From Sphyrna mokarran (taxonomy: Eukaryota): 64,000 bases of DNA. The position numbers and the translations under genes were made by a program. Positions 1-64,000 of the stretch are shown in pieces. Numbering within the stretch: the first letter of the stretch is position 1; each line of letters starts with the position of its first letter. The stretch is from contig JAGIQG010000006.1 of assembly GCA_024679065.1 (NCBI GenBank), forward strand, positions 72,726,001 to 72,790,000. Reading direction: 5' to 3'. Below the pieces are notes generated by a model. That model was not told where the DNA came from. It searched no databases and was given only the letters and a program-made list of their open reading frames with translations.

Positions 1-460
1 TTTCTCATCTGTTTTAAATGGGTGAAATCTTTCTCTGAGATTATGCTCTCTGGCCCTCAACTCAACTGCAAGGGGAAATAATCTCTCAGCATCTACCCTG
101 TGAAGCATCCTGAGAATTCTGTATGTCTCAATAAGATCATCTCTTAGTCTTCTAAACTCTAATGAATACAGGCTCAACTTCTCATAAGAAAACCCCTCCA
201 TACCCGAGATCAACCTAGTGAATCTTTAAGGACTGTCTCCAATGGCAGTATATCTTTCCTTAGACAAAGGGGCCAAAACTGTTCACAGTATTCTAGGCTG
301 TTAGCTAATTAAGTAATCTTTCTTGCGGCGCCTTACTGAATGCAATTTGGAAAAACAAGTATATTACATCTACTAGTTCCTCTTTATCTATCCTCCCCAT
401 TAGTGCCTCAACAAACTCTAATAAATTTGTTTGGCATGATTTCCCTTTCATGAAGCTATG
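1..460 (-). mobile_element. CR1-type LINE fragments (RT pieces joined by an internal deletion)
   Basis: Minus strand resembles the QHGFMKGKSCLTNLLEF/VDVVYLDF region (330-460), followed by the C-terminal region; similar to 10280-10510. Confidence 0.7.
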
Positions 461-469
461 CTCACGTTT

Positions 470-605
470 TAATCACTCCACCACGTTGGCTATGCTTTCA
501 ATTGCCGAGGCTCTAATTCTGAAATTCATTCTCGAAATGTCCACAGTTTTCTAACACTTTTTCTCATTTAAGATGCTCTTTAAAACCTATCCTTTTAACC
601 AAGAG
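470..605 (+). mobile_element. L2-type LINE 3' end relic
   Basis: Motif tttaagatgctctttaaaacctatccttttaaccaag; a similar relic lies at about 31875-32005. Confidence 0.5.
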
Positions 606-668
606 TATAGAACGATAAATGGAAACAAACTAGGAAGAAACAAAATAATCATGCACAATGTAGATGTA

Positions 669-757
669 CAGTAAGTAGTCTCGCAACTCCAGGTTAAAAC
701 CCAGCAGGTTTATTTGGTAGCATGAGTTTTCAGAGCATTGCCCCTTCATCAGATGGG
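669..757 (-). mobile_element. 89-bp Penelope-tail mini-insert with 10-bp TSD
   Basis: TGTAGATGTA at 659-668 and 758-767; similar to 3958-4050; interrupts the Gypsy pol frame. Confidence 0.85.
721..755 (-). ncRNA. Minimal type I hammerhead ribozyme motif (core intact)
   Basis: Reverse complement CAU CUGAUGA A GGGGC AAU GCUCU GAAA ACUC AUG; stem I CAU/AUG; stem II includes GU pairs. Confidence 0.7.
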
Positions 758-3700
758 TGTAGATGTAAGAAGTGATGTTCCAATTAAGTAGCATCCTATA
801 GACTTAACTCACTAAAGTTCAAAAGGAGGCTGAAGCATGTTTTAAAATGATGTCATTGAAGTGAGTTGCAGCAAGTGATCTCATCCAGAGTGATGATAAC
901 TAAACCAGATGATACAAAACAATTGTATATTGACAATAGAAAAGGCAATGCAGTCATAAAGTCAGGTTCATGTTCTATTCCTCAATTGAAGAATATATTG
1001 AGAAGGTGGGACAAGCAAATTTCATTTCTAAACTTAACTTGCAAGAACGATATTGACAGATACCTTTATCTGAAAGAACAAAGGAGATTTCAGCTTTTGT
1101 GACACCAAATGGTCTGCACTAGTTTAAAGTCTTGCCGTTTGGAAAGAAGAATGCACCAGAATGTTCTGAAGATCAACCAATAAGATCATTTCCAGTCTGG
1201 CTAATTGTGCAGTGTATGTAGATGATATGGTGGTTTTCAGTCAGATGTGGAATGAGCATTTGGAGCAGTTAAAGAAATAGTTTGACTTCAGGAAGTGAGC
1301 CTCGTGTGGCTAAATGTGAATTTGCAAAAGCCCAAGTTCTTGGGCCATTCTTACCCCAAGGTCTTAAGACATGGATAGGTGGTCCCACTGATTGTGAAAA
1401 CAAAGGTTATCAGTGAGTTCCCAATATCAAAGATGAATAGGGAAGCACTGAGATCCCTGAGCATGAATGGCTTCTCCAGTGAGTTTGTGCCAAATTTGAG
1501 CAGTGTGTTTGTTCCACTGATAGAATTGCTGAAAATGTAGAGAAAGTTTCAGCGGATGTCTGAGCCTCAGAAGGCATTTGACAACCTGAAGAACTGTTAA
1601 CCACCCAACCAGAGTTCACAACACTGAATTGTACAAAAGTATTCAAGGTGGCCATTGATGTGAGTGTTAATGCTGAAGTGTTAGAAGATGATGATGAAAG
1701 GATAGAGAGACCATTTAGTTACGTTACTAGCAAACCAAATAGTTATTGACAAAAATGTTTGTTGAGAAGGAGACATTAATTTTGATGTTGCCAGCAATTT
1801 ATCAGAGACTATTATTTACTCTGACCATAATTCATTGATATTTCTGGAGGAATTTCAAGATAAGAATGCAAAACTGTTTAGTTGGAATTTATTACTACAA
1901 CCATTAGTTTAAAAATTATATATGTGGCAGAAAGGGAGAAGGTGATTACAAATGTTTCATCTTGACTTTGATGAAAGAAGACTAGAAACATCCAGCGTAG
2001 TAAGAGAAAGACTGAATTGAAATATACTACTGTTATATTTGCATGCTTAGATGTAATAAGATCTATGTAAATGTTTTGTAGAGTACTAATAGTGTGGAAA
2101 ATAGAGGTTTTGAAAAATGAAGCCATCATTTCATATTGGTTCATTTTTAAGGGGGATGGTGTAATATTGCTATTTTGATATATTTCATATTTAAGGTAGG
2201 GTTTCTTCAACAGGCAGTGTTTTACAAGAGTTGATTTTTCTGGTAAATGAGCAGCAGATGCTGAGGTTAATGGCTGATTTTAGCAAGGAATGTGTTACTT
2301 TATAGAATTGATGGACCTTTTATTTAGGTTCTCCTGGGATTTTAGACTAGATAAGCAGGATCATGTCTGTTTTTGATTAGTTTGGTTGTTGGGGCAGACT
2401 CGTGCTTAATGGCAGGAGCTAATCATGCTGGAAAGCCAGTTTCATATTCATTTTAAAAGAAAAACATTGGTACCTGTGCTGCCAGAAGAAAGCAGTGTGT
2501 CTCTCTGTGTGTGTCTTTCTCTTTCTCTCTCTCTCTATCTTTCTCCAGAGGTATTCTGAAAGCTCCAAGACTGTTAATCTAAGTGTGTTTTGCTGACTAA
2601 ATATAAAAAAGAATTGAAGTCTATAAGGGAAATTTTTGCTTCTTTGGAAGTCAGTGATAGATTAACAGTTAAGAATTCTATCTTGTCATGTTTTAAGTAT
2701 TGTTCAGTTGTTGAAGAGTAAGCTAATTTGTTATAGATAAAATGTGTTGTTAAATAAAATTTGTTTTGATAAAAGCCTCCTTCTTTATTAGTGGAATTGC
2801 GCCTGGATTGGAGTGTCTTATCCTCGCTATGCCAATCTAACAAATTGTTGGGGTCTAGTCTGACATCATTATATACCTCTGGGTTTCTGATTTGGTAGTC
2901 TTATAACTATAAGCCCTTAATACTTTCCTTGACCACCCCCCACTCCTCCACATCCCCCGAAGCCATGGATTGTTCTTTCTCACGCTTTTTTGATTTTTAA
3001 TGGAATGTATTTCAATGAACATCTTTCAACCTTTTTCAAAATGTTTTCACTGTTTATTTACCACCATAACTACAAATTAAACTGCTATGAACAAAGAATT
3101 AGAAGCGATCCCAGAGAGGGAACAACAATAGACTGCAAAGACCGAGGGCAATTCCGCTGAGAACCAGAGAAGATGCCAGAGAAACCGCGAAAACTCTACC
3201 AAAGCAGTAAACAATCCAGCAGGGATGAGGGGGAGTGGCAACAGAGAGAGAGAGAGAGAGAAAAACAAGAGTCACCAGAGGAAGGGCAATAAGAAGATAA
3301 ACAATTGCAAGAACAGTTGATTGTCCTGCAAGATCAAGTGCGAAAGGAATGTATAACCATTAAACAATATGAAGAAATGATGACTATCTTAAATGGCAGA
3401 ATTAAAGCAATAAAAGATACTCAAGGTGATCCGACTAAATTACAAGAAGGCTCAAGATGAAACAATTGAGCTTTGCAAAGAGAAGAAAAACCTGTTAACA
3501 GGCCTTCAAACACTCAACAAAATTTCCTTAGGTCAAGGCTTATTCCTCTGGAAGATTACAAAGTAAAGTGAAATGACTTTAACATTACTTTGAACAAACT
3601 GATGAACCAGTTGACAGAGCAAAATACCAAAAACAGTACAATTACCATTGCTGCAATCGTGAAGGATTGAGATGTGGAAGAACTGTCACTTGTCAAGACT

Positions 3701-4015
3701 TATCTCAATTCATTATGTTAGAGATTGAGACGGGGAGTGAGGATAGCAAGTAAAAAATGTATTGTAATTCTCCACTGGAAGGCAGGAAAGTTTTCTTTAA
3801 AGAAGAAAGGGGGATGTTGTTACATTACCTGCATGCCATTGTAATGTAAAGATGCTCAGCAGAACAAGAATTATCATAGGACTGGTGAATAGCATTGCCT
3901 ATGGTATGATGAATAGAGTCATGATATGGAGATGCTGGTGTTGGACTGGGGTAAACACAGTAAGAAGTCTGACAACATCAGGTTTAAGTCCAACCGATTT
4001 ATTTGATAATAAACT

Positions 4016-4049
4016 CACAAGCTTTTGGGATTTCTCCCTTCGTCAGGTG
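4016..4049 (-). ncRNA. Minimal hammerhead motif in PLE 3' pseudo-LTR (G12 mutated)
   Basis: Reverse complement CAC CUGACGA A GGGA GAAA UCCC AAAA GCUU GUG. Confidence 0.7.
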
Positions 4050-6216
4050 AATGGAGAGTTCTGGCCTCAGACAGAGCATATAACAGCACGCACAGTTTAC
4101 AGATTACTGATTAGAATGTGAGTCTTTACAACTAACCTGCTATTCAAGTCTTAAAGATGCCGACAATGTGAGTGGAAAGAGCATTAAGCTCAGGTTAAAG
4201 AGATGTGTATTGTCTCCAGACAGTACAGTCAGTGAGGTTTTGCAAACCCAGGCAAGTCATGGGGTTACAGATAGTGTGACATGAACCCAGGATCCCTGTT
4301 GAGACCGTCCTCCTGTGTGGAACTTGGTATCAGTCTCTGCTCAGTGACTCTAGCTGTTGTGTGTCGTGAAGGCCGCCTTGGAGAATGCTTACCCAAAGGT
4401 CAGAGGCCGAATGCCTGTGACTGCTGAAGTGTCTGCCAACAGGAAGGGAACAGTCTTGCCTGGTGATTGTCGAACGACGTTCATTCATCTGTTGTTGTAA
4501 CATCTGCACGGTGTCCCCAATATGCCATGCTTTGGGACATCCTTTCCTGTAGACAATGTTGGCAGAGTTGCAAGAGTATGTACTGTGTACCTGGTGGATG
4601 GTATTCTCACGTGTGATGATGTCATCCATGTCGATGATCCGGCATGCCTGGCAGAGATTGCTGTGGCAGGGCTGTGTGGTGTCTGGTCACTGTTCTCCTG
4701 AAGGCTGGATAGTTTGCTGCGAACAGTGGTTTCTTTGAGACTGTGTGGTCATCTGAAGGCAAGAAGCGGAGGTGTGGGGATGGCCCTGGTGAGATGTTCA
4801 TCTTCATCAATGATATGTGGAAGACTCCGGAGACGATGTCGTAGCTTCTCTGCTCAAAGGATGTACTGGATGACGAAGAGTACTCTGTCCACTGTGTCCA
4901 GTGTTTGTCTTCTGAGGAGGTCGGTGCAGTTTTTCGCTGTGGCGCATCGGAACTGTCGATCGATGAATTGAGCGCCATATCCTGTTCTTATGAGGGCATC
5001 TTTCAGCATCTGGAGGTGTCTGTCACGATCTTCTTCATCTGAGCAGATGCTGCGTATATGGAGGGCTTGTCTGTAGGGAATGGCTTCTTTAATGTGTTTA
5101 GGATGGAAGCTGGAGAAGTGGAGCATTGTGAAGTTTGCAGTACAGTGAGGTGCTGACGTGACTGTCCTTGGTAGAGATGTGTGTGTCCAAGAATGCAACC
5201 GATTCTGGAGAATAGTTCGTGGTGAGTCTGATGGTGGGGTGGAACTTGTTGATATTTGTTGTTTCGTGATTGTTCACCATGAGTCCAAAGGAAGAAGATG
5301 TCATCGATGTATCTAGTGTGTAGCATCGATTGAAGGTCCTGTGCAGTGAAGAAGTCTTGTTTGAACTTGTGCATGAAGATGTTGGCATATTAAGGTGCAA
5401 ATTTGGTCCGCATGGCTACTCAGTATGTCTGGATGAAAAACTGGTTGTTGAAGTTGAAAATATTGTGGTCCAGGATGAAACAGATGAGTTGTAAAATTGC
5501 ATCTGGAAACCGGCAGTTGTCAGCATTGAGTACTGAGGCCGTTGCAGCAATGCCATCGTTGTGGGTGATGTTGGTGTAGAGTGCCGAGACATCCATTGTG
5601 ACAAGGAGTGCCCTGGTTCACCTGCTCCATCTGTGCTGAGTTTCCGTAAGAAATCCGTAGTGTTGCAACAAAAGCTGGGGTTCTTTGTACAATGGGTTTC
5701 AGGTTGCCCTCAACATAGCCGGAGAGGTTCTCGCACAGGGTCCCATTGCCCAATATGAAGGGATGGCCGAGTGTGTTTGCCTTGTGTGTTTTTGGGAGGC
5801 AGTTGAGATCTCCAATACAGGGTGTACGTGGAACGAGAGCACGGAGGTGCTCTGAAGGTCTGGATCGAAGGTCTTGATCCAAGGCAGCCTTCACAACACA
5901 TGACAGTACAGAATCGTTGAGCAGAGACTGATAGCCAAGTTCCGCACGCATGAGGATGGTCTCAACAGGGATCTTGGGTTCATGTTGCACTCTCTGTAAC
6001 CCCCACGACTTGCCTGGGTTTACAAAACGTCACTTACTGTACTGTCTGGAGACAATACACATTTCTTTAACCTATGCTTAATGCTCTTTCCACTCACACT
6101 GTCGGCATCTTTTAAAACTTGAATAGCAGGTTAGTTGTAAAGACTCACATTCTAATCAGTAATCTGTAAGCTGTGTGTGCTGTTATATGCTCTGTCTGAG
6201 GCCAGAACACTCCATT

Positions 6217-6246
6217 CACCTGACGAAGGGAGAAACCCCAAAGCTT
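6217..6246 (+). ncRNA. Minimal hammerhead motif in inverted pseudo-LTR, truncated at the predicted cleavage site
   Basis: CAC CUGACGA A GGG AGAAA CCC CAAA GCUU followed immediately by the TSD. Confidence 0.65.
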
Positions 6247-6590
6247 ATGATAAACAGAGTAACATTGTAATAGACTTAGTGAATAGTCAAGAATCAGAAC
6301 TCTAAGTAAGCATCCTACCAGCATGAAAAAAATACCATGCATGACCATACATTGGATCTGTGACTAATTAAAAAATTAATGATTCATGTTTAAACAGGCA
6401 ACTCTCAAGATCTCCCCACTGAAACATTTAAAAAACCCGTAGTATAACATACAGCAAACAGCACATTGTGATAGGTTCCACAACATGTTGGTCTAGGAAA
6501 CACCCTCAAAACTCATCTTTTGGGCTATGTTTGCCAATTTGAATTGTCCAATCTACATGAAGATTCAAATCCTCTACAATTATTACCTTA

Positions 6591-6903
6591 TTTAAAGTTT
6601 AAGGTTTATTTATTTCTTAGTGTCACAAGTAGGCTTGTGTATATACACTGCAATGAAATTATTGTGAAAATCTCCTAATCACCACATTCCATCACCTGTT
6701 CAGGTACACTGAGGAAGGATTTAGCGTGGCCAATGCAACTAACCAGCACATCTTTTAGTTGGTGCGGGGAAACCAGAGCATCTGGTGGAAGCCCACTCAA
6801 ACGGGGAGAACGTGCACACTCTGCACAGACAGTGGCCCAAACCGGGAATTGAACCCAGGTCCCTGGCACTGTAAGACAGCAGTTCTAACCACTGTACCAC
6901 TGG
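6591..6903 (-). mobile_element. tRNA-derived SINE (HE1/V-SINE-like)
   Basis: Reverse complement has A box GTGGTACAGTGG and B box GGTTCAATTCC; tail of tttaaag units; homologous to 16362-16636 and 34198-34501. Confidence 0.85.
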
Positions 6904-7333
6904 GTTATTGCTGGGTTAATATCCTGGAATTCTTTAACCAATACCATTCTAAGAACAAAATATCACAAAGATATTATGATTCGACCAGAAATCAAACCAA
7001 ATTTATGTGGCCTTTTCAGTACTGCATATACCCAGTTTCAATTTAATTTTTGTAGTGACATGTGTGCATTATTTTCTTCTGATACTAGCTTTCTGTGCAG
7101 ACAATTAAGGCCAGTTCTGTATTAATTCAGAGTATTTATTTTTTATTTCCATACATAGCTTTTAGCCAATTTGATTGAATCAATTTATGTTTATTGAGAA
7201 ATAATAGAATGCATTTTTCAAATGTAATATGACCAGGTTATAGTATAACTTATTATTGTAAGTATAGATTTTGTTTTATTTTTCCTCTGTTTTGGAATGC
7301 TGTTCATTTAAAAATTTTGTGTTCCTTTTTCAG

Positions 7334-7486
7334 GATCCCACCTCACCACGAGGTAGCCCACCCCACTCACCAAGGGAAAATGGCTTAGATAAATCTCGCC
7401 TGTTAAAAAAGGATGCACCTATAAGCCCAGCTTCCATTGCTTCCTCCAGTAGTACCCCTTCCTCAAAGTCCAAAGAAATGGGTCTA
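7334..7486 (+). CDS. TLE4: TLE4 coding exon (CcN/SP region, [20 protein letters not shown]...SKEMGL); first exon visible in the window
   Basis: ttttcag|GAT acceptor and CTA|gtaagc donor; 153 nt, phase 0-0; translation matches the Groucho/TLE CcN-SP region. Confidence 0.95.
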
Positions 7487-8062
7487 GTAAGCATCATGTC
7501 TACATTTCTATATGAACTCTTCAATTGGAAATTAATGTTAACAGAGGCTCATTCTAATTCAATAAAATTATCATCTTTCACTCCACTCCATTGCTGCTCT
7601 GATGTCTGCCGCATGGAGCTCCTTGTTTCTCCTGTATGACATGGCATCAAATAGTGAAACTTATCATAAGCTTCCTGCAGAAATGAGCTTCAAGAGCAAA
7701 TCAATTAGATATCTCTGGCTTAAAAACTGCAAATTTGAACCAGAGAGGGGAAAAAAACTGCTGGATTGCAAGGTGACTCAGTAACCTTGAAAATAAAAAA
7801 AAATTCTTTGGATGTAAAGCTTCCATGAGAAAATCACAAACAATTTAAAAGCCAGCAATTGGAACAGGCACTGAATTATATACCTGCAGCCAATGTATTA
7901 GTTTCCCAACTCCATGTCCCCCGGATCATTTTCCTGGAAGTGGGCTGGGAAGGGCAGGGCTACCCAAATGCAATCCACAAGTAACCAGTTTAACAAATTA
8001 AAGTTCAATTAAGGCCTATTCTCAGAGACTGATTGGGATCTTCACGATGTGCATATACCAAC

Positions 8063-8173
8063 GTTGGACTGGGGTAAAGCAGAAAGAAATCTTACAATAC
8101 CAGCTTAAAGTACAATAAGTTCATTTGTAGCAAACACCCCAAGCTTTTGGAACACATTCTTCCTTCATCAGGC
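8063..8173 (-). mobile_element. Penelope-tail mini-insert with decayed hammerhead motif
   Basis: gttggactggggtaaa...aagcttttggaacacattcttccttcatcagg; reverse complement CUGAUGA A GGAA..UUCC AAAA GCUU. Confidence 0.75.
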
Positions 8174-8965
8174 AAACTCCCAGCCACCTGATCTTTCTGG
8201 GATCTTCAAGGCAGCCTTCAGGTCTCCAGACACTATGGGGAACAAAGCAGCTGCCGACAGATAGCTTCCCACAGCTCTTTAACCAGGTCTAGAGGCCTTC
8301 CTCACCTTCTAAGTTTCAACCACAATTGCCTTGTGAGAGGATTCCCTGCCCCACCACAACTCTCCCCTCCCCAATGAGGGCCTGGCAGCTAATGATGCCA
8401 TTTTTAAATTTCAAATTCAGAAAGTTTGGAAAACGGGCATCTCCCTTTTGGAAAGCTGTTTGCTTCTGAATGGTATCCTGGATGCTGCTTTTAAGCAGTT
8501 TGTACACGCATTGGCCCTTGAGCTTCAGAGCCCATTTTTCCTCGTCAATTGGACAGTGAATCCACTCTTTGTCCATTAATTGACCATTTTGAGGAAAATC
8601 ACAGAGAAGTGATTACAATGCAGGCTCCTGACCTCCATTTAAGCCTGATCATGGGGTCCTGACAGCCAAAGGCAAAAAGCTGGCCCAGGACTCTGCATCT
8701 TACCTATTAATAGCATGGCATGTAAAATCTGTGATTTGCTTTGATGGAAAAACACATGAAATAAGGTTTTTTTTAAAAAAAGAACTATTGATTTTTGGCA
8801 AAAATAATTTGGCATTTTCTCAATTATAGCTATTGGTGTTATTATTAACATTTTAGATTGGTTGTTGGTCTATGTCATTCACAATGTTAATATATAATAA
8901 ATGATTCTTTGCAGTACAACTTTGGAGTTGCCGTATTGACAAAGCAGTTTTCTGTTTGTGTGTAG

Positions 8966-9098
8966 AACGAGAAATCGACAACTCCAGTGTCAAAGTCAAA
9001 TACTCCAACTCCACGATCAGATGCTCCAACTCCAGGAAGTAATTCCACACCTGGATTGAGGCCGGTCCCTGGTAAACCACCAGGAATTGATCCATTAG
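8966..9098 (+). CDS. TLE4: TLE4 coding exon ([44 protein letters not shown])
   Basis: tgtag|AAC acceptor and TTAG|gtaggt donor; 133 nt; translated by hand because it is absent from the ORF track; TLE4-like SP domain. Confidence 0.95.
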
Positions 9099-9399
9099 GT
9101 AGGTAAATAGTTCCCTATAAACAATTGTCTTTGTGTGCTTTATAATCTTATCCTTGCCTTAGGCATAAATTGCCGTTTTAATGTTGTAGAATCAATTTTC
9201 CATTTCACATGTTTACAGTGACAAAAATCCTGTTACAATCTTTACATGGAAAGATCCTTTACAGGAAGCAAACATAACGTTGTAAGCATTTTGATTTTTG
9301 TTTCCCTCCTCTTGCTCTCCCAGATTGAACAATAGCAGAGATAACTTAAAATTATTTGGAGCTTACAGTCATTAACAACACATGTTTGGTAATTTACAG

Positions 9400-9584
9400 G
9401 CTTGAGGACTCCTATGGCAGTGCCGTGTCCTTATCCTGCTCCGTTTGGAATTGTGCCCCATGCTGGCATGAATGGAGACCTAACAAGCCCGGGGGCGTAT
9501 GCAGGTTTACATAATATCTCCCCTCAGATGAGTGCAGCAGCCGCTGCTGCAGCAGCAGCAGCTGCTTACGGCCGATCTCCAGTG
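9400..9584 (+). CDS. TLE4: TLE4 coding exon ([17 protein letters not shown]...poly-Ala...YGRSPV)
   Basis: tttacag|GC acceptor restores phase 1; GTG|gtgagt donor; overlaps ORF 9402..9620; contains an 11-Ala tract. Confidence 0.93.
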
Positions 9585-9977
9585 GTGAGTGAATTGAGGA
9601 GGCTTTTAATTTTGAATTGACTAAGCTATTTTTATTTTGTCAATAAGAAGACTACTTATTTGAATGAACTTAAGCCAGGAAAACAGTTCAGCTTGTGTCA
9701 ACAGATACTACTGTCGTAAAATATCTGGTTTTTGAACCAGTTTGAATGAGTGAAGCCCACCATAGCAACAAGGCCCATTTAATCATGGATGAGGTGCCAC
9801 TATGGCATAACCTCCTCCGAATAGTTCAGAGAGCAGGAGGGGCTGATGCTGGATTCCTGACTACTGCGAGCATGATGTCATTCGGGCTTATTAGTGAGTC
9901 TTAATTGAAATTCATTATTCCTGAGCCCACCACAATTTAGTGGTGACTGAGAGATTAAATTGAAGCTACACAACTTT

Positions 9978-11120
9978 CATAAGAGTTAGGAGCAAGAGTA
10001 GGTTGTCTGGCCCCTCGAGTCAGGTCAGTCATGCAATAAAATCAGAACAGACCTTTTTGTGGACTCAGCTCTACTTACCTGGGCTCTTGCCAAAACTCTT
10101 ACTTCCTCTGTTGTTCAAAAATCTATCTTTGCCTTCAAACCATTCAATGAGGTAGCCTCAACTGCTTCACTGGGCAAGAAATTCCAAGGATTTACAACCC
10201 TTTGTTGGAGAAATTCCTCCTCAAACCGATCCTAGATCTGCCCCCTCTTATTTTGAGGCTGTGCCCCTAGTTCCAGTTTCACCTGCCAGTGGAAACAATC
10301 TCCCAGCTTCTATCTTATCTATTCCCTTCATAATCTTATATGTTTCTATAAGATTCCCGCTCATTCTTCTAAATTCCAGTGAGGATAGCTCCAGTCTGCT
10401 CAGTCTGTCCTCATAAGCCAACCCTCTCAACTCTGGAATCAGCCTAGTGAATCTCTCTGCACCCCCTCCAGTGCCAATATATTCTTTCTCAAGTAAGAAG
10501 ATCAAAACCATACACAGTATTCCAGCTGCAACATAATTTCCCTGTTTTAAACTCTATCCCTCTAGCAATGAAATTCTATTTGTCTTCTTAATTACCTGCT
10601 GCACCTGAAAACCAACTTCTTGTGATTCATGCACAAGGACTTCCAGACCCCTCTGCACAGCTGCATGCTGCAATTTTTAACCATTTAAATAATAGCCCAT
10701 TTTGCTGCTATTCCTACCGGAATGGATGACCTTACATTTACCAACATTGAACTCCATCTGCCAGACCTTTGTCCACTCAGTTAGACTATCTATATCCCTT
10801 TGCATACTTTCATCATCCTCTGCATGCTTTGCTGTACCACTCATCTTCGTGTAATCTACAAACTCTGATACACCACACTTGGTCCCCAACTCCAAATCAT
10901 TTATGTAAATTGTAAACAATTGCAGTCCGGACACTGATTCTTAAGGTACACCTCTAGTCACTGATCACCAACCAGAAAAACGTTCATTTACCCCTACTTT
11001 TTGCTTTCTGTTAGTTAACCAATCCTCTGACCATGCTAAAACATTTCCCTTAATTTCATGCATCTTTATCTTATGCAGCATCCTTTTGTGTGACATCTTG
11101 TTGAATGCTTTCTGGAATTT
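9978..11120 (-). mobile_element. CR1-type LINE 3' portion (RT, decayed)
   Basis: ORF fragments FQKAFNKMSH, LFTIYINDL..SEFVDYTK and ERFTRLIPELRGLAYEDRLSRL. Confidence 0.9.
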
Positions 11121-11387
11121 CTCATGCCTCCAAATGGTTGCCCAGAAAACCTGGCAAGGGAGCGGGGATCGGGAAGGGGTTGGGGACACTGAAAGGTCAA
11201 GTGGTGGCTAGTTGCATGTCCGGATACCATTTGGATATGCCCCATTGTTTTCTGACCAGTGAATGAGACTCGCGTCAGGCCAATTAATTCTGACCCCCAG
11301 AGACACTTTGTTAAAAAATAAAACTAGGTTTAATGTTTTTGTTAAAATGTGCCAATTCAATTCTAATTTAGTTCTGGTGATTTTTAG

Positions 11388-11461
11388 GTTGGGTTTGATC
11401 CACATCATATACGCGTACCTGGGATTCCACCAAATCTAAGTGGCATTCCCGGTGGAAAGCC
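11388..11461 (+). CDS. TLE4: TLE4 coding exon (VGFDPHHIRVPGIPPNLSGIPGGKP)
   Basis: tttttag|GTT acceptor and CC|gtaagt donor; 74 nt, phase 0-2; translated by hand. Confidence 0.95.
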
Positions 11462-12905
11462 GTAAGTCTATAATAATCATTTTGCTTATCAACAATGAAA
11501 CATGAGGAAAAAAAATAATGTTTTAGTGGAACAGAGGCAAATGGAGAGCATAAAGCCACAGAATGATGAATTGTGTGCTTTTCTCTGAGAATTTTGCATG
11601 TCACGTGGTGATATTGATCTTTTAAATGTTGTATACTATGAAATTCAAATGAGAAAAAGCAACACCTGATGCCATTCTACTATCCTGGCAGTGCAGTGAA
11701 ACCACCACTTGTTTGGGATCTTGATGCTCTTACTTTGCCAATTTGGGAAGTATTGAAGGTGTTACCAAAGTCAAAACATAAACAATCATTGATGCTTAGA
11801 ACTCTATGCATGATCTTTATTCAAGGCATCTGGCATGGTTGTCATCCAGTGTACTTAAAATTACCATTTTGACTGTTCTAAGTACTACTGATGTTTTTAT
11901 ATGTTGTGCACATTGAAGTACAAATGTCTTTGCACAGTTAGTAGATTGCTAAGGGCATGTGGACTTTTAAAACTCTGGCTTGCTGGCATGATCCAAACTG
12001 CCCTTCATCAGTCCTTCCACTTAAAAGCAAATGTCAGTCATACAATAAGTGATTCTTTGGGAATATAGCTACTTGAAAATATTAACAGAAGGTTGAGTAT
12101 GAGAACATGCATTAACATGCCTTGGGTTCACTGGTGGCTTCTTTTCAGTAGAGAATGCATGTCAGGTGGGTGTTAGCACTGCATGTGTATGCCTTGTGGT
12201 GAGTTGTATACTACTTCACGTTGTTCATGAGGTTCCCTTAGTACTTGGTACCTATCTAATGATGGTGTAAGCTTGTATTTGTCATTTGTCAAATGGATAA
12301 CTAGTGATTGACCTCGTCAACAGGCGAGAGAGGTATCAGCAAAATTAATGTAGTTCCAAAATGTACCTTCAATATTTATACAAAAGCAATACTACAGGAT
12401 ACTATTAATGACACACCCAGTTTGCGTGGCTCACCAATGCATGTTGTAGGAACAAACCTATTACTGCGAGGCCAGTATTTTTCATGCACAGCACCAGATA
12501 ACTTTACAAGACAATGCTTTAATGGGTAGAGTGATCCCTGACAACAGTGATTAGAAAGTAGATTTTGGTGAAATGCCTTGGCTTTCAGTTAGTGGAATGT
12601 ATTTCTATAGATTAGCAAATAGAAACTCTAGGTATGAATGTAATTTTCTCGAGAGCTTGACTTGTAAACATTTGGATGAGGCATTGGCTTCTATGCCAAA
12701 TAAACAGCTTATTGATCAGTAAAAATATAATTAAATAAAGCTAAAATATTTCAATTCTAACTTCAATATTTTGAACAGATTGTTGTCATTAAAACTTAAA
12801 TTCAGACTATGCTAATGTATTACAGAAAATTAGCTTTATTGGAACATTTTTACAATAAAACAGAGCAACATAAACAATGTGCTGACTAATGTAGCAGTTT
12901 CCTAA

Positions 12906-13202
<297 letters not shown>

Positions 13203-15968
13203 TAAGATAACTGTGTGGGCAAGAAATTTTGAATGTGTGCCTCTCTTATGTAGAAATATGTGTCATTCAAGAGAGGATAGCTTTTTGCATGGTGAAAATT
13301 GACATTTCTTTCATTGCATGATGCATGTTGAAATGGAGTATAAAATTCTTAATCATTGAATAGCATGCAAAAACTATTCAAATTTTTTGTTGCACTGAGT
13401 TGATTATGTTTCTGTTATGAATGGTGACCAGGGAAACTAGGGTGGAATAAAATCCCAATACAGGAATAGAAAAAGCCAACAAAAGTGAAAAACAACATTT
13501 TTATTTATACTGATTTGCAAAACTTGAATTAGATGTAGTCATCAACAGTGTAAAAGATACTCATGTCTATCATGACAAAACATCCCCTGACAATTACTAC
13601 AGATTTTTCCACTTGTTTCACGTAGTTTGATCACAATGTCAACATCACAATTTGCGTAGAGTCCCCTTGGCAATGAAAATACTTGTATACAATTATCAAT
13701 TGTTTGCTGCAACAAATGACTTGTCTGGTATGTGGCATCTGGAAATTATTCCAAAATGGAATAACCCTCCGCCTTTAGTTAAACAATTCTTTTTATGTGG
13801 ATGATCTCCATATGCTTACGCTTGTAGTGCCATAATGCACTGAAAATACTCTGATTCCATATTCCTAAATTTCAACTGGCTGCCTCGTTGGCCAAGAACT
13901 CTCCTACTAGAGAAATTAATCCTGCCTCCTTCAGACAGCTGCTATTAATTAAACTAAAGTAGGATATTTTTCATTTCTGATCCTGTTGACATAATGAGAA
14001 CTGACCAATATAAATAACACTTTCCACTAATTTGTATACTTTATTATTGCAAATTAAGTTCTCACAATAAATTTAGTCAACTTGGCAACATTGAATTTTT
14101 CTTTCTCTTTAACCACCTTTGGTCCTATTGGAGCACTTGAAAATCAGAGTTGGAAAATTTGAGGATTCAGATGCTGCTCCAGAGATTTTGAAGATATGCC
14201 TTGCCTACTTTGACAGACCGTTAAAAGCAGTTTGCTGAGAGGAAGTTATGCTTTTTTATAATGCTTCCAGATTTGTTATGTTAAGACTGCAAATTCTTGC
14301 AGCAATTAAGACAAAACATTTTATAACTTTAGTTTTCATTTCAGTACTCGTTACTGTTCATTTTAACAGCAGTAATTTTGGTTCTAATATATTATCAACA
14401 TTTAAGGCTACACTAAGTCAGCCATTTGAAATGTTCTCAATTTTTTGTGTATCACGGTGTAATTAACAGCTAAACAAAAAGTAAGAGTACTCTTTTCCAC
14501 TGTCAACACTCTCATTTTTGTACAATTCTGTTTTCAAAATGTTGGGGGAGAAATTCTGATAAGGGTCATTTCCTCCCCACCCTCCTTTATCAGTGTACTG
14601 AGATGGATTCGATGGCTTCATTCTACACTGTAGGGATTCTATGTATATTGGATGTGGCAACTTTCTTATGTCACTATTTTTTCTAATACAGTTTCATTGT
14701 TGTGCTTTTCCAAATGCTCATCAGGTAGTTCTACAATTGCATTTTCATGTCTTCAATAACAAATCAGGAAAATTTATGACCTCCTGTATTATCTCACTTT
14801 CAAGTTCAAGATGGGAGCCACATTGCCTCTGTGTCCCACCTCTCCTTTGACTTCTTACCTGCTTATGAAATCTCTTCAGCTATTTGGTGAAACAGCTGTC
14901 ATTAATACTTGAGCTTTGTATAAGAAAGTACTAGATATAACACTGGATTTTAGGCTCTCCACCAATGGGTTTCAAGATGGAGGACCTACTTGCTTCCCCT
15001 CACCACCCTCCCCCACAAGATAGTTTTATAGCAGTAGGAGCAGTGTCAGCAGCCTAGTTGCCAGTGGATCAATTGATGTCCTTAAGTGAATCAGTAATGG
15101 CTACCTAAGGGCTTCACCATACCACCAGGATTTAACTACTGGTGGGAGAGGCTTCCCCCCCATCCCTGAGGGACAGAAATCATGTCTCCAGTTTTTCAAT
15201 GACTCATTGACACCGTGTTCCCTGACATTTTAATCAAGGGCATGGGAAATCCATCATCTTGAATCATCATCCAGCAGCTGTCCTTAGGGACAGGAAGCCT
15301 CACCTCAGACAGCTGTTGGCCGATTCAGCCCGCAGTTTTATGCAAGAAAACCATAAGGGAACAGCATTAAGGAATGGAAGGAGTTTAGCCGCAATGTTAG
15401 TTCCCCAAATATGACAATTTGATGCTGTTGTATTTATAAGCGGGAAAATATCAAACCATGTTTAACAAGAGCAGGTTTAAGATTAGTTTTAATCTTGGGA
15501 TTTGGCTGTTCACTTTGAATGATTTGATGCATTTTCTCAAATAATAGCACATAGATTACAGTTATGTATGCTAGTCTTGGGTTTTATCTGCTGATTTATT
15601 TGGTTATTATAGTTCTCATTAATATTAACTATATCTATGTTTATCCATTAGTTGTATCTGTTTTAAGTGAAACAATCAGAAAAATGCTCTATTTTTCAAA
15701 ATTTCTGATGATGAAAAAATGGAATAAACATTTGTAGTATGAAACCCCTAACTTTGGATGATAATTTTAATGACATGTTTGATTACGCGGGGTGTGTAAT
15801 TTAATTTCAAAATTATTTAATAGCAAAATCCCAATGCACTTCATTTTATCTTTAAATATATTAAGTAGAAATAGTTAACATAGATTAAATCGCTTATTTA
15901 TTCTGGGAGACTATATTTTATTTGCCTTTTTTATGTAAGCAATTGCTTAATGACTTCTATCTCAATAG

Positions 15969-16217
<249 letters not shown>

Positions 16218-16361
16218 TAGGAATTGATTATGTTCCAGAAAATCTGAATGCTGCTGCTTGTAATTTGTGTTGTGCATGTTTGAAGAGTCAAACAGGCAGG
16301 AGGTTACTTGTTTTAAAAAAAAATTAGAAACTTCAGATGCGGAATGCAGTTGTAACCCTTT

Positions 16362-16636
16362 TTTAAAGTTTCTTGATTAGTCACAAGTAAGGCTTACATT
16401 TACACTGTAGTGAAGTTACTGTGACATTCCCCTAGTGGCCACACTCTGGCACCTGCTCCAGTCTTTGTACCTAACCAGCATGTTTTTCAGACAATGGGAG
16501 GAAACAGGAGCTCCCAGAGGAAACCCATGCAGACACAGGGAGAATGTGCAAGCTCCACACAGACAGTGCCCCAAGCTGGGAATCGAACATGGATCCCTGG
16601 CACTGTTAGGCAACAGTGCTAACTGCTATGCCACCT
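16362..16636 (-). mobile_element. tRNA-derived SINE (HE1/V-SINE-like)
   Basis: Homologous to 6591-6903; A and B boxes on the minus strand. Confidence 0.85.
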
Positions 16637-17899
16637 GTAGCTAAAAGTTTAAGTATGGCTCAGTTAGTATAGCCATTCTGAGTTTGTAGGTCGTGGATTT
16701 GAACTCCAATACAGGGTACATAGTCTGGGTTTTCACCAAATTGGTTTGACTCGGGAGATCTTTAAAAAATGGCAGGTGTGATACCTGGGCTATGTGATTT
16801 TGGTAGTGCCTTTTAAAGATGTGGGCTGCTTCCTGTCAAAAGCTCGCATTAGGCACTGATGGCATGACTGGCTCCATTATAGGTATCTTCTATTTCTTCA
16901 CAATCTTCATTGGATCACATGCTCTTAGAGGAGTCACAAACCTTAGTTTATATGAAGGGACCATTTAAAGTAAGTTCGAAGAATCTTTCACACCCTCTTT
17001 CCCAAGTTGTACCATTCTCCCCCACGCTCCCTAAGCCAAGCTCTGCCCTTCCACCAACCTCCATGTCCCTCATGCTGCTGTGCCAAGCTCAGTCCTGCCA
17101 CCCATGCCTCATGGGCCTCTATGCCCCCATGATCTGATATCCCTCTATCCAACTCTGCTCTTATAACCACCCTCATATCCTTATGCCACGTCCAAGTCAA
17201 ACACTGCCCTTCTATCCACTCCCATAATCCCTCACTCCCCTATCCCAAGCTCTAACCTTCCACCCATCCCCAAGGACTCCTTATGGCTCTACCTTCATGC
17301 CCATTGATCCATTGTACACATAGTCGAATGAGTGAATTTTATAATGTAAAGCAGGATTTGTAATTTGAATAAAGTCCTTGGGGGGAAAAAAATGTCATTC
17401 GTTAAGAACTTTTCCCCATGTTTGAAAAATGTCAGATGTACAAGCTAATGTAAGTGTCAATTATCCAGGCCCTTTGAAGTTTCAAAAACCACAAACTCTG
17501 CAAACCACTTAACTTGTATCAAAAGAAGTCATGAAATTGAAAGCAGAGATTAGAGAGCCTGAGCTGTCAAATCAAACAATGTTTCTTCTGGGGAATAGTT
17601 GTTCATTATTCTAATGACTCTCTCAGCCAAGCCTCATTCAATATTATTGAAGGGACAGGGAAAATGGGCACTCAGTATCTGAGATTTAAATGATCTGAAT
17701 GCAATCCCCCAACAGGTTACAAGTGAAAATACATGCAAAGAACACATTGACAAGTTTTTTGGGCAGCCAGCTACTCAGAAGGAAACCTCCTGCCATTAAT
17801 GGGGAAATGACTGACAGATGTCAGAATGCTCTGCATGAAAGGAAGAGTCTTGGACATTAGGAGAATATGAAAATTGAAAAAGGGGCAGGACAGTGCAGA

Positions 17900-20280
17900 A
17901 GGCAAATCCTCAGTGGAAGATCCACTGCTGAAGACTGAATTATCTGTAGGTAACTGTGACCCAGTGCCTTAAGAGACTATGATTCTTTAGGCAAATGGTC
18001 ATCAAGATATGTGCCCTCATCACTGAAGACCTTGCACCATTATACCCTGTAGATCACTGTGCCTTGTCCATCACTGTCAAAGTTACTGTGCACTTGAATT
18101 TCTTTGCTTCTGGCTTCTTTCAAGGATCAGCAGCAGATATTGGTGCCATTTGTACACCACTGCATTTTACTGGTCACAGATATCCTCTTTCATTTAACGA
18201 CAGGCACAATCTTGCAGAGACAGGGGTATTAATATATCAGAAATTGTGTGCTTTCACAATTACACTATTAGCTAATTGCAATGTTAAAGACAGGCAATGG
18301 ATCATTGGCTCAGCCACCAGAAGAATATAAATGGACAGAGCCATAACAATTGGGGTTCAGTGAACCATAAGAAATTTATAACTCTGCTGAATTGTATGGT
18401 ATAAACTTGCTGAAATTAAAAGACAAACTGTTGTATTATTTCTCCACCATCTTAATAGGGGGTATTGAGTTTTGCCTCCATTGCCGAATGTCCTCTGAAA
18501 GAAGACATTATAATGCGCCCATATGGCCAACTGGGCACCCAATGACTGGTCAGTGAAATTCATCGCCAGGAAGGGCGACCATTCTATCATTATCCAAGTG
18601 CTCCATGACCACAGCAAGAGTTTCCTCCATGGCCTGGTTTTTGCTGGCTCTGTGCCAATAACCCCCAGTTAATAAGTCAGTGCAGCACCTGTCCACAATT
18701 TCAGTGATGGCCCTGCAGCAATTTAATATTGGGAGCACTGTTAATTGCTTTAAGGTGAGATGCCACTTTTGCAGGAAGAAGTCTTGCATTAGAGATCTAT
18801 TGACCAGTTAGATGTCTGGTATCTGTATAAATCCAGCAGTGGCAACTGAGATTACAAGTAGACCAACTATGCCAAGGAATGCAAGGTAACTCTGGCATCA
18901 GAAATCTCAGTGAAGGGAGTGGAAGGCTGAGTTCAAGAAGTTGGGAGCAGGGTTAATGGGAAAAATCCCTTGTTGCGGGCCAGGAACCAACAAAGGCAAT
19001 CCTCCCTATAGATTCCCAACTCCAACCACCCCTTACTTGACACCAGCCTGCACAATTAAATCTGCTGGGCCTGGCCTGATCCAGCTCTTGTTATAGGTAA
19101 AATACCAAAGAGGAAGGATTAAAGCCCTGAAGTGATATTAATTGATCATTTAATGACCTCCACAGGCTCAATGTGGAGTCTGCCTGACGCTTTACCCACA
19201 CCCAGTAAAATTTCAGACAGGTCGAAGTGGTTGGATAGGCATTGGNNNNNNNNNNNNNNNNNNNNNNNNNNNNNNNNNNNNNNNNNNNNNNNNNNNNNNN
19301 NNNNNNNNNNNNNNNNNNNNNNNNNNNNNNNNNNNNNNNNNNNNNNNNNNNNNNNNNNNNNNNNNNNNNNNNNNNNNNNNNNNNNNNNNNNNNNNNNNNN
19401 NNNNNNNNNNNNNNNNNNNNNNNNNNNNNNNNNNNNNNNNNNNNNNNNNNNNNNNNNNNNNNNNNNNNNNNNNNNNNNNNNNNNNNNNNNNNNNNNNNNN
19501 NNNNNNNNNNNNNNNNNNNNNNNNNNNNNNNNNNNNNNNNNNNNNNNNNNNNNNNNNNNNNNNNNNNNNNNNNNNNNNNNNNNNNNNNNNNNNNNNNNNN
19601 NNNNNNNNNNNNNNNNNNNNNNNNNNNNNNNNNNNNNNNNNNNNNNNNNNNNNNNNNNNNNNNNNNNNNNNNNNNNNNNNNNNNNNNNNNNNNNNNNNNN
19701 NNNNNNNNNNNNNNNNNNNNNNNNNNNNNNNNNNNNNNNNNNNNNNNNNNNNNNNNNNNNNNNNNNNNNNNNNNNNNNNNNNNNNNNNNNNNNNNCGCCG
19801 CTTCCAATCCTACCTTGAGCAGAAAATTCAGTCCCATCTATGTGTTTGTTTTCTTGGCAGTTGCCATGAATCTTTCATCCTCTGCCAGCCCAGGCTGCCT
19901 CTGATCTTCATCCCAATCCCAACATAGATAGATAGATCCTCAGAGATAAGGAGTAATCCTTGAAAAGAGAGCTTCTCACACCTCTGTGGTGATCCATATA
20001 GAGGCACAAAAATGATATGACCAAAGCCACTTGCTCTTTTTGACAACTAATAGCATTCTGAAGATGCAGTTATGGTGCCTGGACCAGATGGATGCTTTCC
20101 ACTAATACCGTTGTTGAAAGGTCCCAGTTATTGTGGTGGTCTGCTGTGTGCTCCATAACATGATCCTTCAGAGAGGTATGGACATTGAGGACGATGAGGC
20201 CTGGAAGATGACACCTCAGTGGGGAACGAGAAAGATGTGAAAGTGAAGACAGAGGAAAATGACACTGAATGGAGCAGTGC
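17900..20280 (+). mobile_element. Decayed PIF/Harbinger transposase, split into several blocks and spanning an assembly gap; the element may extend about 16730-20670
   Basis: ALSITVKVTVHLNFFASGFFQGSAADIG (about 18060-18150), FIARKGDHSIIIQVLHDH (about 18560-18610) and LKMQLWCLD..VVVCCVLHNM (about 20060-20165) match HARBI1-family motifs. Confidence 0.8.
19246..19795. other. Assembly gap
   Basis: Run of N. Confidence 1.
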
Positions 20281-20773
20281 CCCTGCTACAAATTAGGTGA
20301 TCCCCTTCCTGGCATCCTCTAGGAAGAGGACCTCCTTTTCTCTGTCACTACCTGCAGCATTAGAATGAAATGCTAGGCTGACATAGCTTGTGTGTCAAGT
20401 CTCTGACTCTCCTGTGATATCTTTCATCCTTCTGATGCAGTGGAAAGCTTTAGCATAAACCTTCTACAGGGCAATCAGCAGCCTTAGTATTGGCTGACAT
20501 GGGTGTTTAAGAGTCCCACATTTAATCAAACCCACCTCTGTTTCAACCTTCACTGATAGTAAATGGACAGGGAACCCATCTCCATCCCTACCCAAAATTC
20601 TAAACTTCAATCAACTTCCCTTTGGGTACGAATTTTTGACCCTATTTCCCACCTCTGTGATAAAAGTTCAATAATGTTTCCATGTAACATTTTTGGGCTT
20701 TCAGGAAAGCTTTGAATAATGTTTTTTACCAATCTTTTAAAGGGTAGCTATTTCTTCTAATGTATAAAATTGA

Positions 20774-21001
<228 letters not shown>

Positions 21002-21169
21002 TAGAGAGTAGAAGAATTTGAAAATAAATTGCAAGACAGTAAAGTAAGAGCTTCTGATAGCTAAACAAAGAATGCAAACTTGAAGTGATTCCTGAATGTC
21101 AAATAAATAGAAACTATTGCAGCAAAATAAGATTGAATCCAGATATGCACTATAGATTCTGCATCATTT

Positions 21170-21500
21170 GATTTAGGAAATATACCAATGTTACATTCTT
21201 GAGCAAAGATTTAGAATGGGAATCACTATAGCAAAGGCAGGAGAGAAATAGACTGGCCATGTTCTATAAAATGGAAAGGACAGGTGAAAATTGACAGAAA
21301 CAAGTTACTTCTCTCCAGTAATGATAGAACAAGAGAGAGACCTCCACACCAACTACCAAGACCATTTGTTTCCAAGACAATGTATCAGCAATCTTTGTTC
21401 CTAATGCAATCCCCCAATGGAACAAGCTGCCAAATAATTATAGCCCCAGCACTTGAAATCTTCAAGGCTCACCTTTGTTATTTCTGTTTAAAAAGTTTCA
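21170..21500 (+). mobile_element. RTE-X-like LINE 3' fragment
   Basis: DLEWESL*QRQERNRLAMFYKM...YQQSLF..WNKLP..FKAHL. Confidence 0.6.
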
Positions 21501-21749
21501 TCATTAGGGACACCATCATAGCGGACCATGCCTGGTTTAGCTAGCACCACCCACATAAATGTTGGTGGAAAATAATGTGATGCCGACACAGCTATAAAAC
21601 AGAAGCTTTATGGTTGAAAAAGTTATCAGATATGCTTCATATATATTTGTTAAGATTCAAAGGTGTGTTCTGCATTCTTCTATTTAGTTGAATGGCACTA
21701 AGGTGTTGCAACTACTCTTAGCATAAGCAAATACATTATACTGGTGGAA

Positions 21750-22570
21750 ACTGTCCAGTGTTGTCATACTGCTATCTATCAGCACTGATGATTTGATACT
21801 ATAGGATGTTGATTGCTTCACCATCTAGGTTCTGCAGTCACCAGCAATCTGTCACTGTTGGTATCATAACACACAGGTTGCAAAAGCCAGAGCTAAAATA
21901 CCAGACTGAGGAAGGGAGTGTGGAGCAACAGCAACCCGATTGAGAACGCCAAACTGCAAGTTTACCAAGTCTGCATACTCAGTGCATTCTTCTGCAGTGG
22001 TGAGACTGGAGGAGAAAATGCTGAATAGCTTCCATCTTCACCGTCTTAGATGTATTCTTGGCATCTCCTGGCAGGACAAGGTTACAAGCCTGAAGTCCTG
22101 GATGGAGCATGGTAATTCCATCAGCATGCACTCATTGCTAAGTCAATGACATCTGTGCTGATTCAGCCATGTTCTTCAAATGGATGACCGCCATATACAC
22201 AAACACAGTCTGTAAAGTGAATTGGCAATTGGGGCATGATCTCCTACGTGTCCAAATGTCTGCTGTAAGAACACCATCTGCAAGCAAGATATGAAGGTGG
22301 CAGACAACTGGGAGACAGATGCTGATGGCATCTAGTGAAACCTGGAGGCTGACTGGAGGGGTTTTGGAAGAGGTACGCAGAAACAAAAATCTCAGTTGGC
22401 TAAGTAGACCAGAGCTCAACAAATCCTGCACCTTTTCAGCCTACCATCTTCCTCTACAGCAAATGGGTCTAAGAATGCAATGTTCATGTGGGATTCCTGA
22501 GCCACACCAGGTGATGCTGAATAAAGTTGACCACCGTGGCACAAGCTATCATATGAGACTGAAGGCTCAA
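21750..22570 (+). mobile_element. RTE (BovB-like) LINE 3' fragment
   Basis: LNSFHLHRLRCILGISWQDKVT..SMHSLLSQ; ends gagactgaagg. Confidence 0.8.
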
Positions 22571-22858
22571 CTGGAAGCTGTTGTTTCCAACACTTACTGA
22601 CATCTTGAGAATAGTATTTGGAATTAATTCAACTAAAAATTCATGTTTTCGAATTTGTTATTTATCACAATGGCATGCTTTATCTGAAAGCAAGAGCTAA
22701 ACTTTGCTGCATTGCCTTTGGGATGACTACAGAACTCCATTGATAGGTTGTTAGATCAGAATACCTTATTTGTAGAAATATTCTAGGGCAATCACAGAAC
22801 TTTTAATTGGTCCTTTATTTACAAAATGATCTGTTTAGTTATTTTTTTCTACTCCTAG

Positions 22859-23020
<162 letters not shown>

Positions 23021-24798
23021 TAATACTGCTTATTTTATCATTTGTGCTGATGATATTGCATATTCAACTGCTCTTAAAGGTGGAACAACTCATGATTTTC
23101 AATATCTGAAGGACTTCTTCTCCTCTCTTGTGTCATAGCACAGAGGAGGGGGAAGGACAAGAATTATTAATTTAAATTTGAAATTGGTGGGCTGTGCTAG
23201 AACAATGACAATCCATTTTGACCTCTGTTAACATGATGTCAGGGAGATTTTAACTCCCAGGCTTTAACTGCCATCCCCAGTTATGTTTACACATGGAGCT
23301 TACAGGCAGTGGCAGCTGATTGGCAGAAAAAATTCAAAGAAGGCATTTGGTTAAGTAGTTTCTGACCCCCAAACCCCCTTCCTGCTAGTTGGTCCTGATG
23401 GGAAAGACACAACCACTTCACTACTCAAGCCCATAATTAAAATAGCAGTTGGGCTCTAATAACATCATCAGAGTCTGCGTATCCCGCTAGTTTCCAGTAG
23501 GCATCCTTCTCACCTGCTCCCATGAGTAAATTAATCTTATGTGATCAATGTGGGATGTCAGCACACGAGTCCCTCAAGAGATGTTAAATGCTTGTCCAAT
23601 TGTACAAACTGGGCAGGATTATAATCGCCCTTATCAAAAACTGTTCTTCACTGAGAAGAGAGGTCCTCTATTTGGTTCTGTATGGATAGTCAAAAGGAAA
23701 GAACTGTCAAAAGAGGAACTGACTTTGATTATTTACATCAGTTTGCTGCCAAAGGGGAACTAACCTTTTTTTCCCTCCCTATCTTGCTCTGGATTCTAGT
23801 GCTAATCTTTACAGTGCAAAGTATTGTAGTAATTCAGTTGGCAGTACTTTTTGCTCTTCGCAAAAATATTTAAGATGACTACAGAATCACATTTGGGGCA
23901 GAAAATAAGGGAAATGATTCAGAACAGTATTTTTAATGCACCTGGCCTCAGACAATGGCTTAACTGCCCATCTAAAATTTTGAGGCCAGCTTACAAACAC
24001 TAAGTTTTAAATACATTTTGAACTATTGGTATTACAGTTCTAAACATCCGCAGGCCAACATTTTCCTTTTTAATTAAGCACCCCTCTAAATCATCAATAA
24101 TCTAGCTACGCAATTCAAAGTCTGTCTGTATGTGCATAAATATGGCAATTTTAACATACTGCTTGCATAGTAATCATGTGCACAATTCCCCATCTACTTT
24201 CTCCCTTTCCTAACCTTATAAAAGTGCTAATTGATAATGAAAGCCCTCTGGTAACTCTTCATTACTTCCTTGTAATTTACTTTGATATTTTCAGGGTTTT
24301 GTTTTTCTTTAAAGTGAGTCTAAGCAAAGAAAAACGTCCTTTAGATTATCTTGTGGTAGGTTTGATCTATCAGCAAAAAGGGTCAATTTTCATAATTTAC
24401 GTTCACCCTGAATTATTTAGGAATAAATCTACAAAAGATAAAGGACTTAAATGCTAATAATTCAATTGTAGATACTTTGCTGTGCTTCCATTAAATTACA
24501 ACTAAGTTTTCAAAATTAAGAAATAGCTTCTCAAAAACTCAGTTAAATATACTATCTATTGGCAATAGTGAGCCACATAGAAATGTGGTAGAGGAAGGTT
24601 CAAAGCTTAATTGATAAAGAAGTAGATGCATCAGGAAATGAAAGTTTGTTTTGACAAATTTGAAACCATAGATACAAGTTTTTGCAGGAAATAGTGTAAT
24701 TAATGGTGTAAAGTAAATATTTTTAAGAAAATAAAGTTTAGTGATTATAATACAAAAAACAGTTTCTTAAAATTGTGAACTATTGTGTTCAAAACTAA

Positions 24799-24900
<102 letters not shown>

Positions 24901-26053
24901 TAATTATTATAGAAAGCAGTCAGCTTCAGAGATCTCTCCTCCTCACCTGTTCATTTATGCTAATCTGTTTCAGTGACAATGCTACTTTATTCTGCCTATC
25001 AAAGTGCATTTAGACATTTAAGGAAGGGTTGTCTAGCAATATAAGCTGAGCTGAGGTTGTCCCAGTATATCAGAATACTGTCCTTTCTTGAATTTGGACT
25101 GAAAGCAAGCCCGGACTATTGAGATGGAAGTTTACTCCATATGCCAACTACAAAGATTAAGAAATGAGTTCAGGGAGTTTTGATCCCTTTTCCATTGAGG
25201 CTTAGTTCATAGCACGTAACAGATGCTCTGATGAAGTTTTACAATGTATTGGTCATACTATATTGTTGACCCCCACACCATGCCACAAAAAAGATTTATG
25301 CATTTGAAAGGATGCAGTGAAGAATAACAAATATCATCCCAAGTATGAGGGAAGATGTGAGCACTTTACATTTTCGACTCATGAATATCATATACCCTAA
25401 GGAAGCCAGCACAACGTTTTGCTAGTGTAAATTGACAGATGAGAAAATTGGATAGGTTCCTTTTAGAACATGCAAGCATTCCAGCTTGCATTTCCTGTGG
25501 CTTCCAAGCAGTCGAACTCCATATACTCAAATCGCTCAGTTAGCTTGCAGTTTTTATTGTGCATCAGGTCTGTTGGATTCTAGATTCCAGAACTTCAATT
25601 TCCACTGCGGTTCTTTAAATAACTGCAACTAATAGTTTATGTTGGACGATTTTGCAGAAGCAGTGTTTGTACAACAGACAAAGTGAATTGTGCTGTCAAG
25701 TCCATTATGTCTGTACTGCATGCTAGGAATCAGCAACAAACAATTTTGTTGAAAGTAAGGATTCTTGACTTCATTTCTGATTGGGCACCCATATTTTACA
25801 GATGGGTTGAACACATGGCCCATCTAGCCAAGAAAACAGTGGCTTTGCTACTGCTCATGGAAATTGTGGAAGAGAAAGAAACACAAACTACTTGGTGGGG
25901 CCAGTAGCATTGCCTCATTGACCAAACAGCACTGCCATTGAAATTGAGGCTTTACAGCAATGGAACATTAAGTTAAATGAGATATTGTTAAATTCTGTGT
26001 ACTGATGAAATCTGTCCTTGTCTAATCTGTAACAAAATGCTAATTGGTGCTAA

Positions 26054-26242
<189 letters not shown>

Positions 26243-29200
26243 GAATGGAGCCTGAACACAAAGATACCTTTCACTATAGCACTTTTGTTAGATTTGATCT
26301 TTATGGCTGACTTTGCAAAACAAAGACTTCAACGTCCCTGTCATCATTTCTCAGCTCTGTGCTGTATTTGATCATAATTTCTGGACACAACCACCTAATG
26401 TACAAAACCCACTAAATCCAACTACTGAATGGATGGGACAAGCTTCTTTTGCCATTAATTGAATGAAGGACCAGAAGGTTTCAACTATTTATTTTATTTT
26501 TCAAGACTTTTTATAATTAATTTCACCGAAGCGCTCCCAGCCTTGGTGATAAAGGTTAGTTACACTCTTTGGGAAAGGGGATGGAGGGTGGTACTTTGTT
26601 TCAGTATTGATTAGTATTATGTGTCTTATTATTTCTCCACTGTATTACAAAATTGGTGAGATATTTTTAATAGGACTATCAAGTTAAAAAATAATATTCT
26701 TCACAATTGCCAAAAGTGAAGCCTGCCGATAATGTGAAGCTAAAGCAACAGAAATCTTCAGATTTGATAGGTCCTAGAATGATCATTTATTGGTTTAAAA
26801 TATATTCACATTGTTTTATCTGGAGGCTATAGGCTTGAAAATAACAAAAATGAAATCATTTTACAATATACTCCAGGTATTGTGAAAAATAGGGCAGTAT
26901 GAAACATGCTGACTGGCTCAGGTGTTTCACAAACTGGAAAAACAACCAATCAGAAATTAAGCTCCACAAAATAATTTTATATTCCCTGAAAATTAACTAC
27001 TACAAAACTGACCAATCAAATTCTTGTTCTTTTTGAAACAGAAACTCTTGAGCAGCTAAATTTGCTTGCCAACTCACCACACCATATATCCCTAAAATTT
27101 TAATTTTGTACTGGAACATGCAAAAATGAAGTCTGAACATATTTACTCAACTTATCCATTCCATATTTTATTTCCCACACAATAGCATCCTCTCCTTCAG
27201 GGTGTTTGTTTGCCTTTTGTCCATTGTCCATAGTTTGGATCCATCAGTTAGTCTTTGGGATTGATATGCTTTGGGTCTCTGCACATGCCTTACTGCCCTT
27301 TACCTTCCCACTCTAACTATCAGGCAGTTAAAATACACCCTCAAAATGCTGTCAACCAGCATCTCTGTTACTGCTTCCCAGGCTGTGGTTTTGCCTTCTC
27401 AATCCTATCCTAGATTCTTTGCACTCTCTGATCATTTCTTAAGTGCTCTTGAAATGCTCCCTAATTTGCCTTCCTTCTCCTTAACTGATGAGTGACTATC
27501 TCAATCTACTTAAGCCCTCTTCCACCCTGAAAGTTGGTCCTGGTCCCTGTAAACGCTTCTTACTTTCTGACCTTATTGGTCGCAGTTTCACTTCACAGCT
27601 TTATTGTTTCTCCCTCCCTAACCCTGCTTGCCACATTCTGTCCTATGAGCATTGTTATGGAAGGTCAGCTAATGACTTATGAAAAATAGATTGTTTTGCT
27701 AACATAAAATTCTAACATTATTTCAAGTTGAGGATGGATGAAGGATAAAGCGGGAAAGGAAGTCAACTGTAACTCATCGTCTAATAAGTCTAATGAAGAT
27801 GCTTTATCTATTGTGGTAGTTGGAGGCTTTGTGTGTGGGTTTGTGACTGATGTTCATGATCAGCCTTTACGTAGATTTGAATGTCAACTGGATTTACATC
27901 CAGTGCACCAACACTAATATAGTGCGTCATATGTACATGCACAATAATGGAAGAATAAAGTGAGTTACAATCAAAGGCTGTCATGAACTGTCCAGACATT
28001 GCTGAATGAATCCTAAGATTAATGTACTGCTTCCAATGGACTTATGGCTGCTTCTAAATTACAGTACCTCCTCACTATAATACTTGGATATATCATTACC
28101 TCTGTGGAGCATGTATTGTTTATGGCTCATTCACTAATGTGCCTCTCACTATTCTATTTCTTATATAGCCTCTGAAAATTTATCTTTGGCCCAGATTATT
28201 ATCAGAATTCTGGTTATTCCTGTTTCACTTCGTTTAAGTATTATATCCAGAAAAATCAAGCAGATATCAATAGACTTCCCATCTCTGTTATTTTAAACAT
28301 TGATATTGTTCTTTCATGCCCACACATGGACCTTGCTTCCGTTGAAGTTTACTTTTCCCGTATAATTCTTCCAGCTAACTTTAGGTGACATTTTCTGACC
28401 TCTCTTATGCCAGTTTCTATTGTAAAATTCTGTATGAGATGCTGTGAAGTTTGTCATCAGTCAGTGTTTTCATGGGAAAGAAATGTCGACTGCAGTACTT
28501 TAGTAGCAAGATTTATTCAACAAACTCCTGCAAATTGGAAGCACAAAACCAAATGAAAGAGATAACTGAATTCCAGGGATCAATCTAACAGGAAGTAATC
28601 CTCCACTGAGGATGCAACATTAGGTTTGATTTCCAGTTCTTCTTCAAGTTAGGTAGTTGTTACTAACTCATGATAAACAGATTCTACCGCAGCACAATGG
28701 ATGCACTACGTCCAGCAGCCATTTCAATCTTATACCTCTGGGAGTCTCTCTATTAATTAGTGATATGGAAATCCTCTTCCAGGCTGTGACTGCAGCCATT
28801 AACCGTGTTCCAGTTGTGATCTGTGAATCTTGATGGTCATCCAGGTACTGATCTAATACTAATGGCCAAAAATCACAGAGGGAGAGTTGGGGAGTGGAGA
28901 CCAGAGATGAACTGGGTACTGCAATTAATCTAAAATTGGAAAAGTTGGTCCCTCATCCCACAGTCAATACTTTTGGGGACCATCACTTGAGCAATAAGTG
29001 CTTTTGCATTTGTGGGTTTTATGGACCAGAAATTGAGTTACATCAATTTTCATGTGCCTAAGTTGATCATTCGCAAATTGTCTGTGCCCATTCATGTCCA
29101 GATGGGCATATGCAAATTTGGTTCACTCACCTCCTCTGAATGTTGAACAGTGCCTGACCAAACAGATCCCACACTGCAGTCTTCACAGTGCTTTTAAGTT

Positions 29201-29329
29201 GGGGAGCCCAAATGGATTGCTCACAAACCATGTGGTGTAGCCAGGATGCTCCTGTTAAAGGCAGGCTGTCCCATATAAATAGAAGCTCCACTGAAGAAGA
29301 CTGTTGCAATTTAACTCCTGATAAAATGC

Positions 29330-29490
29330 AAACCAAGACAGAAAGGGAGTTTCAGGATGAAAAATGCAGTTTGGAAGCATGAATGGAGGAGCTGGACAGA
29401 GGAGGATGCTACATTTCCATAGAAACTACTAGGCGCTTGAGGAAAACCAGTGAGAGAGAATGAGAGCAGATGGCCAGGGAGCTTACAATG
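29330..29490 (+). mobile_element. Probable Harbinger Myb/SANT-like ORF relic
   Basis: SLEA*MEELDR...ERE*EQMARE resembles the LEALVEEV..W.QVA.EV pattern. Confidence 0.4.
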
Positions 29491-30599
29491 TTCTCACCTC
29501 CTTTTAGTGCCTTCAAATGGAAGGGATTTTCACTCTTTAAAGGCATTATTTTCTTCATTATTGTTACTTCGCTACCATCAATTTTGGTTAATACATTCCC
29601 CAATTCAATTTTAACTTTCTTGGGGCTTCTAGCACATTGACCCCCTACTTTAAATTCTCCTGCAAAGTAATTATTTGACCTCTCCAGCATTTCCTTATTT
29701 TCATTGACAATATCACTGACATGTTTTCAAGTGGCCCATACTGCTGTAACCACTGTTTGTGGTATTGACTCACATTTTTCCTCCTGAGTCGGGTAGTGTA
29801 GCCAGTAAATATGCTGACTCAACTGTTAAGGAGCACAGAGGAGTCTCTAATTAGCAAAGGGCATGTCGCCCACCTTGTTTTCACAGCCTCTGCTCTAACT
29901 TCCTGTCATACTGCAAACCCCTTCTATTGCTGTCCAATACCTGATATAGTCTTTGTGTGGTTAGGTCACCTACTCCTCTGCCTGTCTACCCCTTCCTCTG
30001 ACACTCCCTCTCCCTCAAATCCTGAGAGAATGCAGAAACACACTCTGGTTAATTCAAGAATTTATCGTAATATCATTAAGAACACTTCCAGATGCTTTGC
30101 AGTAGAAAAAGTTCTTAAAAATGACCTTCTCTACATTTTGGTGCCTGGCTCTTTAGAACATATTTTGAGGTTTGTGGAATGATTTATGGATTTGTTGTAA
30201 GAAAAGGCGTTGTCCAAATTATAGATTTTGGCATCACATCAGCTTATGGATTGTGTTCCCTTCTTAATATCATTGATTCAAGACCTTCCGATGCATACTA
30301 TCGTGTGCACCTTTCTTACAGAATGGGTGTGCAAGAAACTGTCAACAGTGCAAAATAAGTGTCTCAAGGCCTTTATAGTGCCACCAAAATTGGAATACAT
30401 ATTTGTGACATATTACAGATTTACTATGGTTCAGTTTCAGTGGTGTCTCTTTGGTGAATGTAACATACACTGTTAATTCAAATGTTCCTTTCTTACCCAA
30501 TATCTAAGTAAGTTATAGTGATATTACACAGAGAATCCTTGTCACAGCATTCTATTGTTGAAATATACCACTTTAGTCCATAATGTAAAGTTTAAATAT

Positions 30600-31110
30600 A
30601 CCCTCTCAGTAGACATGAATGGATGCTGTACTGTTGGAGTGCAGTCATGTAAAACCAAGGCCATTTTTGCCTTGTCAAGTGGCTATGAACAATCCCATTG
30701 AACTATTTGAAGAACAGCAAAGTTTTCCAAGCATTTTGATTAATATTTTTCTTCAACCAAGAGAAGAAAATAGATGAACTAATCAATTTTCTAATTTAAC
30801 TATGGGACTATACAAATTAGCTGTTATGTTTGCATGCAAAATAGTAACTATCAGTGGAATTTTCGTTGCTCTCCGCGGTGTGTTTTGAGGTGATGCACTG
30901 CTCATTGGATTTTATGGTCCCACTGTTGCCAATGAGGTTTCCCATTGAATGTACACTTCGCAGCTGTGAAACCTGTGGAGGGGATGCACCGTTAACAAGC
31001 CTGTAAAGTCTCGCTATTATGAACGTCAGCAAGATTTCTGCATACTTTAAAAATAATTTTCAGATTGTGGAATGTTTTGCTACATCCAAGGATATGAAAA
31101 CATAATTTAA
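30600..31110 (+). mobile_element. DeuSINE-like (SacSINE1-like) relic interrupted by a MITE
   Basis: atcccattgaactatttgaagaacagca...aatatttttcttcaaccaa resembles the Deu domain; resumes after 31040. Confidence 0.55.
30851..31040. mobile_element. MITE-like non-autonomous DNA element (Harbinger-type)
   Basis: Imperfect termini ggaatttt...gatttctg; core caatgaggtttcccattgaatg shared with 63215-63413. Confidence 0.6.
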
Positions 31111-33892
31111 AGTTTTTTTTTAATATTCTGTATTCCAGACTGCACCTGGTCTTCAAGTCATTCTATAATTTTAGATCTATTGTTTTGATGATTGTTTCTT
31201 ATTACAAGCAAACAATCGAAAAATAATAATGGTGATTTTATCATAGCCTGTCAGAAGGGAGCAGAATGGGTTTGCATCAGATTCCCGTTTTATCTGTTCA
31301 GTCAGGCAGGATATAAATCAGGCTCCAGTCCAAACTTGCTTGACCCCATCTCGTGTATGAGATAAAAATCTGTTTTATTGAGAGAAATTTTAATCTCCAA
31401 AGTGAGTCATTTTGATCAGGTGAGATGTAAATATATTAAAATTCTCAAACCTGGATCCTGTCTGCCTCAAATGTATTCACTTCCAATTTTGATGACAGCA
31501 ATTTGTCTCGTTTTATCTGTCTTCCAGGTTTAACCCTGGCCAACTGAGTTTCCTGGGCCTCAGGAAAACCCAGCAGCAAAAAGGAGGCAAGGACTCCTAT
31601 GTAGCAGAAGTAAATGCCTTTCTGGCACTGTTTGTGGACTATAGGATCAACAGTGTTTCCTCCAAGCCCTGCTTTCTCTCTCTGTTGCTCATATACTATT
31701 CTGAACGATGTATAATATAATGTACACTTTGGTTCCCTATTTCCTCTAATTTAAAATTCTTTTCATTTTTAAATCCCTTTCTGCTCTGATATTTCCTATC
31801 TATTTAACCCCTCCATCATTCCTTTGTATCCTTCTGCCTCTATTTTGTACATCCTTTCCTCCGTTTACCTGACTATAGGGGCCACTTTGTCAACCGTTTA
31901 GGGTCTACATTCTGGAAATCTTTCCTAAACCAATTTTTCTATCTAGCTCCCCCATCTTTTTAAAGGTCCTCCTTCAAACGCACTGCTTGATTAAAGTTTT
32001 GATCATCACACATACTTCACTATCAAGTGTCCTGGGAATTATTCTGTTAAAGACTGTACATATAAGGAAGTTATTGTTCCTTAAATTTTTGCCTGGACAA
32101 GCAAGCTGATTTGATTGAAGATAAAATATAAATATTTTTTGTGGAGAGCCAATATGAAAATTATGATTGTCCAAAGAAAGGATCACTGCAGAGCATTGAC
32201 CCATGGAGTTCTTCATCAGTCTGTATTTTCCCAAGGAGAGTAAGGCAGCTTTGTGTGCATTGGGAATTAAACCTCCTAAAAGTGATATTGGTTTGGGGAT
32301 ACCAGCCAACTCCTTTCCAGTTTTCACTTGAGTAGAAATGAAGACAAGAAGCTTTCAATCTGTTGCATAGGTAATTTGAAAGGTTAATGGGTACTGTTTT
32401 AACCTTCAGTTTTGGATTTTCCAGCCAGGGAGCCTGTATTCTGAACTATCACTAACTTGTCAGAGTCACTGAGGTGAACACACAAGACGAGCTTGTTAAG
32501 TGAAAGTAACTAGCTGGGAAAGTTTTGATCAGTGAAACTGAATAGTTTCAGTCATGGGCGGGTGAAAGGCTGCTGCTCAAAACACTTCTTCTCAGAGAAT
32601 GCTTTAATTGCTAAGCAGGTGATAACTTCTTGGAAACTACTTCACCTGTCCAGCACTTCACTCATTGAGAATCAAGCTTTCACCTGAGTGTGGGACTATG
32701 TTATACAGCGGGACCTTGCATATTTGACAAGATGCAGCACCACCAATGACACCAGTGGCAGCTGGACCACCAACTACATTCTCGTATGTTGTATACCCAT
32801 CCACAGAACAGAGTTGATGGAAATCAGGTTTCAGATGAAAGGAGGTGTGAGACCCTCAGCGTTGGAGAGGATCAACTCTTTGACCATGTCTGGGCACCAG
32901 TATCTCAGGAGGCTCAGACTTTCTCTGCAGATTGCTGTTGTTAATCTTCAGCCTTCTGGAATAAGATCTCCTTCCCCATATTGCAGGAAAGCACACTTTA
33001 CCAGTGGTTGATAACGTACCTGTCACTGAATGATGGCCATCTCTACCCCAACTCCAACCCTGAATCTCTGCCTCTCTCCAAGATTGTATGTCTCTTTTCC
33101 TGCAAGGAGAGGAAGCAAAAAGGTTGTCCACTCCTCCTTATCCTCGGGAGAGCTCACCTCACTTCAGTCTTTCAGAACCAGCAGTAGACCTCCAGATAAG
33201 AATGAGAGACCCAGGGAGCAGCCTTTCCTGTAGCTGCTTTCTCTCCATTCCTGAAGTTGCTGAAAAATCAAAAATTTGCAACTTATGCGGGGGAGATTGA
33301 CTGCCCCTAATACTTCTGGAGGATGAGTCACCCCAAAACTTACTGGAGGTGTGTGAAAGGGAGCCAATTATTTTTTGCAGATCGGTCATCCTTTCCCAAT
33401 CTCTGTGGAGCTGGCCTTGCCCTTTTTTTGGAAAATTCTACCCCACATTTTCAACTCATGTGCAGAATATACTTTAATTTTCCATATCAAGAATTCCCTA
33501 AATTGGACTTAAGTCTTGAATTCACCTTACATTTTTAGATACAATATCCTTCAGCAATGGAGAATTTTCAAAATAAAATGCATGTTCAAGTGTATATGCT
33601 GCTATTCTTATAAACAATGTTCAGTAATGTAACTCTATGAACTTGAGCAAATATACAGACATTTTAAAATCTACTTGGTTGAGCCAGAGATTTTCTCAAT
33701 TCAACATCACAGGGATCAGAGCCAGGCCTTTATGGTACCTCCCTCTCTGGTTATTCAATCCAATTGAAAATGATGGTGTATAATCCTAGTATCCTGCTTG
33801 ACCTGACCTCATATCTAACCCATCTCCAGATTATCACCTATCTCTGTGGCTACCTGATGCTTCCCATCATTGAAACACTTGTTCATTTCAAG

Positions 33893-33980
33893 ATAAAAGC
33901 AAAATACTGTGTTTGCTGGAATCTGAAACAAAAATAGAAAATGCTGGAAAATCTCAGTGGGCTGACAGCATCTGTGAAAG
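33893..33980 (-). mobile_element. Terminal fragment of another short repeat, probably a PLE tail
   Basis: aaaagcaaaatactg..gctggaatctgaaacaaaaatagaaaatgctggaaaatctcag..cagcatctgtg; recognised from memory only. Confidence 0.5.
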
Positions 33981-34197
33981 ATCATCCTAAGGCCTGATTT
34001 CTCCTAGTGCCAGTCCATACAAATTCCAAATTGTGCAGAATTCAGTGGTTTATATCCAAAATCTTGCACATCTACCCATCCCAACACATTGGTCTTAACA
34101 AATATGTGAAGGTTTTTAAATCTTTCAGTGGCTCCATTCTGTCTATGGAAGGGTTTTTTCAGTTCCACCTCCAGGCTTGCACAATTTTTGTTCAGAC

Positions 34198-34501
34198 TGT
34201 GTGGCACAGTGGTCATTACTGCTTCCTCCCAACACCAGGAACCCAGGTTCAATTCCAGCCTCGGGTCACTGTCTCTGTGGTGCTTGTGCATTCTTCCCAT
34301 GTCTTGTATGGCTTTCCTCTGAGTGCTCCAGTTTCCTTCCAGAGGCCAAAGATGTGCCATTTGCCATGCTAAACTGTTCCTTAATGTCAAGGAGAATGGC
34401 AGATAAATACCTGGAGTTATGAGGATAGGCATGGGTGGGATTGTTGTTGGTGCAGGCTTAACAGGCTGAATAGCCTCCTGCACTGTAAGGATTCTAGGAT
34501 T
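34198..34501 (+). mobile_element. tRNA-derived SINE (HE1/V-SINE-like) with CR1-like tail
   Basis: A box GTGGCACAGTGG and B box GGTTCAATTCC; tail ggctgaatagcctcctgcactgtaaggattctagg. Confidence 0.85.
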
Positions 34502-37500
34502 GTACGCCTCCCTTCTCTCTGCTGTAGCACCAATGATAATTTTCAACATTAAATCCTTGAATTCTGGAAAGCCCTCCTTAAAATTCTTTGCTATACTACC
34601 TCTATGCTTCTTGAAAGACTTCTACTAAAGCTTTTTAGGGATTTTTTGATCATTTCCTATTCCTTGCTTAACATCATCATACTTGGAAAGCTGAAACTTC
34701 TTCATGTGGAAGATATCATGTGCATATAGGAACTTGCTGTTGATCATGAAAAGGATCATGAGAGTGGAAGCAAAGAGAAGAATCCATTTTTTAGTGATCA
34801 CCCACTCATGTTTAGCTGAAGAATTTTCAAATGTGAGCCATTGTGTATTTTGGCCAATGTGCATATTTATATAGTTCTGTTTTTGGAAAGGTTTCATTAA
34901 ATGTTAATATTTAATTATTGAGTTCAATTAAATACAAAGTTCCAAATGTCATTGGAAAGGGGTAGAAAAATAAAATAATGCAGGATGTGTTTCCACTCTG
35001 CTAATATAGACATTCTTTCTGGATTCTACAGCACAGCACAGCACAGATTTTCATCTTTATTAGTTTGTGACAGTGCAAACAGGCAAATTAGATTAGAAGA
35101 ATTGGGAGTCTACAAAGGAAGTGCTTGGCCAATTCTTATTCCGTTATGTTAAAAGGAAGGAAAATCCAAATGGCACCGTTATTTGCATGCAGTCCTCTCT
35201 CCCCGATTTTACTCTCTCTATTCCAACAGCTGGTGTTTGACACTGAGGTGGCTCTGGCAAAACTTTGATACCAAGTTCATAACTTTGAGGTAACACCTCC
35301 TGTGAACAATATAATCATAGTTACAACTAGACTGGGTAGCAATCAATAACTTTTGTTAGGATAGAAGGAAAAACTTGCCAATAGATCAGCAATGGATTTC
35401 CTATTTTTACCCCTTCATTAGGGTTGAAGGCAGTAAATCAGGAGGTCAAATTTTTAAATGTCCAAATGTTGCGAATGTCAACTTACACAGAAATGAACTT
35501 GTGATTGGCTATCAAAATAAAACTTTGTTCCAGTGAAAAAAAGTCAATAAATGGGACTTGTATTCACCCTAAGACCAGTGGGGAAATCAACCCTGCTGGT
35601 TATGGCATTGGAAAGCTCTTTTCTCATGGCAGTGAACAGATTAAACTTTCTAAATCCCTGTATTCTTAACATTAAATTTTCCCAAATTGTTTGACACAAG
35701 GCGGATGTCAATCCTGTAATCCATTCCAGGCACTATGCTAAGACTAGTGCTCAATGTATATTATGATTTACCACTGGATCTAAATCCATGGCTGAGCATT
35801 GTTTTAGTTTTGTTATGCTGTCTGAACAAAGCATTAAAAAGATAGTTATGGAGTCACGGACACTGTAGTGACCAACAGTTTTCCATAATTGTATGATACA
35901 TAAGTTTAGATCCTAGACTAATAACTACTTGGCTTGAGGCCAGCAGTTAAATATTTAAACTCTGCAGTCTGCAGCCTGCCAATGGAAAAATGATAAGGGC
36001 ATTATTGAATGACAGCCTAACTTGTTAATGTGCAGTGGTAGTGATGATGTTTGTGCCCTTCAAAGCATTACTTTGCAAGATTATCAAACTTTGACATTAT
36101 AATAGTGCTGTTTATTTTGAAAGGGAAATACAAAAACACACAGGCTATGTGAAAAGCGGACTGATAGTTAAGATGTGAGATGCAATACCGAGCATCACTC
36201 TAGAATGTTGGTCATTTTATAACCTATACATTGGATGTGCTGTCCGCCCTGAGGTATTCATTGCAATGATACTAAGAACTATTCTGTGAAGTGCATTTAT
36301 GTTGTGAGTGATAGTCCTGTGACTGCTATATTTTTATGCACACAATTAGACAAACCTGTGGTCCTAATGACTGCAAATAATGGCCTTAGTTCTATAAGGT
36401 AACACAAACCTAGCACTGGAAGGTGATTGAGTAGGTTTACAAGAGAAATTAAAATTGTTGTACACTTAAATGATTGCTAAGTGTTGGCTATCTTTTTCTT
36501 TTTCCTTCCTCATTTCCTCTCTTCCATGTTAAACTTGTTAAGGCCTCCCCTCTTCCCATCCCCCCAACCCCCCTCTCAGCCCTGCTCCCACATCCACCCA
36601 CCCCAAAAGGAAACCAGCTATGCTTCTCAATTAGATGCAGAAGATGTGAGAATCCGATTTGGGTGTTGGGCTCCTTGGCCTTTATGGTGGATCAACTGAC
36701 TTCCAGGAAGTTGTCCATGACATTGATAATTATGGTTTTTAATGTTGTAGTTAAATCTCTTAGAATAATTGCAAACATTTATTATATTAATTCTTATCTG
36801 CCTATAGTCTTTATACTACTCTTTAGAAAAAAGATAAATGATATGTGCCTGTTAATGGGGTGGTTCCGAGGCATACAGCTTTTCACCCTTACTATCCAGT
36901 TTTCAACTATAGTGTAAGATTTATAGAGCTACCAAATTGCTGTTATAACACAAGCAAGCAAAAAGAAAAAAATGGCTAATTAAGGAATGAGTTTCTTTAT
37001 ACACATGCATTATGTACTACTGAAAGTGCCCTGTGGTCAACATGTTAGCTTTTTAATCCCCTTTTCTTCATTAGAAAAATTGTTATATTTAAAAGTTTCT
37101 TAAAATCTGTAGTTATGTTTTATAACTAATGGATGGACAAATATGCATTTCCATTCCTGTATGTTTATTGGATATTTAAAAGGAATTAGTCACATGTGAC
37201 TACAGTTGTTACAAAAGGTGACAGTAGGACAGAAGTGTAAAATGCTGCAGGACTGCACTGGATATTCATAAGTGTACAAGAAAATAGTTATCTTTGTTTT
37301 AATTAAAGCAAAGACCTTAAACACTGGAAATGTAACCTCAATTAGTCTGTCTCTAGTGGTCTCTGTACTGTAACATAATTCTTTTAATATAACATGCTGT
37401 TTCACTGTTTTGGTCTGTGGTTATTATTGCATTGCATTGTAACTGTAACATTGGTAACTATTGCCAGAATGGCTGTTGGAGGTATAATTTGATAGAATAT

Positions 37501-37554
37501 TTAAACTCCATAGAAATTACTGCTGAATACAATTTGCCATTGAACCCAAGATAT

Positions 37555-39490
37555 AAATCAAGGTCCAAATTCATATCCATTGAATCTGCTGCTCAACATG
37601 ACTGAACTGCCTTGCTCGAAGGTAAGCTAAGATATGCTCGCTGGACTTGTGTAAGAGCGATGAGTTGTCAAGTGATATACATGACGGGCTCATTCTCTCA
37701 GCTCACTGCTTCCACGTATCTATGGGCTGCCCAAGACATGCGCAAATGATGCCTCTTTTTGCACACATGGATTGGCCAAATGGTTAGACGAATTGTTAGA
37801 ACAATTCTCAAGCAAGTTTTCCATATGTTTTCCAGTGAAGGATTCCTTCATATTTGTGAAGACATACTGGGCTTGTGTATAAGTAGCTGTGCTGTGTCCC
37901 ATGAGCTCATTTGACATTACTAGCCCTATTTATCAACATTCCACTTAAGGAAGTGACAGATGTTTGCACTGTCACACTATATCATGTTGATCTAGATCCA
38001 TCGCCATTGCATGAACCAATATTTGCTGAACTTATGAACTGAGAAACTTGCAAAGTTGAATTCAGTTCTAACAACACCATGTATACCCAAATAATTGGTG
38101 TTGCCATGGGATCCACCTTAAGCCCAGCTCTTGCAAACGTCTCCGTTGGAGTTCATGAGTAACTATCTTCCATGAACTTAGATGTAAATTTCTGATATGT
38201 GAATAATATATTTGCTTTATTTAAACCTGCAGCTGCATGTAATAATTTCCTTACATGTCTTACTGCGCTCAAATTTAGCTTTGAAATGGAGCAGTCAAAT
38301 TAACTTCACTTCCGTGATGTACTCGTTGAGAAATATGCCAGAGGTTTCTTTACCACAGTCTGTCGGAAGCCTATCTTTACTGATCAGTTTATGCATTGGG
38401 ATTCTTACAGTTTCATTAGTTGTAAGATTGATCTTATCGGCAATGTTTAAATAGGGCCCAACCATTTGCTCAGCAGGCAAGCTTGATGCTGAAATAAGGC
38501 ACATGAATGGCATCTGCAGGAAAATGGCTACCTCAATCAGACACTATATGCAAATTCCTGTATGGGCCTAAGGCTGTCACTTTCGGCCAAGAAAAAATAC
38601 AGTCTACCTCACGTAACTGTGGAAAGGTAAAGTATCTCAAAAACATGAGGAATAGATGAAGCTAGCTGTTTGATGCTGCTACTATGCAATAGCAACATGA
38701 GTGATATTCACCATTAACAGAATATACTGTCCAACCCAAAAGGCTTGCCTATCTCATACATGAGTAATGTGGCATATAAATTTCAGTGCCAGTGATGCTT
38801 GGCTGTACATCTCAAAGACTGGCAGGCAGATTGCATCAAATAGCATGTCCCTTCCAGTGTTCACAAGGGACAAGGTGCATAACATATGCAATTAGCCCAT
38901 GCTTGCAAAGTACAAAATACAGTATCCAACATTAGATGTGATTCCATGAGTGGACATTTGCTAAATAATCCTTAAGTGTGCTAAAATTTACACTGAAATT
39001 CAGAATCACCAGTTGGGCTCACATTGTAGCTCATTTATGTGTATTGACAGCTAATTATATCAATACACAGGATCCTGTCTCTTTATAGACAGAGAAAAAA
39101 CACGTATGCACATTAAGCCTGTTTCAACTAAACAAAATAAATGACAACCATAAGACATAAAAGCAGAATTAGGCCACTCAGCCCATTGAGTCTGCTCTGC
39201 CATTCAGTCATGGCTGATATTTTTCTTATCCCCATAGATGAAGACCAATTGCTGGTTCATTCCTTCGGGCAATGCCTTGACTAACCAGAGTCAAGCTGCC
39301 TGGTTTAAATTTCAAACAATGCTTGGCATTCTCCATTGTGTTACTCTACCAATCAGAGCACTTGCTAATCAATCAGCACTCTCTTCTCATTCATTCAGAA
39401 CATATTTGGTGATTCCCCTTGCATTCTATTCTTCTAAAAGTCTTAAATGGTGCAAAACAAAAAGATTTGACAAAAAATGTCTCATTCACT
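37555..39490 (+). mobile_element. Second, older Penelope-like family (RT + GIY-YIG + 3' UTR), decayed
   Basis: YGLPKT, GLAKWLDELLE, VKDSF, SFDITS, GVAMGSTLSPALANV, TVCRKPIFT and SNVAYKFQCQ; short CR1 3' insert at about 39150-39235. Confidence 0.85.
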
Positions 39491-39611
39491 AATACTCAAA
39501 TTCTGCACTGACTATAAAATATTAAGCTGCATATACAAACCATGGGAGGGCAGTCAAGAAAGATTCACATTTTGTTTGCTGAGAATGCATGCCTTGCTAC
39601 TGCTTATGATT

Positions 39612-39803
39612 GTAAGAAGTCTCACAACATCAGGTTAAAGTCCAATTGGCTTATTTGTTAGCAAAATCCACTAGCTTTTAAGTAAGTGGGATTAATGCTC
39701 TGAAAACTAGTGGAATTTGCTACCAAATAAACTGTTGAATTTTAACCTGATGTTGTGAGACTTACTGTGTTTACCCCAGTCCAACGCTGGCATCTCTACA
39801 TCA
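39612..39803. mobile_element. Palindromic Penelope-tail mini-element with 12-bp TSD
   Basis: TGCTTATGATTG at 39601-39612 and 39804-39815; arms 39612-39679 and about 39702-39766 are reverse complements. Confidence 0.85.
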
Positions 39804-41759
39804 TGCTTATGATTGACCCAGCAATAGCAAGACATTTTGAACAGATTGCAATTCAGGTAAATAAACTTCCCATTCATTTCTGTGTAAACCAGAGAAGTTA
39901 GGCTCAACTTTCCAGGGCATCACAGGTCAAAAAATGGACTGACTTTCCAAGAAATCACCTTATGTGTGTGAGAACTCAAATAAACAGATATTATCTGAAT
40001 TATACTTCTCATTATTACTAAACAGCCTCTGTATTGCTGAAAATGATATTTTATCTTCAATTTCAGTGACTTTGATATGTAGGTTACTATGAACTTCCAT
40101 TAACCAGTACACCATCTGCTCTCTCTCTCTATTTTGATGTCCTTATTGCAATCAAAACATGTTTTGTTTTATTCTTCCTCTACGATGCTTCCAGTTATAG
40201 GGAAATAAAACACATCAATTCATGCCCCAGAGTCTCAAGTTGAATGATTGAGCAGCCAGCCTGCTTAAAGGTAAAAGGTACAATTCTAGGCAATTAGATG
40301 CTTTACAATACTTCAATATTAACCAGTGAAGACATCTATAATAAATTGAACAATGTATTTAAGTTAACACTGCTTCTCCACCTGATGACTAAGATTGATA
40401 TGCTGATTGAATTTTATATCGTTCTTTTATTTCATTCTCTCCCCCACCCAATCTCTCGGTATTTGTTGATCACCAGTAACTTCTAATTGGCCATATTTTA
40501 GGGAGCCAGTAAAAATTAAAGCTAATATAGGCCTAATGCAAATTGATGCACTCTCTGCCGTCGCTGTGGGCACTGAGCTGAATTTATCTTCTGGGCAACT
40601 GCCCATTCATGCCACCTGGTAGAAAGGTCAGAGGACTATGGGCCTCATTGAAATAGGTGTCCTGAAGTTCACCAGATTCAAGCTACTTCAATGTCTGGCA
40701 ATCCCAGTAGCAATGAAATGTCAGGTGGGGCAATGATTGTTGGGGAAGAGAAGTTGGATAGCAACAGTTCAAATAAAAGGACAATGTTTTCTGACCCCTT
40801 TAAAACTTAGATTTCATGAAACGGACCAGGACACAGCACACAGTTCTGCCTTAAATGGTAATCAGGGTTTCATGTGCATCATGGAACCTGAATTTGCATA
40901 ACAAGCCGGCCTTTTGTGGCTGCCTTGTGATTGGCTCCTCAAAAAGAAATGGCAGTGTGAATATAGCGTTTGCATCAATGGTGTGGCAATCTTACTGCTC
41001 TCGTTAGAAAAATGTTATTGCTCTATTATCATAATTTTTTGGAAATTAAAATATAAAATTTAATTTAGGACTTTGTATAATAAAATATTTGAAAGAAAAA
41101 TTTGATAGTGGGTTTTTGGTAGTGAAAGACCCCTAAAGAATGTATGGCACAATAATTTCCTCCTGACAATTTTCCAAACATTGGTGACTTCTTCATTTGC
41201 TTGGAATTGAGAAAATAAACTTAGCTTTTCTCCGTGCACAGCAGCTGCATAGCATGATGAGACATCCCATAAATTCTGAAAATTGGTTCACGTTCCAATT
41301 CAAGATGAGTCTTTAATCGTGTATAACAAGACTGGAATATAGAGCAACTTGTTTGTGAGTAACAGAAAGGGAAAATATGCCCAGCTGTCTGGAGTTCATG
41401 ATCCTTATTGTGGCTGAATGTCATTTAAAATGAATGTTTTGCATATAATTGTCATAATCAGAGGAATTGTCAAAAGGTGAATGGCCCTTGACAGTATATT
41501 TTAAGAATTTGGGAGCTTCTATGCCCAATAATGATCCAACTATTGTACAACAGACTTTTAATAGTGAAAAGGCCATTCATATTTTGGATAGATTGCTTTT
41601 TAACTGTTTTCAATGTATCCATGTCATATATTCCATTTGTTATATCTGACCTGAAATTATCAATGTCTGTCAATGCATATGCAATTATTTTGAATTTCCT
41701 CTGAGAAAGACCAGAGGAAGGTCTCTGTTTGGATGTTTTATATTCAAGTGTTTCAAAGT

Positions 41760-43222
41760 GTCCACCTGATATTTATAGTGGCCATCTTATGTTCATCTTA
41801 AAGATCAAGTGCTCCAAAGGCACTTGGATGAAGATGAAAGAGGTGGCCAGGAACAATTTCTGGTGGCCAGGCATTGACTTCCAGATCAAGCAGAAGGAAC
41901 CTGCTTGCAGATCTTCTTCTGTGGTGTGGAAAACACTGCTATTGTTACTCCTCCGCCCATGGGAATGGCTTGAAGCTCCTTGGCAAAAAATCCATGTAGA
42001 CTTCACAGATCCAGTGGAGAGAAAGATGCTATTGGTGAAGATTGACATCCACTTGAAATAGCCAGAAGTGGTAATTATGAAGTTGGAAGTCCACAGAGGT
42101 GACTATAGAGTAACTCTGAGTTATTTGCTTGATTTGGAACCCATGATCCAATTGGGCTACAGTTTGTGGACTATCTCAAAACCAGGGAGTCCAGAAGATG
42201 AAGTCAGTGCCACACCATCCTGCAACAAATGGCCAGGCCAAAAGGTTTGGCCAGATCTTAAAACAAGCCCTTATGGTTTCCAAAGGGGAGGAGTCTCTTG
42301 GAAGGCAAGTGAATCGATTCTTAAGCACATATAACACACTTCATATGATGATCCAAGATTCCCCAGCATCATTGAGGTTTGGCTGCAGATTGAGGACCAT
42401 CTTTGATCTGATGCAGATGGAGGAGACACAAGAAGCAGTAACAAACAACCAAGAAGGGCAGATGGCCTGTAGAGGGAAAGGCAAAAGTTTGGGAAGGGAT
42501 AAACCATGTCTGCGAGGAACTATACGATGGGAGAAAAATGGATTCCTGCAATAGATGTGGCCTCAACAGGGTCAATTTCATACATTGTTCAGACCAGGAC
42601 GAATGGGTCTGGAGGAGATCCAGCTGGTGGTTGCTCCACATCAAAGCAGGGAAGTCCTCTTTGATATGGGAATGTTTCTAGTAGAGCCTGAATAATTGAC
42701 TGAGTCTTGTGTTCCTGACACTAAGGGAGTTCTGACCAGAGAGAAAGCATCAACAGAAGCTACTGATGACAATAACCAAGCAAGAGAGGAAGTTTCAGAG
42801 CTTTCAAAAATGCAGGGAAGAACACTTAAGAAGACCTCAAATGAGACATTCAACGAGCAACCAGAGTTCTCCAGATAGACGATTATGTCAATGTAGACTT
42901 TGTAATGGACATTAATATTGCCATTCACACTTGATGTTCGTTATGTTTTGTATATTTATTGAACAATTCAATTATGTGTTAAAAATGTATGCATGTCACG
43001 TAGGGGGTTTAGAAGCAAGAGGAAAGAAGTATTATGTATGTTGGGGCATGCCCCTTTTAAGGGAATGGGTCAGGTGATCTGTGACTCAAACCTACCTTGG
43101 ATGGAGCTTGCAGGGACAGTCTTGTGCTGATTGTGCTTGGGGAATAGTTATAATAAATTATTTCATTAGTTAACTATTGCTGACCTTTATTAGTCTTCAA
43201 TATCATATCTCAAACATCATAA
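41760..43222 (+). mobile_element. Decayed Gypsy element: integrase, PPT and short 3' LTR (about 43039-43222)
   Basis: KMKEVARNNFWWPGID, PWEWLEAPWQKIHVDF and PHHPATNGQAKRF; purine tract then tattatgtatg..gccccttttaaggg..aataaa. Confidence 0.85.
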
Positions 43223-46200
43223 TGACTTGCTGAAATTTGCCACATTCAGTTAGATGGCATGTCAGTTTTCTTCCAAGATGTACAGCACTAGCATTGTAAT
43301 TGTTGCCAAGTATCATCTCCCTAACTGTACTATTCAGGCTTTTTTGATTTATGCTTTATTTCTGTCGCTACTGCTTTTAGTAAGACTAAAAAGTAAGAGG
43401 CAATCTGGCAACCATGAACTTCAAACATACTCAGTTGTGTCTCTCTAAATTAAAAGCATTTCTTTAGCACCACAAGAGCATGACTTTCTATGTAGTCAAT
43501 TTAATTTTTTAGTGGCAGAAACATTCCTTCAAGGGTCTGAAATGCCAATATCTCTCAACTGATTATTGTTGTTGTCCTTGAAATACCAAACAGTTGTTAC
43601 ACATGTGACCTAGCATGATTATTCTACTGGCATAATTTTCCTGGATTGCTTTGCACACTATTCTGTGATGTGTTATTACACACGTGTTATAATTGTACCT
43701 CTAGCGTTGTGAAATATTTCAATCAGTTTCAGGGTTCCAATGTTTTCTAATTTTGCTACTACCATCTAATCACCAATATTTTAATACTGCTAAAACATTG
43801 ATGAGCCTAGAGCAAATTTGTATAGCAATGCCAAGTGCAACTTCTTTTTAAAAGGAATATGAGCGTTTTCCAGAAATGTTTAGAGACAGTTCTATATAAC
43901 ATCATTGTCATGGGTAGAAGTGAGAATAAATATAATTATTATCCCCTTCCCTACCCCTAACCCCTGGCCAAGACCAGAAAATCCCACCTGAGCTCCACAG
44001 AGCTTTAAATGATCTGCTGAATATTCTGTCTTGCCCGTTAATGATTCCTGCAACAGGTGGTAGAGGAAATTTGCAGCCCACAAGTGGGTCTCCTATGTGA
44101 CTTTTGGAGAATTGGTAGAACTCAACTAAGTTTGTGCTAATCTTGGGGGCATGTCGTGTGATAGTTTTGAAACTGATCTTTTTATTGGAATAGATGAGTT
44201 GATTCTTTTCAATAGAATATGATTCAAGCAAAATGAAATTGAGGGAAAGAACTTGGGCAAAGTTATTGGTTGATGACTGAAATACCAAGTGAAATTGATC
44301 AACAAGCCAGAAGAAAATACATTACCTGATGACAAAGCCAAATGATAAGTGCAATGGTCACAATATAGACAACAATGGAAGGTACAAACCAAAATACAGA
44401 TTTTCTAATAGCTACACTTTCAACTGTTTTAACTTCAGTTGTGTCTTTCACAAAAATAACTCATTGCATTAGTTATACTAGACTAGATAAAACATCCTGC
44501 AATTTTAGCAACTGATATGATGTACAATGTTGTGTGTTCAAAGGAGACAGATTTCTGTATATAATTTAAAGAGCAACAAATGAACCATAGCAAACAAGAG
44601 CTGAACAAATTACCTTTGCATAATGAATAATGCACTTGCTATGCCTGCTTTTCTGAGCTGTGGGGTACTGCACACATGTCTGAAATGTTATTTTTCTCCA
44701 GTGCCAGCAACTATATATTCTGGCCTTTGGTCGAGCTTTTCATACCAGCCCCATGAAATTTTTTTCAGGTAGTGAATAATTTTCTGCTGGTTTAGAACAA
44801 ATCTAATGCACAGACTTTTAAAACACCTCAAGCTGTTCTAACAGAAGTCAATATGCTAGTCTAAGATCAATAATGCTTGCATTTGTCTAATTCTTTGCAG
44901 AAAAGACCAATACAACTAAGCCAATAATTGTTTTCACTATCACCAAATATATTTGATCTATATAAAGCTAAAGGTTACATCTGTAAGCTAGGTGACCTGC
45001 TATTAAAGAAGTACACGAGGTTAACAGACTGATTCAAAACTCTGCAAGCTGATTTTCTTTGTATAGACAATTGTTCATCAACCAAATATATATTATGATA
45101 GTGGTTTAACTGTTCATTTGGAACAATGCTCCACAGTAAAAAGAAAGGAGGAACATCCTCTATGAATTTATGTTCGAGCACCAAAAGAAAAAGTTCAGAG
45201 TGCAATTAAAATTCAAACTCTCAACCAGAATCATATGATAGAACTTTTACAAACTGACTATAAGGATCAATTGTTCAGTGTTTGATTATGCCTGTCTGCT
45301 GATTGCTCACTATGTAGGATTAGTTAAGCCAGGGTATTGTCATAGAAAAAGAAACTTAATTGAAGCAAAAGTTGTAAGCATGAAAGAAAGGATATTTTAA
45401 AAATCATAGTAAAATGCTTGTTATACAGTTAGAAACTGGCATATATCTCCGAGATATAAAATACAACAACTGGCGATGAGGATGGGATGAAGCAAAGTTT
45501 AAATCAGTACCTTTCTTCTTTTCACTGGCTCATCCAGTCATGCCGTGGGATTGATGGGTCCAAGATCTACTTGCTCATCACAGATGGATAGTGTCAATAT
45601 AGTAGTGATTCGCAAAATGCTTCTCAAGTTGTCTCACACCAGAGTACCAATGAATATTTGAACAGCTCATGGAAAACATGTGATTTGATAAGGCAACAAG
45701 TACCCTTGAAGAGACCTCAGCAGTCACAGCAGTGCATGGTCGCTCATGTTCATATACCCTTAAAACTCTGCCCAAATTAATGCTCATTGATGCACAGCGT
45801 TGTCCAGCTTGAGAGAAAAATTTGTCCTGATACCACCCTCCAGGCTGACCACCGCACCGGCTAATCCCCAATTGCAAAGTGTACAGCCCACCCCCCTGCC
45901 TCGAGCCCATCACCTTAAGCTTTTGTCCACTTCAGTCTCCATTCCTCACCTTCAGCATCACTCCTTAGTACTGCCTGCTGCCTGGTGGGCAATGCAAAGA
46001 TCCCAGGTTGGCACAGCCCAAGAGACACTACTCCCCATCACATCTGGTTCCTGTTGATAGGAGACCATAGGCAATCGATTGTTAAGTAGGTGAGCCCGGA
46101 CGATTCCATCCTGGGCTCATTAATATTTAAATTCCAATTTTAATACTTATCATACTAGCTTCACAGTAGTATTGCAAGAGACAAGAAATTGGATGCAAAG

Positions 46201-47199
46201 CTGGTATTTTGCCTCTTCTGCAATGTTACCAGCTCACCATGCCGGTCAACCAACAAGACAGGCTGGTCAGATCGCCCTCAATCTGTTCAATTGTTTAATT
46301 GTTCGTGTTTGATTCTGTGTGCGTGTTGAATACTCACTATGTAATTAGTACAATGACCTACAATGATCCAAATGAGTTGGTCAGAACATCTGGTGAACTC
46401 CATTATTCTTTATTCCCTTGTTAATCCACAATATGTTAGTGATGTCAATGATTTGTTACCTGCCCAGAGTTCCAGTTTGATTGAAAGCAAGGCCTCCAGT
46501 CAGTGGTGAGCTGGTCACTGATGGCAACAATAAATCTGCAGCAGCAACAGGATGATTGGTGTGGAGGTAAGAAACTGAGGGGACTGTAGATTAGGAGGAG
46601 GGAGAAGATCAGAGGCTTTGGAGATGATAGAAGATCATTTACTCATACATGATCATGGGCAGATTGGGGACTGATTGAGGAAATTGAGGTCTGGGGCAAA
46701 GATTGATGTGAGGGGGGGGACTGGGGTGGAGGGAGGAGAGGACTTGTCTATGGAGGATCCTCTGACACTTGCCACCTGAATCCACCAATTCCTTGCCTTG
46801 TGCAAATTGTTAGATTATTAAACACTTGGAAACACAGTTATTTAATTTGCTGGTGGAGTGATGCATTTCATCTAGAGAGGCTGTCACCTGACTCCAGTAG
46901 TTCCTTCAAATTTATTTAATTGCACGATGTACATGATGAAGTGTTAAGTAGGCAAATCTGGTGTGCAGAGTCTCTAACACATGCCTGCTAGTGTAACTGT
47001 TGCATTGTTGTTTACATCACTTATTACTGTAACTATTACACATGCCTGCTGGGGTAACTGTGACAGTTACAATGAGTGATGTAAGCTACTACATAAATAT
47101 TACATTAATCCGTTACACTACAGCAGCCAGCAACAGTTGGATTTGGCCATAATCTCTAATAATTCTGAAAAGAGAAGTGAACAAAATATAACATTTTGA

Positions 47200-47590
47200 T
47201 AGATATTGGAAAGGGAAATATTGGATAAAAGTATGGACATAGATTTGAAGTAATTGCTTGAGGATTAGAGGGAATTGAAAGGCAGTTTTTCACACGGTGA
47301 GAGTTTGGATTACACTGTTTCAAAGGGTGCTAGAGGCAAAAAAAAACCCTCTGCATTTTTTTAAAAAATGATACATATTTGAGGTGCTGTAATTTAGCTT
47401 AGGTGGTTTAAAAAAAGGCAGCATAGACAAGTTGGGCCAAAGGACCTGTTTCCATACTGCAAACCTCTACGACTATATGTAACCTACAGGTCAATGGACC
47501 AACAATGAAAAGATGAGATCTTTTCATAATTGTTTTTCAGCTGGCACAGACATGATGGACCAAATGATGCCCTTTTGTGCTATAAATCAT
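47200..47590 (+). mobile_element. Nested CR1 3' end fragments
   Basis: ttgggccaaaggacctgtttccatactg..ctctacgactatatg and gatggaccaaatgatgcccttttgtgct tails. Confidence 0.55.
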
Positions 47591-48094
47591 TGCTTCTCTG
47601 ACTGAGAAGGTAGTTTTTTTTTTCAGAAAGTAAGTGCAAGCACAAGTGCTGTAAAATTCTAATATTGAATTTCATATCAGAAGTTACAGTTAAAGGAATG
47701 CTCCAATCTGTGACAGACATCTTTCAATCTGGTAAGTGCAGTATTGTACATTTGGATCTGTGAAACTCCAGACATACAATATTATAGTGGAGTATCCACT
47801 AATGGTGTTGAAACGGAAGTGAGAGATGGGCTGCATAGTGATGTGAAAAGATGACAAGTACAACAAGGCTATTAGGATATAAATAGCTTCTGGGCTATAC
47901 TTCCTTTATACTTGTTATATATGATGTATGCATCTGTTTAGCTCCTTTGGAAAGAAAAAAGAGATCAAATTTATCTCACCTTCACAAACTCAGGATACTC
48001 CAAAGAGTTAATAAGTATTATTGAGGTGTATTTGCTGTCATAATGCAAGAAATATGGCCACTAATGTACAACACAACAAGATGTAATTTCAAAA

Positions 48095-48410
48095 CATTAG
48101 TCTTTAACACTACAGTTGGGATGCTGTCAGGAATCTTTGATATCTGCAATGTACTGAGCCATTTTTTGATGTCACTGACTCTGATGTTGGGTACCTCTTG
48201 AGGAGACTGAGGTGAATCACCCACTTGGCACTTCTGGCTGAAGTTGGTTACAAATACATCAACTTTATCTTTTCCACTGACGTGCCAAGCTCTCCCATTG
48301 TTGAGCATAGGAATATTCATGGACTGTCCTTCTCTTGTTTGTTCTTCAATTGTCTACTGCTATTTATGACAGGAAGAGGAAGGACTGTGGAGTTTTAACC
48401 TGATCTATTG
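48095..48410 (-). mobile_element. LINE (CR1/L2 group) internal fragment
   Basis: NIPMLNNG..KDKVDVFVTNFSQKCQV..DIKKWLSTL..PDSIPTVVLKT. Confidence 0.65.
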
Positions 48411-50529
48411 TCAGTTTAACACGATAAACATCCTGGAGGGCAGAGGAGCAATTATCAAACAAAATTTAGCATGAAGCAATGTAAGGAGAAATTAAGACCG
48501 GTAACCAAAAAACATCAAGAAGGAGGTACTTTATAAGGAGATTTTTTTTAAAGGAGGAGCATAAGATCATAAGAAATGGAAGCTGGAGAAACTATACAAC
48601 CCTTACAGCCCGTTCAGCAATTTGAATGTTTTTTCAGCAACTTCCCATAAGCATTATATATCTGAAGAGAGAATGAATCTGTCTGTGTATTGGTGACACT
48701 GTCTGCTTATTGCTGCTATTGCAGAGCAGTAAGTAACCAAAGTGTAAAAGCAATTGCTCCTTCATACCATACACCAGCAGCAGGATATGGTAAAGCACTC
48801 ATCCAGAAAAACCAAACCTATGCAATCATGCTCACCACTAATAACATAAAGTTTTGTCTTATCATCTAGCTTCCAGCTTGTGCTCAGAACTGCCTCTGCA
48901 CTGGTCACACACAGTGATCTGGACTCCCAGAAACAAGTAAAGTTGGAGAGAATTTGGAACAAAATTCCTGACTTTAGGACCTAGGCAACTGAAGGCATGA
49001 CTGCCAAAGGTGAAGGGATGAAAATTGGGGATACACAAGAGGGTAGAATTGGAGGAACATAGTTTTTAAACATTTGACATTAACACTTGTGATGACCTCT
49101 TGGATAGAGTAGTTCAATCAACATATTGAAATGATTTGAGAAGCAGTTGGAGTTGCAATTAATAGCAGATAAATTAAGATGGATTGAATCAAAATGCTGC
49201 CTTCATCTTGAGTTATTTGATAATTTTGTATTGGATATACAAGTGCATCTTTTAGATGTTGCACCAAAGTTTCCTTCAGTAGGGGGCAAGTCCTAGTATA
49301 ACAGAAAATTAAACTGTGGACAAGAAATCAAATTGGGAAATATTTCCTTCTTTAAAGAGAAAATGTGCAAATGCCTGCTGGAGCTAGGTAACAAATATAA
49401 TCCCTGATACCAGATTATGACTTACATTCTCCATTAATCATTATGAACCCCCAGTGTTACTATTAAATACTGTCTAAATGGAAAGCTCTTTAATCTCAGT
49501 TGACTCCTTACCAAAATTAAATTGACATATATAATCTACATAGACATATATAATCAACAGTTCACCCTCAATCGTTTCAATTCTGCTTACAAGAAACTCA
49601 GTATATCCTTGAATTTTCCGAAATTAATCTTATGTATCAAATATTATACTACCCCTCATCACCCCACCCCACCTCGCCCCCATGTATTTTAAATGAGAAA
49701 CTCTGGAACGCGTTAAGCATTTCCATTCTTTGGCAATCATCTCTCTGAAAAGGACACCATTGGTATCGAGATCTAAAATCGGATCAGTTGCATTGAATCA
49801 GCCTTTGACAAAACACTGCAGCAAGTACTAAACAAAAAAAATCTGGGCAGCTTAACAGTCCAAGTGTACAGAGGAGTTGTAGTCATACTCCTGTACTGCA
49901 GTGACTGTGTATAAGTGGCACACAAGAGTATTAGAGAAATCCCATTAGCAATGCCTCTGCTGTATCTTCCAGAATCATTGGGAGGATCTTTGAGCAAATA
50001 TTAATCTACGTCTTGAAGCCAACTTCAGAAGCATTCAGGCAAAACTCCTGCAAAAATAAGCAACCACAATGGAACCTGGCATTATATCTGGATGGCTGCA
50101 AAGCACATCTTTTGCCAACTCCTGTTTCTCAAATCTCAAATAACTAACATTCCAGGAGAAGACAACAAAAATACTTCAAAAACATTGTGAAGCTCTTCTT
50201 GAAGCACAGTCAGCAATGAGTGGGAGGAGTTCGCTCTCAATTGTTCAAAACGGTGACAATTTATCCATTAAGCTGCATCATAGTTTGTGCCATATCCTCG
50301 TGATGAAGCAGGGTGACGGGTAGAGAAAGAAAAAAAAGGAAGCTGCCCCTTACTCCAGCTCTTATTACCTATTAGGATATCCTGGTCAATATGCCCAAAG
50401 ACTTATGAGTTACGAATCAGCCTATTCAGTTACATGAAGACACATGGCAGGAAATCGCAACCCTTTGTGGATGCCGTCTTCATATTGAGAGACAGCCAAC
50501 AATGGGACCAAATTCAAATACACACTCTG

Positions 50530-50697
50530 TGTGGGATTTTCTGCCCACCAACCCCTACCCTCCAGCATGTTTTGTGACAGCAACGGCTAACCCCACTATT
50601 GGGATCTTCTTATCCTATTGGTAAACCCGTAGCGGGGTTCACTATCAGCGGGATTGGAAGATCCCACTGGTAGGAACAGGTGGAAGATTCCAGTCAA
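50530..50697. mobile_element. MITE-like element
   Basis: gggattttct...ggaagattcc termini; internal gggatcttc/gaagatccc inverted pair. Confidence 0.55.
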
Positions 50698-53600
50698 TAG
50701 ACATACTGAGAAATAAACAATGCAACCATGTTTTCTTTTCCTGGGTATGGTATTATGATCAAAGCTTCTAGAAGAAATGTATTTCTGACAAAAAAAAGAC
50801 TTGTTTTATCCTTCTGAATTTTAAGTTTTAATTTCTTAATCTCAAAATAATCTTAGCTAGCTTTTTCATGAGACACAAAGTTAGATCCAGTGTTTCAATA
50901 AATAATTGAACACACAGTATCAGCTAAAATTGTACCCTGAATCATAAATCCAAAAGCATCCTGGCAACATTTAATTAAATCATTCTGCATTTTTAACTTC
51001 ATCACAAATCTAAAAATTAACCTTAAGTAAGAGAAACCAACGAAGTTAGTTAGGGATTATACATAATCCTAATCCACATATCTATGCATACATATACAAC
51101 AAAAGTTTCATTTACTACTGACCTTTAAGGTGAAGAAATTGTTTTGATTCCTACAATCCAATAGTCCCATTATTTTTAATCATTCAGTCCAAAGAGTCAT
51201 CCTTTCAACATATCCATTAATTTGCTTTGATTATATATTTTTTCTATATTTAGCCTGTTCTGCCCAGCTTCAGCAGCAGCTCCGCCTGCCACCCAGTTTA
51301 TACCGGATATTGAGAACATGTTCTCTCTGCCTCCCAATTTCTTGCAGCAATACATTTGTGAAACTAATCACATTCTTGTTTAAGCACTACTTGAGCCCAA
51401 TCTTCATAATGATTATTACAGAGTCCCTGAGGTAAAATTATGCTTATTAAATCAATTACAACCAGTAAAATCTCATATTGCACATTCGAGTACACCACTT
51501 GATATGTGACCTAAGCCATAAGTCCGTAATTGGGTTCCTCTGTAAAGTAGGCTCCAACACAGCTATTTCCTGGGAGTAGGTGTCTTATATTTGAGAAGCT
51601 TGTCAAACCTGAACAGATATTGCCTTGTTTCCTAGCTTAGGTGTCAAGCATCATGAGTATACATAGTCTGATTCTACACTTTGCTGCAACACTTATACTT
51701 GCCCTTATATCTCTTGTGAACAGAAGGTGAATGTAATTGGCACAGTGATTCAATAGTACCTGGCTTGATAATAATGGGAAGCATGCCTGTACATTATTTT
51801 TTCATCCTTCTTAATATCTAAAGTAATAGTGTTTATTGAAGCTTTCAATGGGAAGCGACCATTATGTTTAACCATAGTCCATCAATGTCAAGTTGTCTGA
51901 CCATTGTACTCTGCATTCCAGAAACAACAGTGAGCCATATTGTACAATCATAGTTTGGTTAATAACTTTTTCAACCTTGTTCAGACTTGGTCATTATTAT
52001 AATTTTCACAATGCAGTCCAAATATTGTACATATAACTAGCAGTTGTAGTGCTACAACCATGTTACCTTCAAAGTTATAAATCATGCAATTTTTAAAAAT
52101 TGATTAATGTGTTGCCGCCTGCTACTTTATAGTTTCATTTTCTCCATGGACTGTAGTGGGAGCTGTATAGTGGGACTTGCCTTAACCAGAAATTGAAATA
52201 CCTCTCCATTTGGGTGCAAAACACAGTATCCTTTTTCCTAAAGTCTGATGTCATGATGGTGTCCCAGACATTATGTTCAAAAAGTTAACACAATCTGCTG
52301 ATTTTACTGATTAAATTGCAGTAAGTGCTTTAATGGCAGAATGCAAGGTATTATGTTTGTATGGTACAGATGTATGTTATATATGCATAAATATATCAAT
52401 GTGGATATACATGAAATATTCACTCTTTAAACTGAAGACTATGTAATATTGATGGTAAAACCAAAGACAAATTTTTATCTTTATGTTGACAATATAGTTC
52501 GATTCCATTAATGTATGCAGGCCTGTCCAATGATGTGCATACTTCATGAGAGAATAATAAGCAAAGTACCAGTGCATCAATGGCTTGCACCCACAAGAGT
52601 TCATTATCAGAGTAATTATAGTGACTGCTTTGCTCATGAATCGCGTTTTCCCAAGCCCAAATTCATCACACCTAGGATTTTGGCAGCTTTTCAGCTCAAA
52701 TGATCCCAATTGGCACCATATCTATCATTTCTCTCTTAAGGCTCACTAGCAACCACTCTTCCTATCTATTGAGCATGCCCTATAGTTAAGTCATTTAATC
52801 ACACTGCATGCAATCCACCAATTTCATTGCCTGGGTCATAAAACACATGCAAAGTTCCTGTAACTTCTTTTATCTCTTGTTTCACTTGGCTGGCCTCTGT
52901 AAAATATCCAGTTTTTTGTATTGCCTCACCCTTGCACTATAGCAGTGGTAACTATCAATTGTAACTAAGCCAGTGATAGCAATACATCCTCTAATCATTA
53001 TTGTGGCACCTCACTGTGTTTCCCTTTTAATTAATTAATTACTTTATTTTCACGTCTTAGTGTGTAAAAGTGAGCCACAAATCTGAACAAATGCTCTGTT
53101 ACTTTAATTTAACCTTTTTCTCATCACTATAGCACACTTGTTTTACGATGACCAAAATTACTTTATCAGTTATATCTATAGATTTCTTTTGAAGAGATTT
53201 CTTAATAGTTCACACAGTTACTCAAATTATTGGAGAAACAGATGCATTCAGTTTCTTATACTTTTTCCTACCTAAATGAAACCCATCTCAGACATTTGCC
53301 AATCAGAGCTTTGCCACTTTAACCAGCTTATGTTCTTGGCTGCAGCTTATAGTTTACAACATTCTCCACTAATTTTAATAAGACAAAATGCACACAATAT
53401 CTTTAGACAGCAGTGTAACAGAGAAAGAAAATGATACTATCATGACTTTTTTTTCTCCTGGGTAGACACTTCTAGTTCTTGCCAGTTCTGATCTTCTCTG
53501 AAACTTAAGATCTTAAAGTGTGCTCCTTATAAAACACTCATTGATAATTGAATATGGCATGATGATCAATCCTCTTACAAAGGATGCATTTCTTCCAAAT

Positions 53601-53889
53601 AAATCAACAGATGCTACTTGTTTTAATCCTGCTGATCATTTATTTCATTCGTTATCTCAAAACTGCTTGAATAACTGCTTCACAAAACACTAATCTGACA
53701 TCCTGTGCTTCAATCAACACTTGAATTCTCAATGTCAGCTAAAATTGCACCCTGACTCATCAAACCAGGAAGAGTCCTGAGAATTAACAACTTTTAACTC
53801 ATTCTCTAGGTATTTACAATTGTAGTACAACTTGGCAAACTAAATACAAATAACAGCAACTAAAACCTTGATATGAAATTAAATTTCAT

Positions 53890-55140
53890 CCTAATGTTCA
53901 CAAAAAAAAAGGCAAATGAAATCTAGCTAATTATTACCCTATCAGTCTCCTCTCAATCATCAGCAACGTGATGGACGGATGGAAGGTATCAGCAACAATG
54001 CTATGAAGCAAAGTTGACATAGCAATGACCTCCCAGATGCTCAGTTTATGTTCCAACAGAGACGGTGAGTTCCAGCCTGCTCCAAACATGGACAAAAGGG
54101 TTGAATTCCAGAGGTGAGGTGGGAGTACCTGACCTTTTTAATTTGAGCATTTGACTGAGTGTGGTATCAAGAAGACTGAATAAAACTGGAGTCAATGGGA
54201 ATCAAAGGGTTATTGTCTACTGATTGGAGTCAAATCTAGCACAAAGGCTGCGATTGGTAGACGCCAATCATTACAACTGCAGGAGCTCCTCAGGGTAATG
54301 TCCTCAGCCCAAACCTTCACCGGGATGTAGGCATCACTGGCTAGGCCAGTATTTATTGCTCATCCATAATTACTTTTGAAGAGGTGGTGGTGAGTTCCCT
54401 TCTTGAACTGTTGCCATCCATGTGACCTAGAATCATCCACTGTGTATTAGGAAGGGGGTTCCATGGCCTTAACCCTGTGACAGTGAAGGAATGGAGCTGA
54501 GGGGTCTGCTGGAACTCAAACTGAGTGTTCATGAGCAGGTTATTTCTGAGAAAGTGCCGCTTGACAGCACTGTTGATGACACCTTCCATCACTTCACTAA
54601 TGATTGAGAGTAGACTGATGGGACAGTAATTAGTCACGTTAAATTTGTTTCTTGTGTACAGGACATACCTGGATAAAGTTCCATATTTCATGGTAGATGC
54701 CAGTAGAACAGCTTGGCTTGGGGTATTGTAAGTTCTGGAGCACAAATCTTCAATATTACTGCTGGAATATTGTTGGACTCAGCCTTTGCAGTAAACTTGT
54801 GCCTTCAGCTGTTCCACGATTTCACATGGAGCAAATCAAATTGGCTGTATCATGGACAGATGCATGTGTGCATCTGCTAAAGGCAGATTGATGAAGATGA
54901 GGTCAAGCACATGAAACATTATCAATTTCTTATTGGTTACCTCACCACCTGCCACAGATGCAGGTTAGCAGCTATGTCCTTTTGGACTTGGTAAGAAGTC
55001 TGACAACATCAGGTTTAAGTCCAACCGATTTATTTGATAGTAAACTCGCAAGCTTTCGAGGTTCTCCTCTTTGTCAGGTCAATGAGGTGTTCTGGACTTG
55101 GCCAGATCAGTCAGTAATAGTGCTATCCAATCACTCTTGA
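53890..55140. mobile_element. Two opposed LINE (CR1/L2 group) fragments: + 53890-54315 and - 54320-55140
   Basis: NYYPISLLSIIS on the plus strand and NYCPISLLSIISEVMEGVIN on the minus strand; PQGNVLSP motif. Confidence 0.75.
54991..55092 (-). mobile_element. Penelope-tail mini-insert (about 100 bp) with hammerhead motif and 9-bp TSD
   Basis: Near-identical to 3960-4050; TGGACTTGG at 54983-54991 and 55093-55101; reverse complement CUGACAA A GAGG AGAA CCUC GAAA GCUU. Confidence 0.85.
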
Positions 55141-55148
55141 AGTACCCC

Positions 55149-56024
55149 NNNNNNNNNNNNNNNNNNNNNNNNNNNNNNNNNNNNNNNNNNNNNNNNNNNN
55201 NNNNNNNNNNNNNNNNNNNNNNNNNNNNNNNNNNNNNNNNNNNNNNNNNNNNNNNNNNNNNNNNNNNNNNNNNNNNNNNNNNNNNNNNNNNNNNNNNNNN
55301 NNNNNNNNNNNNNNNNNNNNNNNNNNNNNNNNCCACACACACCACACCCCTACCAACACANNNNNNNNNNNNNNNNNNNNNNNNNNNNNNNNNNNNNNNN
55401 NNNNNNNNNNNNNNNNNNNNNNNNNNNNNNNNNNNNNNNNNNNNNNNNNNNNNNNNNNNNNNNNNNNNNNNNNNNNNNNNNNNNNNNNNNNNNNNNNNNN
55501 NNNNNNNNNNNNNNNNNNNNNNNNNNNNNNNNNNNNNNNCANNNNNNNNNNNNNNNNNNNNNNNNNNNNNNNNNNNNNNNNNNNNNNNNNNNNNNNNNNN
55601 NNNNNNNNNNNNNNNNNNNNNNNNNNNNNNNNNNNNNNNNNNNNNNNNNNNNNNNNNNNNNNNNNNNNNNNNNNNNNNNNNNNNNNNNNNNNNNNNNNNN
55701 NNNNNNNNNNNNNNNNNNNNNNNNNNNNNNNNNNNNNNNNNNNNNNNNNNNNNNNNNNNNNNNNNNNNNNNNNNNNNNNNNNNNNNNNNNNNNNNNNNNN
55801 NNNNNNNNNNNNNNNNNNNNNNNNNNNNNNNNNNNNNNNNNNNNNNNNNNNNNNNNNNNNNNNNNNNNNNNNNNNNNNNNNNNNNNNNNNNNNNNNNNNN
55901 NNNNNNNNNNNNNNNNNNNNNNNNNNNNNNNNNNNNNNNNNNNNNNNNNNNNNNNNNNNNNNNNNNNNNNNNNNNNNNNNNNNNNNNNNNNNNNNNNNNN
56001 NNNNNNNNNNNNNNNNNNNNNNNN
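55149..56024. other. Assembly gaps around a CA-rich low-complexity island
   Basis: Runs of N interrupted by ccacacacaccacacccc at 55333-55360. Confidence 1.
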
Positions 56025-56734
56025 TTGCCACTTTCAGTGCCTCCTTCAAGCTGTGTTCAACATGAAGGAGTACTAACTCATCAGCTGAAGGGGGGGGGGG
56101 GGGGAGGGGAGGTGGACAGTATGTAATAATCCCCAGGACTGTTAGGGGGAATCATCCAACTACAGCCTGGCTGATACCCTGGCCTGGCACATTGAGCCCC
56201 AAGGGTATCAATGCCAGCATGTCAGGGACCAATGCACCGTTGGCACTGGCAAAGCATATGGGCTGAACTGGATCCTGAGTGGATGTTTGAGAAAGGCTGA
56301 GTGCAAATCTGAAAGAGGGGCAGATTGGGTATCTGAGGAGGACGGTAGCTAAGGCGGGGGGGAAGTCAGGACACATTGATTTGGTGTAGGTGGGTGTTTA
56401 CCATTATTTGCATGCTGGAGAGGAGAATGTTTCTCTTTGCTGAAGGGTTGGTGGTGTTCCCTTGGACCCTCATGGGGTCCAATACACCAGATCAATGATC
56501 TGAGATCCTGTACCAAAGCCCATATGGTGCAGATCCCGCTGGGGAGACGGGTGAATAGTGGGAAGGAATTGAATTGGACTTCAAGCCAACTAATCATAAA
56601 AGTGCATTTGAATATCTATCAGGTTCCCACATGCATTCCCAGGAATCCAATCAGGGAAGTCTGGCTGACCAGAAGCATCAGAATGGGTTTGGTGACCAGC
56701 ACAAAACCTATTTTTCAGCTGACGTCTGATTATC

Positions 56735-58294
56735 AAGATAGACAAGTCGCCAGGACTGGATGGGATGTACCCCAGGTTATTGTGGGAGGTGAGGGAAGTG
56801 GTTGCAGAGCCCCTGGCAATGATATTTGCGTCGTCCATGGAAACGGGAGAGGTTCCGGAGGATTGCGGATGTGGTTCCTATCTTTAAGAAAGGGAACAGG
56901 GGGTAATCCAGGAAATTACCGACCGGTGAGTCTGACTTCAGTGGTTGGTAAGCTGATGGAGAGGCTTCTGAGGGATAAGATATATGAACATTTGGAGAAG
57001 TTTGGACTGATTAGAAATAGTCAGCATGGTTTTTGTCAAGGGCAGATCATTGTGCCCTTGACACAAGGCTCGTAAGCCTAGTTGAGTTCTTTGAAAAAGT
57101 GACTGAACACATTGACGAAGGAAGGGCAGTGGACGTAGTGTACATGGACTTTAGCAAGGTGTTTGATAAGGTCCCACGTGCAAGGCTTCTGGAGAAGGTG
57201 AGAGGGCATGGGATCCAAGGGGCTTTGGCCTCATGGATCCAGAACTGGCTTGCCGGCAGAAGGCAGAGAGTGGTTGTGGATGGGTCTTGTTCTGCATGAA
57301 GGTCGGTAACCAGTGGACTGCCCCAAGGATCTGTTCTGGGACCCCTGCTGTTTGTCATTTTCATAAATGACCTGGATGAGGAAGTGGAGGGATGGGTTAG
57401 TAAGTTTGCCGACGATACAAAGGTCGGTGGTGTTGTGGATGGTCTGGAGGGATGTCAGAAGTTGCAGCGGGACGTAGACAGGATGCAAGACTGAGCGGAG
57501 AAGTGGCAGATGGACTTCAACGTGAATAAATGTGTAGTGGTCCATTTTGGCAGGAATAATGGGATGAAGGAGTACAATATAAGGGGTAGGAGTCTTAGCT
57601 GTGTTGTAGAGCACAAGGATCTTGGGGTCCGGGTCCATAGGACTCTTAAATTGGCCTTGCAGGTGGAGGAAGTAGTCAAGAAGGCGTACGGTGTACTGGC
57701 CTTCATTAATTGAGGAATGGAGTTTAGGAGTCAGGAGGTAATGATGCAGCTCTATAAGACTTTTGTCAGACCCCACTTGGAGTATTGTGCGCAGTTCTGG
57801 TCGCCTCACTATAGGAAGGATGTAGAGGCTATTGAGAGAGTGCAGAGGAGATTTACAAGGATGCTGCCTGGATTGGGAGGCAGGCCTTATGAAGATAGGT
57901 TGAGAAAGCTGGGACTCTTCTCACTGGAGAGTCGTAGGTTGAGAAGCGACCTGATAGAGGTTTATAAAATGTTGAGAGAAATAGATAGGGTGGACTCTCA
58001 GAGACTATTTCCCTGAGCTGAAATGGTCACTACGAGAGGACACAGATTTAAGGTGCAGGGAAGCAAATACAAAGATGTCAGGGGTAGGGTTTTCACTCAG
58101 AGGGTGGTGAGTGAATGGAACCAACAGCCATCGGAGGTTGTTGAGGCAAACTCACTGGGGCCTTTTAAAAGACTTCTGGATGAGTATATGGAAAAGAATA
58201 GGATAGGGGGTTATAGGTAGGTCTGTGGATTGGTTGATGTGATCGGCGCAACTCGTGGGCCAAAAGGCCTGTATTGTTCTATGTTCTATGTTCT
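56735..58294 (+). mobile_element. Relatively young 5'-truncated CR1 (HER1-like) LINE
   Basis: [55 protein letters not shown] and VRPHLEYC; 3' tail (ttctatg)n. Confidence 0.95.
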
Positions 58295-58479
58295 CTGGGT
58301 TATTGTGCTTCTCGCTGGGAGCAAGTGGGCTTGGAGAATCACGGCTATGGTGTACTTGATACAGAGTCATGTCAAAGGTTACAACACAATATAAGAGCAG
58401 ATGATTTGGAGGTCACATTTAACTGTAAGGGCATGATATTTGGTTAGTAAGAGGGAGAAGAGTCTGGGGATTTGGACTG

Positions 58480-59590
58480 GGAAATTAGCAAGTAGAGTAC
58501 CACAGAGATCAACGCCAGTTCTTCTGCTATTTACAATTTAGATCAATGAGTTGAATGAAGGGAATGAATGTATAATGTCTAAATTTGCTGATGATATCAA
58601 AATAGATAGGAAAGTAAGTTATCAAGAGGATGTAAAGAGCCTGCCTAGTTATGTGGATAGGTATTGTATGGGCACAGGGTTTTCAATTAGAGAATAATGT
58701 GGGAAAGTGTGACAGGAAGAATAGAAAAGCAGTATATTATTTAAATGGAGAGAGACTGCAGAACTCTATGGTGTAGAAGAATCTGGGTGTCCTGATACAT
58801 GCCTCATTTTGGATGGGATTTTCCGGCCACACTTGCCTCAAAGCTAGAAAATCCCACCTGAAGTCAATGGACCTTTGCATTGGCTGTTCCCTGCCTGCTA
58901 CGATTCCTGTGGTAGGCAGAACAGGAAAAATTCCCTCCAAAATGTTTGTTTACAGATACACCTATGAAGGAAAATGCCAAATTGACGTTTTTTGCAAGGA
59001 GAATGGAATGTAAAAGTCAGAAAGTTTGTATAGGATCTTGGTGAGACCACATCCAGAATACTATGTAAATTTGGTCTTCTTACTCAGAAGAGGATATGTT
59101 TACAGCGGAAGCAGTTCAGAAAGGTTCACTCAACTTATTCCTGGATAAAGGGCATACTTTATTAAAAAAAAGTTTGAACAGGTTGGATCTTTACACATTG
59201 GAGTTTAGAGGAAGAGGTTATCTTATTGAAACATCTATGGTTCTAAGGCGCTTGGAAGGGTGGATACGGGAAGGATGTTTTCACTTCTGGGAGAGACTAG
59301 AACGAGGGACACAATTTAAAAATAAGATGAGATGTAACAATTTTTTTTCTCTTAGAGGGTCAATAGAATATGGAATTTTTTTTTGCCTAGTAAGCAGTGT
59401 TGACTGGATCATTGAATTTTTTCAAGGCAGAGTTAGATAGATTTTTGGTAGACAAGGGAGTCAACACTTACAGGGAGCAGATAGGAATGTGGAGTTGTGT
59501 CCACAACCAGATCAGTCAATGATCTTTTTGAACGGTAGATCAGGCCCGAAGGGCTGAATAGTCTATTTCCGCTTCCATTCCTATGTTTTA
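58480..59590 (+). mobile_element. Older CR1 LINE 3' fragment interrupted by a MITE at about 58812-58938
   Basis: KFADDIKI, LVRPHPEY and tail ggcccgaagggctgaatag..ttcctatg; MITE gggattttcc...ggaaaaattccc related to 43960-44080. Confidence 0.8.
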
Positions 59591-62500
59591 CAGCTGAATG
59601 GATGAAGGCATGAGATAAAAAGGATAGTAATGTGAAATGTACAGAAACAAAAGGTGGCTCTAGCTACAAATTGGTATTAGCAGAATTATTACCAGTAGCT
59701 GCTCTCTGAAGAAGTGTGAGCAGTGCTTATGATCCAAATGTTGAATCCAGCTTTCACTGACAACAGTGGGATCAGGTAAGCTAAGGATGAGTGAGTAGGA
59801 TTGATAAATGATGGGCCATTGATGACAGAGACTAAAATAAATGTTGAATGAACAGTTGATTAAGCATAATCCAGTCTTGACTTTGATACTTGGGATTGGA
59901 AATATTGTTTTAAAATGAGAAATTGCAACTTGCTATTATTTATTAACATTTGGAGTGCCACATTTACAATGTCGCCAAGGCTATTAACGTAGTGATACCA
60001 CAACTCAAAATTATCGAAAGCAAAATGTAATAACAAATTCCATCCAATATATAATATAAATATTGTTCAGTGCAAGCAATTTCAAATATGTCATTTAACT
60101 GATATCTTTTTTATTTCATAGTATGTAAATAATACTGGTGATGCACTTGGGTAATTATAATTTTAAAACATCTGAAGCACAATGAGCTGAAATACAGCAG
60201 TATTTGAAGAGCAAAGCACTAATCATTAAACAAGCAAGGGTGCAAGGTATGACTTACCCTTCAGAGGTGGCCTTTTGTATAAGACTAAGTTTTGTGGATC
60301 TTGGGAAGCTACTGATCTTATGACATTTCAGTTCCATTAAAATTCAGATTCTGTTAAAGAATGTAAATGTTAACATCTCTTCTGCAGACACATGTAAATG
60401 TTATTATTTCTTTCATCTGTCAGAAGGGAAGTGTACATGAACACTTACATGACATTGTTCACAGTTACTCCAGAGCAGTGTATGAATTGAAGACATTATT
60501 GTTATGGTGTAATTTGAGGTTCTTTTACAACTGGCTGGATTTACATAGGGATTTAGACTAGCAAACAAAAGTTTCACAGGAACTATAATGCAAACATTTA
60601 ATGTGAAGCTGGATTACCGACTGGCTGCCACATTTCACTCTCTACCAATCCCATTTACACCAACTGTCAAAATGGTTTCCATATGCATTAGAAAAATGAC
60701 TGTCTGTTTATTTTAGTGTCTGCAGTAACAAAGTGCAGTTGAAGGCTAGAAGTAAGATTCAGCATATACAGAATGGATTTCGATACATCACAAAGCTAGA
60801 CGTCCAGGTGTTATGATGTGTATTTGTTTGAACTGTGTGAGATTTCCAAGCTGGTTAAGTGCAAATCTTTTCTGATCTGAAATTTACACAAAATATTCAA
60901 TTACAAGAAAAGAAAATAATGTCTGTGTAAAATTCCCAACTGGATTGGAGATTTAATTTTAATTAGATTGAATAGGGCCCTTTTCTGTACTTTGTGTGAT
61001 GACACCTTTTGCAAACAATTTGGTGATAGTGAGTAAGTGGCCATCTTGTGAACGCTTTAACTAATCATGTATTTTGGATTGAACTCAATGGGCAACAAAA
61101 AATGGCACAAAGTTTAATCTTTAATATTAACGACTCAGTAATATTCCACTTGTCAAAACTGCACAATTCTACTAAATAATTTCATGAATTAAATCATTTC
61201 TACTTTTTAGTTAAACCATCCTGTCCACCACCTTAAAATGTTCACTCCTCTGCCACAGTTGCTGCGTGGACCATCGACAAGATGCACTGAATTCAGCAAC
61301 TTGCCAACATTCTGTTGACAGTACTTCTGCTCGTTTGTTCTGTGCGTGCTTTGGTCAGTGGAGGGTGTTGTGACTGCATGAAGTTCTCTACTTAGCCTAA
61401 AACCTAGCTTAAAATTTTGAATATGCCTATCAGATATCTTCTCCACCTCTTAGAACAAGTTTCTCTGAACTGTCCTCCCTGGTATGTAGGGAGTGGGGAA
61501 TTTTCCGTGGTCAGTGAATCATTAGCTGGATGGGGTTCATTTTAACTCATCACCAAAAAACTAGATTAAATGAATTCCTTTTTATACAGACGACATGAAC
61601 ACTTGGCCAGTTATAATGGTGGAAGCAAAAATTCTGAATCAGTTTTAAAAGCAAATTGCATAAATATAGGAAAAACGCATTATTTTACAGATGTGGCAAA
61701 GAATAGAAGAATGGGATTAAGTGGTAGTCTTTAATTAATGAGTGAAGAGTTTACTTTTATGAAGTTTAATTCAATAATTGTGTGTTATAAATACAAAGCT
61801 GAGCACAGCATTGTGGTGATTGTGCTTCTGTATTGCTATATTGTAGCCTCATATTCATCTAGGGACGTCATAGTTACTAGGTAAAAAGTAAATTCATTCT
61901 TCCTTTCCTAATCACAATATGTCAGTTTAACATTGATTGTAAAAGAAGATTGCTCCCTGAGTTACATGCATTCACAAAACATCCTCTATATCTCTCAGAC
62001 TACCCAAAATAGTCTCAAAGCAATTCTTTCCTGTTGTGTTATATCTTGGTTTCATGGGTAGACTTTTGAATGTCTGCAAACTTCTGGAATGAACAGTTTC
62101 AATATTTATTGTAACTATTTCTTATAATTAAAAGAGCCCAACAAATGAATATTAACTGCCAATGCATCAAAATATTTTGTTCAGTTTTTAAAATAAGTAG
62201 CATCATTCAGCTAATGTGAAGAGAATTCCACAATAGTATTCATCAATTCTTAAATGTGAGAGGATAAAATCATTACTTAACATCATTTGATCACCATGAG
62301 ATTATATTGAGAGTACTCCTGAGCACAGGAATGACCAGAATCCATGTAAATCAGATGGTTGGAATTACAAAATCTCTTCTATCTACTCATTCATCCAGCT
62401 AGATATATTATGATATCTTTGACAAACTGGAACAATTCCCCAGTAAATGTCTTCCGACTAAGCTTTGCAAAGAGACAATCAGCAGGTTCATGTATCACGT

Positions 62501-63211
62501 TGAGTAATAACAATTAAACATAGAAACTAATTAAAGACTGTGATCTGGATTTGTATGGTAATATGAAATCCACCATAAAGCTTTCCTAGCTATATGAATT
62601 CAAGAAAATAAATAGTAAATGATAAGACTGAGTGGCTCATCTCTTTCAGATGCATTTTTAACGTATGATTTGAAAACAACGTGTTCACCTTATTTTTGAT
62701 CATAAATGTATGATGATGTTTTCTTCCTAATTACAGTCCCAAGTACCATTTCCTAACAGGTGACACTTGTGCGCTCTTTCCATCCCCCTCCAGCTGTTCT
62801 TGTGATCTGCGAAAGGTACAGTTGTATTTGCATCTGTTTGCTGATCTGGCACCAGCTCTAGCACTCCTCCCATCAGTCTGCCATTGTTATCATTAAGCCA
62901 ATTTCTGCTGCTTTCTAAGGCTGTTTCCTTCAGTCTTCAATGTCACATTTCCCCTTTCCCTCCTCCTCCATTCCTAATCATTGTTGCTCAATTGCTCCAA
63001 ATCTCTAGGGCAATATTTAAATTCATTTAGCTGTGTTGTTGACTTGATTTGTGTTATGATCATTGGTCAGACCTCCAACAGGCAAACTGTAGTTGAACAC
63101 TTCACATTGCATAATAAATGGCAAACAAGACCAAAACAGATTCCGTGGATTCCTAACAACTCATCCAGACATCCATAATGCTGAGAGTCAAACAGTGTGA
63201 TTGAAAATTGG

Positions 63212-63414
63212 GACAGCATTTTCTGTGCAACTTGCTGCTGTTTCATGGTGATTGGGGCTGCCTCTATTGGCTAGCACAAGAATCCTTTAGTTCTGCCATT
63301 ATCAATGGGGTTTCCCATTGAATGCACTCCTCATCGCTGGTAAACTTGTGGCTGGGGAATGCTATCAGCAGGACTGGAAAATACTGTTGGCATGAATGAT
63401 GAGAAAATTCTGAC
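63212..63414. mobile_element. MITE-like element
   Basis: Shares the caatggggtttcccattgaatg core with 30851-31040; cagcattttct/agaaaattctg termini. Confidence 0.6.
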
Positions 63415-64000
63415 CTTTGTCTTTCTTGCAAAGATTTCCAATCTTCAGCTTTGAAGATCTTGCCTTGGAATTCTCTCCAAAGGTTGTTCCAACTCAGATG
63501 GCCTCAATGGTGGTCTATCTTGCAGGATTTCAAAGTTGCCTTCTGAGATTCTGTTCCCTTGGATTCCCAAGTACATTCAAAAAAGCAACTCACAAATACA
63601 ATTCCAACTCTCTGGCTATGTCAAACAGAACATCTCTGCTCCAAAGAAGGATCATTGTACCAATGGTCCACAGCATGGAGTCACGAAACTTCTATTGCCA
63701 CATTGGATCTTCAGGGTTTCTTTATATTCCTTTTCAATTAACAGACTCAGACTGCAAACTCTGACTTGGCAGCAACAATGGCCCATCTCTAGTGTTTCGA
63801 TCTCATCTTCTCAGATTCTGCTCCTTTGGATTCCTGAGTAGACATCCAAGTGTCAAGTTGCAGGCACAATTTCAGGTCTTAGGTCACGACAAATGGAACA
63901 TTTCTGCTCCAAAGTGGTACCTTTAGCCCAGTTGCCCTGTTCAATCACCAGAGTTTCTCTTTACTTAGAGTATGCTCCCTGCAGCCCTTTCTCTAATTTG

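Follow-up and report, generated by a model that had tools for sequence, protein, structure and literature searches.

Decayed minimal hammerhead ribozyme motifs in the pseudo-LTRs of a probable Neptune-type Penelope-like element family of cartilaginous fish

Five motifs dispersed through a 64,000-nucleotide stretch of shark DNA (hereafter the window) are very probably minimal type I hammerhead ribozymes (min-HHRs) carried in the pseudo-LTR (pLTR) of an endonuclease (EN)-bearing, Neptune-type Penelope-like element (PLE) family of cartilaginous fish, with the life cycle proposed below. Judged from sequence, these are genuine but decayed self-cutting RNA motifs, for which we infer cleavage itself. 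The case adds a shark-type Neptune-type family to a known association, of which it is an unremarkable, well-preserved instance.

The five motifs lie exactly where, and on the strands on which, the original prediction had placed them:

721..755, minus strand: min-HHR copy 1; both catalytic boxes intact, G10.1·U11.1 wobble, 15.1-16.1 non-palindromic, H17 at 724
4016..4049, minus strand: min-HHR copy 2, with stems I and II of 5 and 4 bp, the AGCU palindrome and an A as base 12; its H17 is at 4019
6217..6246, plus strand: min-HHR copy 3; sister to copy 2, with one nucleotide deleted near G12 and an A·C mismatch in stem II
8141..8173, minus strand: min-HHR copy 4; stem II of 4 bp, base 12 an A, broken stem I
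55047..55080, minus strand: min-HHR copy 5; 4-bp stem II, intact G12, A at position 8, broken stem I

A generic min-HHR descriptor allowing at most one core mismatch finds exactly these five matches in the window; applied to 100 dinucleotide shuffles, it found a mean of 0.34 and a maximum of 2, with none of the 100 reaching five. Two additional 5'-truncated copies, at about 39613-39682 (minus) and 39686-39803 (plus), had escaped the original prediction, and nhmmer and covariance-model searches of the window detected nothing past the resulting seven arms. A covariance model built from the five copies recovered no more full copies there, its next match scoring 12 bits (E 0.59). An Rfam scan gave three matches up to E 5, none of them a hammerhead, a silence that is expected because the motif has no helix III. 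Monomers folded better than shuffles in none of the five cases (z -1.59 to +0.16), and the active dimer was the minimum-energy homodimer cofold in none of the five.

The core was first described as a common CUGANGA/GAAA; that is exact in one copy, with a single lesion in each of the other four, and each position of the CUGANGA and GAAA..UH boxes is intact in at least one copy. The unpaired base between A9 and 10.1 is an A throughout the five copies, and the closing 10.1-11.1 pair is G-C in four and G·U in one. The palindrome was first given as AAGCUU; the relevant one is the four-nucleotide AGCU (15.1-16.1), which is present in copies 2-5 and the arm at 39.67 kb, and absent from copy 1 and the arm at 39.70 kb. 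Stem I pairs fully only in copies 1 and 2, with copies 4 and 5 mismatched; across the five copies 11 of 15 cells are paired, the stem being intact in two, broken in two and supplied by target DNA in one. The last is copy 3, whose 3' strand of stem I is not element-derived: the bases past its cut site are duplicated target DNA. Most copies appear to show all the published min-HHR hallmarks.

The five motifs occupy four insertions rather than five: a single 2.3-kb element holds copy 2 in its direct arm and copy 3 in its inverted arm, and these arms differ by 27 substitutions over 362 aligned columns. The two additional copies form a further insertion.

669..757, minus strand: insertion 1, a 5'-truncated PLE end of 89 bp, with hammerhead and tail up to site A+2
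3920..6245, minus strand: insertion 2, a 5'-truncated PLE with an inverted pLTR arm
3920..4018, minus strand: post-cut sequence of insertion 2; site A 58 nt and site B 97 nt past the cut
4019..4382, minus strand: direct 3' pLTR arm of insertion 2; ORF end, UTR and hammerhead up to the cut site
4265..5885, minus strand: broken ORF remnant of reverse transcriptase (RT), linker and GIY-YIG-type endonuclease; stop codon 4265-4267
5878..6246, plus strand: inverted pLTR arm of insertion 2, whose outer end coincides with the cut site of the hammerhead (6245/6246)
8045..8197, minus strand: insertion 3, a 5'-truncated PLE end of 153 bp, to site B
39613..39803, no single strand: insertion 4, two back-to-back inverted arms, each truncated within the hammerhead
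54992..55092, minus strand: insertion 5, a 5'-truncated PLE end of 101 bp, to site A

Target-site duplications of 9-15 bp flank all five insertions. They are exact at insertion 1 (10 bp, 659-668/758-767), insertion 3 (11 bp, 8034-8044/8198-8208), insertion 4 (12 bp, 39601-39612/39804-39815) and insertion 5 (9 bp, 54983-54991/55093-55101); that of insertion 2 is 15 bp with two mismatches (3905-3919/6246-6260) and abuts both ends. Exact matches of at least 10 nt arose in none of 300 random zone pairs, and matches of the 15-bp class in 4 of 300, from zones smaller than the ones searched. Taken singly, the duplications of 15 and 9 bp are the weaker ones, the calibration of exact matches covering those of 10 nt or more. 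The insertions are also tied together by their sequences: insertion 1 is 71-88% identical to the other arms, and insertion 5, matching insertion 2 at 90 of 100 aligned bases, belongs to its subfamily. Within insertion 2 the inverted repeat spans about 370 bp at 90% identity, and the two arms overlap by about 7 bp at the inner junction. The arms of insertion 4, of which the minus-strand one ends at site A and the plus-strand one at site B, gave nhmmer E values of 1e-33 and 4e-20 with a model that itself includes them, and 4e-18 and 5e-11 in an independent BLAST comparison with the tail of copy 2.

The link to PLEs, originally an inference, is borne out by insertion 2, where copy 2 sits within the repeated pLTR arm, 219 nt past the stop of a broken RT-linker-GIY-YIG ORF. 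The remnant retains the RT motif YIDD (5300-5311) and a CX5CxxC linker (4642-4668), and is interrupted by several frameshifts and stops; its endonuclease piece has a short internal deletion. The RT piece matches Pfam RVT_1 at E 7.8e-5, below the curated cut-off, and the endonuclease piece had no match of its own in the Pfam search. Shark and turtle proteins carrying both RVT_1 and GIY-YIG align by tblastn collinearly across the entire ORF stretch. For the RT piece, 204 of 255 candidates reach E <=1e-10, the top named matches being shark proteins (72-82%) and turtle proteins (40-46%); a GIY-YIG-like motif occurs in 40 of the 120 matches listed, 39 of these 40 also having a CX2-5CxxC linker, like the element in the window. 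Such a linker between RT and EN defines Neptune, and Nematis has it too (PMC8557442). By this linker motif only, the PLE may be placed as Neptune-type. A Neptune family of sharks would be an addition to the known PLE-hammerhead association; a literature search spanning few subscription papers, and not Repbase, found no report of shark PLE hammerheads.

Sites A and B lie about 39 nt apart, the interval forming an optional "tail", and six of the seven arm ends fall at one or the other, in agreement with an earlier report of two sites at which RT starts and of a tail of 30-40 bp (PMC11167929). The seventh, that of the inverted arm of insertion 2, coincides with the ribozyme cut site. This end is possibly a trace of cleavage in vivo, although microhomology explains it too. 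A tentative proposal, to which we give perhaps a minority chance, is that the inverted arm begins exactly at the cut site because RNA cleaved by the ribozyme offered RT its 3' end as a third place to start. The same literature search (few subscription papers, no Repbase) found no report of PLE insertions ending at the cut site.

Selection on stem II across subfamilies, proposed from five differing stems, receives modest support, weaker than five independent copies would imply. Copy 3 was rejected as independent covariation because it shares an insertion with copy 2: its stem II of 3 bp is that of copy 2 in damaged form, with the A·C mismatch. It was kept in the five-row count, where 19 of 20 cells are paired, and dropped from the four-row test. 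Among the four independent insertions all 16 cells are paired, with compensatory changes at three of the four pairs (exact permutation p 0.021). A five-row pair counter scored at least as highly in 20 of 500 shuffles, which is not significant by the counter's own null calibration. The hammerhead structure was read from the same sequences used for covariation; pairing across these four independent stems is suggestive, at a tiny n.

None of the seven arms is fully intact. CpG decay of the core, as originally suggested, is supported: 9 of 11 CG sites differ between sister arms, seven of them by CG to TG or CA, and CpG observed/expected is 0.20. At the 11.1-12 step, five arms read CG, TG, TG, CA and CA. 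G12 is missing from four of the seven arms (copies 2, 3 and 4 and the 39.67-kb arm)—a G12A change lowers hammerhead cleavage more than 500-fold (PMC2553840)—and U11.1 and A15.2 are common to copy 1 and the 39.70-kb arm, which are separate insertions. Because of these shared states, some "lesions" may be inherited from masters. Taken further, the fold may have persisted in masters chiefly for its value as a signal, structural or protein-binding, or simply as a passenger, with some subfamilies bearing A12 or a broken palindrome spreading, their lesions inherited and cleavage dispensable. Beyond the shared states themselves, hammerhead mutants of an anole element were unaffected in insertion in vitro and RNA-seq of that element found no reads ending at the cut site (PMC11167929), while Naiad PLEs thrive without canonical HHRs (PMC8557442). 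We nevertheless consider this account unlikely: copies 2 and 5, 90% identical, differ in their single lesion (G12 or G8), each at a CpG step; TG and CA, both decay products, occur at 11.1-12; and CG decay is frequent between sister arms.

It is improbable that the short copies instead replicate in a cycle of their own via circular RNA, as a non-autonomous family of retrozymes or SINEs. Four of the five insertions are indeed 89-191 bp and non-coding, and vertebrate non-LTR retrozymes, which resemble these motifs in being type I hammerheads of PLE pLTR origin, have been described, including in one chondrichthyan (bioRxiv 10.64898/2026.07.22.740005). Those, however, are tandem repeats with complete HHRs, whereas the insertions here are dispersed, truncated and flanked by duplications; the window holds no tandem unit with a complete type I HHR. 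Moreover, the same sequence runs on into the PLE ORF in insertion 2, and the 5' ends are all different while the 3' ends are common, a signature of 5' truncation. Less probable still, indeed barely credible, is that at least one copy is a host-domesticated, active intronic ribozyme of a TLE/Groucho gene. The copies do surround TLE exons on the plus strand and copy 1 keeps both catalytic boxes, but copies 1, 2, 4 and 5 lie on the strand opposite the gene, both sense arms are truncated, copy 1 has neither the palindrome nor a long stem III, and intact arms are wanting altogether. Chance matches to a short degenerate pattern, which the empty Rfam result and unexceptional monomer folds might suggest, are refuted by the shuffles and by the common tails, duplications and adjoining PLE ORF, and have a negligible probability.

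For the PLE family, then, the following life cycle may be envisaged. The motif's most likely role in active masters was to cleave the tandem precursor RNA after H17; by analogy with other PLEs, the cleaving form would be a dimer joined through the AGCU palindrome, probably with help from the element's protein. The GIY-YIG nuclease would make staggered nicks in genomic DNA, on which RT would be primed, copying from one of the two internal sites, 58 or 97 nt downstream of the cut; priming on both strands would give rise to inverted-arm insertions. Stem II would be under selection in masters of several subfamilies, and genomic copies would be dead on arrival, thereafter decaying mainly at two CpG steps, those to which the catalytic G8 and G12 belong. 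Under this proposal, truncated insertions of only 90-150 bp still carry the hammerhead because copying starts just downstream, and the motif would therefore look like a dispersed family.

The motif, palindrome, bulged base and within-genome variability have all been described already (PMC4209133). Like the metazoan PLE min-HHRs of Cervera and de la Pena (2014, PMC4209133), those here are type I, without helix III and, where it is intact, with a short stem I; they have the bulged base between 9 and 10.1, G10.1-C11.1 and palindromic 15.2-16.2, and occur in pLTRs as mostly solo truncated copies of variable subfamilies. They differ in their stem II, which at 4-5 bp is towards the short end, and in that every copy is damaged. 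The nearest entry in letters is the turtle Chrysemys picta row (Fig. S3, PMC4209133), which agrees in its letters at 15.2-17 and in the A-rich motif downstream; a search of part of supplementary file 2 of that report brought up no entry for sharks or Callorhinchus. With Neptune-clade EN+ PLEs (Craig et al. 2021, PMC8557442; Arkhipova et al. 2013, PMC3846280) the family shares RT, CX2-5CxxC linker and C-terminal GIY-YIG, as well as 5' truncation, inverted pLTR arms (here in two of five insertions), an optional 30-40 bp tail (here 39 nt) and target-site duplications (8-10 bp there, 9-15 bp here). It differs in that the window is without a direct 5' pLTR or tandem and microsatellite targeting is not seen at the five sites.

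The in vitro work on PAc, an Anolis carolinensis Poseidon element (Frangieh et al. 2024, PMC11167929), provides a further comparison. There, too, RT starts at two internal sites downstream of the hammerhead, which define the tail, and both strands are cut and extended, which would yield inverted arms. PAc belongs to the Poseidon clade, and its ORF begins inside the hammerhead; no such start codon or conserved frame through the hammerhead is evident in these copies. Where no PAc reads ended at the cut site, one arm here ends there.

Five insertions per 64 kb suggest thousands of junctions per genome, whose use is mechanistic: the two-start-site geometry established in vitro with a Poseidon element is seen again in these insertions, from a second clade. 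If RT did start at the cleaved 3' end, cut-site junctions would be genomic fossils of in vivo PLE hammerhead cleavage feeding transposition, countable genome-wide in shark assemblies. Should a class of such ends exist, it would settle whether cleavage by PLE hammerheads occurs in vivo.

The original prediction of five hammerhead motifs, at 721-755 (-), 4016-4049 (-), 6217-6246 (+), 8141-8173 (-) and 55047-55080 (-), here copies 1–5, is borne out at every coordinate. A descriptor for generic minimal hammerheads required two boxes, one bulged base, a G-opening stem of at least 3 bp and UH, and tolerated at most one core mismatch; it matched the window five times, at exactly these copies, while 100 dinucleotide shuffles averaged 0.34 matches (maximum 2); with zero mismatches allowed, copy 1 alone was retained. 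An Rfam scan of the window returned three weak matches, none of them to a hammerhead, monomers of the copies folded no better than shuffles, and a covariance model built from the five found no further full copies in the window. Cofolding of copy 5 yields a 14-bp near-palindromic duplex over the cut site (55042-55057, -), an alternative to the hammerhead fold. The list of five had overlooked two truncated inverted arms at 39.6 kb.

Self-comparison and a duplication search resolve the motifs into five insertions, every one with a 9-15 bp flanking direct repeat:

669-757, insertion 1 (copy 1), direct repeat at flanks
3920-6245, minus strand, insertion 2 (copies 2 and 3), 5'-truncated Penelope-like retrotransposon (PLE), direct repeat at flanks
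8045-8197, insertion 3 (copy 4), direct repeat at flanks
39613-39803, insertion 4, two inverted arms, each truncated within the hammerhead, direct repeat at flanks
54992-55092, insertion 5 (copy 5), direct repeat at flanks

Among 300 random zone pairs, none held an exact repeat of at least 10 nt, and 4 held one of the class to which insertion 2's repeat belongs (15 bp, two mismatches). That repeat, however, abuts both element ends. The window holds 1,396 N in four runs, including assembly gaps at 19246-19795 and 55149-56024, the latter beginning 48 bp past the insertion 5 duplication, which is not cut. TLE/Groucho exons lie on the plus strand (one corresponds to PDB 1gxr, E 4.8e-49), and insertion 3 is located between the exon at 12950-13180 (+), which matches PDB TLE1, and a stretch at about 7334-7483 (+), presumably another TLE/Groucho corepressor exon.

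The broken ORF of insertion 2 (4265-5885) is collinear with shark and turtle RT plus GIY-YIG proteins, in a comparison of 11 of 120 listed matches, and carries YIDD and a CX5CxxC linker; ORF, UTR, hammerhead (219 nt past the stop) and tail follow in order. For the RT piece adjoining copy 2, 204 of 255 candidates matched; the top named sequences come from Mustelus, Scyliorhinus, Chiloscyllium and Heptranchias, at 72-82%, followed by turtles at 40-46%, which makes a shark the very likely origin of this DNA. Since the opposite end is an inverted pseudo-LTR copy (5878-6245), copies 2 and 3, which differ by 27 substitutions in 362 columns, are sister arms from one event. A CX2-5CxxC-type linker is a marker of Neptune or Nematis, not Poseidon (PMC8557442), which makes this a putative Neptune or Nematis element.

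Stem II had been proposed to covary among five copies; the pairing stands, but with copies 2 and 3 as sister arms it comes from four independent insertions. Among these, 16 of 16 cells are paired and three of four pairs change from Watson-Crick to Watson-Crick (exact permutation, p 0.021; neutral simulations on a star tree with 10-20% divergence per branch, at most 4.6e-4). All five rows give 30 of 35 paired cells; the observed score was matched or beaten in 20 of 500 shuffles, and slid controls showed 23-52% pairing. Because the structure derives from the same sequences and relatedness inflates pair counts, this covariation offers support but does not amount to proof. Copy 1 has one compensatory change in stem I, but that stem is broken in both copy 4 and copy 5.

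Core lesions had been ascribed to CpG decay, a reading that is supported. The window has 39% GC and a CpG observed/expected ratio of 0.20; of the 27 substitutions that separate the sister arms, 20 are transitions and seven are CG to TG/CA, and only two of 11 CG sites are intact in both. The 11.1-12 step reads CG in copy 5, TG in copy 1 and the 39.70-kb arm, and CA in copies 2 and 4, while a deletion and a junction make it ambiguous in copy 3 and the 39.67-kb arm; the 7-8 step reads CG, CG, TG, TG and CA across arms. Each step contains a catalytic guanine: G12A slows hammerhead cleavage more than 500-fold (PMC2553840), and the anole motif no longer cleaves when G8 is changed (PMC11167929). All seven arms (copies 1–5 and the truncated pair) are damaged or incomplete. 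Two observations speak against pure decay: G12 is missing in four of seven arms, and U11.1 and A15.2, the latter outside any CpG, are common to two independent insertions, so some lesions may have come from the master elements.

Of seven arm ends that are the expected starts of reverse transcription, three fall at site A (58-60 nt past the cut), three at site B (about 97 nt) and one at the cut site; the six ends other than the copy 2 reference share 1-3 junction letters with the target. The 39-nt spacing between sites agrees with the optional 30-40 bp tail of PLEs, and the two sites with two internal RT start sites demonstrated in vitro for the anole element, which likewise cuts both strands and extends them (PMC11167929). 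Such internal starts downstream of the cut explain why tiny insertions keep the ribozyme, and cutting and extension of both strands why inverted arms form. Site B overlaps an ATG in two arms (3920-3923, 39802-39805), which could be the ORF start of a downstream tandem unit.

The inverted arm of insertion 2 stops at 6245/6246, the hammerhead cut site (H17) of copy 3. Uncut RNA, too, pairs with the four target letters that follow, through three matches and one wobble, a fit that arises by chance 1.7% of the time. Internal priming through microhomology predicts such pairing, and just 2 of about 1,950 positions in the template match as well, but the chance that such priming lands no more than 1 nt from the cut is 0.15-0.65%. 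RT priming on a ribozyme-cleaved RNA end would force the position, and likelihood favors cleavage over microhomology about 3- to 11-fold, for one junction noticed post hoc. We nonetheless consider cleaved-end priming rather unlikely, its prior being low because the anole RNA-seq data contained no reads terminating at the cut (PMC11167929).

Other remnants share the window. Another PLE-like RT remnant, of far greater age (37700-38900, +; 24-36% identity to matches of the copy-2-adjoining RT), is possibly Poseidon-type, since a look through all frames showed no CX2-5CxxC linker and no adjoining hammerhead was found. A broken retroelement at 41700-42550 (+), which Pfam matches weakly to an integrase zinc-binding domain (E 0.015), is probably Gypsy-like. 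Remnants at 56400-58020, 59056-59327, 10246-10525 and 62-296, about 66% alike and resembling LINE reverse transcriptase ends, are probably CR1/L2-type; a Pfam search of one piece gave no match. A SINE-like short dispersed repeat has three copies at 72-74% identity (6739-6900, 16471-16634, 34201-34341).

A tandem retrozyme identity was rejected for these motifs. On each sequence feature with a clear result, the motif is the PLE minimal hammerhead of PMC4209133, whose Fig. S3 turtle row has nearly the same design. By analogy with other PLEs, master RNAs would most likely be cut at H17 by dimers paired through AGCU, weakly unless protein helps (PMC11167929, PMC4209133, PMC6765202), and the genomic copies are most likely inert. 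No shark entry was found in the accessible part of supplementary file 2 of PMC4209133 or in literature searches; supplementary file 1, Lunse 2017, the supplements of a 2026 retrozyme preprint and Repbase may already list the family. Whale shark introns reportedly contain an expansion of Penelope-like elements (bioRxiv 10.1101/443036), and the window family is an additional member of the known PLE minimal hammerhead kind.
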